Virus record (IMG/VR): IMGVR_UViG_3300042397_003635 | Direction: 5' to 3' (one strand) | Source of the DNA: a virus | Lineage: Duplodnaviria > Caudoviricetes | Length of the DNA stretch: 64,000 bases | Shown here: positions 1 to 64,000 of the stretch, piece by piece | Position numbering within the stretch: the first letter of the stretch is position 1 | Layout of the letters: each line of letters starts with the position of its first letter | Made by a program: the position numbers and the translations under genes | Notes under the pieces: generated by a model | The model's input: the letters and a program-made list of their open reading frames with translations, nothing else | Told to the model about the DNA's origin: nothing | Databases searched by the model: none

Positions 1-25
1 CATATGATAATACCTTTGGCATAGA

Positions 26-931
26 TTAACGACGACCGTATCTATTTAACATGCTCCAGTTTTTAGGTCCACCATTAACCGTGCAAATCTTAATAGATTT
101 GTGGCCGCTAGATTCTGCACAAACTGAAAGTTCTCTGCTTGTAATTCCACACTGATCTGCAATGTCAAATGCAACATGAGCAAGTTCGTCTGGATAATTA
201 AATCCTAATTCAACTATAACATCGTCATTTGTTAAAGTAATCTTTGCACCTTTACCGCTTGCTCTAAATTCATCGCAGAATTTTTCGAATTTTACGTCTA
301 GCCCTAAATCATTTTCAAATTCAATATTTTCTTCAACTGATTTAGATTTTGAATCTCCGCTAAAGAATGGTTCAACATCCTGTTTTTCATTCTTTTTAGG
401 GTTTTCTTTAGGATTAGTAAAGTGATCCTTTGGATATGTTGTAACGTTTAAAACAAATTTCTTGTTTTTAAAATCTACTTCGTAAGATTTTGAAATTTTG
501 GATCCATCTTCTTGTTCTTCCCATCCACCAACTGAAGCGCCTTTGGGCTTTTCTCCATTTAGTGTATCAAGACCAACTCCACCTTTAGAATATTGAAGTG
601 GCTTGTATTCAGATAATTTTTCAATTGCCTCAGCATCAGACTTAGCTTTAACTAACATCCAATCCTGATCAAAGTCTCCATAACTAGGAACCCAACCATA
701 CCAAGTAAAGTAGTAATCTTGTTCTTCAGCTTGAGGCTCGTCAGCTTTAACTTCTTCCTTAGGCTCATCTTCCATTTTAGGCTCTTCTGCTGCAGGTTCT
801 GCTTCTGGAGTAGGAACTTCTGGTGTAGCAGGTTCTGTTTCTGGTGCAGGAGCAGGAGGAGTTGGAACCGCTGGAGTTTCGTTTTCTTCTTCGTTTACTG
901 TAAATTTATCGAAGTTTGTTACAATTGACAT
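26..931 (-). CDS. Acidic Pro/Glu-rich protein with capsid-targeting-like N-terminus (putative internal head protein)
   Basis: 301 aa; starts MSIVTNFDKFTVNEE; PAPE-rich linker; GATAAATAA late-promoter motif at 953-961 upstream. Confidence 0.6.
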   Translation of the reverse strand: MSIVTNFDKFTVNEEENETPAVPTPPAPAPETEPATPEVPTPEAEPAAEEPKMEDEPKEEVKADEPQAEEQDYYFTWYGWVPSYGDFDQDWMLVKAKSDAEAIEKLSEYKPLQYSKGGVGLDTLNGEKPKGASVGGWEEQEDGSKISKSYEVDFKNKKFVLNVTTYPKDHFTNPKENPKKNEKQDVEPFFSGDSKSKSVEENIEFENDLGLDVKFEKFCDEFRASGKGAKITLTNDDVIVELGFNYPDELAHVAFDIADQCGITSRELSVCAESSGHKSIKICTVNGGPKNWSMLNRYGRR

Positions 932-952
932 AATTTTAGATCTTTTTCAGAA

Positions 953-1360
953 TTATTTATCTTCCGCTGTTATATCATAATGGAATCCATTACGTACCTT
1001 ATCTGAAATAGGGATAGGGCTTCCATCCTCGTCAATTCTAACAAATGTAATATGAGTAGACAGAACAATATCTTCTTCGTGAGTGTAGACATTAAATGAT
1101 CTTGCCTCCATATAAAGAGTAATGCTAGTATTTCCGACTTTAGTTATGGCACCATAGATTTTAAGTAGACTGCCTTCCTTTGCCGGCTTTTTAAAAATAC
1201 ACTCGTCAATTTTAACAGTAACCATTCTGCGATTATGTGCATATTCCATTGCATAACCAGCGGCAGCTGCATCAATCCAAGCTAGGAGCTTACCTCCAAA
1301 TAAGTTACCATGAAATCCTAGATCAGATTTCTTGATAGGGTGTTGATTCAAAAACTTCAC
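953..1360 (-). CDS. Acyl-CoA thioesterase (hotdog fold, YciA-like)
   Basis: DLGFHGNLFGGKLLAWIDAAA and VTVKIDECIFKKP hotdog-thioesterase motifs. Confidence 0.85.
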   Translation of the reverse strand: MKFLNQHPIKKSDLGFHGNLFGGKLLAWIDAAAAGYAMEYAHNRRMVTVKIDECIFKKPAKEGSLLKIYGAITKVGNTSITLYMEARSFNVYTHEEDIVLSTHITFVRIDEDGSPIPISDKVRNGFHYDITAEDK

Positions 1361-1547
1361 GTTTGTATATTGTTTTAAATTTTACCGGAAGATTTTTATA
1401 AAGATCCTCCTTTAACTTTTGAAATGCCACATCTAAAATATCAATACTAGAATTTTCTACCATTTCTTCAGTTAATCTAACTTGAACTTGAACAGTATCA
1501 TCGGGAGTTGCGCCCCGTTTTCTAATTAGTATTTCGTAATCGTGCAT
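1323..1547 (-). CDS. Hypothetical protein
   Basis: 74 aa ORF coupled to the topoisomerase stop codon. Confidence 0.55.
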   Translation of the reverse strand: MHDYEILIRKRGATPDDTVQVQVRLTEEMVENSSIDILDVAFQKLKEDLYKNLPVKFKTIYKREVFESTPYQEI

Positions 1548-2899
1548 TATTTAGTTTTTAGATTCTTCTTTAATTCTGCAAGATCAGTTCTGTACATATC
1601 GATTGGTGCAGTTTTCTTTACTGTTACCAATTCTGCAGATTTCTCTTTAACTTCATTTACTAACTGTTCGTATTTCTCTTTGGTTAAAGTTTGAATTTGC
1701 ATGCTCAACAAATAGTCAAAGCTAGAATTAATGCGGTCAAATTTTAGTTCTTCTAATTCGGTAACAATTTCTTGTTTTGGACGATTACCTAATTTAAGTT
1801 TACCATCAATAATCATCTTAATAAATCTAGCTCTATTTGAAAGATACACTAAATCCTTTTCTAAACTATCGATTAAGTAGGCTTTACGTTTATCATAATA
1901 GGTTAACCGGAATTTTACAAAGTATTCTACTAATTCAGGTAAAGCTGTAAATATTTTAAGCTTACCTCTTTCATCTAGACAAGTTAAGTTTTCGCTTTCT
2001 GTTTCGACTAATTTAAGAGTAGATTCTAATCTATCCTTTGCAATTAATTCTGAAAGTTTTGCTCGTTGAAACTTAAGAGTATACGAAATTCCATTTGAAC
2101 AATTATCTTCGTATGAAAAGATAATTCCTTTTTCTTGCAGAGAATTTAAATGGTTCTCATATTTTTGAAATGTCATTGATGGAGGCAATTCTGTAATTTC
2201 AACAGTTGTAGTATTAACTACTCGAGCAACCCCTTTAAATTGATATTGGTTATCTCCAATTCTAGAGATTGGCCCATTGAAATCCTTAAACCATGGTAAA
2301 AGTTCTCCGATTTTTTTACCATCTAAGACTTTGGTACAAGCGTCGATTAATTGAACCGGATTCCGGTTTAAGATATTTGTTGCAAATCCTACAGCAATAC
2401 CCGAACTTCCATTTAGGAGAACTGTTGGAATAATTGGTAGGAAATATTTAGGTTCGATTTCATTACCCTCTTCGATTTGAGAAGTTAAGAGCTCAAAATC
2501 TTTATAGAGTAGTCTGAAATTTGGAGTTAGCTTAGTTGAAATATAACGAGGGGCTCCAGCTTCTGGAGAACGTAGCGATCCAAACTGACCGACCTCATCT
2601 AATAGAGGAAGCGAGTTCTTAAATGATTGAGCCATTCCAATAATAGCTCCATTAAGGGATCCATCTCCATGATGATAGTGAGCATCTGCTGCAATTCTAC
2701 CACCCAATTGAAATATCTTTAGAGGTTTATCATTAGAACCTTTCCAAACTTTATCTGCAATAAAAATAATTTTACGCTGAGTTGGTTTAAATCCATCTAT
2801 TACAGAAGGAATTGCCCGATTCTCAAGAGTATACATACCATACATTGCATAGTCTTGATCTAAATATTCGGTTACTGTTTTATTATTTACTTTTATCAT
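1547..2899 (-). CDS. DNA topoisomerase II, GyrA/ParC-like subunit (T4 gp52-like)
   Basis: RAIPSVIDGFKPTQRK, YHHGDGSL, AGAPRYI (catalytic Tyr), PTVLLNGSSGIAVGFA. Confidence 0.95.
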   Translation of the reverse strand: MIKVNNKTVTEYLDQDYAMYGMYTLENRAIPSVIDGFKPTQRKIIFIADKVWKGSNDKPLKIFQLGGRIAADAHYHHGDGSLNGAIIGMAQSFKNSLPLLDEVGQFGSLRSPEAGAPRYISTKLTPNFRLLYKDFELLTSQIEEGNEIEPKYFLPIIPTVLLNGSSGIAVGFATNILNRNPVQLIDACTKVLDGKKIGELLPWFKDFNGPISRIGDNQYQFKGVARVVNTTTVEITELPPSMTFQKYENHLNSLQEKGIIFSYEDNCSNGISYTLKFQRAKLSELIAKDRLESTLKLVETESENLTCLDERGKLKIFTALPELVEYFVKFRLTYYDKRKAYLIDSLEKDLVYLSNRARFIKMIIDGKLKLGNRPKQEIVTELEELKFDRINSSFDYLLSMQIQTLTKEKYEQLVNEVKEKSAELVTVKKTAPIDMYRTDLAELKKNLKTK

Positions 2900-4022
2900 A
2901 GCTTAGTATTAATTTACCAACATAGAATACAATTGAACCCAAAATTACGCCTATTGCTAAATTATGTGTAACCACCGAAACTATAATTGTAGAAACGGTT
3001 GTTGTAAAATATAAAGGATTCTTATTAGTTAAACTGCGCCAATCTCCAGTTTCATATACAACAATTAGCATAACTCCAATTAGGCCAGCTAACGGTAACT
3101 GTTCTATATAGTTACCAAACACTAGAATTATTGAAATTAGCCCAACTGCGGCAACTATTCCAGATAGTCTGTGCTTTGCGCCAGCTCCAACATTAAGATT
3201 AGTTTGACCGACTAATACGCAACCGCCCATTGCTCCAAACAGGCCGCTTATAATATTGCCTAGACCTTGGGCAAATGTTTCTTTGGCTTTGCTGCCAGTT
3301 TCATTTAACTTATAAGATACTGAATCGACTGTCAATAGAGATTCAGTTAGACCTGATATTGCCATACCAAAAGAATAGGGCAACACAGTTAAGATTGAAG
3401 CTATTGTTATTTCGGGTAGGTTAAAACTTGGCAAGCTTGCCGTAACTGGCGAAAGATCACCAACTGTTGATAGCCCAAGTGGTATGCCAATAATACAGCC
3501 AGCTGCGATAGCAATAAGGGCTGGTGGAAAACTGAATTTCTTAGCTGACCACCACATTACTCCTGAACAGACTGCAACTGTTACTAACGTTAAACTTAGT
3601 GTTGCTGTACTGGGCAAGCCAACTGACAAATACCTGAATTGACTAGTAAGAATCATAATAGCTAGTGCAACCAAAAACCCTGAAATTGCGGATGGCGGAA
3701 TTTTGCCAAATATTTTCCAAGCAGATGTTGACCAAATTATAAGTTGAATAAGTCCTGCTACAATAACTCCAAGGAAAAGCAGATCCATTCCAGATTTTGC
3801 AACAAGACCTGCCATAATTACAGCAGTTGCACCAGTTGCACCAGAAATAAGACCAGGTCGACCACCAAAAATTGCAGTAGATAACGCCATAAATACAGCA
3901 GCCCATAATCCAACTTGAGGAGCTGCTCCAGCCAATAGCGCAAACGAAATTGCTTCAGGCACAAGTGCAACGGCAATAGTTAGACCCGATAAAATTTCGG
4001 TTCGTGTTTGAGATAATTGCAT
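2883..4022 (-). CDS. SulP-family inorganic anion transporter (membrane domain only, no STAS)
   Basis: LSGLTIAVALVPEAISFA, FGGRPGLISGATGA, AMGGCVLVGQTNLNV; many TM segments. Confidence 0.9.
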   Translation of the reverse strand: MQLSQTRTEILSGLTIAVALVPEAISFALLAGAAPQVGLWAAVFMALSTAIFGGRPGLISGATGATAVIMAGLVAKSGMDLLFLGVIVAGLIQLIIWSTSAWKIFGKIPPSAISGFLVALAIMILTSQFRYLSVGLPSTATLSLTLVTVAVCSGVMWWSAKKFSFPPALIAIAAGCIIGIPLGLSTVGDLSPVTASLPSFNLPEITIASILTVLPYSFGMAISGLTESLLTVDSVSYKLNETGSKAKETFAQGLGNIISGLFGAMGGCVLVGQTNLNVGAGAKHRLSGIVAAVGLISIILVFGNYIEQLPLAGLIGVMLIVVYETGDWRSLTNKNPLYFTTTVSTIIVSVVTHNLAIGVILGSIVFYVGKLILSYDKSK

Positions 4023-5857
4023 TAAAATGAAAGTTTAAGTAGTTTCTCTTTTCTTGGTGCAGAGTCGTTACCAAACCAATCTTCAAGAGACTGCTTGCTC
4101 TGCTTATCATTTGTTAACTGAACTAGATTTGGATTATGAATAATCTCACGATACTCATCATCTTCTAGAGCGGCAAGACCTTTTTTGTATTCAACATTCC
4201 AGCCAGTCATTTTAGTTTTAGCCTCCCATTTTAAGTAATCTTCTGCAGTATAGAATGGAACAATATCCTTTCCTTTTTTTGCAACAACTAACGGAGTCAT
4301 AACTTTAAAAATCTTTCCTTCGTTAACTAATTCTGGCCAATACTTATTAAAAAAGTTAATTAGCAATGCAGCAATAGAATCTCCATCTGGATCTGCATCA
4401 GTATAGATTAAGATTTTATTATATCGCATGTCCTTAGGATCTTCGCCAAGTTTAATTCCTAGCGATGCCATTAATTGAACGACTTCGTCATTTTTAATAA
4501 CATCACTGTTTTTCATTTCGCTTACATTAAGGAATTTACCTTTAAGAGGAAATGCGCCAAAAACTTGAGGATCTCTAAACTTACGAACAGCCGAAAGTGC
4601 AGACATACCTTCAAATATTCCAAGCGAACATTTATTGCGGTCTTTACCTTTAGCATCAATTAATTTAAGAACTTTAGTTGTGGCTAAAGATTTATTTAGT
4701 TTACGTAATTCAGCACGCTCTTCAGCTTGTTTCTTTTGTTGAATCCAATCCAATAAAGACTCAACTACTTCTGATGTAAAAACCGCCTTTGCAAATTTTT
4801 CAGAAACTGTGTGAGCCGTTCCAAATTCTTTGGGTTCGGTAATTAGCTTCTCTTTAGTTTGTGAAGAGAACGCTGGATTAATTACTGTACAGTTAATGAA
4901 TAAGAAAACATGATTACGGATTTCCGAAGGTTTAACTTCAACCTTATGCTTCTTTTTAATTAAGACTCTTAAGTCTTCAATTACCTGATTTAGGATATAG
5001 TTCTCATGGGTTCCACCATCTTTAGTTTCAATTGAGTTAACAAAAGAAATAGATTGATACCCATCTTTTGAATGACCTACTGCAAATTCCCAATGCTCGC
5101 TCTTTTCCCAAATAGGATTTTGAACATAGAGCTCAACATATTCTTTAAAGTTTTTAAATCTAAATTTCTCTCCATTAAATTCTAACTTAAGACCAGGATT
5201 TGCTGCTGCAATATCAATAACACGTTTACGCATCATTTTAATATGAGCTTCATCAAGAGCCTGCATTTCAAATCGGCTAAGGTCTGGTTCATATGAAATT
5301 TCGGTAAAACCTTGATTTGACGCAGATGTTTTAGCATCGCCTTTAACTGACATGTTTTTAGTAAAGAGCTGAACATATCTCTTTTTACCATCAGCCGTTT
5401 CAATCTTAAACTTATTAGAAAAGATATTTACTAGTGATGCACCAACACCATTGGTTCCAGCAACAGTTCTGCCTTCTTCATCATTAAAATTTGAACCGGC
5501 TCTAAGATTAGAGAAGATTAATTCGGGAATCCAAACTTTATGTTCTGGATGCTGAAGAACTGGAATACCTCCATTGTCCCAAACTGAAATAGAGTTGTCT
5601 TTAACTACAACTTTAATTTGGTTAATTTTGCCTGAGCGTTTATGCTCATCGACTGAGTTTGAAATAATCTCATCGAATAACTTTAGAAAGCCGGGATTGT
5701 AAGTCAATTCCTCTTTCTCATACATACCATCTTTTAAGATCCATTCCTGACTTGTATGTGGTTTAGTTGAACCAATATACATGCCAGGTCTTTTTAGGAC
5801 GTGCTCGATCTCATCAAGCAGCTGGTATTTCTTACTAATTTCTTTTGTTGATGCCAT
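4022..5857 (-). CDS. DNA topoisomerase II, GyrB-like subunit (T4 gp39+gp60-like fusion)
   Basis: EHVLKRPGMYIGS, EIISNSVDE, GTNGVGASL (GHKL ATPase), EGMSA, PLKGK, TDADPDG (TOPRIM). Confidence 0.95.
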   Translation of the reverse strand: MASTKEISKKYQLLDEIEHVLKRPGMYIGSTKPHTSQEWILKDGMYEKEELTYNPGFLKLFDEIISNSVDEHKRSGKINQIKVVVKDNSISVWDNGGIPVLQHPEHKVWIPELIFSNLRAGSNFNDEEGRTVAGTNGVGASLVNIFSNKFKIETADGKKRYVQLFTKNMSVKGDAKTSASNQGFTEISYEPDLSRFEMQALDEAHIKMMRKRVIDIAAANPGLKLEFNGEKFRFKNFKEYVELYVQNPIWEKSEHWEFAVGHSKDGYQSISFVNSIETKDGGTHENYILNQVIEDLRVLIKKKHKVEVKPSEIRNHVFLFINCTVINPAFSSQTKEKLITEPKEFGTAHTVSEKFAKAVFTSEVVESLLDWIQQKKQAEERAELRKLNKSLATTKVLKLIDAKGKDRNKCSLGIFEGMSALSAVRKFRDPQVFGAFPLKGKFLNVSEMKNSDVIKNDEVVQLMASLGIKLGEDPKDMRYNKILIYTDADPDGDSIAALLINFFNKYWPELVNEGKIFKVMTPLVVAKKGKDIVPFYTAEDYLKWEAKTKMTGWNVEYKKGLAALEDDEYREIIHNPNLVQLTNDKQSKQSLEDWFGNDSAPRKEKLLKLSF

Positions 5858-5905
5858 CTATTAGACGTAATTTAAATTAATATACCCAATTGATTTGGGT
5901 TTGGG

Positions 5906-6010
5906 CTAAGCAATTAGCCAGGCAATGAGTTTACCCCAAATAAAGCCACCGATAAGTAGGACGATTATCCAAGTAATAAGGAAGGTCCAGTTGTATTTTT
6001 TCCATTTCAT
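5906..6010 (-). CDS. Small membrane peptide (34 aa; not in ORF track)
   Basis: Read manually: MKWKKYNWTFLITWIIVLLIGGFIWGKLIAWLIA. Confidence 0.5.
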   Translation of the reverse strand: MKWKKYNWTFLITWIIVLLIGGFIWGKLIAWLIA

Positions 6011-6052
6011 GGAATATTATACTGGAACAATCTCTGAGAGTTTTAGTCAAAA

Positions 6053-6078
6053 AAATAGGGAGTCTGGGCTCCCTATTT
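6053..6078 (-). terminator. Rho-independent terminator after lipoprotein gene
   Basis: AAATAGGGAG-TCTGGG-CTCCCTATTT hairpin with T-tract on the minus strand. Confidence 0.7.
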
Positions 6079-6096
6079 AAATTATAATAGATTAGG

Positions 6097-7305
6097 TTAA
6101 AATCCCTTTACTGGAAATCTGGTCCAGCCATTAGACCAACTAGGCTTTGCAAGCGCATCCATTTCTGATTTAGTATATGATTTTTCTACAGTACCTTGGC
6201 TTAGGGCTTTGGCTTTAACTGAGTCAGAAGTCATAATTGAAGTTGCCTTACTAATAAAATTTAAAGAAGGATCAAATGCCTGAACTTCATTATTTAAAAA
6301 TATGCTTGTTCCATTTTTGTAGTGTTGAACTGTTTCAGTTGATTCCATACTAAAACTACCTTTTTGATAACCCAATACTTTAGAGTTAGTCATTGTAAAT
6401 TGAGTGGCTCTTCTAAATCTTAAACCTAGATTATGATTGGCTAGTGATCCAGCATCAAATGGCCCAATTAAAATTACATTATCTAACTTTGGATGGGTAG
6501 TTGGAATTGCAGCAGAACCTGTTCCATCATTATCGCACTCAACTCCATTTCCAGCATCGCCATTATCTACAAATTGTGGATCTCTTTTTGATGCTGAATA
6601 TGAAATAGTACCTCTATATCCAAAATCGAAATCGAAATCATCGTCAGCTGTTGCAAATGCATATAGGTTTTTTGCATTAACAGTTCCGCCGAAAAATTCA
6701 AAGGCATCGTCATTTGCATAGACCGTTTGAATATTCTCAAGGATTGTTCCACTACCAACTCCACCTAAGGTTAAGGCATTAATTTCTGAATTTGGCATTG
6801 CTGCAATACCAGCATATTCAATTCTTACATATTTTAAAATTCCAGAATTATCATAATCATCAGATCCACCGAATGGTCTACCAATACCGCCTTCAATTGT
6901 TGGTTCAGATGTTCTATTTGTGGTGGCTTTACCTAATATTACAATACCACCCCAATCGCCTGGAGAACGTTGACCAATTGGTTGACCGGATGTAAATACA
7001 ATTGGTTTGGTTGAAGTACCCTCAGCAATAATTTTTCCGCCTCTTTCAATACAAAGAGCTCCCTTTTCAATAAGATCGCTTTTTATAATTGTGCCAGGTT
7101 GAATAATTAATTTAGCGCCATTTACTACATAAACATATCCTTTAAGAATCCATTCTCTATCTGAAGTAAGAGTTACGGTTTGAGTTATGTTTCCTGTAAT
7201 AGTATTGGTAGATGGAACTCCAATTGGATCGTCTGCTCCGCCTAAATCTTTTTCGCAGCTCATTAAGGTTAGAGCAGAAATTAAAGTTAATAAAATCTTT
7301 TTCAT
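6097..7305 (-). CDS. Beta-helix lipoprotein of the family that accompanies TonB-dependent receptors
   Basis: Lipobox LMS-C; PGDWGGIVILGKA, DNSGILKYVRIEYAG, INALTLGGVGSGT, DDAFEFFGG. Confidence 0.75.
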   Translation of the reverse strand: MKKILLTLISALTLMSCEKDLGGADDPIGVPSTNTITGNITQTVTLTSDREWILKGYVYVVNGAKLIIQPGTIIKSDLIEKGALCIERGGKIIAEGTSTKPIVFTSGQPIGQRSPGDWGGIVILGKATTNRTSEPTIEGGIGRPFGGSDDYDNSGILKYVRIEYAGIAAMPNSEINALTLGGVGSGTILENIQTVYANDDAFEFFGGTVNAKNLYAFATADDDFDFDFGYRGTISYSASKRDPQFVDNGDAGNGVECDNDGTGSAAIPTTHPKLDNVILIGPFDAGSLANHNLGLRFRRATQFTMTNSKVLGYQKGSFSMESTETVQHYKNGTSIFLNNEVQAFDPSLNFISKATSIMTSDSVKAKALSQGTVEKSYTKSEMDALAKPSWSNGWTRFPVKGF

Positions 7306-7311
7306 AGTTTT

Positions 7312-9798
7312 TTAAATTTTTAAAGTTAGTGAAATTGAAATATTTTTTTCATTTTTAATATTGATTAGATCGGCCGATCTATTATGTTGAAAAAACCTAG
7401 AGTCTTGTGATAAAATGTCTGCTATTGATAGTTTTATTTCGCCACTCTTTATTTTTTTAATAAGAACTAAATCTAAAATATCTCTAGCATTTTCATAAAT
7501 ATCTGGATAACCTTGAAAACCTACGGCTGAAATTCTTTCGCCAATTCGATTATATGTAATTGATCCAGATAAGGTACCTTTATTGATAGTTGCACCAGCA
7601 TTAATAATATATGGAGACTGTCCTTGTAAAGGTCGAGTTTGACCTCTTTCGGTTACAGTTGAAATTATTCCAGAAACATTTGAATATAGAGTTAACCACT
7701 CTGTAACCTTTTTTCTGGCATCTACTTCTATACCAGCTACAATTGCTGAGGCTGGATTTGAATATGTCATTAAGAGATTTGATGGAACTGACCCAGCATC
7801 AACCACCAATTCAATCGGCTTATTAAAGTGTTTTGCAAATACTCCAACCGAAATATTCTCTCCATTTTTTGGATAGCGTTCAAACTTAAAATCAATATTA
7901 CTAACCTTTGTTCTTTCTAAATTTGGATTGCCTATTATTTGAGCACCTCTTATAAAATCATAATAAGCAAAATTAGCAATCTCTCTAAATTCTGGTCGAG
8001 CTAAGGTTTGACTTGCAGCAAATCTAATTTTATTTTTATCAGTAAGCGAATAGGTTATATTTAAAGATGGTAGTATGTCTAAATAGTTTCTATTAATTAC
8101 TAACGCGGCTCCTCCAAAATCTGCAGTATTAACTGAAAATTGATTGTATTCTGTTCTAATACCTGCATTGATTTTTAAATTATTAAAAGTTGAATCGAAC
8201 ATTACATAACCTCCAACTAAATCAAATGCAGCTGAATATTTGTCAGTATTATTTGTAATCTCATTTAATAAATCGGCGGCTTCATATCTAAAGGTTCGGG
8301 CTTTAAAGTGTCTTAACTTTGTTAAGTATGATCCACCAAATTTTAATTGTTTAACTGAATAATTAGCTGAAGCATTTATTGAATTTTCGTTCATTACACT
8401 CCAAAATCTATAAGTATCTCGCCATACAGTTGAAAAATTATCAGAGGTTCCCAATGATTTAGCTAATGGCTGAACTCGATAATCTGGTTGATCTCTCAAC
8501 ATTAAGTTATATCCAAGATTAAAATCAAACCTATCTTTCTTAAGATCTATTTGTGAATTTAAAATAGATTTAATTATATGGTTAGAGACTTCAGACGAAA
8601 TATTCTGCATATTGTCATAGTTTTCACCAAACCTTTTTAAATAATTAGATTCAATATTTCTATTAAAAATATTCTTAAATCCAATTCGGGTTTTTCCAAG
8701 ATACGTTAGATTAAGAAGGCCGTTTATTGATTTAGTATTTGTAAAAGAAAGATCTCTATAATCGTATGCAAATTCAGTTGAAGAAAAATATTCTTTTCTG
8801 GTAATAGTTGAAGTTGAATTGGATTCTCTATAGTTAGAGCTTAATATAATATTAAGTTTCTTTTTAGTATAACCTCCAGCCAAATTAAAGGTTGAATTTG
8901 GAAGAGCTGTTGTAAAATTAGCAGATGGATTTGCAATAAGAGTAGTAAAATATTTTCTATCTGAAATATCGCTTAGTCTAAATTTATAAATGGATGGAAA
9001 ATTGGTTGGAAAATCTACTTTGGCAATTTGACCAACTTCCTTAAATGTAGTAAGCGTTCCAATTCCAAATGAAGCTCCACCAGAAATAAAATTATCACCA
9101 GCTTCCTTTGTTGTTATTTGAACTAATCCACCTGAAAAATCTCCTGGTAAATTGGCAGCCGCTGATTTAATAATAATTAGATTGTCAATAAGTGCAGTTG
9201 GAATAATATCAAACGAAAATGAACGACGATCGGGTTCAGTTGAAGGTAGTGGAGTCTTGTTTAGCTGAACAGAATTATATCGGTCAGCCAAGCCTCTAAC
9301 TAAAACAAACTTGTCATTTTGTATAGTTACGCCACTTACTCGCTTAAGTGCATCGCTTACGGTTCTGTCTGGAGTCTTTTTAATTGTTTCAGAAGAAATA
9401 CCATCTGCAACTGGCGTACTGTTTTTTACAATATTAATAACAGAAGCGGCTGATTCCTTTTTAGCAATACCCCTTACCTCGACTGCGCCAAGCGTTTGGG
9501 TTATTTCTTCTAATTCAAAATCTATTTGGGTTGGGCCTTTAATAGAAACTTCTTTAGTTAAAGGCGTATGTCCAATATAGGATGCCTTAGCTAAATAGGA
9601 TGACTCAGATAAAAAGAGTTCATAATATCCGGTCGTTGATGTAATAGCTGCGTCAGTTTTACCGGTTGTAGAATTTGTAAACTGAACTACGACTCCAATT
9701 AGAGTATCGCTTTTAGATTTAACAAAGCCACTGACTTTGGTTTGGGAATAGGCTAGGGTTGGTAGTATTACCAAGGCTAGCAGGAATAATCTTAACAA
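7312..9798 (-). CDS. TonB-dependent outer-membrane receptor
   Basis: Signal peptide; carboxypeptidase-regulatory-like N-domain; plug ALKRVSGVTI..VLVRGLADRY; FSFDIIPTALID; LARPEFRE; TTG start. Confidence 0.9.
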   Translation of the reverse strand: MLRLFLLALVILPTLAYSQTKVSGFVKSKSDTLIGVVVQFTNSTTGKTDAAITSTTGYYELFLSESSYLAKASYIGHTPLTKEVSIKGPTQIDFELEEITQTLGAVEVRGIAKKESAASVINIVKNSTPVADGISSETIKKTPDRTVSDALKRVSGVTIQNDKFVLVRGLADRYNSVQLNKTPLPSTEPDRRSFSFDIIPTALIDNLIIIKSAAANLPGDFSGGLVQITTKEAGDNFISGGASFGIGTLTTFKEVGQIAKVDFPTNFPSIYKFRLSDISDRKYFTTLIANPSANFTTALPNSTFNLAGGYTKKKLNIILSSNYRESNSTSTITRKEYFSSTEFAYDYRDLSFTNTKSINGLLNLTYLGKTRIGFKNIFNRNIESNYLKRFGENYDNMQNISSEVSNHIIKSILNSQIDLKKDRFDFNLGYNLMLRDQPDYRVQPLAKSLGTSDNFSTVWRDTYRFWSVMNENSINASANYSVKQLKFGGSYLTKLRHFKARTFRYEAADLLNEITNNTDKYSAAFDLVGGYVMFDSTFNNLKINAGIRTEYNQFSVNTADFGGAALVINRNYLDILPSLNITYSLTDKNKIRFAASQTLARPEFREIANFAYYDFIRGAQIIGNPNLERTKVSNIDFKFERYPKNGENISVGVFAKHFNKPIELVVDAGSVPSNLLMTYSNPASAIVAGIEVDARKKVTEWLTLYSNVSGIISTVTERGQTRPLQGQSPYIINAGATINKGTLSGSITYNRIGERISAVGFQGYPDIYENARDILDLVLIKKIKSGEIKLSIADILSQDSRFFQHNRSADLINIKNEKNISISLTLKI

Positions 9799-9898
9799 AT
9801 GATGTCAATAGATTTTTTTCAATATTATCTATTGAGAGCTGTCTATCAAGATCAGTAAATTTAGATTAACAAATTATTATCAAATTGGAATATTAGTG

Positions 9899-10150
9899 TT
9901 AATCTTCCTCGAAATGTTCTAGGCTAAATGAGATGGGTTCCAGTTCAGAATAAGATTTATTCTTATCGATTGCTGAAACTGTTGAATAGGCAGCCCAACT
10001 TCCAGTTACAGTCCAGTGTAGAGTAGACTCGTCAGAGTGGGTCTTCCATTTTTTAACATGTCCGCCATCAGCCAACTGAGTCAGGACTGTTTCAATAACT
10101 CGTTCAGAAGTTGAGTTATAGGTTGTGATATAAAATTCTATAATTTGCAT
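9899..10150 (-). CDS. Hypothetical protein
   Basis: 83 aa ORF; GATAAATA upstream. Confidence 0.55.
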   Translation of the reverse strand: MQIIEFYITTYNSTSERVIETVLTQLADGGHVKKWKTHSDESTLHWTVTGSWAAYSTVSAIDKNKSYSELEPISFSLEHFEED

Positions 10151-10165
10151 AACTGAAAATATTTA

Positions 10166-10531
10166 TCAATTACTGTGGAGGCCTTTTAGGATAAGGCGTG
10201 CACAACTTGGATTAGTTGCAAGTGGGACATTGTGTACATCACAGATTCGCATTAGCATCTGTACATCGGGTTCATGTGGATGGGCATCAAGTGGATCCCT
10301 AAAAAATATAACTGCCCCGATTTCTTTTTCTGCAACTTTAGTTGCAATTTGAGCATCTCCACCCATAGGACCAGACAGGACCCGAGTTACCTTGAGTCCT
10401 GCCTGTTCTACGAATTTTCCGGTAGTGCCGGTTGAGATAAGATTAATTCCATCTAATGCTTCACGGTTTTCCATTAGGAATGCAACCATTTCTGCTTTTT
10501 TGCCATCGTGTGCAATTAGTGCAATTTGCAT
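10166..10531 (-). CDS. mgsA: Methylglyoxal synthase
   Basis: IALIAHDGKK, STGTTG, SGPMGGDAQI, DPLDAHPHEPDV, PLATN; start moved to MQIAL at 10531. Confidence 0.95.
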   Translation of the reverse strand: MQIALIAHDGKKAEMVAFLMENREALDGINLISTGTTGKFVEQAGLKVTRVLSGPMGGDAQIATKVAEKEIGAVIFFRDPLDAHPHEPDVQMLMRICDVHNVPLATNPSCARLILKGLHSN

Positions 10532-10536
10532 GTTGT

Positions 10537-10740
10537 TTAGTTCTGTTTTTCTGTTACTAACCATGTGTTTATTACTGCGCCAAACATGTCTCGATTACTC
10601 TTGGCATGTTGGAATCTTTGACTTGCTCTAACTGCGCATTTTTCGCGCTGCTCGACTACAAGTTTCTCAGCTTCAGCAACTGTTAAATATCCTGCCTTTT
10701 TTGCAAGACTATCCATCAGTTCTCTTAACTTTCTTTTCAC
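10537..10740 (-). CDS. Hypothetical protein
   Basis: 67 aa ORF in operon. Confidence 0.5.
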   Translation of the reverse strand: MKRKLRELMDSLAKKAGYLTVAEAEKLVVEQREKCAVRASQRFQHAKSNRDMFGAVINTWLVTEKQN

Positions 10741-11077
10741 GTGCTTTCTTTATATTTTTGAGATGATTAACTACTCTCTGTAGTTTATCAGCATCCTTTG
10801 GGTTTAGTATTACCTCGTCAAAAGCCCCAAAGCGGCTCTTACGACCAAACGCATAGGCTAATCCATACCATAAGCGTTTCCAAAAACTTCGATGGTTTGT
10901 TAGGTGAATATGCATAAACGCTAGTTGATCATCTATTTGTTTATCATACTCCCACATAAATAGTATTTGATGGTCAGTCGAGTGACACTCACAAATTAAA
11001 ACTTCTTGGTTTTCCATATATTTTATACTAAGGTTATTAAATAGGGTCTCCGGATTTCCACTGATGTCCACAGTCAC
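10709..11077 (-). CDS. Hypothetical phage protein
   Basis: LICECHSTDH...FWKRLWYGLAYAFGRKSRFGAFDE. Confidence 0.6.
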   Translation of the reverse strand: MTVDISGNPETLFNNLSIKYMENQEVLICECHSTDHQILFMWEYDKQIDDQLAFMHIHLTNHRSFWKRLWYGLAYAFGRKSRFGAFDEVILNPKDADKLQRVVNHLKNIKKAREKKVKRTDG

Positions 11078-11166
11078 TGCAATAGGTGCTAGATCTTAAA
11101 TCATAGTTGCTACCGCAATTAGTGCACTTATGCCAGATTTCATGGTTAAAGATTCTTTGTATTAAC

Positions 11167-11706
11167 TTAATCACGTTTTATTTCAATTTTATGTTTTTCA
11201 CCATTTGCCATTGAATAAACTGCATGACTTGGATGGATTTGATATTCCTTACCTTTAAATTGATCCGCATATTTTTTACCCATACCTTTTTTAATATAGG
11301 CGACTGTCATATGAGGATGATAGTCTGGAAAGTCTGATGTAAAAGGAAACTGCTTTAACTTAGTATTAAGTTCTGATAATTGATCGCCTTTAATATCAAA
11401 CTTTAAGACATCATACTTATCATTCTCAAATAGAGATGGGTTATGTGCCTTAACTGTTGTGTAAGTAGGCTCGCTAACAATTGGTTCAACCTTATCTAAG
11501 CCAACATTATTATGTAGACCATAAAGTAGTGTTACATGAGGTTCATCCTCTAACCCAAATGTTTGATCTTCTGGATCCACATACACATCATCGCGATCGA
11601 TTTGACCATGCAATTCTGACATTTGCGGAAAATCTAGATAAAGCATTGCACATGAAAAATCATAAGCTGCTTTCTTTTCATTAATAAAATCTTTAATTGT
11701 TTTCAT
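11167..11706 (-). CDS. 2H phosphoesterase, T4 gp57B/Acb1 (anti-CBASS nuclease)-like
   Basis: Two HxT motifs (EPHVTLLY, YHPHMTVAY); SDFPDYHPHMTVAY resembles T4 Acb1 HDFDDYTPHITLSY; capsid-targeting-like start MKTIKDFINE. Confidence 0.75.
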   Translation of the reverse strand: MKTIKDFINEKKAAYDFSCAMLYLDFPQMSELHGQIDRDDVYVDPEDQTFGLEDEPHVTLLYGLHNNVGLDKVEPIVSEPTYTTVKAHNPSLFENDKYDVLKFDIKGDQLSELNTKLKQFPFTSDFPDYHPHMTVAYIKKGMGKKYADQFKGKEYQIHPSHAVYSMANGEKHKIEIKRD

Positions 11707-11720
11707 TTTATATTTTAATT

Positions 11721-12221
11721 TTAACAGAATTCAGTTGAGCTTGAAACTCTTAGTCCATCAATTTCACGATCAGCATAGGCTTTCCAATTATTTCCTAAGT
11801 AGTGTTCCTTATCTCTCATGTATGCTTCGTCAGCGACTAATCCATCAGGTTGACCCCATTCCATAGCCATTTGAATAAACTCATCAGCTTCAAATTCTGT
11901 TCCATACTCATCAACTACTCTACCACTCTTAATAAACTTAAGTAGAGTTTCTTTATTGGTGTAATATCTTTCACCATTAAAATTCCAGCAGAATTTCCAA
12001 CCACTTGACCTTTTACCTAAGTGAATTAGAGTTTGATCACAGAACTCGTCCCATGGAGATTCGTGTTCCCATACATAATCAGAATCATGAGTAGGAATTG
12101 TAGAAAATCTACGTTCAATATTTGAAGGTGTCATCTCTAATTCCTGAATACGCTTAGCTAATCTAGCTTTACGCTCTTCCATTTCTTGTTCAGTTGGAAT
12201 TCTGTAATAGTTAGTTCCCAT
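11721..12221 (-). CDS. Hypothetical phage protein
   Basis: MGTNYY...IHLGKRSSGWKFCW...VVDEYG. Confidence 0.65.
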   Translation of the reverse strand: MGTNYYRIPTEQEMEERKARLAKRIQELEMTPSNIERRFSTIPTHDSDYVWEHESPWDEFCDQTLIHLGKRSSGWKFCWNFNGERYYTNKETLLKFIKSGRVVDEYGTEFEADEFIQMAMEWGQPDGLVADEAYMRDKEHYLGNNWKAYADREIDGLRVSSSTEFC

Positions 12222-12807
12222 TTCCTAAAAATTTTAAAATTGATTCTTTGACCCCACTTTGTTTTATTCCTTCTCTTGATTTTGGAGTTAAGACAAAATT
12301 AGAGAGACCCCAATCTCTATCCATATCTCCCCAATCTGGATCTGTGTATGGCGCTCCCATATTTAAATCGTCGACTGCAACCCAATGTGTTATTTCTGGA
12401 TGATCGATTAAGTATTGCTTGATTTCAATTGCGCGAGTCTGTTCTAAATCCCATTTAGGCGCCCAAACAAATGTACCTGCATTATACCAATTACACTCAG
12501 CCAGATTTGGAGTATATGCAATTGGTTTTTTAATAATACCTTTTGCCTCATAGTATTCTCCCATCTCTTCTACATTTGCCCAACGTTTCCAATCTGAACT
12601 AACTACAATTTCTGCTCCAGTTTCTTGCAAAATTTCATTTAAGACTGCGACTGCTTTCTTATTGAAATTATCAAAACGTGCATCAACAGATAATGACAAA
12701 ACAGATTGGCTCAGTTTTCGGCCAGCCTTTTGTTGCTTCTTAAATCTACCGCCCCATTCAGTTGCTAAGCAAATTACTCCATCATGATCTAAAAATATTA
12801 CTTTCAT
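12211..12807 (-). CDS. HAD-family protein (Swiss-army-knife RNA-repair-like, HAD_SAK_2)
   Basis: MKVIFLDHDGV, IVVSSDW, WVAVDD. Confidence 0.8.
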   Translation of the reverse strand: MKVIFLDHDGVICLATEWGGRFKKQQKAGRKLSQSVLSLSVDARFDNFNKKAVAVLNEILQETGAEIVVSSDWKRWANVEEMGEYYEAKGIIKKPIAYTPNLAECNWYNAGTFVWAPKWDLEQTRAIEIKQYLIDHPEITHWVAVDDLNMGAPYTDPDWGDMDRDWGLSNFVLTPKSREGIKQSGVKESILKFLGNGN

Positions 12808-12815
12808 AGTTTGTA

Positions 12816-13394
12816 TTAATAATATAAATCTACTAATGATTGGTTTAAGATTGCAATAGCCTTATCTGCAAGATCATCCGTTAGACCAGTTGGGTGCTGA
12901 GTTTTAATAAAATGTTCACGTTGTCCATATAACATATCCGAATCATCGTCTAAAATAATATAGTTCTTAACTATGGCTTTATCAATATGCTCGATTTGTT
13001 TCTCTTCGCTCCAATTAATTCTTTGAAAATCTCCATGATTATCTAACCACCAGTCAATTTCACAACCTCTTGGCATTCGGTATCCATCAAATTCTTCATA
13101 TGGTTTTTTACACCAAAGATGAGGTGTTACTCCAATAACTTCTCCAACAATACCAACTTGATCAAATAGCCTTTGTAAAGATTCGACAGTTTCGCCGCTT
13201 CTCCAACTTGAACTAACTACAATTTTAGCATCAGTTTCCTTTATAATTCGGTTTAGTCTCTCAATTGCACGGGGATCAAATTCATAGAATGGATATTGTG
13301 CATTAACTGAATCCATTTCAACCACATCTCTACGATAGACATACCAATCCTGTGAATTTAAAACTCCATCTATATCTAAAAATATTACTTTCAT
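12816..13394 (-). CDS. HAD-family protein (HAD_SAK_2), tandem paralog
   Basis: MKVIFLDIDGVLN, IVVSSSWR, RGCEIDWWL, YIILDDDSDM. Confidence 0.8.
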   Translation of the reverse strand: MKVIFLDIDGVLNSQDWYVYRRDVVEMDSVNAQYPFYEFDPRAIERLNRIIKETDAKIVVSSSWRSGETVESLQRLFDQVGIVGEVIGVTPHLWCKKPYEEFDGYRMPRGCEIDWWLDNHGDFQRINWSEEKQIEHIDKAIVKNYIILDDDSDMLYGQREHFIKTQHPTGLTDDLADKAIAILNQSLVDLYY

Positions 13395-13642
13395 TTTGTA
13401 TCTAATTTAGTAGAAATCCATACTAAGCTTTTCCAAATAAGGGAAATAACCATAGCTGCCCAAAACAGTGGCCACATAAAACTAATAGTTGCATAGGCTT
13501 CAGCATTTGAGTCATAATCATCATAGTAGTCTGGATGCGGCGGATCATAGTTATTAAGATCTAAGCCATTTTTAAATTTGTGCATTACATATAGGGATAT
13601 AAAATATCCAACTACGTAAATTAAGAATATTAGATTTATCAT
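13391..13642 (-). CDS. Hypothetical membrane protein
   Basis: Two hydrophobic segments. Confidence 0.6.
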   Translation of the reverse strand: MINLIFLIYVVGYFISLYVMHKFKNGLDLNNYDPPHPDYYDDYDSNAEAYATISFMWPLFWAAMVISLIWKSLVWISTKLDTK

Positions 13643-13655
13643 AAATTTATTTTAA

Positions 13656-13859
13656 TTACCAACTATCAATATCGGTTAGGTCTAATTCAACCTTTGCTAA
13701 ATGACTAAAGACACTAAGTTCCATACCAATTCCGTTTGGTGTGTATTTCCAAGTAAGTAGCCCAACCTGACCATATAGAGCCTTAATATGCTCAATCCAT
13801 TCCTCATACTTTGCCTGTTCTTTATCGTTTAATTCTATTTCAATTTTGTGATTTGCCAT
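13656..13859 (-). CDS. Hypothetical protein
   Basis: 67 aa ORF in operon. Confidence 0.6.
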   Translation of the reverse strand: MANHKIEIELNDKEQAKYEEWIEHIKALYGQVGLLTWKYTPNGIGMELSVFSHLAKVELDLTDIDSW

Positions 13860-13860
13860 C

Positions 13861-14160
13861 TTATCTGTTGGTTAAAAGGTATTCTGAGTTTTTGGTTTTA
13901 AATCTAACAAATTTTAAGTAACCTTCTTCATCCCTTTCCTCTTCTAAGATTTCAGTTACGACAGTTGTCAACCAATAGTCTTGATTAGAATAACTGCGAG
14001 CAGTAACAGATCCTACTAGGAGTGAACACCCGACTACCGGTTTATGATCGACTACTTCTTTAAATGTCTTGTCTTCATTCCAAGCAATAGCATCGACCCT
14101 TGCTCCTTGCTCCATAAATTCTTCTCGACCGTCTGGATGTATTTTAATTAGAGTTGGCAT
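13861..14160 (-). CDS. Hypothetical protein
   Basis: 99 aa; DYWLTTVVTEILEE..VRFKTKNSEY. Confidence 0.6.
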   Translation of the reverse strand: MPTLIKIHPDGREEFMEQGARVDAIAWNEDKTFKEVVDHKPVVGCSLLVGSVTARSYSNQDYWLTTVVTEILEEERDEEGYLKFVRFKTKNSEYLLTNR

Positions 14161-14161
14161 C

Positions 14162-14362
14162 TTAGTTACATTTACACTGGGATCCAGTTAAGTTATCAAT
14201 TTCGCAATCAGCTAGGTAAAGAGCTCCAGCGATTTTAGTCATTTGCTCTGCAGTTAAGGTATAAGTTGGCTGATCAAATCCAATTGTCATTGCGCCAGCT
14301 TCGTCAAAACTTTCCATAATGGCACGAGCTTCATTAATTGCCTTTTGTGTCGGTGTTTCCAT
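14162..14362 (-). CDS. Hypothetical protein
   Basis: 66 aa ORF in operon. Confidence 0.55.
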   Translation of the reverse strand: METPTQKAINEARAIMESFDEAGAMTIGFDQPTYTLTAEQMTKIAGALYLADCEIDNLTGSQCKCN

Positions 14363-14585
14363 CTTCTTCTATTACTAAATAATTAATACCAGATTCTGTC
14401 TTTTTAACAGTACCTGATTGAATAAGGTTATTAACTAGGTGTGGATCAATTTGAGCAAGCCAATTAATAGTCTGCTCCATGTATACTACTTTCATAGTAC
14501 TATTATACTTTAATCTTGACAGATTTGGTAAAAATGTTATTGCGGATTTTGTGGTGTAGAACCCACAGTTTAGAATTGTGCTCAC
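14334..14585 (-). CDS. Hypothetical protein (true start probably at MKVVYM)
   Basis: ORF track; 5' part overlaps the upstream gene. Confidence 0.45.
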   Translation of the reverse strand: MSTILNCGFYTTKSAITFLPNLSRLKYNSTMKVVYMEQTINWLAQIDPHLVNNLIQSGTVKKTESGINYLVIEEDGNTDTKGN

Positions 14586-14709
14586 TTATAATTAGATCTT
14601 GATATCGATCTAATAGCTTTTCACAAACTTTAAGATGGGCTTTGGTAGTTGCCGACTCGACTATCTTGTCAATCCATTGTGCTATTGCAATATAGTCGAG
14701 TTGCTTCAT
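14503..14709 (-). CDS. Hypothetical protein
   Basis: 68 aa ORF. Confidence 0.5.
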   Translation of the reverse strand: MKQLDYIAIAQWIDKIVESATTKAHLKVCEKLLDRYQDLIISEHNSKLWVLHHKIRNNIFTKSVKIKV

Positions 14710-14876
14710 GCTAGTTTTGAATTATACAGTACTTAACAAATAGTGCAATAAAACGAAGTGCAATACTTATACTTAATAGAGTAAAGACAAAATTCCAAAT
14801 GCTTGAAAATGCAAAATTTGAAAGTGATTTAATTTTTGATCGCATAGTATAGAGATTTATTCTATATTTTACTCTA

Positions 14877-15641
14877 TTATGCAATAGGGTTTCCGTCAGA
14901 GTGACGTTTACGATAGGCTTCCTTGCCTAAGTCAATTAGTTTTTCAATATGGCCTGAATTTCTTAAAGCTTTAAACGTTAGGTTCTCAACTGAGAACTCT
15001 CCCCGTTCACTCAGACCATCCTTACGAGCTTTCATGATTTTCTCTTTAAGCCAATCAACCCTTGAAATTAGAGGCTCCTGAATTAACCCGAAATCGCTTG
15101 TATCAATTTCCTTAGCTAACATTTCAATCTCAGTTTGTAGAGCTTCAACTCTGCGACTAACGTCCTTAGGATCAATTGAAGGTGGGGTAAAGCGAGGAAT
15201 TGTAATCCATTCGTCCTTTAGGAGAGAATAGAGTCCACTGGCAATATGCGGTTCGCTAATATCTTGTGCATAGAGTTCAACATCATGATCTAAGATCCTA
15301 ACTGGATGACGCTGATTCCACATAAATCTCTGACCGTCTAGAGCTTTTTTAACTAGAGCTGTATCTTCATTGATCTTTGTAAAATCAAAAAGTACATGCA
15401 CATCAAAATCAGAGTATTTGGTCCAGTTATAATTGGCAAGAGATCCAGTTAAGTGGATATCTTCAATTGGAATCTCAACCTTAAGGGCTTCATAAAAATC
15501 CTGAGCAATTACAAGTAGTCTGTTACGTAGAGTTGGATGTATTTTCGGTGCAGAGTTTACATCAGCGATACCCCAAACTCTTGGATTAAGTTTAGGTTGA
15601 TAAAATGGTTCTAGGTCTTCAAATAGTTTAATGTATCGCAT
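14877..15641 (-). CDS. Nucleotidyltransferase (Pol-beta superfamily) with capsid-targeting-like N-terminus
   Basis: DIHLTGSLANYNWTKYSDFDVHV (hG[S]x9-13DxD); starts MRYIKLFED. Confidence 0.8.
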   Translation of the reverse strand: MRYIKLFEDLEPFYQPKLNPRVWGIADVNSAPKIHPTLRNRLLVIAQDFYEALKVEIPIEDIHLTGSLANYNWTKYSDFDVHVLFDFTKINEDTALVKKALDGQRFMWNQRHPVRILDHDVELYAQDISEPHIASGLYSLLKDEWITIPRFTPPSIDPKDVSRRVEALQTEIEMLAKEIDTSDFGLIQEPLISRVDWLKEKIMKARKDGLSERGEFSVENLTFKALRNSGHIEKLIDLGKEAYRKRHSDGNPIA

Positions 15642-15648
15642 GCGTAAA

Positions 15649-16998
15649 TTAATACATTATTAAATTTTCTTTTGCAATTGCAACTGAGTTCATTTCTAAT
15701 ATTCCCCATTGACCATCTCCAATTGCAGTATAGAATATTACAAATGGCATACCTGTTTTTATTCCTTGCTGATCGGTTCCATATCCATATCTGTTTAGAT
15801 ATCTACTGTTTTCGGTTGAACACGTAACAGTATTGCCTTCATCAGATGGAGCAAATACTTTTCCTGATGGAACATTAAATGAAATCGAATAGGTTCTTTC
15901 TTTACCATATGAATTTTGAAGAGTATCAGCTTCACCCATTTCAATTGTTGCAGTAAGATTAGCAACTTCATCTGAACTCAATAATTCACCGCCTAAATAT
16001 TCTTTAGCCCATGCTTGTAGTGCGCCTATTTCAATTTTTTGGAAATCAGATTTTCCATTTTTATCTGGTCTAAATGGAGTAATTGCGCTAGATTCAATTT
16101 TATGGTTGCTAGCATCTCCAAAAAAGAATTCCAATAGATTATCAGTTAAGACTGAATAGGTTTTAGACGTTTCGCCGCTTGATCCAACTTGACCTGGAGT
16201 TTCTGTTCCTGGCGTAGTAGTTCCTGGAGTAACAACACCTGGAGTTTTTACATCGTATGGAGTAGCACTAGTTGTTATTTTAACATAACGACCGCCTCTA
16301 GGCAAGCCAACCTTAAATGAGGTTGTAATTTTACCTGAAATAAATGTAACCAAATCTGGAGTAAGTTTACCGGTTGCAGTTAAGGCCTTAACTATTTCTT
16401 CCTTCATTTTAATTGCGCGATTCTCTGCAAGAAATTCATTGCTTGGTTTAGCACCACCATAATTATGGTCTAGTTTAGTATAACCAGCTGGAATATCTAG
16501 AGTTGCATTTGCAATATCGGCTGCTCCTTCAATTGCAATTGATTTGAAATTGTTTTTTGCTTGTGTTGCATCTAACCTAAAATATTCAACTAGGTTTGTA
16601 ATAAAACCATCAAATAAAACTTTAGCGGTTTGAGCAACTGTCCAGTTTGGTGTAATAATATTATCTGGGTAAGGAAAATCTGTTCCTTTAAAATCAACCG
16701 ATGGGGTAACAGTCGGTGGTGCAACTTGTGGTTGAGTTGTTACAGCTGGTGTTGATTTAGGAGGGGTAACACTGGACCATTTAGATCCACGTTTAGCAGC
16801 TGAGCCGAATGATATACCAAGTGCTCCTTCTTTTCCGGATTTTTCAGCAATTCCAATTATACGTTGACCGCTTCCAGCCAAGCCTAATTTTGGGAATTTG
16901 CCACTTAGTTTTCCTCGCCAATCAATAAAAAGACTTGCATCTTGTTCAAAAATTCTATTTTCGCTTAACCAATTTTGGTATCTTAAAATATTTGCCAT
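15649..16998 (-). CDS. Putative internal head protein with divergent OmpA-like domain
   Basis: Starts MANILRYQNWLSE; SIAIEGAAD...SNEFLAENRA...RYVKIT; late promoter at 17022-17030. Confidence 0.5.
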   Translation of the reverse strand: MANILRYQNWLSENRIFEQDASLFIDWRGKLSGKFPKLGLAGSGQRIIGIAEKSGKEGALGISFGSAAKRGSKWSSVTPPKSTPAVTTQPQVAPPTVTPSVDFKGTDFPYPDNIITPNWTVAQTAKVLFDGFITNLVEYFRLDATQAKNNFKSIAIEGAADIANATLDIPAGYTKLDHNYGGAKPSNEFLAENRAIKMKEEIVKALTATGKLTPDLVTFISGKITTSFKVGLPRGGRYVKITTSATPYDVKTPGVVTPGTTTPGTETPGQVGSSGETSKTYSVLTDNLLEFFFGDASNHKIESSAITPFRPDKNGKSDFQKIEIGALQAWAKEYLGGELLSSDEVANLTATIEMGEADTLQNSYGKERTYSISFNVPSGKVFAPSDEGNTVTCSTENSRYLNRYGYGTDQQGIKTGMPFVIFYTAIGDGQWGILEMNSVAIAKENLIMY

Positions 16999-17025
16999 TA
17001 ATAATTATGGTTTGTTTGTAGTTAT

Positions 17026-17526
17026 TTATCTTACAGGTTCAGGTCCTGTTGAGTAGAGGATAACACATACACTCCAGTCCTTGGTTTCAATTCGGCTATA
17101 ACCAAATCTAACTTCAGTAAATTGACTGACTCCTCTAGTCATAATATCCCAATGTTTATCACTAAGTTTAAAATAGTAGATTGCAGATTTGGTTGAAGCT
17201 GGAATACCTGTATAGTTAGGATCCCCAGCCCAGCACACTTCATAGATTCCTAGGCCTGCATCTCCAAACTTTTCTGCACGTTTCATTGGAGTCCTGGTTT
17301 GAGGACGATCCTCTTCATAGTGGCCAGCCTTTTTACCAGAAATTAGATAGTTTGCATGAAGTGCAGCAGCTGAATCTAGTTTAGAGGTTCTGGTTACCTT
17401 TGTAGATGGAGCAATTAGACCTCTAACGAGGGTATAAACTGAATCCCTTTGAACCTGTGCAGTTGCAGCAGAACCAGTTGCAATAAGAATTAAGATTATC
17501 AGCTTCTTCATATAGTTAATATACAA
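17026..17526 (-). CDS. Secreted CAP/SCP-like domain protein
   Basis: Signal peptide; LDSAAALHANYL..GHYE..MKRAEKFG..SDKHWDIM. Confidence 0.6.
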   Translation of the reverse strand: MYINYMKKLIILILIATGSAATAQVQRDSVYTLVRGLIAPSTKVTRTSKLDSAAALHANYLISGKKAGHYEEDRPQTRTPMKRAEKFGDAGLGIYEVCWAGDPNYTGIPASTKSAIYYFKLSDKHWDIMTRGVSQFTEVRFGYSRIETKDWSVCVILYSTGPEPVR

Positions 17527-17604
17527 AAGAATACGTTATTTGATTTAGTATATTAAAAAATAATAATTGGTATATTAATTATAGTAACAATAGTATAGAG
17601 ATTT

Positions 17605-18168
17605 ATGAAAAGGTTAATTATTTCTTCTGTATTTGCACTATTATCAACTGGTGCATATACTCAATCTGGAACTCCGATAAGCGTTACGGAAGATAAAGAG
17701 TTATCTAAATATGTATTCAATCATATTAATAACTATCGATCAACTCTACCTGAAAAACCTTTTATTTGGACAGAATTCTGGTATAGCTCAGCCAAGAGGT
17801 GGAATAATGAAGTTTCAAAAAATGGTAATTGGGGCCACAATCGAGGAAAGGAGTGGGAAGACTTTAGAGGACAGGAAATGATTGTAGCTGTTCCAATTTT
17901 ATCTGAAGCAGAAGATAATTACCAATATATTGCAGAGACTGCCCTAACCAAATGGTTACAATCTAAATATCATGTTAGTGGAATTGTTGCACCAAGACAA
18001 GAAAAGGTTGGCGATACTGCAACTGTTCAGTTTGGAGATGCTCAAGTTACTGGAGTATTGTTATGTAGGTACGGAGCTATCTCTGTAAATATAATAAAAT
18101 ACCCTAACTACAAAATCGCATATATCGTTTTCCAGTTAGGGTATTATGGGAACAGTAGTGGTCTTTAG
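17605..18168 (+). CDS. Secreted CAP/SCP-like domain protein
   Basis: Signal peptide; VFNHINNYRS..WGHNR..KWLQSKYH. Confidence 0.55.
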   Translation: MKRLIISSVFALLSTGAYTQSGTPISVTEDKELSKYVFNHINNYRSTLPEKPFIWTEFWYSSAKRWNNEVSKNGNWGHNRGKEWEDFRGQEMIVAVPILSEAEDNYQYIAETALTKWLQSKYHVSGIVAPRQEKVGDTATVQFGDAQVTGVLLCRYGAISVNIIKYPNYKIAYIVFQLGYYGNSSGL

Positions 18169-19361
18169 GAGTTTTTTCCTTGAGGATTTGTAATTGCTGT
18201 CCAGGCGCTTAGAGTTCTAGTTGAGTCCAATCCAGTAGTTTGCTTAGGTTTTGATAAAATAGTGTCTAACTCAGTTTTAGTGAAAAGCTCAGCAGGTTTG
18301 CCTACTTTTTCAACGGTTACTGTAAGTTTAGCATACTGTGCATCATCTCCACCATTTTGAATAACTGCTTTAGTTGTTGTAGGAACGCCTAATCCTTTTA
18401 ATTTTGATACAATTGCGTCAGCTCTACCAAATGCTAATGTTGCATTTCCAGATTCGCCCGCAGTCTTTGGAAAATACTGAGTACCTGCTGGATGGTTTGC
18501 TGGATAACCGCTTTTTCCATCTGCTGCTTTACGATCACCGGATGCACTAGCCTCAACTTGAATTGTTTTAATTTTAGTACTTTTATCGGCCAATAGTGCT
18601 TGTAATTCAGCAATTGCTGAATCTAATTCTTTAGTATTAGATAAGGTAGTTTTTCCAGTTTCAAACATTGTACCAGGTAATGCCTTAACAATAGTTTTTC
18701 CAGTTGCTGGAACTTCCCAAGTGGTAGTCGTTGCAACTTCTTTAGACACAGCTGACGTTGTAGCCTTAGTTCCATACAATTTAAATTTAAATCCTGTTAC
18801 AGGTTTTTCCCAGGTTAGAGTACCTTCTGGACTTACTTCTAAGATTACTCCACCTCCGGGTAAACCACCCTTTTGATATTTTATTCGATACGCAATTTCA
18901 GATAAAGATTTATTATTGCAATATAGTGCAATATTCTCATATTTTGAAGCTTGATCAGGATTTCCTGGATCGCTTATTAACTCATTTGTGAAAACTCCAG
19001 TTGTAAGAACTTCGGTAGGCTTTTCTGGGTGGGGCATTAGTTTAATATCTCCACTTTTATTAATCCATGTAGCTGGAGTTAAATCAGTAATAGTTTGTTT
19101 AATACCAATAAACAAATTAGTTAAAATTGCAGCAGCGTGTTCAGGGGTGACTGAGAAAACTATGCCGTTTCTTATTAAAATCGATTTAATTTTTTCATAA
19201 TTTAAATTGTCTTCTCCTCCAAAATATTGCCGTAATCCTTCGTACATGCCGTCTGAGTCAAAGGCCTGCGTGATGTAACTCATTTCTATATCTCCATGAG
19301 GACCAAATTCATTGATTGCTTGAGACTGCAACCAAGATTCAAATAGTTTAATTGTTGCCAT
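18165..19361 (-). CDS. Putative internal head protein with C-terminal OmpA-like domain
   Basis: Starts MATIKLFESWLQSQAINE; MFETGKTTL..IQVEASAS..GNATLAFGRADAI; late promoter at 19388-19396. Confidence 0.55.
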   Translation of the reverse strand: MATIKLFESWLQSQAINEFGPHGDIEMSYITQAFDSDGMYEGLRQYFGGEDNLNYEKIKSILIRNGIVFSVTPEHAAAILTNLFIGIKQTITDLTPATWINKSGDIKLMPHPEKPTEVLTTGVFTNELISDPGNPDQASKYENIALYCNNKSLSEIAYRIKYQKGGLPGGGVILEVSPEGTLTWEKPVTGFKFKLYGTKATTSAVSKEVATTTTWEVPATGKTIVKALPGTMFETGKTTLSNTKELDSAIAELQALLADKSTKIKTIQVEASASGDRKAADGKSGYPANHPAGTQYFPKTAGESGNATLAFGRADAIVSKLKGLGVPTTTKAVIQNGGDDAQYAKLTVTVEKVGKPAELFTKTELDTILSKPKQTTGLDSTRTLSAWTAITNPQGKNS

Positions 19362-19435
19362 TTTAAAATTGTTAAATTTATTTGTAGTTATTTATCTTGT
19401 ACTAAAAGCTATGATTTAGTTAATTGATCTTAGCC

Positions 19436-20404
19436 TTAACTTCCATGGCCTAACGCCTTGGCTAGTGCTGCTTTATTGGCTGCACTGACGCCGACCGCAC
19501 CCTTCGGTAACATCCGTACTGGCTGTTTTACTGCAGTTGCATCTTGAGCCGATCGACTAAAGTCTGTGTTATGAATTGGCATTTTTAAATATGAACCAAA
19601 GTTAGAACCAGTATTAGATGAATAAAAAGAATTAAAGGTTGCAGCTGTTTGTTTGACCGTATTGTGTATAACCTGTGCTGATTGATTTACGGCAGCATCT
19701 GTTGCAAAAACAGTTACTAGGCCTTTACCGCCTGCCTTTGTAATAAGCTCAGCAAGCTCTCCACTCAGTGGCTGTGACCCTGCTCCAGATGGATTTAATC
19801 TAGCTAATAGTTCTAAAAAGGTTTTAATATAACCGGGTAGAGTTTGAGTTATAAATCTCCTAAGCCAACCAAGGACATCAGTTATTCCAAGTCTTCCACT
19901 TAACCATGAAATAACTTGACCAAATCTTGATTGAGATAGAGTTGTTATAACATTTCCGATAACCCTAAGCGCACTGTTTTTGAGTGCAATAATACCATCA
20001 CCCACACTACGAGCAGCCAAGCGAGCCGCGGCAATTGTAGTTGGTGAGGCTCCACCCCTAAGAGCAGTAAAAATTTGATTGAGTCCAGTCTTAAGCGTGG
20101 TTACTATATTAAGCGGATCAAATATTGCAACAAATTGAATAAGTCCACTGAGCGAAAGTTTAATAATATCATTGAGTTGAGTCTTTGCATTTTTAAAACT
20201 AGCCTCAACAAAATAGGAAAGCATGTTAATAACATCAATTACCATACCCGAACCTGGAACAACCACATCGGCAACTGCTGCTGAAATATCACCAATTGCA
20301 TGTAGAACCGTTGAAAGATCAAGATCAAATTCAAAGATTGGCACGGCTCCCGGACTAAGTTGACCGGTTGCACACCACTCTTCATATAGCATAAGGTGTT
20401 TCAT
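19436..20404 (-). CDS. Putative internal head protein with pre-toxin TG-like hydrophobic hairpin
   Basis: Starts MKHLMLYEEW; GDISAAVADVVVPGSGMVIDVINMLSYFVE; Ala/Leu-rich helices. Confidence 0.45.
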   Translation of the reverse strand: MKHLMLYEEWCATGQLSPGAVPIFEFDLDLSTVLHAIGDISAAVADVVVPGSGMVIDVINMLSYFVEASFKNAKTQLNDIIKLSLSGLIQFVAIFDPLNIVTTLKTGLNQIFTALRGGASPTTIAAARLAARSVGDGIIALKNSALRVIGNVITTLSQSRFGQVISWLSGRLGITDVLGWLRRFITQTLPGYIKTFLELLARLNPSGAGSQPLSGELAELITKAGGKGLVTVFATDAAVNQSAQVIHNTVKQTAATFNSFYSSNTGSNFGSYLKMPIHNTDFSRSAQDATAVKQPVRMLPKGAVGVSAANKAALAKALGHGS

Positions 20405-20739
20405 CGGGTTAATTCGCTAATTGATTTAAGAATATCATTAATTGTTTGGATTTTACCGCTCTTTACTCTTGCCTTAAGTTCCTTTTCTAATTGAGCAAAT
20501 GAGGCTCCACTCTTATCGGCTTTGCGAATTGCATCAATGCCTTCATCAACAAGATTAAGAAGGTCCGCTTCTTCAAGTTTTTGTTTGCCACCAACCCGCT
20601 TTGCGATATTTAAGAAAATTTGACGTAGACCAGCAAAACCAATTATAGCAAGTGCAATTGCTGCTTGAAGAGTTATTTCATAACCTTCATTAATTTGGCT
20701 AGTCTCCCTCCAGCTATTAAAGTTATTTACGTGTTTCAT
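20401..20739 (-). CDS. Putative internal head protein with one TM segment
   Basis: MKHVNNFNSWRETSQINEG; late promoter at 20746-20753. Confidence 0.55.
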   Translation of the reverse strand: MKHVNNFNSWRETSQINEGYEITLQAAIALAIIGFAGLRQIFLNIAKRVGGKQKLEEADLLNLVDEGIDAIRKADKSGASFAQLEKELKARVKSGKIQTINDILKSISELTR

Positions 20740-20755
20740 ATACTTTATTTATTTC

Positions 20756-21628
20756 CTAGAAGCCGGTGCCGATTGAAAAAAGAATAGGGTTACTCTTTTT
20801 AAAACCTTGACTGTTTTTTTCAATTGTACTATTAAATCTTAAACCGCTATTTAAGATAAAGTTTTTTCCTATTTTCCAATCTGCCTGTATACCATAATAG
20901 GCATCCAAATTAAAATCTGCTAGGTAACTAATATTAAGAGTACCATCACTAAATGACCTGTGAATATCACTAACTAAAATAATTTGTGGTGAAAGGGTCA
21001 CCCGTTTCTTTTTAATTGGATAAGAATAGACAATCATGGCACGGGTTGTCAGCTGTCTAGATGGTGGCATTATCGGATAGATGTTAGCGACCCAATTACC
21101 CAGCGAATCAACTGTGTATTCGCCTTGCCATGGGCCTTCCCACTCGCCCCAAAATGTTTGGCTTGCAGTTAAGTTATAGCCAATTGTGCCAAATCTATGG
21201 GTCTTAATCATATCAATAAATGATACATTAATATTTTTCTGAAAATCAAAATCAAACGAACCAACTACCTGTAGAGTTGTGCTACGCCAATCGCTCTTTC
21301 GGGTAAGGCCATAACCTATGCCATAATATTTCCAGCCTGGATTAATTGATAGGATTCCAGCATGATTCCACTCCCCACTAGTCGAAGCCCTGTTAAGGGT
21401 TAAGTTAAGTGTAGTTGATACCTTACGACCCACAACACCAAGCGAAAGATCTGAAGTATTTAGGACGTCCTTTGAAAAATCAATATAGGCTTGAGTTGTT
21501 CCCAATCCCAACCATTGAGAGTTAAATTCAAATAGTTCTTGTGGTGTCAGCTTTAGGGTATCGGCTGGGGTTTGTGCGGTTGCGGCTAGGCCAGTCACCA
21601 ATAGTAGTATGGTTAATAAAGTTTTCAT
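20756..21628 (-). CDS. Putative outer-membrane beta-barrel protein
   Basis: Signal peptide; alternating amphipathic strands; C-terminal ILFSIGTGF (terminal Phe, BAM-type signal). Confidence 0.55.
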   Translation of the reverse strand: MKTLLTILLLVTGLAATAQTPADTLKLTPQELFEFNSQWLGLGTTQAYIDFSKDVLNTSDLSLGVVGRKVSTTLNLTLNRASTSGEWNHAGILSINPGWKYYGIGYGLTRKSDWRSTTLQVVGSFDFDFQKNINVSFIDMIKTHRFGTIGYNLTASQTFWGEWEGPWQGEYTVDSLGNWVANIYPIMPPSRQLTTRAMIVYSYPIKKKRVTLSPQIILVSDIHRSFSDGTLNISYLADFNLDAYYGIQADWKIGKNFILNSGLRFNSTIEKNSQGFKKSNPILFSIGTGF

Positions 21629-21634
21629 AATAGT

Positions 21635-22072
21635 TTATAATCTTGAACCTAATTCATTAAATGCGCCAGTTGCAATAGCTCGGCCATCTGCAACTGCTTG
21701 TGACCAACGATCCTTAACCAAGAATCCATTTGACAAATAGTTGTCTAGATAATTATGGATTGGACAGCCTCGACCAGTTTGTTCCTGCCACCAACTATCT
21801 AATTCGATAAAGGCTTCTTCTGGTCCAGCAATAGCAACTGTTTGTGCAATTGGCTGGGTCCTCGATCTAAATACTTTAACAACAAGTACAACCAATCCAA
21901 GCTCAACCAACTTTTCTTTAAACTCTGCTTCATCGACTAGGCCACTTAGGAGTTTACCATGCAGATCAATGCGTTTAGTTGTAATACCACCTTCACCAAG
22001 ACCTAGATCTTGAAGCCTTTGCCAAGTAGCAAAGGAAAATGATTCGGATATAGTATGGCGATTAATCAACAC
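21635..22072 (-). CDS. Hypothetical protein with RLxDLGL motif
   Basis: MLINRHTISES..QRLQDLGL. Confidence 0.55.
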   Translation of the reverse strand: MLINRHTISESFSFATWQRLQDLGLGEGGITTKRIDLHGKLLSGLVDEAEFKEKLVELGLVVLVVKVFRSRTQPIAQTVAIAGPEEAFIELDSWWQEQTGRGCPIHNYLDNYLSNGFLVKDRWSQAVADGRAIATGAFNELGSRL

Positions 22073-22736
22073 GGCGCTCGCTAAATAATTGGTCTATCTT
22101 TTGTACAACTTTCCAAGGATCGCTTGAGTCAATTGACTCTTCCCTTACTGGATCCTTGCTTGAGTGCCACAAGATTCGTAGAGTACCAGGCTCTGCACCA
22201 TAGTCGCTAACTGTAAAGTTATAGTAGTTAGGATATTTCTTTTGGTGACGAGCTCCCATTCGCGAAAGATAAGTCGACTCTGCTTCCCAACGTACCAATT
22301 CAATATTAAGAGAGCCGTCCGCTGATTTGCTCCACTTCCAGCGTCTGCGTTGAATAAGATCCTCAACCGCATTTAGGGCTGAGTCAGCAAGACCCAAGTC
22401 CTCTAGTCGGCGCTTGTCAATATGTTGCTTTTGAATCTGATCCCACTGTTCGGGGTCAAAGCCCTCATTTTTCTTTAATTGACGTTTAACCTCTTCACGA
22501 ACCTTTTCCATTTTTTTGGCATAGGCTGGATTATCTCCACGATTAAAGACAATTTGCTGGTTTAGGGAACCAGTAATTTTACGCATATCACCCTTACGGC
22601 TAGAGATAAGCCACTTTGCTAGGGCCTTGATTCCAAGATCGCGGAATCGGCCATTGGCATCGGGTGCATCTGAGTCTTTCCACTCTGGGCGCCTTGCCTC
22701 ATTAATCCAAGCTGTGAATGTTTTAATTGAAGACAT
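22062..22736 (-). CDS. Putative internal head protein (two domains, RLxDLGL motif)
   Basis: MSSIKTFTAWINEA; internal RRLEDLGL. Confidence 0.6.
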   Translation of the reverse strand: MSSIKTFTAWINEARRPEWKDSDAPDANGRFRDLGIKALAKWLISSRKGDMRKITGSLNQQIVFNRGDNPAYAKKMEKVREEVKRQLKKNEGFDPEQWDQIQKQHIDKRRLEDLGLADSALNAVEDLIQRRRWKWSKSADGSLNIELVRWEAESTYLSRMGARHQKKYPNYYNFTVSDYGAEPGTLRILWHSSKDPVREESIDSSDPWKVVQKIDQLFSERRVD

Positions 22737-22743
22737 ATTCTAT

Positions 22744-23136
22744 TTAGATTTTTGTAAATTTAACACCAACTCCTAGGGTAGTATGGTCAACTGATTTACC
22801 ATTAGCAAGATCAGGTAAGATTTTGGTTAGATCGTCATACTCTACCGTATATGGATCAACGCCGCCCTGTACAGTACGACCAATTTGCATGCCGCCGTCT
22901 CCTAATTTCTTAAGCCAATTAAAATTAATTGCATATTGGTTATTAAGAGCAACTCCAATTATTTTGTAATTAAATACTTTGCCAGCACCGTTCTTAACTG
23001 CAATTGCATTGCCGCCTTTGTCCGCTGCCTTTGAAATAGTAGCCTTTACTGGATTTGCCCAGCTAATTGACCCTGGTCCAGGTACAGCTACATCAGCATC
23101 TTCCCGTAACCAACCTTCAAACAATTTTACCCACAT
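22744..23136 (-). CDS. Putative internal head protein
   Basis: MWVKLFEGWLRED; late promoter at 23159-23167. Confidence 0.6.
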   Translation of the reverse strand: MWVKLFEGWLREDADVAVPGPGSISWANPVKATISKAADKGGNAIAVKNGAGKVFNYKIIGVALNNQYAINFNWLKKLGDGGMQIGRTVQGGVDPYTVEYDDLTKILPDLANGKSVDHTTLGVGVKFTKI

Positions 23137-23158
23137 AATAGAATTAGTCTATTTCTTA

Positions 23159-23180
23159 TTATTTATCCCCCAAATAAATA
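23159..23180. promoter_or_regulatory. Back-to-back T4-late-like promoters
   Basis: ttatttatc (minus-strand GATAAATAA) and AATAAATA (plus) separated by 5 bp between divergent genes. Confidence 0.65.
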
Positions 23181-23202
23181 GCTATAACAAGACCATTATA
23201 CT

Positions 23203-23832
23203 ATGAATCATAACTATTACTATATCCTCTTAGGAAAAAAGGCAGGTGGACCGGGTACCCAACCCACATCTAACTGTTCGGACTCTCTACAATTTAGATA
23301 CTATTCAATTAATACTCCAGCTGGCCAAAGTGGCGATTGGTATTATGGTATATCGGATCCAGATCCTGCGCTTGCCTGGTCAGGTCTGGTCTTTGGCGGA
23401 ATCGTTGAGGTATGGGCTTCAACTCAAGTCCTAGAGGTCGGTACAAAACTCTATACGGACCAAGCCCAAACCCAAGAAATAAGGGCAGTAGATGACGGTG
23501 CGCAATTCAGGATAGAGGCAAATCTCTTTACCTATAAGGTTGGGCTTGGTATTATGGCGATTACCCAAATGGCTGAACCCCCTGATATTCAAATCAGGAT
23601 GAGCGGACCGGAGCCTGGTTCCTGTGCCCTAAGCGGACCCTATACCCAAACCGTATGGGTTGCCAGGGACCTGTGGCAGCAAGTTGACCGGGTATGGCTA
23701 GACCCTGCCCTAACCCAGCCCTATGTAGGCGGTGATAACTGGTACTATGCTGATGATACTACTATTCCAGCAGCCGGTACAACCTTACAGATTAATAACT
23801 GCGGTTGGGTTATTGGCTTCTATGCTTGCTAG
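23203..23832 (+). CDS. Putative structural/tail-associated protein with internal repeat
   Basis: Two related Trp/Tyr-rich modules (VWASTQVLEVGTKLYTD / VWVARDLWQQVDRVWLD); late promoter upstream. Confidence 0.45.
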   Translation: MNHNYYYILLGKKAGGPGTQPTSNCSDSLQFRYYSINTPAGQSGDWYYGISDPDPALAWSGLVFGGIVEVWASTQVLEVGTKLYTDQAQTQEIRAVDDGAQFRIEANLFTYKVGLGIMAITQMAEPPDIQIRMSGPEPGSCALSGPYTQTVWVARDLWQQVDRVWLDPALTQPYVGGDNWYYADDTTIPAAGTTLQINNCGWVIGFYAC

Positions 23833-23846
23833 TTCTAGGCTTTTTT

Positions 23847-23872
23847 CCGCCTCTAAACTTCGAGGGGCGGCT
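23847..23872. terminator. Hairpin terminator, possibly bidirectional
   Basis: CCGCCTCT-AAACTTCG-AGGGGCGG flanked by T-rich runs. Confidence 0.55.
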
Positions 23873-24008
23873 CTTTACCTATAATATGGGTACTGGTATC
23901 TAGACTACTCTTATTTCTATAGATACTATCTCTACTTATATTAATAATAGAAAGAACAAGCCTAACCCTATACCAGCCAGTCTAGACTCTTCTCTATATT
24001 ATACCTAT

Positions 24009-24196
24009 CTCTATATAGACCAGACCCTACCAGACCGGGACTACGGAGTACTCTATATAGACCAGACCCCAGCCAGCCAGTATACCTATAACCGGGACTA
24101 CGGAGTGCCGCCTGCCAGCCGACCCAAAGGAGTCCACTTGGTCCAGCTTAAGGACTACGGAGTGGTGCGTCTCTTCGTCGGGGCCCGCTACGGAAA
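24009..24196 (+). repeat. Direct-repeat cluster (ACCGGGACTACGGAGT x2, CTCTATATAGACCAGACCC x2, ACTACGGAGT x3)
   Basis: ACTACGGAGT at 24040, 24097, 24154 (57-bp period), variant at 24187. Confidence 0.8.
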
Positions 24197-24293
24197 TCCT
24201 CGGGGTCGGGCGACCGCAGGAGAATCGGACATTAGGTAGAAGCTTGTAGACACCGGGCGCCAGGCTGTCTACTAGTCTGGTATAAATAACCTT

Positions 24294-24929
24294 ATGAAGA
24301 AGCAAGACATACCCCAGCCAGACTCTATACCTACTGGCAGTCTGGTATCGCGAAAGATCGCAGCCCAGAGACTAGGTGTAACCTTAAGAACACTAGACCG
24401 CTATATAGAGCAGGGTAAGCTAAGTCCCTATAAGAACAGGGTTAATGGTAGACTCTATATAGACTCAGACCAGATACTCTATCTACTAGGGAGTAGGGTA
24501 CCCCAAGACCGGTTGGTTATAATATATTGTAGAACGGCCCCCATTCCGGACTCTGGAGCCTCGGGAATCTCCAGCGCGACTCGTCTCAAGGAGCAGGTAG
24601 ACAGGGTACAGGGCTATTGTACGGCTAGGGGAATCCGGGTCGATGAGGTAATCCAAGAGGTACGTCGCGCGAATAGACTAGATGATAATGCACCGGGCTT
24701 GAATAAGATTATGGATTTAGTTGTACGCAAGAAGGTCAGTACCCTGATAATAGAGACCCCAGACAGGCTTGCTCGTTTTCTTGCTTGGGATATACTCGAA
24801 CGTGTCCTTATCTATCATGGTGTAGATGTACATATAATCCAGCCCAAGGTCGGGCGGCAGGAATTCGTCGACGAAATAAAGGAAGAATTAGTAGATATAA
24901 TAGCTAGCGCCAAGGAGCTCGGCATATAA
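24294..24929 (+). CDS. IS607-family TnpA-like serine recombinase, apparently lacking the catalytic Ser
   Basis: MerR-like HTH (AAQRLGVTLRTLDRYIEQGKL); resolvase domain IIYCRTA (canonical YARVS), LKEQ, IIETPDRLARF, EELVDII. Confidence 0.8.
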   Translation: MKKQDIPQPDSIPTGSLVSRKIAAQRLGVTLRTLDRYIEQGKLSPYKNRVNGRLYIDSDQILYLLGSRVPQDRLVIIYCRTAPIPDSGASGISSATRLKEQVDRVQGYCTARGIRVDEVIQEVRRANRLDDNAPGLNKIMDLVVRKKVSTLIIETPDRLARFLAWDILERVLIYHGVDVHIIQPKVGRQEFVDEIKEELVDIIASAKELGI

Positions 24930-25285
24930 TTAAAAACTTTAATATAGAGCAGAGTAGTATAGACCATTAGTCCACCTCCCCTAGAGAGAGGTAGGTCGGA
25001 GTATACTCTCCTGGATCTCTATGCGGGGTCCAGCCCTGGTCGGAGTTCTTGTCCTTATACCTATAGCTAATATACCACTTTTCCATGACACTGGACAATT
25101 TTTTTAAATAAAGTTATTAACAATTTCCCGGGCCTCTATTAGGCGGACATTTCTCCAGGGGCCGGGGATCCCCACGGAGCGGGGTGCGTAAAAATACCTA
25201 TGCCCCGTCGGCATGGCCCAGGGGTTTGGGCCTATTTCTATTATACCTATTTCTAATAAATAATTGCAAATAACCCGGTCTAGAT

Positions 25286-25414
25286 ATGGCAGCAAAGAAA
25301 GGCGCTACCGCTGGAACCCCCTTCCGAGTAAAGGTAAAGAAGGTTGGCAAAGCGAAGAAGAGCTTCGGTCCTAAGGAGCAGAAACCTAAGAAGTACGTAG
25401 GACAAGGTCGATAA
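25286..25414 (+). CDS. Small basic late protein ending YVGQGR (42 aa; not in ORF track)
   Basis: Read manually: MAAKKGATAGTPFRVKVKKVGKAKKSFGPKEQKPKKYVGQGR; AATAAATA at 25255-25262. Confidence 0.7.
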   Translation: MAAKKGATAGTPFRVKVKKVGKAKKSFGPKEQKPKKYVGQGR

Positions 25415-25611
25415 GCCCGGGCCCGGGCTCTAGACAAAAAAGAAAGGGACCGCTTGCGCAGATCCCTTTGGGTTAGCTATCGAAACGGTCTAGATTTAAA
25501 TAGCTGGATAAGAACTCCAAGATCTTATACTGGACTACGGAGTACGGTTTTAACTAAAAAAGAAAAAGGCCCTCTTTCGGAGGGCCAGCTTCTAATCAAT
25601 CAATCATCAAA

Positions 25612-26733
25612 CTATATAGTAGCAAACTGTGCTGCTTCTAAATCATAGTTACTCTTAGCGAAGAGACTTCCACCTGCTGCTTTAAAGCGTGCACGGTTTT
25701 CATACTCTTCTACTGTGTTATGGCTACCTAACCAAGTCAACTCGTTAACAAGATCCCATACACTCATACCTGTCTTGATAAAGCTTTTCTGCTTGTCAGT
25801 CAAGAAATCCGGGTTATGACCTGCATTAAATACTCTGGCCATAGTAGACTTGTACATTGGGAAGTGGTTGTCTACTACGCTTTCCTGTAGACGGCGTCTC
25901 ATTTCAGGATCCTCATGTTTAAGGTTACCTACTACGGAGTCCACCGCTCTTTGTACCTCGCTTAGACTTGCTCGTGTACCAGTTGCGCGTTCCAATCTTT
26001 CAGAGAAGGCACGCGGTACAAAACCATTCTTACCATAAGCTTTAAGGGATTGGAATAACTCGGCAATACCTTGAGCATTTGCCTGTTTTAATTGGAAGGC
26101 CGCTGTCATGTCTTTAGCTACTGCTCCATTAGCACATACTAATCTGTAGAAGAAATCATCTACCTGAGTTTGTGTAGGGTTATTCACCAAAGAGATTCCG
26201 AAACGGAAGACCTCGTCTTTACCGATACGTTCGAAACCTACTTCGCTGGTATGGATAAGGTTAATACGGCTAGTGCCGCCACCATTGTCAATAGACTCGA
26301 TATGCATGTCAGGAACCTCGTTAAGGATCTCCTCTGCAGTTTTAAATAGAGTCTCATTAGAGATACGTGCAAACTTGTCAGCTTTCACGATACCTGTTAC
26401 TTCGCGCTGATCGCGGTTAGCGACCATCATAAGAGGAACATCTCCACCTCTACGCTCTGTATAATGTTTAACTGCACCGATAAGTTTATTACCGATTGCT
26501 GCATCACCGTTCTTCTCAAACTTAGAGTTTAAGGTTTGGTTGATGTTAAGTAGGGAAGCCAGCTGTTTGAAAAACGCGCCGCTAGCTGGGACCCTTGAGT
26601 CATTCAAGTGGATGAAGCCATCCTTCTGTGAATTGTCACTCAATTTGATCTCACTTAGCATTACGGGTTTTGTCAGCGGTTCAGACTTGATTGCGGCTGC
26701 TTTTGCCTCGTTGAATTGTGCTTGTGATAACAT
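25612..26733 (-). CDS. DUF932-like protein
   Basis: FRFGISLVNN..FFYRLVCANGA motif typical of DUF932. Confidence 0.6.
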   Translation of the reverse strand: MLSQAQFNEAKAAAIKSEPLTKPVMLSEIKLSDNSQKDGFIHLNDSRVPASGAFFKQLASLLNINQTLNSKFEKNGDAAIGNKLIGAVKHYTERRGGDVPLMMVANRDQREVTGIVKADKFARISNETLFKTAEEILNEVPDMHIESIDNGGGTSRINLIHTSEVGFERIGKDEVFRFGISLVNNPTQTQVDDFFYRLVCANGAVAKDMTAAFQLKQANAQGIAELFQSLKAYGKNGFVPRAFSERLERATGTRASLSEVQRAVDSVVGNLKHEDPEMRRRLQESVVDNHFPMYKSTMARVFNAGHNPDFLTDKQKSFIKTGMSVWDLVNELTWLGSHNTVEEYENRARFKAAGGSLFAKSNYDLEAAQFATI

Positions 26734-26787
26734 ATATTCTATTTGGTTTTTTTGGTTAATATTATTATACTAAAGAGGAGAGCAGAA

Positions 26788-27906
26788 TTACTGCTCTACC
26801 TCAACTTTATTTTCTTCAGTAAATTCAGTTGGCTCCTCTACTGATGAGGTTTGCAAGGTTGCGCTTAGGAATAGATCATCGAACTCGCTCTCTAATTCTT
26901 CTCGCCTTGCCTCTTCTGTGTGGGCTACCTCTTCAGCTCGGACTAGTTGGTCCCAACTTGCTTGGTCGTAAACTACTTGACCGTCGGCCATTGAGTAGAA
27001 GAGAGGTTTATTTACTAAGCTTCCGCCTCGACGATTCTTTGTAAACTCTAGGTATCTACGATTTCCTGGTCCAAACTTAATCTCCATCATAGAGGTTGTA
27101 GCATGCTTAAGATAAGTAGAACCTACATAGGTACCGCCCTTCGTCATGTGCTGAATACAGAAGATTGATTTACCCATACCATCAGCAGCTTTGATTACAA
27201 GATTAGTTAACCATGCCTCTGCGTAGGTTGACTTCCAGCCTAAGACATCTTTTAGCTTTACAATAATATCTTGGTGCGAGTCAATTAGGATTACATCGTG
27301 TTCTCCAGTCAAGGCCTTTTCAATTGCTTTCACAAAACCCGTTTGAATATAATCCATTAGCAAGAGGGTAGGAACCTCTGCGATAATTGGCATTTTACGG
27401 TAGTAGAAGAAAAGGTCATTACGCGTCATCTCACTAGAAATATACAAGACCTTTGCTTCAGGTTGATTGCGTTTAATCTTCGCCAAGATATCTAGCATCA
27501 CTGTCGACTTACCTACACCTGATTCGCCGATTACAATATTAGCAGTACCGCCATAGATACCTCCACCTTCTTCGTGGTCTGAGAATAGCTTGTCTAGCAA
27601 GGTACCTGTCTTAAAGCATTTAAAATCGGGGAAATCCATGTTTCCAATCTCAACAATCTCCAACTCAACTTCCTTTGCAGCTGCGGATGGGGTTGCAACT
27701 ACTCTGCTTGTTTGTGTTACCTCAGCTACCGTTTGAGGGCCACGCAGTTTTTTAATAACTCCATTAAAAAGGGAGTAAGAGATTCCCTCGCCTAGAGGAT
27801 GGGTTTGAAAGTTTTGGAATAGATCCAATACCTTGCCGGTTGGAACTTCGCCGCTGAATTCCTGTGTAAAATACTTGCGGACTTGGACTTCTTTTTTTCC
27901 GATCAT
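26788..27906 (-). CDS. RadA/Sms-like RecA-fold ATPase (no Zn finger or Lon domain)
   Basis: GESGVGKST (Walker A), VLYISSE, ILIDS (Walker B), HMTKGG, KNRRGG (KNRFG-like). Confidence 0.8.
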   Translation of the reverse strand: MIGKKEVQVRKYFTQEFSGEVPTGKVLDLFQNFQTHPLGEGISYSLFNGVIKKLRGPQTVAEVTQTSRVVATPSAAAKEVELEIVEIGNMDFPDFKCFKTGTLLDKLFSDHEEGGGIYGGTANIVIGESGVGKSTVMLDILAKIKRNQPEAKVLYISSEMTRNDLFFYYRKMPIIAEVPTLLLMDYIQTGFVKAIEKALTGEHDVILIDSHQDIIVKLKDVLGWKSTYAEAWLTNLVIKAADGMGKSIFCIQHMTKGGTYVGSTYLKHATTSMMEIKFGPGNRRYLEFTKNRRGGSLVNKPLFYSMADGQVVYDQASWDQLVRAEEVAHTEEARREELESEFDDLFLSATLQTSSVEEPTEFTEENKVEVEQ

Positions 27907-28087
27907 ATGTTTGATTTTTAATTGATTACTATTATTATACTAATGCAGAGTAGTTATTGGCACTGCTCTTTAGTTTATCTATTTACTACGGAGTCCGGCC
28001 TTGGTCTAAACTGCATAAGCTAATATAATAAAAAAACCCCAAACTAAAAAATCTGGGGTTAATTATTTTTGGAAAAGTTATTAACAA

Positions 28088-28342
28088 TTATTCGATCGTT
28101 TGGACCATGTCCCTAAGTACTGCACACTTCTCGTATTCTTCCCTGTCTTGGAAGTATTGAATCATAGAGTTGAGTGCTTCCTGTTTTTCAAAGGTTGGGG
28201 TCTGGTCGAAGATCGCGCCGCTAAGCTCGTTCTGTAGAGCATCGTATAACAGATTCATGAACGCATCGAAATCTGTATGGCGAAGACTTACCAGCTCGGC
28301 TAGCATTTGGGAAGTCTTAAGGTCTCGTTTTATTTCGTTCAT
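28088..28342 (-). CDS. Small protein with UVR (UvrB/UvrC) motif
   Basis: YFQDREEYEKCAVLRD. Confidence 0.65.
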   Translation of the reverse strand: MNEIKRDLKTSQMLAELVSLRHTDFDAFMNLLYDALQNELSGAIFDQTPTFEKQEALNSMIQYFQDREEYEKCAVLRDMVQTIE

Positions 28343-28403
28343 TGTACAGGTTATTTATCTTGTTATTAATATACCCAATCTACTAGGGAGTAGGCCAGGT
28401 CTA

Positions 28404-28784
28404 TTACCACCATGAGGTGTAATAGACATATTCTCCAGCCGCGATCGCCTCTCTCGCTTCTCTAATAAACTCGAGGTCGCCTTTAATTTCGTCCTCATCC
28501 AATTGGCTATTACCAAAGAAGAAGCCGGCAGTTTGGGGTAATTGACCCTCTTTAATATGGCGCTCTAGCTGGTCCAAATCGTCGAGGTCTACTTCAACAT
28601 TTACACAGTTGAAGCTATCAGCTGTACCGCCTTTAAGGTAATACAAGCTTTCCATCCAACCGTGCAGGTTAGGGTGCTTACGCCAGTAGTGAAGCTCTCT
28701 GTCTTCAACTCCTTCTTCGCTTTTGAAATCTACTGCAGTTTCTGGTTTGGTACTGCGAACCTGTGCATACATGTCTAATCCCAT
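28404..28784 (-). CDS. Conserved hypothetical phage protein
   Basis: MGLDMYA..YWRKHPNLHGWM..FNC..TAGFFFG..VYYTSWW. Confidence 0.75.
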   Translation of the reverse strand: MGLDMYAQVRSTKPETAVDFKSEEGVEDRELHYWRKHPNLHGWMESLYYLKGGTADSFNCVNVEVDLDDLDQLERHIKEGQLPQTAGFFFGNSQLDEDEIKGDLEFIREAREAIAAGEYVYYTSWW

Positions 28785-28834
28785 TTTAGTTTGATTTAAT
28801 TGATTAATATTATTATACTTACTACGGAGTTATC

Positions 28835-29020
28835 TTATTCGTTACCGGCCCCATCGAAGTAGAGGAATTCTACTACCTCAGCTTGGTCAAAGATTCCTAG
28901 GTCTTCGAACATTGTGTAGGCCCCATCGGGGTCGGACATTGCTACGACCTCCATTGCTTGGTAGACCGCGTCCTGACCCCATATTTCGATTGCTTCGTCG
29001 ATTGCTTCTTGCGTTGCCAT
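28835..29020 (-). CDS. Hypothetical acidic protein
   Basis: 61 aa ORF. Confidence 0.6.
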   Translation of the reverse strand: MATQEAIDEAIEIWGQDAVYQAMEVVAMSDPDGAYTMFEDLGIFDQAEVVEFLYFDGAGNE

Positions 29021-29022
29021 AG

Positions 29023-29436
29023 TTAGATAGATTTTAAGAGTTGAGTAAAGTTAGGAGCTTCAGCTAAAGGTTCGTTGAATCCTTTTTCGCGTGAAAAGAT
29101 TTCAGCTTGGCCGCTATGACCAGATTTAGGAGTTACCCAATAGAGTACCTCACCGGATTCGCGATCGCAGATAGAGAATGAATCATAAAGCGGTCCACCC
29201 ATTGGGCAGTTATTCTTAAAGAATACATACACCTTACTGCAATCGATTGGGTTTCCTTTTTCGCGAAAGTACTTTACCAACTTGATTACCTTGCTCTGAA
29301 GGGATTTAGCTCTACGCTCCAATGAAGCATCACTACAAAACCAGTCATAGAAATCATGACAGTGAGAGTACAGAGCAGATTCACCTTGACCCCATGCGTA
29401 CATTTGGTCTACTAATGTTACTTGATTTTCTTGCAT
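29023..29436 (-). CDS. Hypothetical phage protein
   Basis: DFYDWFC..YVFFKNNCPMGGPLYDSFSICD; follows early promoter. Confidence 0.7.
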   Translation of the reverse strand: MQENQVTLVDQMYAWGQGESALYSHCHDFYDWFCSDASLERRAKSLQSKVIKLVKYFREKGNPIDCSKVYVFFKNNCPMGGPLYDSFSICDRESGEVLYWVTPKSGHSGQAEIFSREKGFNEPLAEAPNFTQLLKSI

Positions 29437-29526
29437 AATTAGATTGTTTAAGTATTAATTGATATGTAAATATAACCAAAATCTTTGACAGTAAAAAATA
29501 TTTGGCTACTTTTTTTTAAAATATTT

Positions 29527-29646
29527 TTACACGTAACCTCCGCAATCTCTGCATTTTCTTAGGACCAGTCCAGATACGTGACGGACAGCAATGTAGGTTT
29601 TTTCGTGCGGGCAGCTCTTTGGTTTTTCTATTTGTTTATTTTGCAT
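29527..29646 (-). CDS. Zn-ribbon microprotein (39 aa; not in ORF track)
   Basis: Read manually: MQNKQIEKPKSCPHEKTYIAVRHVSGLVLRKCRDCGGYV; ATG 2 nt after the promoter motif. Confidence 0.55.
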   Translation of the reverse strand: MQNKQIEKPKSCPHEKTYIAVRHVSGLVLRKCRDCGGYV

Positions 29647-29936
29647 ATGTAAATATAACCAATTAGTTTGACACTAAAAAACTTTTTTATACTTTTTTTC
29701 AAATTATTTTTCAGAAGTTATTAACATACTTATTAACATTCCAAAAAGTCTGAGGTAGGTCGGAGTATACCTCCCGCTTCCTTGTTCCGAACCGTCCCGT
29801 CATATTGATTGATTGACATAGTAAATATAACCAATTAGTTTGAAAGAAAAAAATATTTGATGAATTATTTTCAAAATATTTTAAACAAAAAAGGGAGAAC
29901 TTTCGATCTCCCAATTTCTATCAATTAACTACTAAA

Positions 29937-30353
29937 CTAAAACTCACTTCGTAATTCGTCGAGACGGGCTTTTTCTTGTGGAGTTAGACCACTTAAACCT
30001 TTAACTGAAATCAATTCCAGTAAATCGTCCATTGTGAGGTCCACAGTGAAATTGGTTTGGGATGAGGTTTCACCTAAACCAAAAACGGATTTACGAACTT
30101 TTTCTGGAAGATTAACATCGAAATCTTCTAAGGTCGTAACCATAAATGGTACTTCACTTAACTCACTATCGTTTTTAAAACGATCTCTAATTTGAGTTGG
30201 GGTCAACTCACTTTTGAAAACTGAAATAATAATTCCTGGAAGTGGAAGAATTTTCGCTTCAGTTTTGTTAGCGATAATTTCAGACATTAGGACTTCTGAA
30301 ACTCTTGGGTCTGGACCCATCCCGAAACGGGCGAACACGATTTGATTTGACAT
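29937..30353 (-). CDS. Hypothetical protein
   Basis: C-terminal LTMDDLLELISVKGLSGLTPQEKARL; follows early promoter. Confidence 0.65.
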   Translation of the reverse strand: MSNQIVFARFGMGPDPRVSEVLMSEIIANKTEAKILPLPGIIISVFKSELTPTQIRDRFKNDSELSEVPFMVTTLEDFDVNLPEKVRKSVFGLGETSSQTNFTVDLTMDDLLELISVKGLSGLTPQEKARLDELRSEF

Positions 30354-30454
30354 ATAGATTGGTTTTAATTATAAAGTAAATATAAACAATATTCTTGACA
30401 AGTAAAAACTTTTAGTGAATTATTTTCCAAAAAGTTATTAACAATTGGGAGAGA

Positions 30455-30670
30455 TTAATCTTCTCTCTCCCATTCTTCAATGACCTCCGCATCATAAAGG
30501 TCTCCACGACTTCCAAATCCAAATGTTCCTTCGATCGTTGGTTTACATAGGATTACTTTGTAGTTATAGGCTTCTTCGCAACACGCCTCAAACTCCGCTT
30601 GGGCTTTTTCAAGATTTTCAGTTAAGAAATAGGAATCACCATCGTGATTAAGATTGATAATTAGGTACAT
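30455..30670 (-). CDS. Hypothetical protein
   Basis: Follows early promoter at 30699. Confidence 0.6.
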   Translation of the reverse strand: MYLIINLNHDGDSYFLTENLEKAQAEFEACCEEAYNYKVILCKPTIEGTFGFGSRGDLYDAEVIEEWERED

Positions 30671-30756
30671 AAGTTTTTATTTAGTTGATTAATATAAGGC
30701 TAATATAACCAAAATACTTGACACTAAAAAATTTTTTTACACTTTTTTTCAAAAAA

Positions 30757-30912
30757 TTATGGGACTATAAAATCCCATAACTCTTCTCCTGTTGGCTTGC
30801 CATCTCGAAGAATCTCGTAGTTTGGATCCATGCCGCTGGACATGACATCATCGATAAGTTCTTGTAGCGTTGGGAATTCCTTCTTGTAGTAGCTGCAATC
30901 TAGTGTCCACAT
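30757..30912 (-). CDS. Hypothetical microprotein (51 aa; not in ORF track)
   Basis: Read manually: MWTLDCSYYKKEFPTLQELIDDVMSSGMDPNYEILRDGKPTGEELWDFIVP. Confidence 0.65.
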   Translation of the reverse strand: MWTLDCSYYKKEFPTLQELIDDVMSSGMDPNYEILRDGKPTGEELWDFIVP

Positions 30913-31009
30913 AATTTCTAGTTTAATTGGTTATAATGCTAATATAATAAAAAATCCCCAAAGAAAAAAATCTTTGAGGACTTATTTTAAGAAAAGTTAT
31001 TAACAGTTC

Positions 31010-31237
31010 TTATAGCTCCATAACCAACTGGGCTAAGCCACTAGCTAGCCAGTCTTGAATCTCTTTAAAAGCATTGTCTGCTTCTTCTTGAGTTCCAAAA
31101 GAAATGGTCTTAATTTGACGTGTAGTCTCCGGCCAAACAATACGGATTACCGCATTTGTTAAGTGGATTTCTTCGCCACCACCCAAGCAATAGATTACTT
31201 TGGTGTCTTCTCTGTGTAGTACTAGTGTCTTAACCAT
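31010..31237 (-). CDS. Hypothetical protein
   Basis: 75 aa, coupled to the upstream gene. Confidence 0.55.
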   Translation of the reverse strand: MVKTLVLHREDTKVIYCLGGGEEIHLTNAVIRIVWPETTRQIKTISFGTQEEADNAFKEIQDWLASGLAQLVMEL

Positions 31238-31599
31238 TACTTTGTTGTTTTAGTTGTCTTGGATTTAGGAGTAGTTGCCTTTGCAGCTGGCTTGCTTGCC
31301 TTCTGCGCAGGTTTTGCAGAGGTCTTAGACGTCTTTGCAGTTGTCTTAGTTGTCTCTTTAGCAGGCTTAGTCGAAGCTTTCTTAGGAGCTTTCTTCTCAG
31401 CTTTAGTAGGGGCTGGTGCTACGGTTTCTTCAGCTACTACTGGATAAGGTTTCGCAACCTCTTCCGCTTTTGCTGTAGGAATCTCGTTAACAACCGCTGA
31501 CCATTTCTCGAATGAATCAACGATTTGTTTATCCTTAGCTACTTCTTGTTCTGCTTTACCCGTCAATCCTTTAAACCAGTTTGCGATCGCTTTAAACAT
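31237..31599 (-). CDS. Lys/Ala/Thr-rich histone-H1-like protein
   Basis: C-terminal KKAPKKASTKPAKETTKTTAKTSKTSAKPA tail. Confidence 0.55.
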   Translation of the reverse strand: MFKAIANWFKGLTGKAEQEVAKDKQIVDSFEKWSAVVNEIPTAKAEEVAKPYPVVAEETVAPAPTKAEKKAPKKASTKPAKETTKTTAKTSKTSAKPAQKASKPAAKATTPKSKTTKTTK

Positions 31600-31716
31600 G
31601 AGTATAAGTATTTTTGATATCTTTTATTAATATACATTAAAAGGTTTTAATATTAACCCAAAACAGGAGGTCGCTGGGACACTCCTGTTGGATTATCTTT
31701 TGAGGGATAATAGAAT

Positions 31717-32022
31717 CTATTGAATCGCTAAAAGGGCTGTCAACTCAATAAGAGCTTGTCTTGTAACAATACCCGAATCTCCGCCAATATGCCATTCAAT
31801 AATCTCGTCTTTCTTTATTGGTCTATACTCTTTCCAATCATAGATTGTGAATACTCGTCCGTCATTTAATTCGCAAGTCCAGTCAAAGTTTACTTTATCC
31901 TCGCCAGTATTCTCGCTATGCTGGGGCTCACCAATCGCCTGGACTAATTGGTTATAAGAACACACGATTACAGTGTCGTGAAAGGACGTCATGTTAGCAG
32001 ATTTAAAACTTAGTTTAGCCAT
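31717..32022 (-). CDS. Hypothetical phage protein
   Basis: SYNQLVQAIGEP..DKVNFDW..FTIYDWK..WHIGG. Confidence 0.7.
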   Translation of the reverse strand: MAKLSFKSANMTSFHDTVIVCSYNQLVQAIGEPQHSENTGEDKVNFDWTCELNDGRVFTIYDWKEYRPIKKDEIIEWHIGGDSGIVTRQALIELTALLAIQ

Positions 32023-32152
32023 AGTTATATTTGATTTAATTGATTACTAGATTCCAGCTGGCCCCTGTGCGGAGGCCTTGTCAGAGATTTGATGTGCAGA
32101 TTGTTTTTGTTTCATATGTAAATATAAACAATTTCTTTGACACTAAAAAATT

Positions 32153-32392
32153 TTATTTCAAATTTTTATACCAGTTAAGGGTACCTTGCATCTTTCGAAT
32201 TTTCATGTCTAGACCAAAGTTAGATCCAACTAATCGACCTACTTTCATAGGATAGAATCCCATCTCGTCTTTACCTGTTTCGTCAGCTCCAATTTCTTCA
32301 ATGGATTTGGAGTGTTCTTCTAATTCTGTTATAAATTTTTCAATATCTTCCATTAAGGAAGCATAAGCCCGGGCTTTTTCGTGTACTGTCAT
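32153..32392 (-). CDS. Hypothetical protein
   Basis: 79 aa ORF. Confidence 0.55.
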   Translation of the reverse strand: MTVHEKARAYASLMEDIEKFITELEEHSKSIEEIGADETGKDEMGFYPMKVGRLVGSNFGLDMKIRKMQGTLNWYKNLK

Positions 32393-32398
32393 ATCTTT

Positions 32399-32710
32399 TT
32401 ATTTTAATAATTTAATTGGAGTTCCAACATTATAGATTAAGCTTGAAAAGAATTTGAATCCTTTATAGCTTGTCTTATCTGCGCGACCAATAGCACCCAT
32501 AAGATCGTTAGCAATAAAGCTCTGTACAAAGCTTCCACCTTCATATCCTACCTTCCACTTAGTGCAAAGCATAGAAGTTCCTATATCGATGAGGTGTAAT
32601 CTTTCGCTTTCTGATATTTCGGATAATCCTGTCCATTGAGCATTATCATCAAGGTAGGTTTCTACCTCTGCTCTTACGATGTTAATTTGTTCTTCTCTAG
32701 TCATTGTCAT
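32399..32710 (-). CDS. Hypothetical protein
   Basis: GYEGGSFVQSFIANDLMGAIGRAD; follows early promoter. Confidence 0.65.
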   Translation of the reverse strand: MTMTREEQINIVRAEVETYLDDNAQWTGLSEISESERLHLIDIGTSMLCTKWKVGYEGGSFVQSFIANDLMGAIGRADKTSYKGFKFFSSLIYNVGTPIKLLK

Positions 32711-32795
32711 ATTGTTTGATTTACATAGTAAATATAATAAAAAAACCTGAATTAAAAAAATCCAGGCTTAATTATTTTCTAAAAAGTTATTAACA

Positions 32796-32936
32796 TTATT
32801 CAGGCTTACCGTCTATACCCCATCTCTCTTTTTGTTCTTCTTCAAGTATATCCAGTTCTTTATCAAGATCCTCTAGCCATTGATCCAGGTCTTGTTGCGC
32901 AGGTTGTTCTGCCCCTTCTTTTTCTTTTGGATCCAT
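32796..32936 (-). CDS. Acidic microprotein (46 aa; not in ORF track)
   Basis: Read manually: MDPKEKEGAEQPAQQDLDQWLEDLDKELDILEEEQKERWGIDGKPE. Confidence 0.5.
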   Translation of the reverse strand: MDPKEKEGAEQPAQQDLDQWLEDLDKELDILEEEQKERWGIDGKPE

Positions 32937-32945
32937 AATAATAGA

Positions 32946-33111
32946 TTATTTTTTACTTACTGCCCATATTTGCAAGAATGCTTTAAGCGGTAGATTCTTG
33001 CGATTTGCGAAGTGTTTAGCGGCGGCCAATCTGCCAGTTGTAAAAACTTTATCAACAGCCTCGGTTGATTTATCAAGTTTTGCGTAATAGTAATAGGTTC
33101 CTACTGACATG
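32946..33111 (-). pseudogene. Small gene with an apparent +1 frameshift near its start
   Basis: ATG frame gives MSVGT then stops after 12 aa; an alternative frame without a start gives YYYYAKLDKSTEAVDKVFTTGRLAAAKHFANRKNLPLKAFLQIWAVSKK. Confidence 0.35.
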
Positions 33112-33147
33112 ATTATATGTTATGTTATAGTATTATCTATTCTTATA

Positions 33148-33459
33148 CTAATAGCTTGCATTTCTGGTTTCGCCAGTTCGCCTATTATGTGCATACTTTA
33201 TTCCTAATCCCTTATGCTCGTATAATAAGATTCCATTAGTAAAAGAAATAGGTTCTTCTTTTTCTAATCCTAATCTATACATACCTCTGCTTTCGCCAGT
33301 TGCAGTAAAGAAATTGCATTCGCCGGTTCTAGACATGCAACAGATTTCTTCTCTATCCCAACCAATTATCTCGTAATTACCTAAGACAAACTGGGTTCGT
33401 GTACCATCGTCGTGTACAACGCTAGCATAGCTTCCTTGCTCTTCGACATAGCTTATCAT
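33148..33459 (-). CDS. Hypothetical protein
   Basis: 103 aa ORF. Confidence 0.55.
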   Translation of the reverse strand: MISYVEEQGSYASVVHDDGTRTQFVLGNYEIIGWDREEICCMSRTGECNFFTATGESRGMYRLGLEKEEPISFTNGILLYEHKGLGIKYAHNRRTGETRNASY

Positions 33460-33857
33460 ATCTTTCCTTCTTTAAATTGTTTATTAAAATCTTCTTCTGT
33501 CATAAACCCATCCTTAATCATGTCATCGTAGGCACAACCCTTTGCGCTGGTCTTATAGACTACTTCACCACTTGGATCCAGCTCAGCCTCAAGTAATCCA
33601 GCATCTACCATTTCTGAAATAGTATTCCGCAATTGCGCCTTTTCTGCTGACTCTATTGCAGCTACTACTTGTGCTTCGCTAAGCTGAGGTGTAGCTTCCA
33701 TTACCAACTGGCCTCGCATATTATCAAGGGCCATGTTAGTTATTTCAAGAATTAGAGTTTCTTGATCTAGGTCTCCTTCTTTATCGTCGTCTAAAATTGC
33801 GATAGCGATTTCAAGAGCATATCCTTTAGCGATCCATTGTTTAAGTTGGTCTTGCAT
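33456..33857 (-). CDS. Hypothetical acidic protein
   Basis: 133 aa ORF. Confidence 0.55.
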   Translation of the reverse strand: MQDQLKQWIAKGYALEIAIAILDDDKEGDLDQETLILEITNMALDNMRGQLVMEATPQLSEAQVVAAIESAEKAQLRNTISEMVDAGLLEAELDPSGEVVYKTSAKGCAYDDMIKDGFMTEEDFNKQFKEGKI

Positions 33858-33878
33858 TTTCTTTAGATTTAAAATTGA

Positions 33879-34595
33879 TTAGTTAAAAGCTTTACGTAGT
33901 TTGTGACGAGCTAAGCGAAGAGTTTGATTCACTTTAGAAATTTCCATTCCTAATTCATCAGCAGTTTCTTTAGCAGAGCGAGCTTCGCCTCTGTCGATTC
34001 CATAGAAAGTTTCGATTACCTTACGGTCATGGTCATTTAACTTGTTTAGCACTGCTGCAACTTGTTGCTCAACACTTTGCTCTTCAAATGGATCTACAAA
34101 ATCTGCACGAAGAATAAGATCACCTAAGGTATTATCTCCATCCTCGCCGATTGGGCGGTCTAATCTAATATTAGTAAGATTAATATCCTCACCAGCCATT
34201 TTGCGCTTGTAGATATCGTATTCCTGATTCATAGGCAAACGTACAGTACGTCCATACTCGCCAAGCGCAGTATTTAATTTCTTACGAATCCAAAACTGTG
34301 CATAAGTAATAAATTTAACATCTTTATCTGGAGTAAAACGACGAGCAGCTTCAATTAGACCGCAATTAGCTTCCATGATAAGGTCATCGATTGGTAGACC
34401 TAGTCCAATAAACTTATTCGCTAAGGTTACAGCGAACTTAAGGTTAGCATTTACTAGGGAGTGCAATGCTGCCTCGTCTCCGGCCTGAATCCGGATAGCT
34501 AATTCTTTTTCCGCAGCCTTGCTTAAAGGCTTCGCCAGTTTGTCAATACTCTTAAAGTATGCTGGTAAGTTAGATGATGCTTCAAATTTTGCCAT
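33879..34595 (-). CDS. RNA polymerase sigma-70 family factor (group 2/3-like; regions 1.2, 2, 4)
   Basis: YFKSIDKLAKPLSKAAEKEL, LVNANLKFAV, DDLIMEANCGLIEAARRF, KFITYAQFWIR, C-terminal HTH. Confidence 0.9.
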   Translation of the reverse strand: MAKFEASSNLPAYFKSIDKLAKPLSKAAEKELAIRIQAGDEAALHSLVNANLKFAVTLANKFIGLGLPIDDLIMEANCGLIEAARRFTPDKDVKFITYAQFWIRKKLNTALGEYGRTVRLPMNQEYDIYKRKMAGEDINLTNIRLDRPIGEDGDNTLGDLILRADFVDPFEEQSVEQQVAAVLNKLNDHDRKVIETFYGIDRGEARSAKETADELGMEISKVNQTLRLARHKLRKAFN

Positions 34596-34716
34596 AATTA
34601 TTTTTTTAAATTGATTGATTTATAATGTAAATATAATACTTTTTCTTGACATAGTACAATGTTTTTTAAAAAAGTTATTAACATTGTTTACTAGGGAGTG
34701 GCCCCTAGCCGGGGCC

Positions 34717-35106
34717 CTAGCCGAAGATTATGTCTTCAAAGAACACGGTCTGTAGTACTACATCAGCAGTGCATGCATCGTCATTCTCATTGATCATATC
34801 CATAAGATGGCTGGTTGGGGTAAGAGCTACTCGTTCATGTACATCCTTAAGGGTAATAGATTTTGTGTATTCTCCCTCACAGCCAATATCTACTAAGGTA
34901 ATCTTGTTACCATCACGTAGCATCTGCATAAGAACATCTTCGAAGCAAGGGCTGGTACCTGCATCTTTTAGCTTGGTTGCTGCGGTCTTGTATTCCGCTT
35001 CGTTAAAGTCCAATTCTAAATCGTAGCCGGTTACATAACCTAGGCCATTACACATTGCGTTAAAGAATATTTCTTCCGCTTCCTGTTTTTCTAATATTAT
35101 CTTCAT
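34717..35106 (-). CDS. Hypothetical phage protein
   Basis: C-terminal NDDACTADVVLQTVFFEDIIFG; follows early promoter. Confidence 0.7.
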   Translation of the reverse strand: MKIILEKQEAEEIFFNAMCNGLGYVTGYDLELDFNEAEYKTAATKLKDAGTSPCFEDVLMQMLRDGNKITLVDIGCEGEYTKSITLKDVHERVALTPTSHLMDMINENDDACTADVVLQTVFFEDIIFG

Positions 35107-35171
35107 GATTGGTTTATTTTATAATGTAAATATAATAAAAATTCTTGACAGTAAAAAATTTATTTTAAGGA

Positions 35172-35309
35172 TTAGAACTCGAAACTTGCTGTACTGCAAT
35201 AGTTTCCTGTTGCTAAGTTAAAGATTGCTGTGGTTAAACCGAAGATAAACAATCCGATTAAAACAATTTGCCATACTTTGAATACTCTTTCTAAAACTAA
35301 ATCTTTCAT
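35172..35309 (-). CDS. Membrane microprotein (45 aa; not in ORF track)
   Basis: Read manually: MKDLVLERVFKVWQIVLIGLFIFGLTTAIFNLATGNYCSTASFEF; follows early promoter. Confidence 0.55.
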   Translation of the reverse strand: MKDLVLERVFKVWQIVLIGLFIFGLTTAIFNLATGNYCSTASFEF

Positions 35310-35408
35310 ATCTCTATTTGTTTAATTGATTAATATAAGTAAATATAATACTTTTTCTTGACAGTAAAAAACTTTTTAGCACTTTTTTTCAAAAAAGTTA
35401 TTAACAAT

Positions 35409-35597
35409 TTACAGGATAGCTATTCCTAAATCAAGGAGTTCCGCTCTAAGAATAATATCATTATCAAATTTTTCCTGTCCGCTTTTCGCGAAAATTAAAG
35501 TTGGACCTTGAAGAGATATAACATAATCTTGTTGGGATAATCCTGCTTCGCTTAAAGATTTCTCAACTTTCTTAATAAGATTCATTTTACTTTTCAT
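35409..35597 (-). CDS. Hypothetical protein
   Basis: Start moved to MKSKMNL because the track start lies inside the promoter. Confidence 0.55.
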   Translation of the reverse strand: MKSKMNLIKKVEKSLSEAGLSQQDYVISLQGPTLIFAKSGQEKFDNDIILRAELLDLGIAIL

Positions 35598-35697
35598 TGT
35601 GTTTGTTTTTAAGTTATAAGTAAATATAATACTTTTATTTGAAAGTAAAAAACTTTTTAGCACTTTTTTTCAAAAAAGTTATTAACAATTTTTAGAG

Positions 35698-35889
35698 TTA
35701 GTTAATTAACTGGGTAAGGTTAAAAAGTTCTTCAGCAATTGGGAGTATTTCTTCTTTCGCAAAGCTATAACACTCTACAGTTTCTACTGCTTCTTCTTTG
35801 GTCATTCCACTTAGGGAGAAAAGATCGTGTTCTTGTTTTAAATCTCTTAAGATTGCCTTTGCTTCTTTTAGCGGATTTAATTTTTTCAT
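35698..35889 (-). CDS. Hypothetical protein
   Basis: Follows early promoter at 35911. Confidence 0.6.
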   Translation of the reverse strand: MKKLNPLKEAKAILRDLKQEHDLFSLSGMTKEEAVETVECYSFAKEEILPIAEELFNLTQLIN

Positions 35890-36034
35890 AGGTATAGCGT
35901 TTTAGTATATGCTAATATAAACAAAAAACCCCAAATAAAAAAATCTGGGGTCAATTATTTTTAAAATATTTTCCTAAAAGAAAAAGGCCCTATTACTAGG
36001 ACCTCTTCTCATTATTAACCAATCAATCAAACAA

Positions 36035-36424
36035 TTATTTCTCGCTTTTATTAATAACTATCTTACCACTTTTACTTGCGCTTTTGGCAATAGCTACTTC
36101 AACGGTTAAGACCCCATCTACAAGACGAGCTTCAATAGCATCGCGTCTGCTTGGCAGACCAAACTGGAATTCCTGCGCAGGAATCCAACCTGCTTTCTTT
36201 GCTTTAACAACTAAGTAATCATTGATAATATCGATATCAATCTCGTCTTCTGACCGGCCAGCAATAATCATTTGATATACTGCACGCTCATCAGTAATTT
36301 TGACATCATAGTTATCATGACTATGTGTAGTTGACATTAGTGTTGACCACATTGGGTCTCTTAATCCTTTAAGGATTTCTTGTGTTAAGCTCGGTTCGCC
36401 CGAGAAAAAAGTACGTAATCTCAT
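36035..36424 (-). CDS. Small heat-shock protein (Hsp20/alpha-crystallin, divergent)
   Basis: IAGRSEDEIDIDIINDYLVVKA, IEARLVDGVLTVEV. Confidence 0.75.
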   Translation of the reverse strand: MRLRTFFSGEPSLTQEILKGLRDPMWSTLMSTTHSHDNYDVKITDERAVYQMIIAGRSEDEIDIDIINDYLVVKAKKAGWIPAQEFQFGLPSRRDAIEARLVDGVLTVEVAIAKSASKSGKIVINKSEK

Positions 36425-36538
36425 GTTACATATAATTATTTTAATATTAATAAATCAAATTCTGTGCCAATACATTCTTGTATGACAATGTGTCCTACTA
36501 GACTGGGCCAATAGGACATAGTGTCATGTTAAATCAAA

Positions 36539-36751
36539 TTACTTGTACTGGGCTTGGATTTCTCTATGGATATGCTGAGCCCATTGATTAAAATCAGGTG
36601 CAGTGCTTGGAGCATAGGTTGACATTATCCTTGGCTTGGCCGGAATCGAAAGGTCAATTGAATCACCTTCTACTTGGCGGTTAGAGAATCCGCGGATTAA
36701 GATTTCTACTCCGCTTAGGAATTGTAGGATTGCTGCTTTGATTTTTTTCAT
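36539..36751 (-). CDS. Hypothetical protein
   Basis: 70 aa ORF. Confidence 0.55.
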   Translation of the reverse strand: MKKIKAAILQFLSGVEILIRGFSNRQVEGDSIDLSIPAKPRIMSTYAPSTAPDFNQWAQHIHREIQAQYK

Positions 36752-36752
36752 G

Positions 36753-36929
36753 TTATTGAATTTTAAGTTTCATTAAGATTTCACGCTTTACTAATTCAGG
36801 CCAGGTCTTTGCGAATATTGGGGTTTTACCCTTATCCATTAGAGCTTGGATTTCTGCTTGGAATCCTTCGACCCATAAGTCCATTCCTGCTTTGATTGCT
36901 TCCTTTTCTACTTCAGTTAATTTTGCCAT
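36753..36929 (-). CDS. Hypothetical microprotein (58 aa; not in ORF track)
   Basis: Read manually: MAKLTEVEKEAIKAGMDLWVEGFQAEIQ...; follows early promoter. Confidence 0.6.
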   Translation of the reverse strand: MAKLTEVEKEAIKAGMDLWVEGFQAEIQALMDKGKTPIFAKTWPELVKREILMKLKIQ

Positions 36930-37004
36930 ATCTTATTTGTTGTTTGGTTATAGTGTAAATATAATACTTTTTCTTGACAGTAAAAAATTTTTAATAGACT
37001 ATTT

Positions 37005-37133
37005 TTAATCCATCCATTTACCATCATGAATTAAATGCCAAAACCTATGCTTTAATACTTCGAATATTAGGGAACCTAAGCTATCACACTTGTAAACTCC
37101 AGCTCCCTTTACTATAAGTTTGAATTTAGACAT
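37005..37133 (-). CDS. Hypothetical microprotein (42 aa; not in ORF track)
   Basis: Read manually: MSKFKLIVKGAGVYKCDSLGSLIFEVLKHRFWHLIHDGKWMD. Confidence 0.55.
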   Translation of the reverse strand: MSKFKLIVKGAGVYKCDSLGSLIFEVLKHRFWHLIHDGKWMD

Positions 37134-37200
37134 TATATTTGTTGTTTAGTTACATAGTAAATATAACCAATTAAGTTGACAGTAAAAAACTTTTTATTAA

Positions 37201-37464
37201 TTATTTTTCAATAATAATATATGTTCCTTCCATTACGCCAAAGCTTGCCTTCTCTGCGAATCTATACTCGCTCTTAACTGAATCAGCTGCAGCTCTAACC
37301 TTTGTGGTAATCCAAAGATTCTCGTCTTTCCATGTAGCCAGCACAAATTTCTGGTCTGCTGGAATCTCGATTGTACTTGTTCCGCCAAAGCTTTTAACTT
37401 TCATGTTTTCAGTACAGCTTGATAAAGCTAAAGCTGCGCAGAATAGGAATACTAATTTCTTCAT
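37201..37464 (-). CDS. Hypothetical lipoprotein
   Basis: Lipobox LSS-C; KSFGGTSTIEIPADQKFVLATWKD. Confidence 0.7.
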   Translation of the reverse strand: MKKLVFLFCAALALSSCTENMKVKSFGGTSTIEIPADQKFVLATWKDENLWITTKVRAAADSVKSEYRFAEKASFGVMEGTYIIIEK

Positions 37465-37487
37465 AGTTGTTTAGTGTTTAATTATTA

Positions 37488-37772
37488 TTACTTCATTTTA
37501 ATTAAGGGTACTATCGAGACCTGGATATGGTGGGCTTCTGGATTATACAGTGCTTGTTCTTCCGTCTCCCACTTGTCCTTATCCCATAAGAGAACTGGTT
37601 TGGTCGCAGCTTCTCGACATAGAGTTTTATATTCTATATTTAGGCACTTAGCATCTAGCTGGACTTTAGCAATGGCATGGACTCCTTTGAGTGTTGTAAC
37701 TACACTGCGCCCGCTTAGGATATCTGAATTCCAGAGTTCCACTAACCATAACCTGTCTTTCTTTGTCTTCAT
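37488..37772 (-). CDS. Hypothetical protein
   Basis: 94 aa ORF. Confidence 0.5.
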   Translation of the reverse strand: MKTKKDRLWLVELWNSDILSGRSVVTTLKGVHAIAKVQLDAKCLNIEYKTLCREAATKPVLLWDKDKWETEEQALYNPEAHHIQVSIVPLIKMK

Positions 37773-37783
37773 ATAATCTTATA

Positions 37784-37984
37784 TTACCCAATCCGGTTTG
37801 GGTTCTTACCTAACCATTTAAGCGCAACTCCAATTATAGGACCGCCAAAAACAAATAGTTTAAATGTTCGCGAGCTAGAATAAGTAGTATCGCATATTTG
37901 ATTGGGATCTGCAGTGAGGGCAGCAAAGAATACTAGCGCCCATACGAATAGGATAATTGATCCTAAGATATAAAGCTTTGACAT
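37784..37984 (-). CDS. Hypothetical membrane protein
   Basis: Two TM segments. Confidence 0.55.
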   Translation of the reverse strand: MSKLYILGSIILFVWALVFFAALTADPNQICDTTYSSSRTFKLFVFGGPIIGVALKWLGKNPNRIG

Positions 37985-37987
37985 AGT

Positions 37988-38188
37988 TTAGAATTTAGAA
38001 GGTTTAGGTTTATCAGGAGTACACGCTCCCCAAAAGGTTACGATCCCCATAAGGAATGCAATAAAGCAGCAACCCATCTCGTTTTCAGGTCCTGCGAAAT
38101 GGATAACTCTTTGAGGAATTCCCATAATAAGAAGAAACGCTAATCCAAAAGAAAGGATTGAAATAAGTGTTAATTGTAATCTAGACAT
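37988..38188 (-). CDS. Hypothetical membrane protein
   Basis: Two TM segments; follows early promoter. Confidence 0.55.
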   Translation of the reverse strand: MSRLQLTLISILSFGLAFLLIMGIPQRVIHFAGPENEMGCCFIAFLMGIVTFWGACTPDKPKPSKF

Positions 38189-38321
38189 AGTTAATTGGTT
38201 TTAAGATTAATTGATATGTAAATATAAACAATTAATTTGACAGTAAAAAATTTATTTTAATCTTTTTTACAAAAAAAACCTGCCTTACGGGGCAGGTTCA
38301 AGGCTTAAAGAGATTCTCTAC

Positions 38322-38564
38322 TTAGACAAGCTGAGAATTCTTGATACGACCGCGAGTCATATCGAAAGCTTTGTTTACAATTTTCGTGTTAGTGTATAGG
38401 CCACCAATAACTTCACTTGTGTAGTTAGGTGAGAATCCTGTACGTGCAGCTACTTTAACTACATCGCCTTGACGTAAGCGAGAGTTGATAACTGCTAACT
38501 TTGCCGTGTAAGGCAATTTGCGATAGGTCATTCCTATCTTGGTTTGGTTTGCTGTGTTTGACAT
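38322..38564 (-). CDS. Putative HTH DNA-binding protein
   Basis: RLRQGDVVKVAARTGFSPNYTSEVIGG; start moved to MSNTAN. Confidence 0.55.
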   Translation of the reverse strand: MSNTANQTKIGMTYRKLPYTAKLAVINSRLRQGDVVKVAARTGFSPNYTSEVIGGLYTNTKIVNKAFDMTRGRIKNSQLV

Positions 38565-38652
38565 AGTTGTTGGTTTGGTTTTAAATTTCGCAGCAACTGC
38601 TGCAAATACTTTTGATATAGACATAGATAATGTTAAGTTTAAGATATTATAC

Positions 38653-38880
38653 CTAATCCTTCCGCTTATTGGCACTAGCGATTGCAGCTTTAATTGCTCC
38701 TGTTCCCAAGACAGTTTTACCAATAATCATCCAGCCCATAGCCCCAACCCAAGTAATTTCGCGCAGACCTTGATCAGGACCAAGTCCGTTCCATATTAGT
38801 TTAAGAATAAAAGCTTCTATCATGAAGCTACAAATAGCGACGAAGAGTTTACCTAACGCTTCTGATGTTTTTGAATCCAT
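38653..38880 (-). CDS. Hypothetical membrane protein
   Basis: AFILKLIWN..EITWVGAMG. Confidence 0.55.
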   Translation of the reverse strand: MDSKTSEALGKLFVAICSFMIEAFILKLIWNGLGPDQGLREITWVGAMGWMIIGKTVLGTGAIKAAIASANKRKD

Positions 38881-38987
38881 TATATCCAGTTTAATAATTT
38901 AATTAATACTTTCGCGATGATTAAGAACGCGATAATCTTTAGGGCTAATATACCCAATTTTTCGATAGTGGAAAAGAAATCATTCAT
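38880..38987 (-). CDS. Membrane microprotein (35 aa; not in ORF track)
   Basis: Read manually: MNDFFSTIEKLGILALKIIAFLIIAKVLIKLLNWI; TAATG coupling to the next gene. Confidence 0.55.
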   Translation of the reverse strand: MNDFFSTIEKLGILALKIIAFLIIAKVLIKLLNWI

Positions 38988-39069
38988 ATAAATCTATTTG
39001 TAGTTAATTATTATAGAGTAAATATAAACAATTAATTTGACACCAAAAAATATTTTACCACTTATTTCT

Positions 39070-39252
39070 TTAATCCCAAACCTTAGTCGGAGAATCAGCA
39101 TCGGTAACCTGCCAGAAATTACCGAGATTATCTCGGACTGTTAGGAACTCTTGACCTACTATCTCTACTATTCCCCGTATTGGGTAATCTATCTCTTCGA
39201 AACTCTGTAACCATTGGATAGGATCCCCTACCCTGAATTCTTGTATCTGCAT
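39070..39252 (-). CDS. Hypothetical protein (SH3-like)
   Basis: FRVGDPIQW..RGIVEIVGQEFLTVRD. Confidence 0.5.
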   Translation of the reverse strand: MQIQEFRVGDPIQWLQSFEEIDYPIRGIVEIVGQEFLTVRDNLGNFWQVTDADSPTKVWD

Positions 39253-39255
39253 ATG

Positions 39256-39561
39256 TTATAATTTGTTTATACCTGTTTCGCGCTTAACTCTATAAAAGAG
39301 CTCGGCAGCCCATTCGTATTCTTCCCTTGCTATAGCTTCGTCTAGCGCAGCTTGACATCCATTATACAGGGCATGTAATAAGTATTCTAGATACTCAGCA
39401 CTCCAGTCTTCTTCTCCTGCAGTACGGCCTAGATCTTCAGCTATCTTGCCTAGACAGGATCTGATCTTGGTCTGGTCTCGACCTACTCCTTCTAGGCCGG
39501 TTAAGATACGTTGTTTAATTATCTGGGATAGGTACTCTGGCATTGCATTATCTTTAAACAT
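39256..39561 (-). CDS. Hypothetical protein with UVR-like motif
   Basis: LDEAIAREEYEWAAELF. Confidence 0.55.
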   Translation of the reverse strand: MFKDNAMPEYLSQIIKQRILTGLEGVGRDQTKIRSCLGKIAEDLGRTAGEEDWSAEYLEYLLHALYNGCQAALDEAIAREEYEWAAELFYRVKRETGINKL

Positions 39562-39578
39562 TATAGTTATTATACTAG

Positions 39579-40017
39579 CCTGGTAGGATAGGTTTAAGCT
39601 GCGCAGAGACCTGCCAGGCTAGCTACCAGGACCGGTCTGGAGGCAGCCCAGGAGTACTGTCCTGGCCTGTCCAGGGGTATACTATATACTGCTCCAGGAC
39701 TAGCCTGGGGACTGCTCCTGGCTGCCCTGGGGCTGTACCTGGCAGCTGCCCCCAGGTGACTCCAGGGGTACTCCAGGGGACTGCCTGGCTGCTCCCAGGT
39801 GACCCTGGGGGACTACCCAGGGGCTACCCCGGGGGCTATCCCTGGTATAGTTTTTTGTAGCCAGGGGGAAGCAAGCATTTTTACTTTTTTCTCTTTCCTC
39901 CCCGGCCTGGAAGCTGCGCTGGAACCTTTTTGACCAGACGGGCTTTTATCCCGAGCTTTTCCCAAGGTCATTTCTACTGGTGGAGATTTTCCCCTGGCCT
40001 GGGGCAGGTTATCCAGG
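39579..40017. repeat. GC-rich non-coding island with 24 CCWGG sites and several G4-G5 runs
   Basis: Manual count of CCAGG/CCTGG from 39579 to 40013; no ORF of 60 aa or more in the track. Confidence 0.9.
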
Positions 40018-40059
40018 TCTTTTGCTAAATAAATATCTTTATAATAATAAAGAAATACT

Positions 40060-40485
40060 ATGAATAAGATTAAATCGTTTAAGGAATACCTAGTAGAGTC
40101 TGCTGATATAGCTCAGCTTGCTCAAGACCTAGGTGGTACAGTGGAACCTGTAGAGGGCCAGACAGACTGGTCAGCAGTTAGAGGTTATCTAGATGTTAAC
40201 CGTGAAAAACTTAAAGAAACCCTTATCAAGATAACTGGTGATAGGATAACTGCAATGGTAGTTATTAAGGTTGCAGATATCTATGCTGAAGACAAGCGTG
40301 ATGGGGTAACTCCAAATCCAGACTGGTTAGGAGAAGCTCCAATCGTAGATGAAAACACGCCAGATCTACAAGAAATGGTTAAGGTGGTTATTGCGGCTAT
40401 TCAGCGTAATCTAGCTAAATCAGATCCAGCTACCCTTGCTAAGTTGAGTACTGCAGGTAAAGGGATTAAAACAAGCCGTTATTAA
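40060..40485 (+). CDS. Putative internal head protein
   Basis: MNKIKSFKEYLVES; AATAAATA at 40028. Confidence 0.6.
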   Translation: MNKIKSFKEYLVESADIAQLAQDLGGTVEPVEGQTDWSAVRGYLDVNREKLKETLIKITGDRITAMVVIKVADIYAEDKRDGVTPNPDWLGEAPIVDENTPDLQEMVKVVIAAIQRNLAKSDPATLAKLSTAGKGIKTSRY

Positions 40486-40488
40486 CCT

Positions 40489-41493
40489 GTGAAGTATATT
40501 AAACCCTATCAATTATTTGAATCTGCCGAATCTCTATATAGAGAGGTTGGCTGGAAGGAGTGGTGTCAGATTGCGGATCTGGGTAGATTCCTTGCTAAGC
40601 TAGATACGGGTAACGGAACCGGTGCTAGTTCTCTAGGTGTAGATTCGATGGAGATCGATGGAGACCTGGTCTACTGGAGTTGCAATGGAGTGGACCGTCA
40701 AGATCCTATTAAGGACTGGAGCCATGCTGAAGTTGGTTCTACTATAGATACCCGACCAGTTATTATACTAGATATTGAATTAGGGCCCCATAAGTTATCC
40801 GGAGTTCCAATAGCCCTAACCGATCGTTCTGACAAAAGTACACCTGTCCTGGTTAACAGGGACCTACTATCACAGCTAGGGGTTGTTGTAGCACCTGACC
40901 GCGAATTCCTATTAGGAGAATCCCAAGAAGAGGTTGACCAAGCTAAACGTCTCCTAGACCTAGGCCTAATGGAACCTCAAGATTATAAACAAAAATTACG
41001 GGAACTTGGCTGGGACAAGCGGTATCGTAGCGAATTTGTTGAATCACTTGAAAAGCTATTTGCGGATCTAGGATTAGAGTGGCGAAACTGGGCAACCGAT
41101 CGTCAAAAAGCAAACGGTACTGTACTCCTCAAATTTAGTCCAGCTGATGCAGTTGAATTACTCTTTACTGCCGATTTACCAAGCGGCTTGACCCCACGTC
41201 AGGAGGTTAGATTCAGGAATATTAAAGAAAGATTGGTAGGGGTTAGGCGCGAAATGGAAATGGATTCGACTGTAAGAGGCCGTTCTGCCTTTGAATACTG
41301 GATTTTTCCAGGCTCATTCCGCCCAAGCGGTCACTTTGGTGAACCTACCTCCAGTGAAACGGTAAAGTTTAGTGATGGAATGGATCCCCAAGCGGTTATG
41401 GCCAGATTCCTCTACCAAGTTGCTCTGGATGCAGACGCCAAGGCCTGGTACTGGAATCCTCAGCACCCCCACTATGCATGGGCAAGACGATAA
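40489..41493 (+). CDS. Retropepsin-like (RimK-associated, 'ATP-dependent Zn protease' family) domain fused to an unknown domain
   Basis: AKLDTGNG..RPVIILDIELG..LTDRSDKSTPVLVNRDLL; capsid-targeting-like start; KRLLDLGL. Confidence 0.7.
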   Translation: MKYIKPYQLFESAESLYREVGWKEWCQIADLGRFLAKLDTGNGTGASSLGVDSMEIDGDLVYWSCNGVDRQDPIKDWSHAEVGSTIDTRPVIILDIELGPHKLSGVPIALTDRSDKSTPVLVNRDLLSQLGVVVAPDREFLLGESQEEVDQAKRLLDLGLMEPQDYKQKLRELGWDKRYRSEFVESLEKLFADLGLEWRNWATDRQKANGTVLLKFSPADAVELLFTADLPSGLTPRQEVRFRNIKERLVGVRREMEMDSTVRGRSAFEYWIFPGSFRPSGHFGEPTSSETVKFSDGMDPQAVMARFLYQVALDADAKAWYWNPQHPHYAWARR

Positions 41494-41852
41494 GATTTTG
41501 GCCTCAACCCCCTGGCGCGGGGCGCAATCGGGCGAATCCGTGGAGACTCCTAAGAAATAAATATCCTAATCCGGGTCAAACTATCTATGTTGACCTAAAA
41601 TTTAAATACAAGAAAGATATTCCTGGAGAAAAACCAGCGGAACCTACCCCAACTAAAACTCCAATTGACCCAGTTGGTGATATCCAAGATTATAAACAAA
41701 TCAAATCTAATATGATTATGATTGGTTCTTATTATTGTAATGGCACAAATGGAGCAGGTGGAACCAATATTCACGATGACCTTATTACACCATGTGATGC
41801 GCTGCCTAATAAAAAAAGGGACTCAATTGGGTCCCTTCTTCTTTTAAATTAG
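41478..41852 (+). CDS. Hypothetical protein
   Basis: 124 aa ORF overlapping the upstream stop. Confidence 0.45.
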   Translation: MGKTIRFWPQPPGAGRNRANPWRLLRNKYPNPGQTIYVDLKFKYKKDIPGEKPAEPTPTKTPIDPVGDIQDYKQIKSNMIMIGSYYCNGTNGAGGTNIHDDLITPCDALPNKKRDSIGSLLLLN

Positions 41853-41863
41853 ATTGGTATCTA

Positions 41864-42529
41864 TTAGCCTTGGTGAACTGGTAACTTTGTATTGTCAACC
41901 GTCCAATTATCATCAGTAAACATTTTCTCAACATCAGCGATACTTTTCTCGCTGTGCGTTCTCCAAAAATCAACAATAGTTTTACCTTCAGTTGCCTCTT
42001 TATTAAAGGTAATTTCACCATGACCCCAAACGTCTCCTTTATCAAATCCTAACCATTTCATTAATTTAAATGCAGCTAGCACCTGTACTGGCAATACATC
42101 TGAATCATTTGACGCAATTACCTCAACCCCTTGAGCAGTATCATTTTCAAGATCAGATGGCGCGCCAGGCTTACGGTCTTTTTTTGCAGTACCTGCATGC
42201 CATGCAGTTAGGCCTTCTGGAAAAGTTCTAAATACCTTACCTTCGCGATCAATAACCCACTGTACGCCAAGATTACGATTATTTAGAATATCCACTACAT
42301 CTTCAGCTTTACCTCGACCTGCAGTATGGTGAACAACAAAATATTTTTCCTTGTTTTTCATTGGACGTAGAGAGGATTGGTGTGCAGTATCAGATAAATC
42401 TTCAATGTCACCCTCAAACTCTTTAAACTCTGTGTTATCTGAGCCAAATGAAGATTTAGCAGCAACTCCGGTAAATAGTTGCGCAACATCGCTCAACCAA
42501 CCTTCAAATAATTTTACGTGCTTAGCCAT
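41864..42529 (-). CDS. N-acetylmuramoyl-L-alanine amidase (Amidase_2) with capsid-targeting-like N-terminus
   Basis: FVVHHTAG, QWVIDREG, AWHAG, QGVEV, VWGHGEI; starts MAKHVKLFEGWLSD. Confidence 0.85.
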   Translation of the reverse strand: MAKHVKLFEGWLSDVAQLFTGVAAKSSFGSDNTEFKEFEGDIEDLSDTAHQSSLRPMKNKEKYFVVHHTAGRGKAEDVVDILNNRNLGVQWVIDREGKVFRTFPEGLTAWHAGTAKKDRKPGAPSDLENDTAQGVEVIASNDSDVLPVQVLAAFKLMKWLGFDKGDVWGHGEITFNKEATEGKTIVDFWRTHSEKSIADVEKMFTDDNWTVDNTKLPVHQG

Positions 42530-42564
42530 TTTTAATTTGCTATTTCTTATTATTTATCCAAAGA

Positions 42565-42870
42565 CTATTCAGTCTCGTGGTCGTAGAATCGGGAAAACTT
42601 AACAACTGCCTCTGGCTCAACTTGGTTAAGATAGTCCAGTGAAAGTTCCCACCTGCCAATCGTCGAGTTGGAAATGAACAGCTCTCCGTGTAGTGAATCA
42701 ATTAGGGCATGTTGTTTTTCAATTAGTTCACGCTGCTCAGCAACTTGAAATTGAATTGATGACTTGGTTTGGTGCTGAGTAAGGGCAATTACAGAAACTA
42801 AAACCAGCCCAATCGTCAAATAAATTTCTCGGGTTTTCATATATTTAGATTTTGTTGTAGTCTTATACAA
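42565..42870 (-). CDS. Hypothetical membrane-anchored protein
   Basis: N-terminal TM segment followed by coiled coil. Confidence 0.55.
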   Translation of the reverse strand: MYKTTTKSKYMKTREIYLTIGLVLVSVIALTQHQTKSSIQFQVAEQRELIEKQHALIDSLHGELFISNSTIGRWELSLDYLNQVEPEAVVKFSRFYDHETE

Positions 42871-42927
42871 GAAACCAACTAAATGGGTTTTAGTACAAAT
42901 AAATAACTACAAATAAACCAAATAGTA

Positions 42928-44643
42928 ATGGAAATTAAAAGGTACCAAGACTGGCTATTTGAACAAAAATCCATGCAAGCTGATTGTGGCTGTAATTCAC
43001 CACTAACTGAGCAGGACGATAAAGTTCAAATTGGCACTGAGCGGATTAAAGTTGGTGAAAAAACAACTACCTCTGAAAAAACATTTGAGTTAGACAATAA
43101 AACCTACCCAGCTGGCATCTATTCGCCAGATAAATTAGTGCAGGCAAATAAAACGGCTCTTGATGCAAAGCTACAGGAAATTGCAAATTTCTGTGCACAA
43201 AATAAAGCATCTGTCGTTGAAATTCAAATTGAAGTTGGAGAAAGTGCAGTAACCAACTATGACCGTGAAAAGTTTCCATCAAAAGGAGACGCTAAAGTTG
43301 ATTACACCGATGAAAAGAAACTTGCACCTGGTAAATTGGCAGAACTACGTGGTCAAAAGCTACAGGAATATTTAACTAAGTATTTTGCAGGCCTGGTTAC
43401 AAGCAAAGTCTTAACTAATGCTCCACAAATTCCACAATTTAAAACCAATGCTGGAAAGCAAAAACATACCTATACTAAAGGTAAAGATAATCCAAGCGAC
43501 CCTAAGTATCTTGAAGATCAATATATTAAATTTACAGTTAAGGTCTTAACTACCAAAACTGAAGATATTATTGAAGAGCGCCCAATTTATGATTGTCTAG
43601 TTAACTTAACAATTGACGTAAGTTACTTTAAAACCAAAGACTCAAACTTTCCGTGTCGAGGTAATCACACCTGCGATAAGGCAAAATTTGACCTCTATTT
43701 AAATTCAACTAAATTAGGTACAGCTAACCTAAATAATGCCGGTGATGGTGGAGACCGTACTGCACAATTTAAAGTTACCAATGAAATGGTAAAAGGTATT
43801 GTTAATGATCCAGCGTTTAAAGCAAAAGAAGGTAAGGCTAAAACCCTAGTTTTGTGGACACAGTGTTTAATGCAATCTGGTGATTGTCACACTTCAGTTC
43901 AAGAGGTTAAAATTGTAGATCCAAAGGGTGGTATAATTTATCACTCATGTGTAAATCCACAAGCTGAACGAGGTAATACTAAAAAGAGTATTTTATCTGT
44001 TCTAGATGTATGCGGAAAACCTGTACCAGGAGCCACTCAAGATAATCTTAGTATGGATGACTTTATTGCAGCCGCAGATCAAGCAGTAAAAGCTTCTCTT
44101 GAAGGAGATGCTAAAAAGTTAAATGATGCAATTCAAGCAAATGGTCTTGAAATTTTCCCAGAATCAGAAGGAGCTGGTACTAATGTTTACCTATTTAATA
44201 AAAGATTTAATCAGGTAAATAAGGTAACCTCAATTACAGATGATACTGCAAACGGTAAAGTTAAAATTGCATTTCAGGTAACAAACGTTGCAGATCAGCC
44301 CGTAACCTATGTTAAAAATCCAGTTGATCCAACTGCGACTAGAAAATGGAATACTACCTTTAAAAAGGGCGAAAGTTATCCACGAATCTTTAAATTAGTT
44401 CAGCCAAGTGCATTTACAAAAGCCGGAGGAATTTTAGGTAAAAGAAATATCCAAATGTCAGAACAGGAAATTAGAGCAGCCCTGGCATCAGATATTGAAG
44501 ATTTAGCAGTTCGTCCAATTAATGGAACAGTTCAAACTGCAACGTATTTCTATTCAGCAACTGATATTAGCAAATATGGAATAACTCCAGGTTCAGTAAT
44601 CAAGGTTTCTCCAGTTACTAATGCTGGTGAAAAGCTTAAGTAA
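42928..44643 (+). CDS. Putative internal head protein with divergent OmpA-like domain
   Basis: MEIKRYQDWLFEQ; IQIEVGESAV..KLAELRGQKL..DQYIKFTV; late promoter at 42898. Confidence 0.5.
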   Translation: MEIKRYQDWLFEQKSMQADCGCNSPLTEQDDKVQIGTERIKVGEKTTTSEKTFELDNKTYPAGIYSPDKLVQANKTALDAKLQEIANFCAQNKASVVEIQIEVGESAVTNYDREKFPSKGDAKVDYTDEKKLAPGKLAELRGQKLQEYLTKYFAGLVTSKVLTNAPQIPQFKTNAGKQKHTYTKGKDNPSDPKYLEDQYIKFTVKVLTTKTEDIIEERPIYDCLVNLTIDVSYFKTKDSNFPCRGNHTCDKAKFDLYLNSTKLGTANLNNAGDGGDRTAQFKVTNEMVKGIVNDPAFKAKEGKAKTLVLWTQCLMQSGDCHTSVQEVKIVDPKGGIIYHSCVNPQAERGNTKKSILSVLDVCGKPVPGATQDNLSMDDFIAAADQAVKASLEGDAKKLNDAIQANGLEIFPESEGAGTNVYLFNKRFNQVNKVTSITDDTANGKVKIAFQVTNVADQPVTYVKNPVDPTATRKWNTTFKKGESYPRIFKLVQPSAFTKAGGILGKRNIQMSEQEIRAALASDIEDLAVRPINGTVQTATYFYSATDISKYGITPGSVIKVSPVTNAGEKLK

Positions 44644-44645
44644 TT

Positions 44646-44966
44646 TTAATTAGATTTCTTAGAAGTCGGTTTCCGTTTGGGAGCCGGCTTTTTTTGTGGA
44701 GTAGGTTTTACATATTCAACCTTCATGTTTGGACCAGTAATTAATTTAAGGTCCTTTTCTGGAATAGAATCCACAAATTTCTTAGTGTATTTTGCAATAG
44801 CAATTGAATCAGCAACACGCTGTTCTTCCTCTGCAGCCTTCATTCTGGCTAGGGTTTCTTCACTCAATTGTGGAACAACTACTTTAGCAGTATCTTTTGG
44901 TTGAGTTTGTGCGCATGCAATACTTGAGATTGCGGTTAAGGCTAAGATTAAAATTTGCTTTTTCAT
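44646..44966 (-). CDS. Secreted hypothetical protein
   Basis: Signal peptide MKKQILILALTAISSIACA. Confidence 0.55.
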   Translation of the reverse strand: MKKQILILALTAISSIACAQTQPKDTAKVVVPQLSEETLARMKAAEEEQRVADSIAIAKYTKKFVDSIPEKDLKLITGPNMKVEYVKPTPQKKPAPKRKPTSKKSN

Positions 44967-45000
44967 ATTAAATCTACTTTGGTTAAATTTAATATACTAA

Positions 45001-45372
45001 CTATTCTGCACTTTTAGCACGTTCGTATTGCTTTAGGAATTGCCAAGTAGATTCATGGGAATAGCAGATAGGTTCACCATTTTCATCATGAGCTCCCCAT
45101 CTTTCACCTTCTACTTTAACCAATTTGCCGTCCACTTTTTTATAGCTTGGAGTTTGGCTAAAATCCTTTTGACCAAAGTCAGCTTCCCACATAAACCAGG
45201 TTAGCCAGTCAACACCCTCGGGAGTCCAGATTTCACCCAATAAGTTATGGATGATTTGACTATAAGGATCAGTAAAATCTATCAGGTCGACCCCTAATTT
45301 ATTGAGTTCTTCTAATTGTCTACTTGTTTTTTGTAAACCTAAGGTTAGCTTTAAGAAATTTTCGTATGTCAT
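45001..45372 (-). CDS. Hypothetical phage protein
   Basis: EGVDWLTWFMWEADFG. Confidence 0.6.
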   Translation of the reverse strand: MTYENFLKLTLGLQKTSRQLEELNKLGVDLIDFTDPYSQIIHNLLGEIWTPEGVDWLTWFMWEADFGQKDFSQTPSYKKVDGKLVKVEGERWGAHDENGEPICYSHESTWQFLKQYERAKSAE

Positions 45373-45608
45373 GCTTTATTATAGATTTTTTCTTCTAGAA
45401 ATTTTAAGAGTTGACGCTTTTCACCAAACGATAAGCCATCAGCCATTGCCAAATCCAATTCATCCTCAGTTGAAATATCACACAATAGATCCAGTTCTTC
45501 TTCACTGATTCTACAAGTCTCCTTAATCATGGAATCAAATAGTCCAAAGATTCCGCCGTTTCGGTCTTCTCCTAAGTAGACCCCTTTTCTTGATAGTCTA
45601 GTATTCAT
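45369..45608 (-). CDS. Hypothetical protein
   Basis: 79 aa, coupled. Confidence 0.55.
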   Translation of the reverse strand: MNTRLSRKGVYLGEDRNGGIFGLFDSMIKETCRISEEELDLLCDISTEDELDLAMADGLSFGEKRQLLKFLEEKIYNKA

Positions 45609-46213
45609 TATGCTATGTATAAAATTGTTGGGTTATCCTTGTGTACGTCAATATCAGGAAACTCTTCCCTAAATTTTTGCAGATTAAATGGAGCACTAAT
45701 AATATGGATTCCACTTTTAGTTTTAATAAATTCCATATAGATTGGATTGCCAGTTTCGGTTTGTAATTCAATAATTCGGCGTCTAATCTGAATCATGCTA
45801 GGCTGATGATTAAACCCATCAATTGAAATATTATCAATATCAATAATCCATTTCTTATTGGGCTCATTTGCATAGGCTCCACACACTGATTCATACGCCT
45901 TACGAACTGACGCAAAATCCTTGTTCATAATTTGATCAGTAACCTTTTTTAGGGTATGAAAAGCCATTTTTTCAAATGAGCGACGATTAAGATTAATACA
46001 TGCTCTTGCTCCATGAAAATTGCACAGTGCAATAATTTCTGGCTCGACTTTTGCTAGGTGCTCTTCAGATTTAATGTAATATGTCTTAATAACCAAAGAG
46101 TTAGAGCCAATTTCAGGATGGTCCTTTTTTCGTTTGATTATTTGTAGATGATAAAAATCATCGCCACTCCTAAATTGGAGCATTTTTAAAATTTGTTGAA
46201 AGTTATTAGTCAC
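45608..46213 (-). CDS. Hypothetical protein, possibly AEP (Prim-Pol)-like
   Basis: WIIDID and KTKSGIHII resemble the AEP DxD and SxxGxH motifs. Confidence 0.4.
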   Translation of the reverse strand: MTNNFQQILKMLQFRSGDDFYHLQIIKRKKDHPEIGSNSLVIKTYYIKSEEHLAKVEPEIIALCNFHGARACINLNRRSFEKMAFHTLKKVTDQIMNKDFASVRKAYESVCGAYANEPNKKWIIDIDNISIDGFNHQPSMIQIRRRIIELQTETGNPIYMEFIKTKSGIHIISAPFNLQKFREEFPDIDVHKDNPTILYIA

Positions 46214-46524
46214 TAGTCGTCGATTTTAAAGGTTAAAACCTTCCAGTTAAAGTTAAACCAAACTTTAATCCAGATTAGGTTAAAACCAATATACCAACTT
46301 GGTGATAGGTTTGACTTATTAAACATAGCCTTGCCCTTTAAACGAGTCCCTACTGCCATATCCTTTTTAAACCAAATACCTAATTCATGTCGACGATGCC
46401 ATAGCGTAATGTCATCCATTAGCTTGGTAGAATATTCAGAATTTTTGTACGACTCCCACTTGTGTCGAATTACCATGGTCGTTTGAAAGTGACCTAACTT
46501 AAGAGTTTTAATTATGCCAGCCAT
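46213..46524 (-). CDS. Hypothetical protein
   Basis: 103 aa, coupled. Confidence 0.55.
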   Translation of the reverse strand: MAGIIKTLKLGHFQTTMVIRHKWESYKNSEYSTKLMDDITLWHRRHELGIWFKKDMAVGTRLKGKAMFNKSNLSPSWYIGFNLIWIKVWFNFNWKVLTFKIDD

Positions 46525-46922
46525 TGATTAACTATTTGTATTAATAAGTATGAAAGTTTATATCCAACAAAAGCGCCTAGTGCACTTGGGATTGGAAAGA
46601 CTACGAGTTTACCAAGATCGGTTACATATTTTGGGCGATTAACAATTCTGCCCATAAAGAAGTAATATGTAATATAGCCAACTAAAACTGCAATATCAGT
46701 TCGAGTTGCAATAAAAACAACTAGGGTTGCACCGATAAAACCAAATAGGAAATTATCCCTAACCCCTTCCCAAACCTCAGCTCGGGTTGCGCCTTGCCAG
46801 TCTTTAACAATTTGCTGTAGTTTTGTTTTATTTTTCATTTTAAATTTCGGATATATTTCCGTTTTTATATTTGAACTTGGCCCTTTGAGTTTTTGCCATA
46901 GCTCCCAATTGATAATCGACAT
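46512..46922 (-). CDS. Hypothetical membrane protein
   Basis: Three hydrophobic segments. Confidence 0.55.
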   Translation of the reverse strand: MSIINWELWQKLKGPSSNIKTEIYPKFKMKNKTKLQQIVKDWQGATRAEVWEGVRDNFLFGFIGATLVVFIATRTDIAVLVGYITYYFFMGRIVNRPKYVTDLGKLVVFPIPSALGAFVGYKLSYLLIQIVNQWLA

Positions 46923-46993
46923 AATATATTATACTTAAGTTTTAGTAAGTCGGCACTAATAAATATCTCTATAAATCATAAAATCTTTGACTA

Positions 46994-47404
46994 ATGAAAT
47001 ACGCTAAACCCTTTACTCAATTTATAAGTGAAGCTCGAGCAGATATGACGCCAGCTGAATTGGAAATGCTGGATAGAATCGAAGCTAGAACTAGAGAAGC
47101 TTATCCTGAAACCTCGCCTGACGAAAAGAAAATTGACTCCAGACTTAGAGACCTAGGTCTTGCTCCTAAAGAAGAGTTCGATGACCGTTGGGATAATATG
47201 GTCGACGAGTGGGGTAGTGATCCTGAAATTAGCCGCGCAATTGATGTACTTAAGTCTCGTACAAGTGCAATCATGAACAAATACATTGACTATGGCGATC
47301 CAGAAGATGAGGCCAATTACGATCAGCGTAGAGAATGGATTTGGGAAGCTTCAATCGATGATATTGGATTCTTAGAATTTATGATTGCCCAAGGCGATAT
47401 CTAA
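46994..47404 (+). CDS. Putative internal head protein (RLxDLGL)
   Basis: MKYAKPFTQFISEA; SRLRDLGL; AATAAATA at 46958. Confidence 0.6.
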   Translation: MKYAKPFTQFISEARADMTPAELEMLDRIEARTREAYPETSPDEKKIDSRLRDLGLAPKEEFDDRWDNMVDEWGSDPEISRAIDVLKSRTSAIMNKYIDYGDPEDEANYDQRREWIWEASIDDIGFLEFMIAQGDI

Positions 47405-47619
47405 TTTTTAACTGGCACCTTACGTGCAACTTGCGGTTTTTCTATTTTTATTTTAATTGTGTCTCCAGCTTGATGAGGAGTTCGGCAATACACAGTTCCT
47501 TCAATACAGGTTTCTGCATCATATACATTATATTGGTAGGTACCTTGAAAATCTGGTGTACCTGTTCCAGATGTTACGATTAATACTAGATACGTAACAA
47601 TTTTTCCTAATTCTATCAT
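47401..47619 (-). CDS. Hypothetical protein
   Basis: 72 aa ORF. Confidence 0.45.
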   Translation of the reverse strand: MIELGKIVTYLVLIVTSGTGTPDFQGTYQYNVYDAETCIEGTVYCRTPHQAGDTIKIKIEKPQVARKVPVKN

Positions 47620-47690
47620 AATTCTATTATACCTAATCTCTGGTAAAGAGTATTAGATCTGGATAAATAACTACAAATAAGATATACTTA

Positions 47691-48320
47691 ATGTCATACT
47701 TCAAAAAATTTGGTGAATTTCTTAATGAAGATGAATCTTCGGAAGAACAATTAGCCAAACTAGCTAGATTAAAGGACCTTGGTTTGCTTGACACAGATCA
47801 ATATAGACAAGATTCCAAGAATATCCGAAAGGATGTAATGCTTGCTGCTAAAGACCGAGGAGACTATGCAGGAACAGCTCTTCCAGAAATTAGAGAAATA
47901 TTAGATTCTCCAGAAGCTCAACTACTAAGGGACAAAGGTCTTGAAGTAGTTTCAAGTCCAACTCAACTCTTAAATGGTACCCTTGTTTGGGCAAAACCTG
48001 GTTATAGAAGATCAGATGGTTGGGGTCTAGGATTTTTTCCTGGCCCAAGTAAAATACGCAGAATGACTCCAAAGGGAATTAATATTGGAGTATGGGGCCG
48101 CAGAGTAGGTTCAATGGATGTTGAAATGAAAGCTATTCCAAAATCAGCATATTCTAATGAGGCTGAATTTTATAGAGTTGCAATGAAGTGGGCAGCTGAA
48201 CATATCGATTGGGATCAATTAGAAATGGCTGAAAGACAGAGCCGCGAAGCTTGGAGATATTACGTAAAAGGAAAAACAAAACAAGGTTATTTTAACGATG
48301 AGAATAATAGAATCATTTAA
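47691..48320 (+). CDS. Putative internal head protein (RLxDLGL)
   Basis: MSYFKKFGEFLNED; ARLKDLGL; GATAAATA at 47662. Confidence 0.6.
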   Translation: MSYFKKFGEFLNEDESSEEQLAKLARLKDLGLLDTDQYRQDSKNIRKDVMLAAKDRGDYAGTALPEIREILDSPEAQLLRDKGLEVVSSPTQLLNGTLVWAKPGYRRSDGWGLGFFPGPSKIRRMTPKGINIGVWGRRVGSMDVEMKAIPKSAYSNEAEFYRVAMKWAAEHIDWDQLEMAERQSREAWRYYVKGKTKQGYFNDENNRII

Positions 48321-49929
48321 TAGCTGGAAACGTTCGGACAGACTCTTAAACGAGAATGTTCAGGCAGCTAAACAATATATGTTAAAACGTTTTGCTCAAG
48401 CAAAAGGAATTGAATCTTCTGAAATTACGCCAGAGGATCAAGCTAGAATTTTTGCAAATGAAGATTATAAAAAAGTTTTACAGTTAATTCAGCCACTTCC
48501 TGGTTATGCATCAACCTTTGTCAAATTTAAATTTGATCATAGAGTTTCATTTGAGCAATTAGCAGAATTGCTTGAGAAAATTAAAGCAAATTCCCAATTT
48601 TTAGGGGAATTATCAATGCCAATTATTGAATTTCCAAATCAAAAGGAAGTAAATGGAGTTTCTCCATTTGAGGCGCTAATAGATGAGTTTAATCAAATTG
48701 AAACCCGTCGTAAAGCAAAATGGATTCTTAACGAATTACCAGGAAATTTACGTAGAGCAGCTAGAGAATTACCAAAAGAAGATCTACAGAGACTTTTTAA
48801 TGCAGCAACTATTATGAATGATTTGGGTCAAGAAGTTAAAGTGCGTTTGTTAAAAAAGGCAAAGGCTTTTACTAATCCAATTGATTTTATAGTTTATGCT
48901 GAAAATTATGTTAAAGGTTACCTAAACTCTGACGTTCAAAGTAAAATTGATAAATTAGAACAATTAGAACCAGAAGGCTCTGTGATTTATGCAGATGATC
49001 GTTACCTAATGTTAAGCGCACGTACAGAAAAGGCGCAAAAGGAATTATGCTCAGTTGCAAACTGGTGTATTAATAGAGGAAGTTTTAATAATAGAGGTTA
49101 TGGTGGAAGCGCTGTACAAATTAATACATTTGATTTTGGTTTACCACCAACTGATCCTCATCACCTAATTGGTACAACTATTTCATATGAAGGAAAGGTT
49201 ACATATAGTCATGATATTAACGATAGGAGTGTTAAGACAACTGATGATATTGCAACACACCTTAAGAAATTTGGTTATCCAGATAAAATGATTAACACAT
49301 TAATTCAGGTTTTTCCAATTGAGGCCATGATTAAAAAGGTAATTACTGAACTTAGTATTGATAAAAAATCTCCGATTCAAGTTCTTGATTCAGTTATTAA
49401 AGCAAGTTATAAAGTAAATCCAGAAGACGATCAAGAATCAGCTAGAGTAATTCTTAATATCCTAATGGAGAGAATTGCACCAGCTGTTAAAGAAGAAGAA
49501 ATTATTGCACTCTACATGAAGTTCGGTGTAATGTCAATTTTCTCTGCTAAACTATTTAATATGTTATTACCTAATATTAATCCTCAAACAAGATCTGAGG
49601 TTATTCAAAATGCAAAGGCGATTCTTGATGAAATTAAAGGTTATGCAAGCACCGGTTTATTTAAATATCCACAATTGCTAAATGCAGTTAAGAGCGAACC
49701 TAAAATTATAGAATTACTTGGTGAAAGTATAGTAAATGAATTTTATGCAGCTGAACCTGCAATTAAAGAACCTACTACAAAACCTAAAGTAACTCCAAGA
49801 CCAGGTCCAATTCCAACTAAAAAACCATCAGTTAACCCTGAACCAAGCGCAACTGCAGAAGATGTAGTTAATGTATTTTTAGCTGAATTAAAAAAATTAG
49901 GTACTACACCAAAGGAATTCCTTAAGTAA
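48298..49929 (+). CDS. Putative internal head protein (large)
   Basis: MRIIESFNSWKRSDRLLNEN; Pro-rich C-terminal linker. Confidence 0.55.
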   Translation: MRIIESFNSWKRSDRLLNENVQAAKQYMLKRFAQAKGIESSEITPEDQARIFANEDYKKVLQLIQPLPGYASTFVKFKFDHRVSFEQLAELLEKIKANSQFLGELSMPIIEFPNQKEVNGVSPFEALIDEFNQIETRRKAKWILNELPGNLRRAARELPKEDLQRLFNAATIMNDLGQEVKVRLLKKAKAFTNPIDFIVYAENYVKGYLNSDVQSKIDKLEQLEPEGSVIYADDRYLMLSARTEKAQKELCSVANWCINRGSFNNRGYGGSAVQINTFDFGLPPTDPHHLIGTTISYEGKVTYSHDINDRSVKTTDDIATHLKKFGYPDKMINTLIQVFPIEAMIKKVITELSIDKKSPIQVLDSVIKASYKVNPEDDQESARVILNILMERIAPAVKEEEIIALYMKFGVMSIFSAKLFNMLLPNINPQTRSEVIQNAKAILDEIKGYASTGLFKYPQLLNAVKSEPKIIELLGESIVNEFYAAEPAIKEPTTKPKVTPRPGPIPTKKPSVNPEPSATAEDVVNVFLAELKKLGTTPKEFLK

Positions 49930-49930
49930 T

Positions 49931-51226
49931 ATGAAAACACTAAAACAATTTTTACAAGAGGCAAGTTTACAGGGAAATCCTGGAACACCCGATCAATACC
50001 TAAAGGGAGTTGAACGCAGAGCAATGCAAGATGTTCAAGGAACTGAACAAAGACTTGGAAGAGAAATGAGTCAGTTTATGCAATTTGTTTCTCAAGTGCA
50101 AAGAATGCAAACTCCTCAAGTTAAAGCACAATTAGAAAAACTTGCAGAAGATATTATAATGAAAGAGTATGGATCAATCTTAACTCAAACTAAATTAAGT
50201 ATTAAATTTGCAAAGGCTGGAGAAATCCAACAAATGATGGAAGAGGTTCCTATGGAAACACCAGAACCCCAAAAAGAAATTGAAGATCAGGCAACTATTT
50301 CAAAAATCCATGCTAGAAAAATTGGTAACGCAATTATGCAAGGCGAGGCTAAAAATGCAAAGCGTATGTTAGCTTTACCTGAAACCATGGATGGTATGAT
50401 TAAAATTTTTGGACCAGCGGACGCTGCAAAAATGGTAGATCTTCTTAAGAAAATTACAGACATTGCCTCTGCTCTTGATTGGAGAATTCCAATGGAAGTT
50501 CAAAAGCAAATGTGGGAAAGAGATAAAGGCGGATTTAGCGGATCAGTTAAAGTTGATTTTAAACCAGTTGAAGCTGACGAAAAAACTGCAGAGGATCTTA
50601 TTAAATCTCTAGAAAGTGGTGATCTTGAAACTCAAGAAATAGAAGATACTTTAAATGAAATGGAGCCTACTATTACTGCAATTGGTACAGATTTTGCAAT
50701 GCTACTTCATGAAGCAATTAAAGGAATCTATAAATTAATTGGAACTGCTTCTATTCCAGATGATGAAGAAGAAGCTGGAAAGGTTGTTGCAAATACTGGA
50801 ACACTTAGTGATGAATTAGAAGATTTAAGATATGGACCCTACTTAGCAGCAGATCTTAGAGATTTTGTAAATCGATTTACCAATTCAAGTTCAGTTGAAA
50901 ATATCAGAGAACACGTTTTTGGAAAATTAATGATTCTTGCAAAAGAGGAAACTCAAGCATTTTTACAATTAATGAAAGAAATTTTTACTGAAGATGCTGG
51001 AGCAATTAATAAAATGAAATCGATTGTTTCAGAAATTGAACAAGAAATTAAGGATTGGGAACGCAGTCAATTTGATGAAGAGGTTCCAGACCTTGGAGTT
51101 GAACTGGTTGCCACTGAAACTGACCCATCTCAATTAAGTAAAAAGGACATTCAAGCCTTAATTGATGCAGCACTAGATGCTGGAGATTACGCTGAAGTTG
51201 GAAAACTTGCAAAATATTTAGATTAA
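49931..51226 (+). CDS. Putative internal head protein
   Basis: MKTLKQFLQEA; C-terminal UVR-like IDAALDAGDYAEV. Confidence 0.6.
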   Translation: MKTLKQFLQEASLQGNPGTPDQYLKGVERRAMQDVQGTEQRLGREMSQFMQFVSQVQRMQTPQVKAQLEKLAEDIIMKEYGSILTQTKLSIKFAKAGEIQQMMEEVPMETPEPQKEIEDQATISKIHARKIGNAIMQGEAKNAKRMLALPETMDGMIKIFGPADAAKMVDLLKKITDIASALDWRIPMEVQKQMWERDKGGFSGSVKVDFKPVEADEKTAEDLIKSLESGDLETQEIEDTLNEMEPTITAIGTDFAMLLHEAIKGIYKLIGTASIPDDEEEAGKVVANTGTLSDELEDLRYGPYLAADLRDFVNRFTNSSSVENIREHVFGKLMILAKEETQAFLQLMKEIFTEDAGAINKMKSIVSEIEQEIKDWERSQFDEEVPDLGVELVATETDPSQLSKKDIQALIDAALDAGDYAEVGKLAKYLD

Positions 51227-51227
51227 T

Positions 51228-51884
51228 ATGAAAATTCAAAGATTTAAACAATTTATAAATGAAAGCGAGGAATATCTCGATGAACCTGCAAAAGAAATGT
51301 TTAATGAGCTTCTAACTCAAATTGCAGATGAAATAGACGGTCAATCTGGCTGGATGGCTTCCGTAAATGAAAACTCTAGTACCCTACGTATTGACCAAGA
51401 TTGGAATATTGATGATTTAAACTATGAAGGCGATGAGCCTAGAGTTTATGCAAGTTATACTGCAACCTTTAAAATTGCTTTTCAAGATGATTCAACTCAA
51501 TTATCCCCAGAAGTAGTTAGACTTTGGAAATTAGGATTAGCGCCAATTACTGAATTAATTAAAGGATTCGATCATATTTGGGGTTTTAGTATTGATTCAA
51601 AGGATGTCCCAGAATTAGATATTCAAGAAGGAAATAGCGAATTTGAGTTTATGTCAATTGAAGATTTGACTGGAGGCGCAACTGCTGATTTAACTGACAT
51701 TGAAGCTTTTGCAACTGACTTAATTGAAACTCTTAATGGTTGGTTAGACGAACAAACTTATATGTTACACGATAGAGTTCAAGAAGAATTAGACATGATT
51801 TCTGGTTATGGTGATGACGACGAAGAAGAGGATGACGATGATTATGAAAACGATGATGACGATTTTTCTGAAGACGAAATTTAA
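51228..51884 (+). CDS. Putative internal head protein (acidic)
   Basis: MKIQRFKQFINES; VRLWKLGL; poly-Asp/Glu tail. Confidence 0.6.
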   Translation: MKIQRFKQFINESEEYLDEPAKEMFNELLTQIADEIDGQSGWMASVNENSSTLRIDQDWNIDDLNYEGDEPRVYASYTATFKIAFQDDSTQLSPEVVRLWKLGLAPITELIKGFDHIWGFSIDSKDVPELDIQEGNSEFEFMSIEDLTGGATADLTDIEAFATDLIETLNGWLDEQTYMLHDRVQEELDMISGYGDDDEEEDDDDYENDDDDFSEDEI

Positions 51885-51889
51885 GATAG

Positions 51890-51970
51890 TTGAGGTTTGA
51901 AGACCTCACTTAGGACCGGGACTAGTTCACGGGTTTGGGCAGGGAATTCGCTACTCTCTGCCCTTTTTTA
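51890..51970 (+). ncRNA. Candidate structured RNA ending in a terminator
   Basis: TGAGGT/ACCTCA hairpin, AGGACCG element, GGGCAG-GGA-ATTCGCTAC-TCT-CTGCCC hairpin plus T-tract. Confidence 0.35.
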
Positions 51971-52447
51971 TCTCTGCTTAGTATTACCTACAAATTGATT
52001 AAAGACGTGCTGAATAAGCCACTGTTCAACATTTGGAATAGTTTGTAAAAATTCCAATTCCCATAAATAGCAGTCAGCCTCTTCTGCATTTCCACTAAGA
52101 TAAACTATACCATTCCTGGAGATCCATAGGTGTTTGCTCTCGTGAACTATTACTGCAGCTATATTGTTTATTGATCCCAACTTAAAATCATCCCTAGATA
52201 TTACAATGGTTCCCTTTGCACTGCCCTTTCCAGGTTGGGTCGTTGATACTTTTCCATTCCACATTGAAATATGATCACATGATTCTTCAATCATTTGCCA
52301 ATGTTTAGGTGAAGTTTTTTTAATTAAGACCAGCGCTGAATCTACTTGAGTAGACCAACCATCTCCTCCTTTATCTACTACAATTTGAGCATTAACCAAA
52401 TTTGTAATAAAAAATAGAATAATTATAATTATAATATGTCTCAACAT
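51968..52447 (-). CDS. Secreted protein with HExxH motif
   Basis: Signal peptide; VIVHESKH..EEADCY. Confidence 0.55.
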   Translation of the reverse strand: MLRHIIIIIILFFITNLVNAQIVVDKGGDGWSTQVDSALVLIKKTSPKHWQMIEESCDHISMWNGKVSTTQPGKGSAKGTIVISRDDFKLGSINNIAAVIVHESKHLWISRNGIVYLSGNAEEADCYLWELEFLQTIPNVEQWLIQHVFNQFVGNTKQR

Positions 52448-52490
52448 AGCTAAAAAAAGCCGAGGTTTTATGCTCGGCTCTAAATTTTAA

Positions 52491-53114
52491 TTAAAGATCT
52501 TTTGGTTCTTTGCCGGTCGCCTTTCTTATAAAAGCAGCTGCCGCTGCTTCAGGATCCTTTGCCCAACCAAAATATTTTTTAGATTTTTGTTTAAAGTCCT
52601 TTGCTCCTTTTTCCTGATCTTTAAGCATTTTTTTCATTTCTGCTTTTTTTAGATTTGGAAATTTCTTATCTGCATCTTTTAAAACTTCTTCTCTTTTCTT
52701 TTCTAAGATAATAAAGTCTGAGCATCTCATTACTCTCTTACTTTCAAAACCATCATATGAAGGCTCGTCGTCTAATACGGAGTCCATCCACTGCTGTTTT
52801 TTAAGGTGAGATTTTTTGGCCTTTACTTCAGCAGCTTCTCTACGTTTAATATAACCCGTATCTTCTGCTGCTAATTTTTTATGTAGATCTAGGATTCTAA
52901 CTGCCAATTCTTTTTTCATTGGATGACCTTTAGGAAGCTCTCTAAGTTTTGCTTGTAGTTCCTTTAGTTCAGCTTCATCTCCGGAACCATATATAGGTTC
53001 GTCTTTTTCTACTGGTTCAAACTCGTCTTCAAAATCAAATTTTGAGGCTGGAGTAGCGTCGAAGTCGTCTGGATTGAACTCCATTTCGTCTTCATCATGG
53101 AATCTAGGTTTCAT
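52491..53114 (-). CDS. Hypothetical protein (charged; internal capsid-targeting-like segment)
   Basis: Internal FESKRVMRCSDFIILEKK. Confidence 0.5.
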   Translation of the reverse strand: MKPRFHDEDEMEFNPDDFDATPASKFDFEDEFEPVEKDEPIYGSGDEAELKELQAKLRELPKGHPMKKELAVRILDLHKKLAAEDTGYIKRREAAEVKAKKSHLKKQQWMDSVLDDEPSYDGFESKRVMRCSDFIILEKKREEVLKDADKKFPNLKKAEMKKMLKDQEKGAKDFKQKSKKYFGWAKDPEAAAAAFIRKATGKEPKDL

Positions 53115-53190
53115 TGGAATAGACTCGTTATTTTAGTTTATCTATCTTAGTGACGATAAATAATAATGTAGTACAAGATAATTAAATCAA

Positions 53191-54042
53191 ATGCAAAATA
53201 TGCAAGTTAGACAATTTACAGACTGGTTAGGCGAAGCAGTGGCTCCAGCAAAGACTTATACAAAAAAGCTTTCTGAGCTTAATCCGCAGCGAAAATACAT
53301 TGGAGATACCTATAATACAGATCTTTTTTTAAGATTTAAACACCTGGCTTCAATTAGAGACAAACATGGAAAAAGAATTGGTGTTGAAAAATGGTTTGAA
53401 CTTGCTCAACTTGAAGATAAGGGATTCTATTCTGCTGTGTTGGCTGACCAAATGGGACAGCCCGATGTTCGCGAACTTTGGAGAGATATGATGGGTAGAA
53501 ATGCAAGTAAAGTTAAAGGTCAAGTTAATTTTAAAGATCCATTTAAAGGAAGCGAAGATACTGAAGATGAAGTTAGAGATTTAAGCCTAAGTGAAAGTGT
53601 TGAAGAACCTATTACAATGCAGTCAAATCTAGATTCAACTTGGACTTTAGTTATTACTTATCCAAATGATTCATTATATGCTAAAGCTCAGCCATACTTT
53701 GAAAAGCTTGGAATTGCATTTGCAAATTTGGCAAGCCAAACTGTTTATTTTGATGGATCGGAAGTAAGCGAAGCCTATTTCACAAAGGATCATATGCTTG
53801 CAGTTGAAGCACATGAAATTGGACACTCTATTGCAAATCATCAAGGGGAACCATATTATTCTAAAAGACAGGAACAAGAAGCAGACTTTATTGGAATCAA
53901 TTTGCTAATTCAAAATTCTTTAACTAAAGCTGCAAATATTCTAGCAGAAAGATTCTCAAATCATTATAATATTGAATATACAAAACTGGCTGATTCTGAA
54001 CAACTTACTGAACTACTAGAAGATTACTTACTAGATAAATAA
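53191..54042 (+). CDS. Putative internal head protein with C-terminal zincin-like metallopeptidase motif
   Basis: VRQFTDWLGEA; EAHEIGH..EQEADFIG; GATAAATA at 53155. Confidence 0.6.
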   Translation: MQNMQVRQFTDWLGEAVAPAKTYTKKLSELNPQRKYIGDTYNTDLFLRFKHLASIRDKHGKRIGVEKWFELAQLEDKGFYSAVLADQMGQPDVRELWRDMMGRNASKVKGQVNFKDPFKGSEDTEDEVRDLSLSESVEEPITMQSNLDSTWTLVITYPNDSLYAKAQPYFEKLGIAFANLASQTVYFDGSEVSEAYFTKDHMLAVEAHEIGHSIANHQGEPYYSKRQEQEADFIGINLLIQNSLTKAANILAERFSNHYNIEYTKLADSEQLTELLEDYLLDK

Positions 54043-54059
54043 TAAAAAATCTTTCAATC

Positions 54060-54344
54060 ATGGCCATACCTAAAATCGGAGACATTAAGAAATTTTCATT
54101 TGGTGAAATGACATCAAATGACACTGGAAAAACTTCTTCTACTTCAACTGCTGGTGTTTATATCATTTTCATTGGAGGTCTTTGCTTCTTATTGGGATGC
54201 ATTGATAAAATGTTTTTAGATAAATCAATTGATATTATCAACCAATCTGTAATGTTTACAACTATTGGAGCAGCTCTACTTGGAGTTAAAAACGTAGTAG
54301 GAAGCGGTAAGAAAACTGAAGCTCCAGCCGAAGAGACTAAATAA
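54060..54344 (+). CDS. Small two-TM protein (holin-like candidate)
   Basis: Two TM segments, charged C-terminal tail, late promoter at 54034. Confidence 0.45.
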   Translation: MAIPKIGDIKKFSFGEMTSNDTGKTSSTSTAGVYIIFIGGLCFLLGCIDKMFLDKSIDIINQSVMFTTIGAALLGVKNVVGSGKKTEAPAEETK

Positions 54345-54366
54345 TTTTATCCAACCTGGATAAACT

Positions 54367-54396
54367 AAAAGAGGAGATTAATCTCCTCTTTTTTAT
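54367..54396. terminator. Bidirectional terminator (perfect palindrome)
   Basis: AAAAGAGGAGATTAATCTCCTCTTTT between convergent genes. Confidence 0.8.
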
Positions 54397-54653
54397 TTTA
54401 AAATGCTTGTAATGTAGTGTCCTATAAAACAGTGGATTCTGGGTATTCCAAGTTTTCGTCTAAAGGAATTTTCTAAATCGGTAAGCGGACTTGCGCCTCC
54501 GGCCCAAATAAAATTTATAAACATAAAAATTATTGGAAATGCAAACCAGGCTGGAACGTGTAGAAGTAGGTGAGGTAGAGTTGCGGCCATTCCAAAAAGA
54601 AGGATTCCATGTAGAATCGAAGTTAAGACTAAGCCAATTTTATATTGTGTCAT
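54393..54653 (-). CDS. Hypothetical membrane protein
   Basis: Two TM segments; SPLTDLENSFRRKLG. Confidence 0.6.
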   Translation of the reverse strand: MTQYKIGLVLTSILHGILLFGMAATLPHLLLHVPAWFAFPIIFMFINFIWAGGASPLTDLENSFRRKLGIPRIHCFIGHYITSILK

Positions 54654-54838
54654 TTGAGAGGGTCTATGTAGAACTTTTTATAATCATAAAGATCAGCACA
54701 CTTTTCATATTCCTCTCTGGATTCTAGCCAGTGAATTACTTCATCTATCTTAGACCAGTATTTGGAATTATATCCATACTTATCAAGGTCTTTATAGATT
54801 TTTTCCATTTCCTCATCAGACGAGAGCTGCTTTGCCAT
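54650..54838 (-). CDS. Small protein with UVR motif
   Basis: WLESREEYEKCADL. Confidence 0.6.
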   Translation of the reverse strand: MAKQLSSDEEMEKIYKDLDKYGYNSKYWSKIDEVIHWLESREEYEKCADLYDYKKFYIDPLK

Positions 54839-55784
54839 ATGAATGTTTGGGCTGTACCTTTATAGTATATTTAACCTCAAGGTCCAACAAATTATTCATA
54901 CACTCAACAAAGTCTGCAGTGTGCAGATTTAATACACTTTGATAATTGTCTTTTCTATATCCTCCAAAAAGAGCGCAACTTACGGGAAGATGTCGCCCTA
55001 ATTTTTCATCCATTGATTTTACCCAATTCCAAAAAATTGTAGAGCACTCTAGCCATTGTTCAGTTGAACACTGGAATCCTAAATCATCCCATTCATGCGA
55101 ATCTGCTCCATGGCACCATACAACATATCCAATCCGACCGTCTATAATAGCTTCTTCTAGGTTTTGCAAATTCCATTTTAGATCATTGATATAAATTTGG
55201 CCTCTTCCAGTTGGATTAATATTAAATTCTTTTGGAACGGCCCTGTTTAAATCCTTGACAAAATCTCTAGAATCTTCAATTGAATTTCCAAAATGGCCAT
55301 CTAAATCTAAATATGCACCGCTTATACCAAATTCTTCTAGGATTTTAATTGATGCAATAACTTGGCCGCTAAACGTACAAAAGCCGCTTCCTCCAGTTGG
55401 TCGAGCATGGTGAAATCCGCTAGTTGGACTAAAGTGAACTTGATCTGGTTCTAATATAGATCCTTTTATTGCAGCGTGCAGTGATGCATTAGTGTAGCGA
55501 ACAGAGTCTGCGAATTGAGTAGACCAATCTAGACCATTTGATTCGCAGCCATTTTGACCACTAAAAAATGAATTGACATATTGTTTGTTGTGGGCAATTT
55601 TAAAATCCTTATTTGTATATGGGGTAAAATCTTCAACTATTTCAAAATGTTTAATTAGTCCCTCTGCTTCAAAATTTTCAAGTAACCTCTTTGGCTTTAG
55701 CGGAGACTTACTAAAATTGCCTCCAGAGTCCTTTGCCAAGACCTGTTTAGGTGAATAGTGTACTTTAATTGTGTTTTTTCTCAT
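54816..55784 (-). CDS. Histone-deacetylase-family (Zn-dependent, AcuC/HdaH-like) protein
   Basis: GFHHA, GSGFCTFSG, YLDLDGHFGNS, GADSHEWDDLG, LFGGY. Confidence 0.9.
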   Translation of the reverse strand: MRKNTIKVHYSPKQVLAKDSGGNFSKSPLKPKRLLENFEAEGLIKHFEIVEDFTPYTNKDFKIAHNKQYVNSFFSGQNGCESNGLDWSTQFADSVRYTNASLHAAIKGSILEPDQVHFSPTSGFHHARPTGGSGFCTFSGQVIASIKILEEFGISGAYLDLDGHFGNSIEDSRDFVKDLNRAVPKEFNINPTGRGQIYINDLKWNLQNLEEAIIDGRIGYVVWCHGADSHEWDDLGFQCSTEQWLECSTIFWNWVKSMDEKLGRHLPVSCALFGGYRKDNYQSVLNLHTADFVECMNNLLDLEVKYTIKVQPKHSYGKAALV

Positions 55785-55967
55785 AATCCTTGTAATACTG
55801 TAATACTAGAAATGGCCGAGACCAACTGGTCTAAGCTTTCTATAGTTAATAATACCAAAAAATCTGTAAAAGTGGCACCTGGGTATTCATATTCAATTAT
55901 ACCCTCCAGCTGCTCCAGGGCTACCCTGGTGACTGCCAGGGACTCATTTGGAACCCTAATTAGGTAA

Positions 55968-56705
55968 CTAGTCCTCATCGTCATCATCGTCCAGGAGGTC
56001 ATCTGTATTATCGAGTTCGATCTCTTTCTTTAAGAGCTCCATTTCTTCAACATATTCCATTAATTCAGAAAACGATAGTTTAGATTCTTTATTTAGTTCA
56101 TCAATCATTTGCTGTTTATCTTCTGGCGATCCATATCTAGAAATCTCAGAAAGAAATCCAGAAATAATATCAAATAGTGTCCATCTGCGCTCAGCCTCAA
56201 CTGCAATTTGATAAGTTCTATCATCTGGTATATCAAGTGCAGTTTGCTCGCATATAGTAAATTGACAAATATCTCTTAATCTAATAAAATCTAACTCTGT
56301 AACTACATCTGAGTCACTACCCTGAATTGCGCTTATTCCAAGAATATTTGGAACAATATCTAAAATTGTCATATCTGAGGCAGCAATCATTCTAACCTTC
56401 CATGCAAGTTCAACATAGTCAATCGCTGGCGATTTAATTGATAAAATTTGAGTTTCTTGTAAAAATAGATCAAACTCTACTCCATTTAAATATCCATCAA
56501 ATACCTGGTTAATTTCATCAGTAAAGTCTCCAAGAACCTCCAAAAAGGTTTTGATTGTAATATTTTCGTCAAACTCGGCAAAATATCCAAAAAAGCTCGA
56601 AAGTCTTCCTGTAATTTGGGTTTGATTGGTTGGCTGGTTTGTGGTCAAATCCCAGTCAACTAGATAGAACCCGTCCTGCTTTATTAAAATACTTTTGTGT
56701 AACAC
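55968..56705 (-). CDS. Hypothetical acidic protein
   Basis: 245 aa ORF. Confidence 0.6.
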   Translation of the reverse strand: MLHKSILIKQDGFYLVDWDLTTNQPTNQTQITGRLSSFFGYFAEFDENITIKTFLEVLGDFTDEINQVFDGYLNGVEFDLFLQETQILSIKSPAIDYVELAWKVRMIAASDMTILDIVPNILGISAIQGSDSDVVTELDFIRLRDICQFTICEQTALDIPDDRTYQIAVEAERRWTLFDIISGFLSEISRYGSPEDKQQMIDELNKESKLSFSELMEYVEEMELLKKEIELDNTDDLLDDDDDED

Positions 56706-56785
56706 TTACAATTAAAGTTTGTTTTTTATACTCTAGAAAAAGGGTTTGAACCCAAATAAATATCTATAGAAATATTTAATAACTT

Positions 56786-58600
56786 ATGCACAAATCATTC
56801 CTAGACCTAGTATTAGAGTCAAATCAGATTGAGGAAATGGCCCTAAAGCCAGAAGATTTTCCAGATACCTATCTCAAAAAGGCAAAGGATCGTCAAGCTA
56901 TCGCTAGAGAAATTGCTCCACTTGCTAAACAGTTTCAAGAAGCTTTAGTTAATTTAAATTGGAGAGAAATTACTTGGTCAACTAGAGGAAGTAACTATTA
57001 TCCAATCTTACCTGCTCCAATTTTGGCAATTTATGCTGAAGCAAAAGGTAAAATTGGTGGAAATGGCGATTCATTTATTAATAATTATATGAATAACAAT
57101 TTTGGTAAATGGGCTGATGCAAATAACCAAAGTGACTGTATTCATATGGAAGTAGACTCAAGTGGTCGTTCACACTTTCCAGGCGGAGGAATTCCAAGTT
57201 CGCTTAGAGGAGCTAGACTTGGTTATAAGTTGTATAGAGGTCTTCTTGAACAAAAGAAATGGTTAAAATCAAATACTGCTGGGACACTAGAAAAAGATAA
57301 TGCTTGGGCATCTTTAATTTCTCCAAAATTAAATGCAGATGGATCTCTTAGTGATGATGATGTACATGCAATTCTTGGACCAGACTGTGTGTTTGCAATG
57401 GTTAAAACAATATCTAATGATCAAAAAATTAGATTTGCAACAAGTTTCCTAGATAATAATATTAGTTATAGTTCAGTTAATACCAGAAATTTTGGAATTG
57501 ATGATGAACTTAAAGCAATTTTGCCAGCTGAGCTGATGTCAAGGTTTGACCCAGCAGAGCGTGAACGTCTTGAAAGAGAACGTCGAGAAAGAGAACAAAG
57601 GGAACAGGCCGAAAGGGCGCGTCAATATGGGATTGATCGAGGAATTCAATGGGAAGATCAGCCTGAAGTCGGAGACCTTGTTTATGTTAGAAACTATGCT
57701 GCAAATAGAGACACCAGTATTCCAATGAGAATTATTGTTGGTGAAAGAGGCGGAAGTGTTTACGCTATAAACCTTGTACATTTCCTAATGTGGAGAGATC
57801 AACTAAATTCTGATATGAGCGAACTTGGTGGATTTGATACTAGAAGCTGTTCTAATAATCCTCAATCAATTAAAGAATATTTTGTTAAAGTAGATCCTGC
57901 ACAAATTCCAGGTTTAGAAGAAGATTCAACAGTTGTTCGTAGTAGATATTCAACGTCAGAATGGCAACAAGTTAAAGATCTTATCTTAAGTATGGTTGAT
58001 CCAGAACTTGCAGCTAGAATGAGAGCAGAACGCGAAGAAAGAGAACGTACAGAAAGAGAAGAGCGTGAAAGAGCTGAAGCAGAAAGACAAGCTCAACGCG
58101 CACAAAATGAAGAAAGATTTGGACCAAGCGTAGATAATTTCCAAGATGCCCAATATAAAGAGGCTCTAGACGGTCGTAACCCTGGCGGAACTTATATTGC
58201 TAAAATATTTAAGAGAGGCCAAATTACAGATATTGCACTTTCACCAGATCAACTAGATCGATTTAACAGAAGAAAATCAACTCCAGTATTTTTACCAGCA
58301 AGAAATGCTTATTGGAATTCAATAAATGGATTTAAGATTGATGAACCAATCGATGGATTGGGACTTACTCGATTCCGTTTAGAAAGATTTGATAGCAAAC
58401 GAGCAACCACTCCAAATGAAATGCTTTATATTGCATCGCATAATACTTATTATGGTTTAGTTGCGCCAGTTGATTACTTTGTATTCAATCAATCAAGAAA
58501 CGAAGAATACATTTACCTAAGAGTGTTTGATAACACTACCGGTAGAGCAAGAAAAATTGCAATTAAGGTTGCAGCTCTAAGAAAAATTGTTGCTTATTAA
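56786..58600 (+). CDS. Putative internal head protein with GNAT-like N-terminal motif and E/R coiled coils
   Basis: MHKSFLDLVLES; IPSSLRGARLGYKLY; AATAAATA at 56755. Confidence 0.5.
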   Translation: MHKSFLDLVLESNQIEEMALKPEDFPDTYLKKAKDRQAIAREIAPLAKQFQEALVNLNWREITWSTRGSNYYPILPAPILAIYAEAKGKIGGNGDSFINNYMNNNFGKWADANNQSDCIHMEVDSSGRSHFPGGGIPSSLRGARLGYKLYRGLLEQKKWLKSNTAGTLEKDNAWASLISPKLNADGSLSDDDVHAILGPDCVFAMVKTISNDQKIRFATSFLDNNISYSSVNTRNFGIDDELKAILPAELMSRFDPAERERLERERREREQREQAERARQYGIDRGIQWEDQPEVGDLVYVRNYAANRDTSIPMRIIVGERGGSVYAINLVHFLMWRDQLNSDMSELGGFDTRSCSNNPQSIKEYFVKVDPAQIPGLEEDSTVVRSRYSTSEWQQVKDLILSMVDPELAARMRAEREERERTEREERERAEAERQAQRAQNEERFGPSVDNFQDAQYKEALDGRNPGGTYIAKIFKRGQITDIALSPDQLDRFNRRKSTPVFLPARNAYWNSINGFKIDEPIDGLGLTRFRLERFDSKRATTPNEMLYIASHNTYYGLVAPVDYFVFNQSRNEEYIYLRVFDNTTGRARKIAIKVAALRKIVAY

Positions 58601-59352
58601 TTAATAGGAAACATTTCGTAGAATTTCTCAAGTCTCTCTAAGAATTTATTATAATACAATTTAAGATCCTCAGTATTCATTTCGAAATATTGAGGGTCCA
58701 TTGTTTGCTCGTTAGAGATCCAAATCTGTGCTTGAGAAATCTTAATTTTATGTCGATCCCAAACGGCAACTGCATATGCTGCAACTTGGTGTTTATAATC
58801 TTCAATCCACTCTTCCTTTTTAGGTTTACGTGCAGTTTTAAAATCAATTACAGCATAGGTACCATCAACTAATTCTGAAACATTATCGACTGTTCCAGCA
58901 TAACCGCCATTTCTGTGAGTCCACAAAAATTCTTCTTGCATTACAGTTCTTTTAATTCTGTCAAACGAACCAGATCGAATATAATTATAGAACATCATTC
59001 CGCCTACAATTTTAGCACGATTGTCTTGTTTATCAATTTCTTCGTCTAATCGGGTAAGCGCTAGGGTTTCTTCCAATCTATTTTGAGTAGTCATTGATCC
59101 AGGAAGATTAAGATAAATCTCACAAAGCCTGTGCATAATATTACCTCGGTCTAGAGCATTTTGACTAATACGATTAGCCTCAGCTTCACCAACTCGTTCT
59201 TTCCATTTATCAATACCTGTAGTATCTGCGGTGGATCCTAAAACTGTAGTTACACTTGGAAATGGGCCTAATTGACCATGTTCTTCAGAATTTACTTGGT
59301 AATATCGTTTGTTATTAAGCGTTACTCGCTTGATTGTGTCTCTAGTTTGCAT
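58597..59352 (-). CDS. PD-(D/E)xK exonuclease (Cas4/lambda-exo-like)
   Basis: PSVTTVL, RGNIMH, YAGTVD, VIDFKT, QVAAYA. Confidence 0.85.
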   Translation of the reverse strand: MQTRDTIKRVTLNNKRYYQVNSEEHGQLGPFPSVTTVLGSTADTTGIDKWKERVGEAEANRISQNALDRGNIMHRLCEIYLNLPGSMTTQNRLEETLALTRLDEEIDKQDNRAKIVGGMMFYNYIRSGSFDRIKRTVMQEEFLWTHRNGGYAGTVDNVSELVDGTYAVIDFKTARKPKKEEWIEDYKHQVAAYAVAVWDRHKIKISQAQIWISNEQTMDPQYFEMNTEDLKLYYNKFLERLEKFYEMFPIN

Positions 59353-59951
59353 TTTAATTCTTCTATCTTGTCAATCATCCAATCGGCGTTGACGGGTTTA
59401 TAACCTGTTATACACGCACAAGCTGACATAGTTCCCGCTAATGGGTGAACGTGAGCGTGTGAGTGTCCATATAAGTGATAGGCTCCACGATATTTACCAT
59501 TCCATTCGTAAAGAGGATAGTGGAATAGGACAAATCTTTTAAGACCCCATTCGCTATCATCTTTAATCATAATTTCTTTGTAGTTTGTAAATTCTACAAT
59601 ATCCATTACTGAGCTTAAATTATAGAGCCATGCTTGATCTATGTGAAGATCGTGGTTTCCAATAATCCAGTGAACTTTTCCAGGAAGTTTTCCAAACTTT
59701 CCTAGGTTTTCACGAATGTGTTTGAATTTAGTTCGCTCCATTGCAAGATCACCTAAGAAAAAAACGTGATCATCCGGTCCTACCGCTTCATGCCAGTTTT
59801 TGGCAATTGCATGATCGTGTTCTTTTATATCAGAAAAGTTGTGTAAGCCTTGTTCAAATCGTAAGACATTTCCATGTCCTATGTGTAAATCGCTAATGAA
59901 CCAAGTTGTGGCTCTGTCAAATGTGTTTTCTGTACTAAATATTTGTTCCAT
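59322..59951 (-). CDS. Calcineurin-like metallophosphoesterase
   Basis: SDLHIGH, LGDL, GNHD, HYP, GHSH. Confidence 0.9.
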   Translation of the reverse strand: MEQIFSTENTFDRATTWFISDLHIGHGNVLRFEQGLHNFSDIKEHDHAIAKNWHEAVGPDDHVFFLGDLAMERTKFKHIRENLGKFGKLPGKVHWIIGNHDLHIDQAWLYNLSSVMDIVEFTNYKEIMIKDDSEWGLKRFVLFHYPLYEWNGKYRGAYHLYGHSHAHVHPLAGTMSACACITGYKPVNADWMIDKIEELKCKLETQSSE

Positions 59952-61011
59952 CTAATAGTTTATTACTAACATACTCGAATGCAGTTTCAGCGTCGTGCAT
60001 TACTTTATCTTTCTGTTGGTTAGCTAAATCAGTTAAGGCTTTATCGTATTTGGATGAGGTTCTGTGTTTATGCAGTTTTTGTGCATAGATCTTAACAACT
60101 TCTTCTAAAAATTCCTTTGAACTATTATACTTAAAATTTGGTAAATCGTATGTACCAGTTTTTTCAAGAGTTCTGGCAAATCCTAAAATTCCATTACAGA
60201 TTTGTTCAAGTGAAAGTTGAGTTACATCAATTCCAGGGTGTTCATTTAGATAATCATCAATTACAAGTTCGCGTTTAGTACCTGCAAACTCATCAACAAA
60301 TTCTGCAAGGTGAAGAATAAATTTAGAAAAATCTCTAGTAATAATTTTTTCTTCAACGTCTTTGCGCATATTAGGTCCAACTAATTCGCCATTCTTAATT
60401 TTAGCAACAACTCCACGATCTGTAACTGAAACATCGAGCGCATTACCAAATGATTGATATAGGAACCCTACAACAAATCCTTTTACACCTCTAATTGGAG
60501 TATATCTAGATTTTGCCCATTCTGCAGAATAGGTAAAAGTTGGAATAATATCTACCTGAACTGGGCCGTCTTTCAAATTAATTACAAGTTTAAGACTACC
60601 GTCAGAAATTGCATCGCTTTCTTCTGCATCAATTTCGGGTTGGGGATTTTCTTGAATCCACTTTAACATAAGTTGATTGTACTCTTTCATTGTATCAATT
60701 TCAACTCTCCTTGATTGAGGTTCAGTTAAAGGATATTCAACTAAAATATCAACATCACCATATGCTTTATCTGGGTTTTCTGTCATGTCTTGTTTAAAAT
60801 AAACACCAGATCCACCTGGACCGAGCACTTTTAGTGGAGCCATTTCTAGTGACTTTGCGTACTTATTAAATTTAGAAAAAATCATTTCTAAAACTGAGAC
60901 AGATTCTTCCAGCACAGCTGGCGTAATTTTAGTCCCCTGAGTTTTTGTGGTTGCCCAACCTCCCATTTCCTGTATTTTTAAAAATCCTTGAAAAGATTCA
61001 ATAATTCTCAC
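59935..61011 (-). CDS. Nucleotidyltransferase-like protein with capsid-targeting-like N-terminus
   Basis: GSG..YGDVDILVE..VQVDII; starts MRIIESFQGFLKIQE; late promoter at 61031-61039. Confidence 0.55.
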   Translation of the reverse strand: MRIIESFQGFLKIQEMGGWATTKTQGTKITPAVLEESVSVLEMIFSKFNKYAKSLEMAPLKVLGPGGSGVYFKQDMTENPDKAYGDVDILVEYPLTEPQSRRVEIDTMKEYNQLMLKWIQENPQPEIDAEESDAISDGSLKLVINLKDGPVQVDIIPTFTYSAEWAKSRYTPIRGVKGFVVGFLYQSFGNALDVSVTDRGVVAKIKNGELVGPNMRKDVEEKIITRDFSKFILHLAEFVDEFAGTKRELVIDDYLNEHPGIDVTQLSLEQICNGILGFARTLEKTGTYDLPNFKYNSSKEFLEEVVKIYAQKLHKHRTSSKYDKALTDLANQQKDKVMHDAETAFEYVSNKLLDGTNI

Positions 61012-61030
61012 TGTAATTAAGTAATTTTAG

Positions 61031-61588
61031 TTATTTATCGAAACCTAGCTTCTTTAGCTCTGCAATAGTTTCCTTGGCACTAGTATGTAAAATGCCAGTT
61101 CCACCGGCTGCAATCCAAGCATCAAGTTTCTTTGGCGTATCATCAATTAAAATATCCTGAGGCCCTGTTGCAAATTCAAATTTGTTACCATAGAAAATAG
61201 TCTTTTCTTTACCTGTCCAGTCTTCCTTTTTTGTAATATATGGAAAATCCCAATTTAAATTTTTCTTAAGCCATTTAGCTTTACCGGTAATTGACTTTGG
61301 ATCAAGCGACGGTGAAGATAAGATAGTTGGGTTAAACTTTCTAATAAAAGACCAAAGGTCAATACCATCAGTCATCCATTCCATGCCTGCCCAAAACTCT
61401 TCTCCGGCTTTTCCAACAAGTTTCCAACTTGCATTTTTTGAATATTCCCTTTGAAATTCTTCGATAGTCATGCCAGCCTCCTTTTCAAACTGGGAATCCC
61501 AATCTGAAAGTACTCCATCCATGTCGCAAAAGATTCTCATCGGTTGAGCGCTCTCGTTAAATTGTGTGTATGGTTTAATGTATTGCAT
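61031..61588 (-). CDS. 5'(3')-deoxyribonucleotidase (HAD, NT5C-like) with capsid-targeting-like N-terminus
   Basis: IFCDMDGVL, ILSSP, ILIDD, GGTGILH; starts MQYIKPYTQFNESA. Confidence 0.8.
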   Translation of the reverse strand: MQYIKPYTQFNESAQPMRIFCDMDGVLSDWDSQFEKEAGMTIEEFQREYSKNASWKLVGKAGEEFWAGMEWMTDGIDLWSFIRKFNPTILSSPSLDPKSITGKAKWLKKNLNWDFPYITKKEDWTGKEKTIFYGNKFEFATGPQDILIDDTPKKLDAWIAAGGTGILHTSAKETIAELKKLGFDK

Positions 61589-61595
61589 ATTATAT

Positions 61596-62396
61596 TTATT
61601 GTTGTAGACTTGGAACCCAATGTGTAGTTCTGCCGTCTGCAGTTTTTTCTCTAATTACTGTATTTCCATGAGGATCTTCTTTTTTTCCATATACCTCAAA
61701 TTCAAAAACAAAGTCTCCCGATTCTCCAGTAACTTGCTGATAATTTCTAATACTTGCTCCGCCCTGTGCGTATGATACCCTACTAATTAATTTAGAATAG
61801 TCCCATAGTAATTGAATCTCATTATCGGTAAGATCCTTAACCAATCTATGTGGGGAAATCTTAGAACGATATAGCATTTCACATTTAATATAGTTTCCAA
61901 TTCCTGCAAAAAGTCTCTGATCCATTAGTGCTTCTACAACAGTTTTATTTGGAACCCTCTCAAATGATCTAAGCGTATTATAAACAGATGCAGTTGTATC
62001 ATTTAGTGCATCGACTCCTAGGGTTTTTAATTTTGCGTCTAACTCAACCTTACTTGCAAATTTAAGAGTACCGAATCGGCGCTGATCAATAAAAAATAGT
62101 TCAAGACCATCATCAAATACAAGTTTAATATGCGCATGGGGTTTTTGATAGATTGACCAAAATCCGCTCATTCCCAATGTAATCCAGATAGACATGGCGC
62201 CTTCCAATTCTAACCAGATGAATTTGCCTTTAACTCCACCGCCAACTACCTCCAGGGGCAGCTCCAGGGCTCCCAGGCCAACTGGGGGAGTCTTTAAGAA
62301 TCGACCGCCAAGTATGTCTACCCTAGCTAGTTTTTTATTAATTGTGTAATTTAGCAAACCTTCATATACGCGTCTGCACTCTGGTCCTTCTGGCAT
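61596..62396 (-). CDS. Fpg/Nei DNA glycosylase (zincless finger)
   Basis: MPEGPE, KGKFIW, LGMSG, DQRRFG, AGIGNYIKCEML (H2TH); C-terminus lacks the four Cys. Confidence 0.9.
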   Translation of the reverse strand: MPEGPECRRVYEGLLNYTINKKLARVDILGGRFLKTPPVGLGALELPLEVVGGGVKGKFIWLELEGAMSIWITLGMSGFWSIYQKPHAHIKLVFDDGLELFFIDQRRFGTLKFASKVELDAKLKTLGVDALNDTTASVYNTLRSFERVPNKTVVEALMDQRLFAGIGNYIKCEMLYRSKISPHRLVKDLTDNEIQLLWDYSKLISRVSYAQGGASIRNYQQVTGESGDFVFEFEVYGKKEDPHGNTVIREKTADGRTTHWVPSLQQ

Positions 62397-62461
62397 ATCC
62401 TATTTTTTGATATTATACCCAATTCGCGCAAATAAATAACTACAAAATAGATCTATTTAAA

Positions 62462-62890
62462 ATGATTTACAATTTCAAAGATTTCGTTACTAAGGTTGAC
62501 GAAAACGTAAACTCTGAAGAGTTTTTAAACAAATTTGGTTTAACTGAAGAAGAAGATGCAACAGCAGCAGACGCTCCAGTTGAAGATGCACCAGAAGAAG
62601 ACGCTCCAGTTGCTGACGAAGCTGCTGATTTAGAAGCTTTCAAAAAGGAACACCTTGATGTAATGTTCAATGAACTTTCATCTGATGACTTTGATTCATT
62701 CTATTCTTCAGAATTCAAAGAGTGGAAAGAAATGGAAGATGGTGAAGACAAAGAAGCTAAAAAAGAAGAACTCCTTACTAAAATCAAGGATATGTTCCAA
62801 TTAGGTGAAGAAGACAAAGAAGAAGCTCCAGCAGAAGACGAAGCACCAGCTGAAGATGAGCCGGCAGCAGAAGAAGCGCCAGAAGCATAA
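62462..62890 (+). CDS. Highly acidic putative prohead core/internal protein
   Basis: MIYNFKDFVTKVDEN; EDAP repeats; AATAAATA at 62431. Confidence 0.55.
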   Translation: MIYNFKDFVTKVDENVNSEEFLNKFGLTEEEDATAADAPVEDAPEEDAPVADEAADLEAFKKEHLDVMFNELSSDDFDSFYSSEFKEWKEMEDGEDKEAKKEELLTKIKDMFQLGEEDKEEAPAEDEAPAEDEPAAEEAPEA

Positions 62891-62903
62891 TTAAATTTTT
62901 CCT

Positions 62904-63311
62904 ATGAAATCTCAACAAAAAGCAAAGCTTAAAGAAGAGGGTATTAAAATTGTTGAATTTGCAAAAGCAAATAAGAGCAAATGGCGCTATATTTTATATG
63001 TAATTGGCGGTCTTATTGTTCTTTATGGGTTAATTTATGTTTTTACTCCAAAGCCACAAATGCCAGTAGAGTATAAAGCAATAATTGATTCATTAACTGT
63101 TGCAAATAAAGAATTAGAAGCAAAACAACTAAAGATTGATAGTTCAATTCAAGTTTATGAAACTGAAGTAAAGGCTATTGATTTCCAAGTTGATCACATT
63201 AAAGAAAGGACTACAATTATTCGTGAATATTATCATGAACAAAGCGCAGCAGCTTCTAGTTATACACCAACTCAAATTGATTCCTTCTTTAAAGCTAGAT
63301 ACAATTATTAA
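62904..63311 (+). CDS. TM-anchored coiled-coil protein (i-spanin-like)
   Basis: N-terminal TM segment followed by a long coiled coil. Confidence 0.45.
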   Translation: MKSQQKAKLKEEGIKIVEFAKANKSKWRYILYVIGGLIVLYGLIYVFTPKPQMPVEYKAIIDSLTVANKELEAKQLKIDSSIQVYETEVKAIDFQVDHIKERTTIIREYYHEQSAAASSYTPTQIDSFFKARYNY

Positions 63312-63312
63312 T

Positions 63313-63714
63313 ATGAAGAAATTACTTTTTATAATTGCACTATTTCCAGTTTTTGCGTTTGCTCAAACTGCACCACAGGACACGGTTAAAATTCCAGCAC
63401 CTGTTGCAAAGCAGATTGTTAAGGATTTAATTGGTGGTGATAGCGCAAAGGCTGAACTTAAACTTGCAAATGAACAATTAGTTTTACTTAATCAAAAGAT
63501 TGTGCTAAAAGATAGTATCATTTCAGGTCATGTTCAAAAGGGTGTTATGTACGAAGATCGTATTAAAAATGAGCAATTGAAATTTGAAACTCAGGGTTTA
63601 TGGGTTAAAGATCTTCAAAAGCAAAATAAGAAGCTTAAAACTAAATTAACCTTTACTAAAATTATTAGTGGAATTTTGGTTGGTAGTTTAGGATATCTTT
63701 ATATCATGAAATAA
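63313..63714 (+). CDS. Signal-peptide coiled-coil protein with C-terminal TM (spanin-partner-like)
   Basis: Start moved to MKKLLFII; C-terminal IISGILVGSLGYLYI. Confidence 0.45.
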   Translation: MKKLLFIIALFPVFAFAQTAPQDTVKIPAPVAKQIVKDLIGGDSAKAELKLANEQLVLLNQKIVLKDSIISGHVQKGVMYEDRIKNEQLKFETQGLWVKDLQKQNKKLKTKLTFTKIISGILVGSLGYLYIMK

Positions 63715-63732
63715 GACAAACCTTATTAAATT

Positions 63733-63770
63733 AAAAAAGGGACAGCTTTTCAGTTGTCCCTTTCTTTTTT
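63733..63770. terminator. Bidirectional terminator
   Basis: AAAAAAGGGACAGC-TTTTCA-GTTGTCCCTTTCTTTTTT. Confidence 0.75.
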
Positions 63771-63785
63771 ACATGGCATGCAAGA

Positions 63786-63983
63786 TTATTCGATAATTCC
63801 AAGGATTTTGGATTCTTGAACAGACTCAACAGTCATTGCTGAAATTCCATCTCCAAATCTAGCTCGGATTTTAGCTTCTGCATCAGATACAGAGTTAGCA
63901 CTTACAACATACAATTCTTTAATGAATTTACGTTTACCACTTTCGGTTTCGGTCTCAAATTTGATTCTTACTAAATAATACAT
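63786..63983 (-). CDS. DUF4494-like protein (Bacteroidota family)
   Basis: YLVRIKFETETESGKRKFIKELYVVSANSVSDAEAKI. Confidence 0.7.
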   Translation of the reverse strand: MYYLVRIKFETETESGKRKFIKELYVVSANSVSDAEAKIRARFGDGISAMTVESVQESKILGIIE

Positions 63984-64000
63984 AGCTTTTAATTTATAGG

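Follow-up and report, generated by a model that had tools for sequence, protein, structure and literature searches.

The window analysed here is a 64,000-nt stretch of an uncultured T4-like jumbo phage (IMGVR_UViG_3300042397_003635). Six of its ORFs contain the heptad RLx[DK]LGL. The features of these carriers are given below, together with the capsid tag, a T4-CTS-like, amphipathic N-terminal segment of about 10 residues ending in (L/I)-x-E, and the module, which is the segment surrounding the heptad.

47691..48320, plus strand: ORF 47691, 209 aa; tag MSYFKKFGEFLNE at 47691-47729, acidic linker, module at 47733-47831
47766-47786, plus strand: RLKDLGL of ORF 47691
46994..47404, plus strand: ORF 46994, 136 aa; tag at 46994-47032, insert of about 35 aa, module at 47108-47206
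47141-47161, plus strand: RLRDLGL of ORF 46994
40489..41493, plus strand: ORF 40489, 334 aa; tag at 40489-40521, Zn_protease-like domain at aa 20-141
40906-40920, plus strand: internal tag remnant FLLGE of ORF 40489
40915-41013, plus strand: module of ORF 40489, with RLLDLGL at 40948-40968
40993-41013 and 41056-41076, plus strand: further caps KLRELGW and LFADLGL of ORF 40489
51228..51884, plus strand: ORF 51228, 218 aa, net charge -49; tag at 51228-51263, module at 51486-51584
51519-51539, plus strand: K-variant RLWKLGL of ORF 51228
21635..22072, minus strand: ORF 21635, 145 aa, GTG start; RLQDLGL at 21998-22018 (residues 19-25)
21893-21913, minus strand: second cap KLVELGL of ORF 21635
22022-22051, minus strand: non-canonical N-terminus ISESFSFATW of ORF 21635
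22062..22736, minus strand: ORF 22062, 224 aa; tag at 22698-22736
22629-22649, minus strand: cap RFRDLGI in the conserved N-domain of ORF 22062
22389-22409, minus strand: RLEDLGL at the start of the added C-terminal part of ORF 22062
22077-22097, minus strand: tag-like IDQLFSE at the C-terminus of ORF 22062

All six strings named in a preliminary description of this DNA are present, in frame, one in each of the named ORFs, and a search of the whole window found no further match in any of the six frames. The expectation from amino-acid composition was 0.005 matches. Per-protein shuffling, repeated 2000 times, never gave a count above one, and the reversed pattern had no match. In an unbiased census of all one-wildcard 7-mers in the window proteome, RL.DLGL was the top pattern, with five proteins, and the runner-up was the capsid tag itself, with three; the same census of shuffled proteomes reached a maximum of 2, rarely 3. 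These counts weigh heavily against the view that a common helix cap recurs here by chance or through composition. The pattern h-x-x-h-G-h is indeed a common one in helix caps and the loosest form of the motif is only mildly enriched (3.1 per 1000 residues in tagged proteins versus 1.7 in untagged ones), but we regard chance as hardly credible. The codons vary at every position among the copies, with CTA making up 23% of the Leu codons. Therefore, conservation is at the level of protein and not of DNA, and a palindromic or CTAG signal within the motif was ruled out on the same grounds. The motif is absent from Pfam, PHROGs and phage T4, which bears out the earlier view that it was previously undescribed. 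PHROGs has no family for any of the six carriers, and cultured phages gave no match by megablast (40-52 kb) or by tblastn (ORF 47691).

The motif is closely linked to the capsid tag. A tag PSSM trained on the window tags (99.9th percentile of the null, 8.2 bits) reached at least 8 bits in 21 of 110 window ORFs and in 24 of 262 ORFs of a 217-kb relative, G002. With the cut for the enrichment test at 7.4 bits, 22 window ORFs counted as tagged; the motif occurs in five of these compared with one of the 88 untagged proteins (Fisher p 0.0011), and most tagged window proteins (16 of 22) lack it. In G002, where the looser pattern [RK]L.[DEKNQ]LG[LIVMFW] was used, tagged proteins had seven matches in 5.6 k residues and untagged proteins had one in 63.5 k residues (binomial p 1.8e-7). 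Thus, the proposed association with the tagged set was recovered in both genomes, and the motif is not equally frequent in untagged proteins. The preliminary description regarded all six carriers as capsid-tagged; five pass the tag PSSM, but the N-terminus of 21635 falls below its cut. The GTG start codon of 21635 lies across the stop of 22062, and ISESFSFATW was not recognised by the PSSM as a canonical tag, so that this ORF is only putatively tagged. The motif had also not been noticed in untagged ORFs, and its strict form is nearly confined to tagged proteins, but there are a few looser copies without an N-terminal tag (window 28835, G002 61240 and G002 165764). In G002 165764, an internal tag lies 40 residues upstream of the looser copy.

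As had been described, the motif frequently lies shortly behind an (L/I)-x-E site. In distant homologues of two carrier families the unit is found 11-28 residues behind the tag, and, over all the lineages found, most copies have the motif Gly at residue 22-41. In most remote homologues of 46994 (about 105 aa) the motif follows the tag by 3-8 residues. The contigs carrying the remote 46994 homologues are only about 1.6 kb long.

The AF2 model of 47691 (pLDDT 79) has a helix at residues 17-29, a loop at 30-34 and a second helix at 35-55, and that of 46994 (pLDDT 87) has helices at residues 42-53 and 62-74 with a loop at 54-61 between them. In both models helix 1 ends just before the Gly and helix 2 begins after a loop of 5-8 residues. 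According to these models RLx(D/K)LGL is the glycine-capped C-terminal end of a helix, which is followed by a turn and a second helix, and this placement does not agree with the idea of a short linear signal in a loose region. The Schellman-type C-cap, with Gly at the cap position and hydrophobic residues at -4 and +1, is a general structural feature and not a family. The motif has the same Gly/-4/+1 pattern and the modelled helix ends at -1 or -2; however, membership of this class explains neither the restriction to tagged proteins nor the extra conserved R and D/E.

In the families of 47691 and 46994, deep conservation is found only at L(-4), the hydrophobic residue at -1, G and the hydrophobic residue at +1. 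R(-5) and D(-2) are not conserved in the deep homologues of these families, and many homologues have K, A, S, T, N, G or Y at position -2. Position G+5 or G+6 often carries an acidic residue, though not invariably. The 22 homologues of 47691, the most distant at 38% identity, all have G31 and nearly all have L24 and L27, and among 23 homologues of 46994, G55 is one of only two invariant residues. In 16 homologues of 51228 down to about 60% identity, R98, L99, L102, G103, L104, A105 and P106 are invariant and W100 and K101 nearly invariant, one homologue having RLWQLGL and another RLYKLGL. LGLAPxxE(L/F) is common to 51228 and 46994. The relatives of 21635 have RLQELGL at 97% identity and RINALGL at 78% identity.

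Taken with the models, these alignments suggest a leader hairpin of about 30 residues, of which RLx(D/K)LGL would be the sharpest part. Helix 1 would be amphipathic and end in L-x-(D/E)-L, followed by the capping Gly, a hydrophobic residue folding back and a short turn, often with P or D. Helix 2 would usually open with an acidic residue, with an aromatic residue seven positions after the Gly. Net charges of 0 to -5 make the modules neutral to acidic. Foldseek against the PDB gave no match for either whole-protein model (47691 and 46994), a search of PDB sequences with the hairpin profile returned chance-level rows only, and a feature search of the ESM Atlas with the hairpin segment gave no usable match. 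Complex prediction for residues 15-209 of 47691 with residues 39-136 of 46994 had a score of 0.00, which is uninformative either way. Clamp-binding and eukaryotic DLG-type motifs were also considered; the residues that they need are not common to the copies.

The six carriers had been called otherwise unrelated. BLASTP among them revealed no wider similarity, and the hhalign alignment of the 47691 and 46994 families covers 36 columns comprising the tag and the motif only (probability 79%, E 1.6e-5). A profile built from these two families alone picks up the 40489 copy over about 24-29 positions. In a search of 515 proteins it finds the families of 40489C (the C-terminal part of 40489), G1_3292/G2_11962 and G2_177777 with E values of 8e-5 to 8e-3. 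All 13 best matches of this profile are in proteins starting with the tag; nine pass the PSSM threshold, and the other four (G1_3292, G1_3798 and G2_12615 products) fall below it and begin with MKY[IL][KT][PK][YF]R when inspected by eye. The 1149-aa match P0214 was discarded as a low-complexity repeat artefact. Thus, 40489, 46994 and 47691 share about 30 residues of profile-detectable similarity, and for these three the earlier statement does not fully hold. This goes part of the way towards the refuting case named in that description, homology over a full domain, although what the three have in common is a mini-module. The carriers 21635, 22062 and 51228 share the heptad only. Outside it, none of them has significant similarity to the hairpin profile (E 0.5 for 51228, E 8 for 21635), and these three may be independent helix caps or very diverged members.

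Comparison of related genomes suggests that the tag and the module move together. In G001, the C-terminal part of 40489 is a separate gene with its own tag directly before RLLDLGL, so that the single window gene corresponds to two separate tagged genes there, and the blastn breakpoints between the two lie at window positions 40523 and 40911. Further cases of shuffling are G002 11962 compared with G001 3292, the presence of two copies in G002 18379, and the addition of the C-terminal part in 22062. Of ten viral-contig relatives of 22062, nine match only residues 1-91 and then stop, and one (75% identity) has the C-terminal part, where it reads RLQDLGL. On these comparisons, the internal motif copies are the products of fusions or insertions whose breakpoints coincide with the borders of the tag and of the module.

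On balance, the motif probably belongs to a conserved leader hairpin that moves together with the tag. Among the uncultured T4-like jumbo phages of this clade, the normal order would be the tag with its (L/I)-x-E, a short acidic linker and the hairpin, and tag and hairpin would form a single N-terminal cassette ahead of differing cargo domains. A prohead protease of T4 type would cut off the tag and leave the hairpin as the first folded element of the mature protein. G002 encodes a gp21-type protease domain (PF03420, 50 bits, E 2.8e-14); PF03420 was found neither in the window nor in G001, which is a 55% fragment. The hairpin might serve as a common handle that keeps both the tag and the cleavage site away from the cargo domain, possibly with additional contact to a shared partner in the prohead core.

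The heptad itself contains L-x-E or L-x-D, and orthologues swap the two acids (RLKDLGL and RLKELGL, RLQDLGL and RLQELGL). With a gp21-type protease in G002, it is conceivable that the prohead protease recognises L-x-(D/E) with a following L, the E forms as a cleavage site and the D forms as an uncleavable decoy. We consider this very unlikely. The segment is predicted to be helical and capped and should therefore be a poor protease substrate, and the conserved positions are the G and the hydrophobic residues and not the acid at -2, which many homologues replace as described above.

A second address or docking element, whose exposed face (R at -5, D/E at -2) a single partner common to the carriers would recognise, deserves more attention, although we still judge it rather improbable. 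The partner could be the portal or a protein of the prohead core or scaffold, or else a target in the host once ejection has taken place, and a subclass of tagged cargo would be sorted by it. The strong restriction of the motif to tagged proteins is consistent with such a role, as are concerted, lineage-specific states of the module. All 10 of 10 distinct window-lineage modules have R(-5), as against 0 of the 8 from lineages X and Y (p 2e-5), and position +1 is occupied by M or F in 4 of 4 lineage X modules and by L in 17 of 18 elsewhere (p 7e-4), but these lineage counts are phylogenetically non-independent. The concerted states span non-homologous carriers, and two orthologous families, those of 47691 and 40489C, show the same change. 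Recent DNA homogenisation is unlikely to account for this because codons differ between the motif copies. On the other hand, deep homologues conserve the structural cap positions only and not R(-5) and D(-2), most tagged window proteins lack the motif, and targeting of T4 type needs the tag alone (PMC3012670). In view of the lineage-specific concerted changes, the hairpin may still act through a shared partner. The docking, sorting or ejection function proposed earlier is hypothetical, and none of the results points to mimicry of a host interaction motif. The narrower proposal that the hairpin is a lineage-co-evolving second address, its exposed residues being uniform because one prohead or portal partner reads them, seems to us unlikely. 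If true, it would mean a two-part loading code for T4-type heads, with a CTS subclass sorted to a place, copy number or ejection order. A role as a pure spacer would not predict the lineage-wide R(-5) pattern (10/10 versus 0/8).

The leader hairpin resembles the SHOCT domain (PF09851), which has about 30 residues forming two amphipathic helices with a conserved Gly between them, occurs with many partner domains and is of unknown function (PMC3581485). The hairpin also has two predicted helices and a short loop, with the Gly invariant in the 47691 and 46994 families, the same L..L..L...G and seven-residue G-to-aromatic spacing (PMC3581485), and, usually, an acidic and then an aromatic residue early in helix 2, where SHOCT has a strongly conserved Glu and the acidic residue of the hairpin varies. 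The SHOCT model matches residues 19-40 of 47691 (E 0.16 and 12.2 bits for the whole protein, E 0.012 and 15.8 bits for the segment), and this is the sole place that it picks in six frames of the 142-kb G001 record (14.5 bits). However, every score is far under the 27-bit gathering cutoff, only one of 19 module segments matches, and the hairpin profile found nothing significant among PDB sequences. In 89% of its proteins SHOCT lies at the C-terminus (PMC3581485), but the hairpin is N-terminal, with its Gly mostly at residue 22-41, and is tied to a phage capsid tag. It is therefore doubtful that the hairpin is a diverged SHOCT member sharing the binding role of that domain. Similarly, SAP/helix-extended-loop-helix (HeH) motifs resemble the hairpin in having a helix 1 that ends in x-L-x-x-x-G-L ahead of a second helix, but the loop of the hairpin is shorter, and SAP/HeH are basic DNA binders, unlike the modules with their net charge of 0 to -5. 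Of the 19 segments, a single one matched SAP (PF02037), at a non-significant E of 0.036.

In phage T4, the CTS is the sole element conserved among the diverse internal proteins and suffices to load foreign proteins (PMC3012670). The carriers resemble the T4 internal proteins (IPI-III and Alt) in beginning with a T4-CTS-like tag that ends in (L/I)-x-E, and their close relative G002 has the gp21-type protease domain. They differ in the hairpin, which about a quarter of the tagged proteins have as a second element following the tag. The hairpin profile A2 had seven matches in G002 and none in T4 (AF158101) in six-frame searches at E<=1. A conserved second unit following the tag, which T4 lacks and which about a quarter of the predicted cargo carries in a large clade of freshwater phages, would refine the prediction from sequence of the proteins that uncultured jumbo phages package and inject. 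In fused cargo proteins it would show where domains meet and where mature N-termini are likely to lie, and it would offer a concrete element to mutate in studies of cargo positioning, counting and release. Even as a structural cap only, the hairpin remains a useful annotation marker for the clade.

Two further tagged ORFs of the window have similar strings behind the tag, both read from the translation:

40117..40137, plus strand: LAQDLGG, directly behind the tag of ORF 40060
62522..62542, plus strand: FLNKFGL, behind the tag of ORF 62462

LAQDLGG, which is not significant to the hairpin profile, and FLNKFGL are possibly degenerate, weak members of the module family.

The heptad RLx[DK]LGL gave exactly six matches in a six-frame regular-expression search of the window, all within the ORFs named in the preliminary description (21635 and 22062 on the minus strand; 40489, 46994, 47691 and 51228 on the plus strand), and none outside the frames of these ORFs. 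Composition predicts 0.005 matches, 2000 shuffles gave at most one match each, and the reversed pattern had no match. The pattern had been picked post hoc; therefore, all one-wildcard 7-mers were counted over the window proteome. RL.DLGL ranked first (5 proteins) and was followed by the tag itself (3 proteins), an N-terminal sequence resembling the capsid targeting sequence (CTS) of T4 and ending in (L/I)-x-E. The top 7-mer of shuffled proteomes reached 2, rarely 3.

The window is AT-rich (GC about 35%) and comes from an uncultured phage, to which no near match was found among cultured phage records. Two related IMG/VR records were used. G001 (142 kb) overlaps the window at 37.5-64 kb with 84-99% identity, and G002 (217 kb; completeness 84% by CheckV) has four carriers in common with the window at 59-89% protein identity. 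A PSSM of the tag, trained on 22 window N-termini (null 99.9th percentile, 8.2 bits), gave at least 8 bits for 21 of 110 window ORFs and 24 of 262 G002 ORFs. For the enrichment test the cut was 7.4 bits, by which 22 window ORFs and 25 G002 ORFs counted as tagged. The carriers had all been described as tagged, which holds for five of the six; 21635, with an atypical N-terminus, did not pass. The proposed link between motif and tag was borne out, as the heptad is present in 5/22 tagged vs 1/88 untagged window proteins (Fisher p 0.0011). In G002, where untagged residues are eleven-fold the tagged ones, the slightly relaxed pattern [RK]L.[DEKNQ]LG[LIVMFW] matched 7 times in tagged proteins and once in untagged proteins (p 1.8e-7). 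G002 ORF 165764 counts as untagged by the N-terminal test, but its relaxed copy RIHDLGL is preceded by an internal tag, 40 residues upstream. Another G002 ORF (61240-61965, minus strand; 241 residues), without a canonical N-terminal tag, contains a good module-like segment, FYVDLGLITQHDY, so the unit around the heptad is not strictly limited to N-terminally tagged proteins. Among the G002 products is one with a gp21-type prohead protease domain (50 bits):

G002 157862-158215, minus strand (locus L075): gp21-type protease domain, PF03420

The open frame containing it has 681 residues compared with 198 positions in the Pfam model, and the domain may be fused to another one.

BLASTP among the carriers showed similarity limited to short stretches around the motif. 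Alignment of the 47691 and 46994 families by hhalign covered 36 columns, consisting of tag and motif only (prob 79%, E 1.6e-5). An HMM of 33 positions, built from these two families only and searched against 515 proteins, found the C-terminal family of 40489 (E 8e-5 to 4e-4, 24-29 positions aligned), the family of G001 ORF 3292 and G002 ORF 11962 (E 8e-4 and 0.016) and G002 ORF 177777 (E 0.008), and gave no support to 22062 (E 0.11), 51228 (0.5) or 21635 (8). Thus, the view that the carriers are otherwise unrelated may hold for the last three, which have the heptad in common, and does not hold for 47691, 46994 and 40489, which share a mini-module of about 30 residues. In addition, 51228 has LGLAPxxE in common with 46994.

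AlphaFold models built from the family alignments predict helix 17-29, loop 30-34 and helix 35-55 for 47691 (pLDDT 79), and helix 42-53, loop 54-61 and helix 62-74 for 46994 (pLDDT 87). The motif is placed in the same way in both. These concordant models indicate that the heptad forms the final helix turn, the Gly cap and the first residue of the loop in a two-helix hairpin. In these two proteins it is therefore not part of a disordered segment. The same cap recurs nearby in several carriers:

ORF 40489: KLRELGW and LFADLGL
ORF 21635: KLVELGL
ORF 22062: RFRDLGI

Conservation follows the cap. Among 22 homologues of 47691 (identity down to 38%; consensus L..L..L.DLG.ID..E), all have G31 and nearly all have L24 and L27. 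In the 46994 family (23 homologues, to about 28% identity), just two positions over the full protein length are invariant, and G55 is one of them; most of its remote members are proteins of about 105 residues, in which the tag is followed by 3-8 residues and then by xLRxLGLAP...F. All 51228 homologues (to about 60% identity) keep R, L, L, G, L, A and P of VRLWKLGLAP, and nearly all keep W and K. Numbered from the Gly, the deeply kept positions are -4 (Leu), -1 (hydrophobic), the Gly itself and +1 (hydrophobic); R(-5) and D(-2) are variable in deep homologues. Codons differ between the motif copies at every position, and CTA is not unusual in this phage. Conservation is therefore at the protein level and does not reflect a recent DNA copy.

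In most instances, taken over every lineage identified, the Gly is at residue 22-41, placing it 11-28 residues behind the tag. The internal copies can be followed case by case. In 40489, the tag is followed by a domain resembling a retropepsin-like family ('putative ATP-dependent zinc protease') and then by FLLGE-SQEE...RLLDLGL:

40489-40910, plus strand: Zn_protease-like N-terminal part of ORF 40489 (PF05618, E 2.8e-5, 24.5 bits, just under the cutoff)

In G001, the counterpart of the C-terminal part is a separate gene with its own tag directly before the motif, and a different segment occupies the position of the N-terminal part. The DNA breakpoints lie directly after the first tag and directly before the linker. 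G002 ORF 11962 has an additional N-terminal domain before a region equal to a tag-initial gene in G001. In 46994, an insert of about 35 residues, relative to remote homologues, separates tag and motif, and the G002 orthologue has two motif copies. ORF 22062 is a widespread 95-residue protein with a C-terminal extension beginning at the motif. These cases indicate that tag and hairpin act as one cassette. A module starts at the motif, in agreement with the earlier observation of (L/I)-x-E sites and domain junctions near it. The C-terminal end of 22062 has a tag-like IDQLFSE (22077-22097). The putative start of ORF 21635 is a GTG overlapping the 22062 stop in another frame (22062-22072, minus strand), where coupling or frameshifting is possible.

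Searches of PHROGs, PDB sequences, Foldseek and the Atlas gave no match for the hairpin or its carriers. In Pfam, SHOCT matched the 47691 family only weakly, with no score above 15.8 bits against a cutoff of 27 bits, and this place is the sole match to the SHOCT model in G001. The spacing of the hydrophobic residues, Gly and aromatic residue agrees with SHOCT (PMC3581485), but 18 of 19 module segments do not match the model, and the hairpin is N-terminal whereas SHOCT is mostly C-terminal. One segment matched SAP (E 0.036). The hairpin profile had no match in the T4 genome and 7 in G002, which places the unit outside the classic CTS (PMC3012670).

Relatives sort into lineages, each with its own heptad version common to non-homologous carriers:

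Window lineage (window, G001, G002): R-L-x-[DE]-L-G-L
Lineage X (L055, L056, L064, L072): [QH]-L-x-[DE]-[LI]-G-[MF]
Lineage Y (L068, L069): [QEG]-L-x-[DE]-L-G-L-[AI]-D

R(-5) is found in 10/10 window-lineage modules vs 0/8 in X and Y, and L at +1 in 0/4 lineage X modules vs 17/18 elsewhere; because these counts are not phylogenetically independent, the pattern is a lead toward function and not proof. Two orthologous families, 47691 and the C-terminal part of 40489, changed in parallel. The lineage-specific versions suggest either that the hairpins share a partner or that cassettes have been homogenised with one another. A docking role for the hairpin is possible, and mimicry of a host motif, also proposed earlier, is unsupported here. 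Our data indicate a conserved, tag-linked helix-cap hairpin that no described family was found to fit. It is most probably a structural leader that is inherited together with the tag. What is new is a variant of the T4-type cargo leader with a putative role.

Several other features of the window were observed. A tagged protein beginning MAKHVKLFEGWL (41864-42529, minus strand) has an N-acetylmuramoyl-L-alanine amidase domain (PF01510, 43 bits) and would be a cell-wall hydrolase with predicted packaging in the head. The product of 51228-51884 (plus strand) has a net charge of -49 and a C-terminal run of about 25 Asp/Glu, kept in kind among homologues; such a protein may mimic DNA or serve as charge-balancing cargo. 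At about 20000-28000, GC is 0.41-0.45 compared with about 0.35 in the rest, and this stretch may be an inserted mobile element. It contains:

24294-24929: serine recombinase with HTH (PF00239, 40 bits)
26788-27906: P-loop ATPase

The phage also encodes a sigma factor, and sigma genes lie beside the carrier genes in remote relatives:

33879-34595, minus strand: sigma-70 family factor, regions 1.2, 2, 3 and 4

What the first reader, a model, noticed from the sequence alone, without database searches (positions are those of the whole stretch)
24294..24929. IS607 TnpA-like recombinase with the catalytic Ser replaced, no tnpB and a late promoter: a domesticated DNA-binding protein?
Seen: full MerR-HTH plus resolvase architecture, but the nucleophile motif reads TAT TGT AGA ACG GCC = YCRTA instead of YxRVS, followed by an insertion (PIPDSGASGISS). 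The ORF is intact, has an exact TATAAATA 5 nt before its ATG, has no tnpB partner and sits beside direct repeats. Established: IS607 TnpA dimers bind short direct repeats and oligomerise along DNA. Inference: the phage has co-opted a catalytically dead transposase as a sequence-specific organiser (origin, packaging or regulatory factor).
Basis: partly seen in the sequence, partly recalled or inferred. Interest (0 to 1): 0.8.

Follow-up and report, generated by a model that had tools for sequence, protein, structure and literature searches.

The report
Dead IS607 transposase kept by jumbo phages
A family of large lake phages has kept, for a very long time and always at the same place, a transposase-derived DNA-binding protein that has lost its cutting serine, and its gene lies at the head of a zone marked by a strictly one-stranded 10-base motif, so it looks like a jumping-gene enzyme turned into a genome-organising or DNA-marking factor.

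Summary
ORF 24294-24929 (+) is a 211-aa IS607-TnpA-type protein (winged-helix HTH plus serine-recombinase fold). It reads YCRTA where the family has YxRVS, followed by a longer loop, and it has no tnpB.

It is not a decaying IS. It is single-copy and lies at the same syntenic position in about 30 viral contigs, including complete ~270-kb genomes, down to 26% identity. dN/dS is 0.05-0.09. Orthologues without the loop insertion read YCRVAG or YCRVPG, so Ser-to-Ala is the right alignment. No other Ser is universally kept, but R80, D157, R158 and R161 are.

ACTA[CG]GGAG(T) occurs 184 times on one strand and 0 on the other in 20 loci, is confined to an 8-22 kb zone, and forms 56-58-nt arrays around the gene.

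An exact TATAAATA is unique in the window. Its core, (G)ATAAATAA, is the phage's recurrent late-type promoter element and is conserved 12 nt before the start codon.

Best reading: a domesticated, non-recombining DNA-binding protein that reads these sites. Its role is inferred. Rivals are a hydrolytic nickase, or a factor unrelated to the motif; one relative keeps the motif without the gene at this slot.

This scan found dead IS607 TnpA genes before, in a giant virus.

The parts
24294..24929 (+). TnpA-like gene, 211 aa: winged-helix HTH (about residues 16-66) plus a serine-recombinase-fold domain (residues 74-208) without the nucleophile Ser
   Evidence: AF2 model pLDDT 84; the best Foldseek matches are IS607-family TnpA catalytic domains 6dgc/3lhk/3lhf/3ilx, TM 0.70-0.75
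24525..24539 (+). Y78-C79-R80-T81-A82: the former nucleophile motif (YxRVS in the family), with Ala at the Ser position
   Evidence: A82 follows strand beta1 (74-81) directly in the model
24540..24575 (+). Enlarged loop P83-S94 between beta1 and helix A. S93 is the helix N-cap. The DNA at 24550-24558 (ACTCTGGAG) is a degenerate copy of the zone motif.
   Evidence: S87 and S90 are not conserved. S93 is replaced by A, G or D in several orthologues.
24281..24288 (+). TATAAATA; its core ATAAATA(A) is the late-type promoter element, 5 nt before the ATG (the mRNA would be nearly leaderless)
24040..24163 (+). Array of three ACTACGGAGT copies (24040, 24097, 24154), period 57 nt, with C-rich variable spacers
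   Evidence: the same arrays with 56-58 nt periods occur in the orthologous loci
24485..24494 (+). Motif copy ACTAGGGAGT inside the gene; it encodes part of the conserved interdomain linker LLGSR
25534..25543 (+). Motif copy downstream of the gene, just after the intrinsic-terminator-like hairpin that ends the minus-strand gene 25612-26733
25931..34699 (+). Six further motif copies (25931, 27985, 28382, 28821, 34453, 34690). All are on the + strand, antisense to the minus-strand genes of this zone. There are none elsewhere in the 64 kb.
   Evidence: 11 copies against 0.41 expected; 0 on the minus strand
24011..24462 (.). Palindrome CTATATAG x4 (24011, 24053, 24401, 24455; a fifth copy at 25612), specific to the window's closest relatives
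   Evidence: 7 in the window against 1.4 expected
25286..25414 (+). 42-aa very basic ORF after the gene, conserved in close relatives; function unknown

Best explanation
The gene encodes a descendant of an IS607-family TnpA serine transposase that these phages have kept as a gene of their own. It retains the winged-helix DNA-binding domain and the recombinase fold, but it has lost the serine that makes the covalent DNA link, its tnpB partner and all signs of mobility (shown). It therefore most likely no longer recombines DNA and instead works as a sequence-specific DNA-binding protein (inferred). IS607 TnpA dimers are known to bind short directly repeated motifs cooperatively through the winged helix and to bring DNA segments together. 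The most likely targets here are therefore the co-oriented ACTA[CG]GGAGT sites, which form 56-58-nt arrays around its own gene and are scattered through the adjoining 8-22 kb zone of minus-strand genes (inferred). Earlier scan notes call this zone the early cassette; I did not test that. The gene carries the phage's late-type promoter element directly before its start codon, so the protein is probably made late. It would then coat, bridge or mark this zone, for example to shut it down or to define it for a directional process (speculative). My layered odds are: domesticated gene 0.9; no serine-recombinase chemistry 0.8; binds the motif 0.5; any particular role 0.3 or less.
For: Architecture and fold. 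Ser loss: canonical relatives read YxRVSS. The window clade reads YCR(T/A/S/V)A plus a longer loop. Syntenic distant orthologues without the insertion read YCRVAGTTES or YCRVPG. No alternative Ser is universal. In a tree of 152 relatives a branch with 99% SH-aLRT support separates 59 rows (50 Ser-less, including all phage orthologues) from 93 rows (85 with Ser). Vertical inheritance: the order TnpA-like(+), 373-aa gene(-), AAA_25 ATPase(-), sigma-70 gene(-) holds in all loci with enough flank, down to 26% identity. There is one copy per genome and no TnpB in complete relatives. Selection: dN/dS is 0.047-0.087 in close pairs. Motif: 11 copies in the window, all on +, all within 24040-34698. A complete 270-kb relative has 10 copies on one strand within 8.2 kb and none elsewhere. 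Twenty loci hold 184 copies on one strand and none on the other, and 31 of the 35 short spacings fall at 56-58 nt. The motif also lies beside more distant Ser-less clade members. Late-type element: ATAAATA precedes 17 of 74 ORFs in the window and stands at a conserved distance before the orthologues' start codons. GATAAATAA occurs 26-30 times per relative genome against 0 for the reversed control. Known TnpA behaviour (directly repeated motifs, cooperative binding by the winged helix, end pairing): PMC6188088.
Against: Binding of this protein to the motif was not tested. The motif stays almost invariant while the HTH diverges to about 25% identity. Contig L105 keeps the array and motif next to the same 373-aa and ATPase genes, but a different 134-aa ORF sits in the TnpA-like slot. 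So the motif can exist without this gene in cis. R80, D157, R158, R161, Y78 and Q101 stay conserved, which a purely DNA-binding protein would not obviously need. Two clade members have Ser back at the A82 column (P0027, P0058). Perfect co-orientation is not needed for simple binding.
Confidence: 0.5

Rival explanations
1. The protein is still an enzyme. With the Ser gone but the phosphate-activating Arg/Asp residues kept, it would use water (or another residue) to cut one strand at or near the motif. That would produce site- and strand-specific nicks like those of phages T5, phiKMV and tf. In a T4-type phage such nicks could load the sliding clamp in one orientation and so act as enhancers of late promoters on one strand.
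For: Y78, R80, D157, R158, R161 and Q101 are conserved across all Ser-less orthologues. The motif has the signature of known nick sites: about 10 nt with one degenerate position, 10-15 copies, one strand only, and similar positions in relatives. Phage tf has 14 TACT/RTGMC sites on one strand only, and phiKMV-like phages have CGACxxxxxCCTA/CTCCGG on the non-coding strand (PMC3517423). The T4 late enhancer is a single-strand break that must lie in the non-transcribed strand and may be near or kilobases away (PMC2988020). Seen on the minus strand, about 15 of the 58 lone intergenic copies lie up to about 30 nt upstream of an ATAAATA element (my reading of the list). From my own knowledge: replacing the nucleophile Tyr of vaccinia topoisomerase gives a site-specific endonuclease.
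Against: No nick was observed, and only assembled contigs could be laid. The R45 equivalent and the SG motif are lost in the window's clade, and R161 is lost in one clade (DRLIV). IS607 TnpA cuts at the element tips, not in its binding motifs. The share of motif copies followed by ATAAATA (about 26%) is no higher than for any gene-upstream region (23% of ORFs). No T4 gp45 C-terminal domain was detected in relatives (a weak test).
Confidence: 0.15
2. The protein is an ordinary local transcription factor or autoregulator that reads some other operator, for example the CTATATAG palindromes. The one-stranded motif would then belong to another system: another protein, a phage sigma factor, or RNA-RNA pairing between plus-strand array transcripts and the minus-strand mRNAs of the zone.
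For: L105 keeps the motif without the gene in its slot. The motif is constant while the HTH diverges. CTATATAG is enriched around the gene: 5 of the 7 copies in the window lie at 24.0-25.6 kb. In L074 the motif lies on the strand opposite to the gene. Co-orientation on the DNA is what antisense pairing with minus-strand mRNAs would need.
Against: In every locus with enough flank but one, the gene and the arrays are adjacent. The arrays flank the gene or enter its coding sequence. Directly repeated short motifs are the documented target type of this protein family (PMC6188088). CTATATAG is limited to the window's closest relatives. No extra conserved promoter element accompanies the motif.
Confidence: 0.25
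3. It is a selfish IS607 remnant, either still mobile without tnpB or decaying.
For: Motif copies lie on both sides of the gene, as subterminal TnpA-binding motifs do in IS607 ends. GC is 49% locally against about 35% elsewhere.
Against: It is single-copy and sits at the same position across phages that have diverged to 26% identity. The frame is intact everywhere, dN/dS is 0.05-0.09, and the nucleophile is absent.
Confidence: 0.02

Closest known systems
IS607-family TnpA serine transposases (IS607, IS1535, ISC1904, ISC1926; PDB 6dgc, 6dgb, 3ilx, 3lhf)
   Same: The domain order is the same (N-terminal winged helix, C-terminal serine-recombinase fold). Sequence and fold matches are best to this family. 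Y, R and the DRLxR residues are kept. Short directly repeated motifs lie around the gene.
   Different: There is no nucleophile Ser, and the beta1-helix A loop is longer. The last ~14 positions of the family model are absent. The score is below NCBIfam's cut-off. There is no tnpB, and the gene is single-copy and vertically inherited. Motif spacing is 56-58 nt rather than about one helical turn, and the motif spreads over 8-22 kb.
Putatively domesticated IS607-like genes of eukaryotes (Gilbert and Cordaux 2013, PMC3673617) and the dead IS607 TnpA of Bodo saltans virus noted earlier in this scan
   Same: They are IS607 TnpA descendants under purifying selection at fixed loci. The giant-virus case has also lost catalytic residues.
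   Different: Here the lineage is a bacteriophage one, the orthologues are deep and numerous, and a candidate target motif with a striking genomic pattern is at hand.
TldR, nuclease-dead TnpB-derived repressors (bioRxiv 10.1101/2023.11.30.569447)
   Same: This is domestication of the other protein of IS605/IS607 elements into a non-cutting DNA-binding regulator, also found in phages.
   Different: The protein and the mode of recognition differ: TldR is RNA-guided, while this protein would read DNA through a winged helix.
Localised single-strand interruption sites of phages T5/BF23, phiKMV-like phages and tf (PMC3517423)
   Same: The motif behaves like these consensus sites: short, one strand only, about 10-15 per genome, at similar places in relatives.
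   Different: No nick has been shown here. The sites are confined to one zone and form regular arrays, and no serine-recombinase-like protein is known to make such nicks.
Site clusters read by dedicated DNA-binding proteins encoded nearby (ParB-parS, SopB-sopC 43-bp repeats, RacA-ram, Tus-Ter); from my own knowledge
   Same: Many copies of one site are clustered near the gene of the presumed binding protein. Tus-Ter sites are likewise polar and co-oriented.
   Different: The protein family is different. No partition or termination function is indicated.

Membership tests
IS607-family TnpA serine transposase | N-terminal MerR-like winged helix followed by a serine-recombinase catalytic domain | tested here: met
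IS607-family TnpA serine transposase | Nucleophile Ser in YxRVS(S/T) | tested here: not met
   YCRTA; A82 sits at the Ser column. Orthologues read YCRVAG or YCRVPG.
IS607-family TnpA serine transposase | Other active-site residues (equivalents of resolvase Y6, R8, R45, D67, R68, R71) | tested here: inconclusive
   Y78, R80, D157, R158 and R161 are kept. The R45 equivalent and the SG motif are lost in the window's clade.
IS607-family TnpA serine transposase | Score at or above the curated NCBIfam NF033518 cut-off (110 bits) | tested here: not met
   93.5 bits, model positions 3-173 of 187
IS607-family TnpA serine transposase | Part of a mobile element: several copies or variable sites, defined ends, usually with tnpB | tested here: not met
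   One copy per genome, a fixed syntenic site, and no PF07282 match in complete relatives
Pfam Resolvase (PF00239) fold family | Domain score above the gathering threshold | tested here: met
   40.1 bits against 23.3
MerR-family transcription regulators | MerR HTH plus a C-terminal coiled-coil dimerisation and effector domain | tested here: not met
   The HTH matches are below their cut-offs (24 against 28.2 bits). The C-terminal part is a resolvase fold.
Phage localised-nick sites (T5, phiKMV, tf type) | Short consensus present on one strand only, at similar places in related phages | tested here: met
   compared with PMC3517423
Phage localised-nick sites (T5, phiKMV, tf type) | A physical single-strand break at the site in virion DNA | not testable with these tools
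   Only assembled contigs of public runs could be laid.

The most novel reading that the evidence does not exclude
The Ser-less recombinase is a new kind of site-specific nickase. It would be a serine-recombinase active site that has swapped its protein nucleophile for water. It would write strand-specific nicks at ACTA[CG]GGAGT, and these nicks would be built-in clamp-loading enhancers that couple T4-type late transcription, or another directional process, to one strand of a defined genome zone. If so, it would also name an enzyme class for the long-unexplained localised nicks of phage genomes.
Probability: 0.12. Interest if true: 0.9.

Novelty: new variant of a known kind. Interest (0 to 1): 0.68.

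Why it matters
Catalytically dead transposases reused as host proteins are well known in eukaryotes. I found no paper describing a dead serine transposase (IS607 TnpA) kept as a core phage gene. Here the case is unusually clean. There are dozens of orthologues, strict synteny and strong selection. A whole clade of mostly Ser-less relatives exists in metagenomes. A candidate DNA target shows a rare pattern: one strand only, one genome zone only, regular arrays, and near-invariance across deep divergence. If the protein reads that motif, it gives a tractable model for how a transposase's end-binding and end-pairing machinery becomes a genome-organising device. If it nicks, it would explain the strand-specific nicks of phage DNA and tie them to the nick-dependent late transcription of T4-type phages.

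Tried and rejected
- Near-identical or related cultured phages: none in INPHARED for the 10-kb region or for the neighbouring ATPase. The best tblastn hits of the protein are ordinary IS607 TnpAs at 30% identity or less.
- The window's own assembly is not held. The nearest held record, G001, is a fragment without this region.
- Rfam: nothing at gathering thresholds in the window, and only a chance-level hit around the gene. There are no tRNAs in the window.
- Expression: contigs of four metatranscriptome runs cover the 373-aa and ATPase genes. Only one short contig (24450-24647) and one 3'-end contig touch the TnpA-like gene, and none covers the array. Contigs give no strand, start or level, so I draw no inference.
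- Homodimer prediction of residues 71-211: no verdict (score 0.33, mark 0.42).
- T4 gp45 C-terminal domain (PF09116) in two complete relatives: no match. This is a weak test for a divergent phage.
- Scan of bacterial genomes for two motif copies 45-49 nt apart: 8 hits. By my estimate about 20 are expected by chance. One is a 254-kb contig of a Bacteroidetes MAG that carries the gene and is evidently the phage. The others are unrelated tandem repeats or lone pairs.
- The motif as a promoter: no second conserved element lies within 45 nt on either side, and the distance to ATAAATA elements or start codons is variable.
- Covariation between motif variant and HTH: the C variant dominates in the window's clade and in the distant groups, and the G variant dominates in the 42-50% clades. 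This is confounded with phylogeny, so I do not use it as evidence.
- S87, S90 or S93 as a replacement nucleophile: S87 and S90 are not conserved. S93 is the helix-A N-cap in the model and is A, G or D in several orthologues. This is rejected as a family-wide feature but not excluded for this one protein.

Full report
**1. The observation**

The ORF at 24294-24929 (+) is intact and encodes 211 residues.
- Pfam finds a Resolvase domain (residues 76-206, 40.1 bits, cut-off 23.3). It also finds sub-threshold HTH_17 and MerR matches at residues 23-62.
- NCBIfam's IS607 transposase model matches at 93.5 bits, below its cut-off of 110, over model positions 3-173 of 187. PHROG 6620 (transposase) matches at 7.7e-30.
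- The solved relatives found by sequence are the catalytic domains of ISC1926, ISC1904 and IS1535 TnpA.
- An AlphaFold2 model built on 56 sequences (mean pLDDT 84) matches those same structures best (TM 0.70-0.75, rmsd 2-3 Å).
- The codons TAT TGT AGA ACG GCC (YCRTA) are at 24525-24539, and TATAAATA is at 24281-24288, 5 nt before the ATG.
- GGACTACGGAGT occurs at 24038, 24095, 24152 and 25532, four copies against 0.08 expected.

**2. Is the nucleophile really gone?**

A phmmer alignment to 3lhf paired I92-S93-S94 with the family's V-S-S. I therefore tested the alternative that an 11-residue insertion separates R80 from a retained Ser. The homologues decide against it.
- Canonical relatives read YxRVSS.
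- The window's clade reads YCR(T/A/S/V)A followed by a longer loop.
- Syntenic orthologues from more distant phages have no insertion and read YCRVAGTTESDR or YCRVPGTTESDR. Ala (or Pro) therefore occupies the Ser column.
- In the model, strand beta1 is 74-81, the loop is 82-93 (lower confidence) and helix A is 94-111. A82 follows the strand directly and S93 is the helix N-cap.
- S87 and S90 are not conserved. S93 is A, G or D in several orthologues.
- Two clade members (P0027, P0058) have Ser at the A82 column, so Ala and Ser seem to interchange there.
- Y78, R80 and R158 are invariant, and D157 and R161 nearly so, across 56 Ser-less and canonical sequences. The equivalent of resolvase R45 and the SG motif are lost in the window's clade.
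- The protein also ends about 14 model positions (roughly 20 residues) before canonical TnpAs do.

**3. A gene of the phage, not an insertion sequence**

- The large protein collections hold more than 50 homologues at 42-95% identity. The 1.8-billion-representative search gives nine hits at E of 1e-30 or better, then a gap down to about 1e-17 for full-length hits.
- Contexts were fetched for about 40 contigs. A script then compared the neighbours. In every locus with enough flank the order is TnpA-like(+), a 373-aa DUF932-like gene(-), an AAA_25/RecA-like ATPase(-) and, some kilobases on, a sigma-70-family gene(-). This holds down to orthologues with 26-30% identity, whose ATPase is still 50-53% identical.
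- Several contigs are complete or near-complete genomes of 253-271 kb. Each holds one copy and has no TnpB zinc-ribbon domain, while the control genomes match.
- Pairwise dN/dS (NG86) in close pairs is 0.047-0.087.
- In a tree of 152 relatives, a branch with 99% SH-aLRT support separates 59 rows from 93 rows. The 59 rows are 50 Ser-less and 9 with Ser, and they include all the syntenic phage proteins. The 93 rows are 85 with Ser and 8 without. The careful tree search did not finish, so this is the quick tree.
- The loss is therefore old and mostly vertical, and Ser-less IS607-TnpA-like proteins are a sizeable, apparently undescribed clade.

**4. The repeats are part of something larger**

- The core ACTA[CG]GGAG occurs 11 times in the window, against 0.41 expected. 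All copies are on the + strand and all lie between 24040 and 34698.
- A complete 270-kb relative has 10 copies on one strand within 8.2 kb and none elsewhere. A 253-kb relative has 13 within 11 kb, and a more distant one has 15 within 22 kb. None lies on the other strand.
- Across 20 representative loci there are 184 copies on the gene's strand and none on the other. In 33 ATPase-anchored loci only 2 copies lie on the wrong strand.
- The consensus is (G/T)(G/T)(T/G)ACTA(G/C)GGAGT(A/C)C. Of the 35 short spacings, 31 are 56-58 nt.
- The arrays have conserved cores and fast-changing, C-rich spacers of constant length. Depending on the clade they lie upstream of the gene, downstream of it, or on both sides.
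- Copies also sit inside the gene. In the window and the 42-50% clades one copy encodes the linker LLGSR. In the distant orthologues the motif encodes G-T-T-E-S, that is, the degenerate nucleophile loop itself. In the 42% clade a second copy encodes VLGSR in that loop. The window's loop codons for P-D-S-G-A are a degenerate copy, and an exact copy would create a TAG stop in that frame.
- In the window's clade, synonymous divergence in the HTH-coding third of the gene is 4-17 times lower than in the rest (dS 0.05-0.23 against 0.86-2.9). That points to nucleotide-level constraint or recent recombination there.
- The motif also accompanies more distant members of the Ser-less clade (L009, L075, L076). 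In L074 it lies on the strand opposite to the gene.

**5. One counter-example**

A pattern scan for two motif copies 45-49 nt apart found 31 viral stretches. Most belong to contigs of this lineage that I had already fetched; eight were new. Contig L105 (4.5 kb) has the 373-aa gene (45% identical), the ATPase (60%), a two-copy array and further copies. Between the array and the 373-aa gene it holds a different 134-aa ORF on the other strand and no TnpA-like sequence. The 134-aa protein matches no family. The gene could lie elsewhere in that genome. Even so, this shows the motif can persist without the gene in cis.

**6. The promoter claim**

- The exact octamer TATAAATA is unique in the window, against 9.4 expected, so it is not itself a recurrent signal.
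- Its core is. ATAAATA, often as GATAAATAACTACAAA, lies within 45 nt upstream of 17 of 74 ORFs, typically starting 28-35 nt before the ATG.
- GATAAATAA occurs 26-30 times in each of two relatives, against 0 for the reversed control.
- Before the TnpA-like gene the element starts at -12, and orthologues down to 42% identity keep (G)ATAAATAA at the same distance. A distant orthologue has it 16 nt before its ATG.
- By analogy with T4 late promoters, transcription would start at or next to the ATG. The analogy with T4 and the nearly leaderless mRNA are inferences.
- Earlier notes of this scan describe the phage as a T4-like jumbo phage of Bacteroidota, and the 25.6-39.5 kb block as an early cassette on the minus strand. 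I did not test those notes. I did see intrinsic-terminator-like hairpins and TAnnTTTG-like boxes on the minus strand there.

**7. How it most likely works**

- For IS607-family TnpA it is established that the ends carry short directly repeated motifs. Dimers bind them cooperatively through the N-terminal winged helix, spread along DNA and pair two ends, with the active sites held away from the DNA (PMC6188088).
- A descendant that keeps this binding and pairing apparatus but lacks the nucleophile would be a sequence-specific DNA-coating or bridging protein. Co-oriented direct repeats around and beyond its gene are what it would be expected to read.
Only domestication and nucleophile loss are shown. 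Binding to the motif, and any role (late silencing or marking of the zone, origin, packaging), are inferred.

**8. Rivals**

*Nickase.*
- The motif's pattern is that of the localised nick sites of phages tf (14 sites of TACT/RTGMC, one strand only), phiKMV-like phages and T5 (PMC3517423).
- The late enhancer of T4 is a nick that must lie in the non-transcribed strand and may be near or far from the promoter (PMC2988020).
- The Arg/Asp residues kept around the lost Ser would suit a hydrolytic nickase.
- No nick has been seen, and part of the active site is degraded, so I give this reading 0.15.

*The motif belongs to another system.* The protein would then be an ordinary local regulator. L105 and the motif's constancy support this, while the near-universal adjacency of gene and arrays speaks against it. 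I give this 0.25.

*Selfish or decaying IS remnant.* This is contradicted by the synteny, copy number and selection results.

**9. Novelty**

- Possible domestication of IS607-like genes was suggested for eukaryotes from dN/dS alone (PMC3673617).
- Nuclease-dead TnpB derivatives (TldR) are known.
- This scan earlier noted dead IS607 TnpA genes in Bodo saltans virus.
- I found no paper on a Ser-less IS607 TnpA kept by bacteriophages, or on this motif.
- I class it as a new variant of a known kind. If the nickase reading proved true, it would be a categorically new function.

Noticed in passing
window 24040-34698, and the same zone in all related loci (for example G002 230072-238258): ACTA[CG]GGAG(T) is strictly one-stranded and confined to one 8-22 kb zone of 250-270 kb genomes. 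Seen on the minus strand, lone intergenic copies often follow terminator-like hairpins, and some precede ATAAATA elements by up to about 30 nt.
   Followed up: partly
window 24339-24503 (HTH-coding part of the gene): Synonymous divergence among the window's closest relatives is 4-17 times lower here than in the rest of the gene (dS 0.05-0.23 against 0.86-2.9). This suggests overlapping DNA or RNA constraints, or a recent recombination tract.
   Followed up: partly
window 25286-25414 (+): A 42-aa, very basic ORF is conserved at 88-100% in close relatives. A basic 54-aa ORF occupies the same position in L105; small ORFs of 47 and 50 aa lie there in L005 and L007 (not compared). It matches no family.
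   Followed up: no
window 25612-26733 (-): This 373-aa gene is always next to the TnpA-like gene. It has a weak DUF932 match (E 0.035) and is covered by contigs of all four metatranscriptome runs laid.
   Followed up: no
window-wide (for example before 931, 16998, 19361, 23136, 23203, 40060, 42529, 42928, 47691, 56786, 62462): (G/A)ATAAATAACTACAAA lies about 28-35 nt before many ORF starts. It is probably this phage's late promoter, a variant of T4's TATAAATA.
   Followed up: partly
window 24011, 24053, 24401, 24455, 25612: The palindrome CTATATAG is clustered around the gene (7 in the window against 1.4 expected). It is limited to the window's closest relatives.
   Followed up: partly
L105 379-783 (-): A 134-aa ORF of no known family replaces the TnpA-like gene between the motif array and the 373-aa gene in one related contig.
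   Followed up: partly
loci L026, L028, L029, L030, L033, L035, L002, L005, L006: Many independent metagenome contigs end within about 500 nt upstream of the gene or inside its first 250 nt. The array region may be hypervariable among strains, poorly covered, or physically interrupted.
   Followed up: no
window 21000-29000: G+C is raised to 41-49% against about 35% in the rest of the window, with the peak on the TnpA-like gene and its array.
   Followed up: no
L110 (CAIWBA010000291.1, a 254-kb contig binned in an uncultured Bacteroidetes MAG): This contig carries the TnpA-like gene and a five-copy array. It is evidently a genome of this phage lineage binned with a Bacteroidetes genome, which is a hint to the host.
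   Followed up: no

Follow-up and report, generated by a model that had tools for sequence, protein, structure and literature searches.

A phased array of CC-N-GG dyads between divergent genes of a large T4-like freshwater phage as a putative protein-assembly site and possible replication origin

The window, that is, the whole stretch of 64 kb of DNA that was analysed, belongs to a large uncultured freshwater relative of phage T4 and encodes T4-type topoisomerase II subunits (gp39/gp52-type). Within it, a gap of 498 bp (39562-40059) separates the start of a minus-strand gene (ATG 39561), P0001, which heads a long series of small minus-strand genes, from that of a plus-strand gene (ATG 40060), and this gap is filled by an island of short repeated sites. 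The parts of the locus, in order of position, are as follows.

39256..39561, minus strand: 101-aa early gene P0001, an open reading frame for an acidic, helical protein whose C-terminus carries a UVR-like motif; found beside the island throughout
39562..39606, minus strand: P0001 promoter region, read from the sequence, with boxes conserved in the alignment
39605..39870, no strand assigned: lattice array of CC-N-GG sites, with 20 sites on 23 lattice positions and a period of 11.26 bp
39846..39903, plus strand: AT-rich core, 36% GC, near-invariant, ending in a 20-nt pyrimidine run
39904..40025, plus strand: variable GC-block and T-run modules, delimited from the alignment and including the ATTTTCCCCTGGCCTGGGG box and a terminator-like hairpin
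40026..40059, plus strand: promoter region of the right-hand gene, read from the sequence as TAAATAAATA and TATAAT
40060..40485, plus strand: 141-aa gene, an open reading frame and the first of a variable right-hand gene set, outside the conserved module

The promoters were named by eye, against the phage's own repeated early promoter; a sigma-70 consensus scan returned no promoter in 39300-40200, and no enrichment of the Bacteroidota motif TAnnTTTG is seen in the window. On the minus strand, the P0001 promoter comprises a TATAAT (39569-39574) that would put the transcription start on the ATG or directly beside it, a CCWGG in the spacer (39579-39583), a conserved box GATAGGTTTA (39587-39596) and a palindrome GCTGCGCAG (39598-39606), and it shares the core TATAATAA with a multi-copy early promoter repeated at 39001-39068. 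In the right-hand promoter, a T4-late-like TAAATAAATA (40026-40035) precedes a TATAAT (40040-40045); AATAAATATCTTTATAA is kept in the relatives of the window's clade and absent as such from the relative G004, and AAATAAATA is also found upstream of the gene at 62462. An earlier, sequence-only reading of this DNA placed the island at the point where early and late genes diverge, which is plausible, with the qualification that the right-hand gene carries both late-type AAATAAATA and early-type TATAATAAT boxes. P0001 has no match in Pfam or PHROGs, and both P0001 and the next gene, of 60 aa, encode acidic products for which no DNA-binding family was matched. As leads only, the C-terminus of P0001, AREEYEWAAELFYRVKRE, resembles the UVR (UvrB/UvrC-type) helical motif, and PF02151 is present in 28% of the members of an Atlas look-alike cluster of this protein.

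An exact recount gives 24 CCWGG in 39579-40017, out of 101 across the window, which reproduces the number first reported, and a density of at least six per 300 bp is reached nowhere else in the window. The enrichment also stands, with an expectation of 1.2 (mononucleotide) to 3.6 (first-order Markov) for the island's own composition in place of the 1-2 previously estimated at the local GC content, which is 0.54-0.63 in the island versus 0.37 in the window. That the island is non-coding is borne out by its position between divergent genes and by the stop codons that interrupt all six frames of the array region. Other details had to be corrected: the units CTCCAGGGG and CCCAGGTGAC, described as recurring in both orientations, occur twice each and in a single orientation, the short palindromic core alone being found in both, and the G4-G5 runs, given as six, number ten. 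The island is genuine DNA and not an assembly artefact, because five lake runs of different studies, among them perhaps the very sample from which the window came, contain 96-97% of the words sampled, and 13 related contigs carry it; at least one third of the words were recovered from 21 lake metagenome runs of various studies. The length of the array is polymorphic and the region breaks assemblies: one lake DNA run contains a variant in which 125 bp of the array (39578-39704) are deleted between two copies of ACTAGCCTGG, and four short contigs (L049, L051, L057 and L059) end 125-209 bp upstream of the P0001 start, within the variable half of the array.

The relatives were reached by two routes, the topoisomerase gene, which led to G001 (a 142-kb record with 90% identity over the island) and G004 (a record of 252 kb, its completeness rated at 93%), and the P0001 family, with 32 homologue clusters at 63-97% identity and a G004 copy at 38%. 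The search for relatives with two right-flank proteins found none, and neither BLASTN of the island nor TBLASTN of both flanking proteins against deposited phages returned anything useful. In every relative with upstream DNA to examine, the island lies beside the P0001 homologue; there is one island per genome in G004 (252 kb), G001 (142 kb) and the window (64 kb), and it is kept even where the identity of the neighbouring protein falls to 33-38%. The ten contigs of the window's clade have 18-24 CCWGG each, the island of G004 has 11 CCWGG among 23-24 CC-N-GG, and L138, a G004-like contig, also carries it. Lack of conservation in relatives had been named beforehand as an observation that would count against a function of the island; the opposite was found, since it is strongly conserved. 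The genes on the right-hand side differ between relatives, with an unrelated 69-aa open reading frame in G004 and other genes at the metagenome loci, and the conserved module thus consists of the island, P0001 and the next 60-aa gene.

Within the array, conservation is unevenly distributed. Measured as column identity between the window and nine non-redundant relatives, the CC and GG core columns reach 94% across the whole array and 91% in its fast-evolving left half, whereas the centre base reaches 76% and 70% and the spacer 74% and 66%, respectively. In the left half, up to about 39745, the spacers are free and length variants occur, and the right half (39746-39845) is nearly invariant. Site centres switch between A and T, with an occasional C or G, and the flanks of the sites are poorly informative apart from a weak C at -3 and G at +3/+4. 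Of the 27 CC-N-GG sites in the window's clade, 24 are CCWGG; in G004, approximately half of the sites are CCSGG. The strand of the G-runs also flips between clades, with 10 G-runs and 4 C-runs on the plus strand of the window and 2 and 8, respectively, on that of G004. The conserved core, a centre as free as the spacer and the flipping of the G-run side indicate that the functional word, as judged from the alignment, is the dyad CC-N-GG, and neither CCWGG nor a G-quadruplex motif; the G-quadruplex suggested earlier loses its ground where the G-runs are not kept on one strand.

These substitutions bear directly on the earlier proposal that the CCWGG sites are Dcm/EcoRII-type methylation targets, acting as a switch of the kind known from the P1 pac site or as a decoy that titrates a host CCWGG methylase or restriction enzyme. 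The predominance of CCWGG in the window's own clade and the C5 methylase encoded by an unrelated phage family with CCWGGT arrays would agree with such a role, which is nevertheless highly improbable, because the centre base is as unconstrained as the spacer and CCSGG is so frequent in G004, and because no phage methylase was found in the relatives searched. The search for a phage CCWGG methyltransferase, recommended by the sequence-only reading, was negative both for C5 methylases (PF00145), absent from five related records including G004, and for N4/N6 methylases (PF01555), absent from G001 and G004, the controls being positive in each case. Outside the island, observed and expected CCWGG numbers are 77 versus 64-86 in the window, 166 versus 114-161 in G001 and 312 versus 286-464 in G004; CCWGG is thus not depleted elsewhere, there is no counter-selection in any of the three genomes, and nothing selects against this word. 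A decoy is further opposed by the behaviour of EcoRII-type enzymes, which need several sites, so that a cluster would activate them and not titrate them. A dense cluster of CCWGG, therefore, need not involve Dcm-type methylation.

The sites are also regularly placed. Lattices fitted to the site positions in the window, G004 and L138 gave the following values, against which a null of random positions has R 0.54 at the 99th percentile.

Window: 20 of 23 positions filled, period 11.26 bp, rms 1.0 bp, R 0.85
G004: 15 of 18 positions filled, period 11.40 bp, rms 0.8 bp, R 0.90
L138: 13 of 14 positions filled, period 11.22 bp, rms 0.6 bp, R 0.95

All 13 relatives measured have a period of 11.2-11.4 bp, and the power at 10.5 bp is below 1. 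Individual spacings in the window range from 9 to 14 bp, and the phase error never exceeds 2.2 bp; when the same spacings are shuffled in order, R falls to 0.67 ± 0.09 (p = 0.007), and successive spacing deviations are anticorrelated (lag-1 autocorrelation -0.51), as expected for jitter about fixed points and unlike a drifting tandem repeat. In G004, the test of spacing order gives the same trend without significance, and L138 is too regular for the test. Since phase errors do not accumulate, shuffling lowers R and the deviations are anticorrelated, selection acts on the absolute register of the sites across about 250 bp, and such a register points to a partner that would be periodic and continuous, either a protein filament or a core on which the DNA is wrapped. 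The period of 11.26 bp is that of a double helix underwound by approximately 7%, and in supercoiled DNA the lattice sites would thus all lie on the same side of the helix. From lac looping in living E. coli, the effective helical repeat has been put at about 11 bp per turn, a value attributed to supercoiling (PMC3001091). Elsewhere in the window, three CCWGG at 10-11 bp lie in island-like units (GCTGCTCCAGGGCTACCCTGGTGACTGCCAGGGACT) at 55905-55945, in what is probably an intergenic gap; a counterpart with three sites was not detected in G001, and on the minus strand this mini-array ends 13 nt before a TATAAT.

The same measurements make it least likely of all that the island is a functionless expanded tandem repeat or the remnant of a coding repeat rich in Pro and Gly. 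Triplets of CCWGG do occur in Pro/Gly-rich coding stretches, as at 62252-62277, and perfect 11-bp CCWGG tandem arrays exist in unrelated contigs; in the island, however, the core columns are kept while the spacers drift, the phase is held over 23 periods, the period is not a multiple of three and stops occur in all frames, and conservation persists where the neighbouring protein is only 33-38% identical. The three CCWGG at 62252-62277, conserved in G001 at 24951, and four CCTGG with an exact 15-bp period at 16193-16242, within the open reading frame 15649-16998, look like by-products of coding repeats and not lattice sites.

A function as RNA was also weighed, either of a plus-strand non-coding RNA of about 440 nt ending at the hairpin and T-run (40019-40023) or of a long structured leader of the early operon, and is improbable, the RNA evidence for the island being ambiguous. 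A terminator-like hairpin (39996-40019), followed by TTTT, is indeed present in the module that also contains ATTTTCCCCTGGCCTGGGG, a conserved box (39985-40004), the z-scores of folding are -3.5 and -4.2, a long-range helix pairs 39900-39910 with 39993-40004 and is kept only via G-U on the plus strand, and in the metatranscriptome X22, which has 32% of the island words, contigs cover 39514-40004 at early-gene-like depth. Nevertheless, carried-over DNA may account for this cover, and on the right it declines at the point where the genes of the relatives diverge; in the RNA libraries X23 and X24, none or almost none of the island is covered, the X24 contig ending at 39549 with an island depth of 0-1.4. 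The low folding energy is explained by the palindromic nature of the sites; the consensus folds of ten relatives, on both strands, gave covariation terms of -0.87 and -0.16 kcal with 2 and 1 compensated pairs; and no Rfam family was recognized, the best match (21.7 bits versus a gathering score of 54.8) coming from a permissive threshold at which matches are at chance level. A dyad lattice of 11.26 nt, moreover, has no rationale in RNA.

Adjoining the lattice, the AT-rich core (39846-39903) has 36% GC between flanks of 55-66% GC and is the most conserved part of the island, being almost fully conserved in 10 relatives. It ends with a pure pyrimidine run of 20 nt (39884-39903; purine on the minus strand), which is retained in G004 and L138 with different letters, and it is a candidate unwinding or priming element. 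Taken together, the conservation, the phasing and the single copy are best explained by a putative unique, strongly selected, cis-acting track for protein assembly, present once per genome. Its most likely job, placed first though tentatively, is that of a replication origin of the iteron type, because a repeat array and a conserved AT-rich pyrimidine/purine core between divergent promoters form the pattern of an origin: the repeats are evenly spaced (20 sites on the 11.26-bp lattice, rms 1.0 bp), and the adjoining segment 39846-39903 is AT-rich by composition. In such an origin, a dimeric protein would polymerise along, or wrap, the approximately 20 CC-N-GG dyads over 250 bp, the resulting filament or wrap may strain and open the AT-rich core, and a primer or R-loop could form in the opened core, where a T4-type replisome would load; the same complex may also shut the P0001 early promoter, because the lattice extends into the spacer of that promoter.

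The origin, which the sequence-only reading had listed as one option, thus remains the leading candidate. No initiator or other DNA-binding protein that would read the repeats was identified among the neighbours, DnaA-box-like matches in the island are at the background rate only, and neither the GC skew of the window nor that of G004 reaches an origin-like extremum there. Another repeat-rich island, located at 23.86-24.28 kb and made of other motifs, is an equally unproven origin candidate. Among known systems, lambda ori and plasmid iterons have evenly spaced repeats of 17-22 bp beside an AT-rich segment, and the island resembles them in both respects; it differs in that its sites are of 5 bp and far more numerous, and in that no initiator gene adjoins it. 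The active origins of T4 are placed at points of transcriptional divergence (PMC3016281), a position that oriE, oriF and oriG have in common with the island, and an early promoter adjoins both oriE and the island (PMC3016281). The 12-nt repeats of oriE are without shown function (PMC3016281). In the T4 record NC_000866 (79355), oriE is annotated within gene 5, with repEA and repEB on the opposite strand, and iterons of 12 nt inside coding sequence are therefore a weak model for intergenic arrays. A CC-N-GG lattice of this kind was not found described in the literature searched, and the array would be a novel form within the known class of iteron or centromere-like arrays.

In large T4-like phages of environmental Bacteroidota, there is essentially no map of origins or of other cis sites acting at the genome level, and the mechanism of T4's own repeat-bearing origin is not understood. 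The element described here is sharply defined by its sequence, as a 5-bp dyad on a rigid lattice other than 10.5 bp, in single copy and in a clade common in lakes, and is a ready bait for its reader protein; it also offers a direct way of asking whether sites can be set to the helical repeat that DNA has when supercoiled, as opposed to relaxed. In a further, rather unlikely possibility, torsion gates the track: the dyads would come into register only when the DNA is underwound by approximately 7%, and the reader, whether encoded by the phage, delivered with the virion or supplied by the host, would polymerise only where the DNA between the promoters is supercoiled, firing the origin or flipping the early/late programme.

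The unique copy and the phased sites suit an operator or a pac site equally as well as an origin. As an operator, the lattice would be the track on which a repressor polymerises, shutting the P0001 promoter, and perhaps the opposite one, at the early-to-late switch, or pairing the island with another site and thereby looping out the early cassette; this is doubtful, and of the alternatives to the origin it is the one that deserves most weight. The CCWGG in the spacer of the P0001 promoter (39579-39583) is on the lattice and is present within 1 nt in six of nine relatives, and the early cassette is bracketed by two repeat islands. The second of these, non-coding and with GGGACTACGGAGT and CTATATAGACCAGACCC units, occupies 23860-24290 at the far end of the cassette and adjoins a gene (24294-24929) whose product has MerR-type HTH and resolvase domains according to Pfam and is kin to the TnpA of the IS607 family. 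Dimers of IS607-family TnpA assemble cooperatively on short motifs spaced 10-11 bp apart, coat at least 70 bp, and form filaments on such helically phased motifs that capture a second DNA (PMC6188088). In that system, however, there are four motifs at a transposon end, in contrast to about 20 intergenic sites in the island, the link from the phage protein to CC-N-GG is without evidence, the motifs of the second island differ, and the TnpA-like gene has no TBLASTN match in G004, a record that is missing about 7% of its genome.

Another parallel is parC of plasmid R1, which serves as both operator and centromere; its promoter is flanked by 11-bp repeats in two groups of five, and each repeat takes up one ParR dimer (PMC2241845). 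As in the island, rows of 11-bp repeats abut a promoter, and binding to parC is cooperative, the array being both operator and assembly site (PMC2241845); the two differ in that parC has 10 direct repeats in two sets and the island about 20 dyad sites in one run. ParR/parC and TubR/tubC further have adjoining genes for an adaptor and a cytomotive filament, and none such was found among the neighbours of the island, nor were parR or parM-like genes found in the relatives. A tubulin-type motor is lacking, the family being absent from five records in a search whose control was valid; no information came from the search for ParM, as the ParM and EcoRII-C profiles matched nowhere, control genomes included. 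We know of no need for partition in a lytic T4-like phage. The omega-protein arrays of inc18 plasmids and ribbon-helix-helix operators also consist of contiguous short sub-sites along which a small dimer polymerises; omega heptads, however, have a 7-bp period, direct or inverted, in 7-10 copies with a known reader gene, as opposed to the 11.26-bp period of the island. An operator function is further weakened by the approximately 18 other early promoters that have no such array, by the excess that twenty sites would represent for one small gene, and by the invariant AT-rich core, which it leaves unexplained.

As a pac site, which the sequence-only reading had proposed along with a terminus, the island would be bound by, or wrapped around, a ring of the small terminase, and the large terminase would cut nearby to start headful packaging, which is unlikely and carries less weight than the operator. 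The small terminases of SPP1 and Sf6 are oligomeric rings and the basis for the idea of ring wrapping, to which phased short repeats are suited, and a single site per genome agrees with it, as do, as leads only, the CCWGGT arrays of the unrelated phage family mentioned above, 1.2-2 kb upstream of the large terminase and after an HTH protein. P1 pac, which has seven GATC-containing hexamers flanking the cut site next to the pacase genes, is like the island in being a unique cis site made of a cluster of short palindromic methylase-type sites; the island differs from it in the lack of a methylase, the free centre of its sites and the distance of 50-56 kb to the terminase. This distance is an objection, given that a pac site is looked for in or beside the terminase genes: in G004, TerL lies at 65184-67130 and a weak gp16-like gene at 67127-67864, with the island at 9.7-10.2 kb, and in G001, TerL lies at 52.7 kb and the island at 2.4 kb. 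(The terminase was found with the Terminase_6N profile; Terminase_6C found nothing.) Furthermore, the contigs of the relatives share no common start or end in the island beyond the effects of the variable repeats, and T4-type phages have circularly permuted genomes with no fixed ends and package without a unique pac (PMC3016281).

Arrays that resemble the island are present in other phages. A pattern scan of viral contigs, which selects for such spacing, brought up an unrelated family of small AT-rich phages (L119, L134, L102, L118, L127, L140, L143, L157 and L105) in which several short arrays of CCWGGT at 11-12 bp are accompanied by CATTCA(A/G)TTT boxes, a resemblance that may be convergent. 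In L119, the arrays (L119:10745-11500) occupy a convergent intergenic gap that follows the gene for an HTH protein of 138 aa, and the large terminase lies 1.2-2 kb downstream of them; the look-alikes of the HTH protein include small terminases, as a lead only, and CCWGG is also dense within an 83-aa gene that adjoins the arrays. The same contig encodes a C5 methylase (L119:1154-2170) and a primase-helicase, and this family is the one place where the idea of methylation and packaging might apply. By TBLASTN, only a PD-(D/E)XK nuclease is shared between the window phage and this family. Under the torsion-gated reading, the comparable spacing of CCWGG in this family would hint at a reader of a widespread, undescribed class. 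Among the matches listed for five phased CCWGG in bacterial genomes, most were GC-rich genomes and simple 11-bp tandem repeats, and they gave no host lead. Perfect 11-bp tandem arrays of 8-22 units with one CCWGG each, for which the search pattern selects and which imply no link to the island, are found at L129:5915-6150, L142:9886-10100, L095:4142-4260, L083:10008-10100 and L110:6898-6990; most such arrays lie outside long open reading frames, and that of L158 lies inside one of 391 aa.
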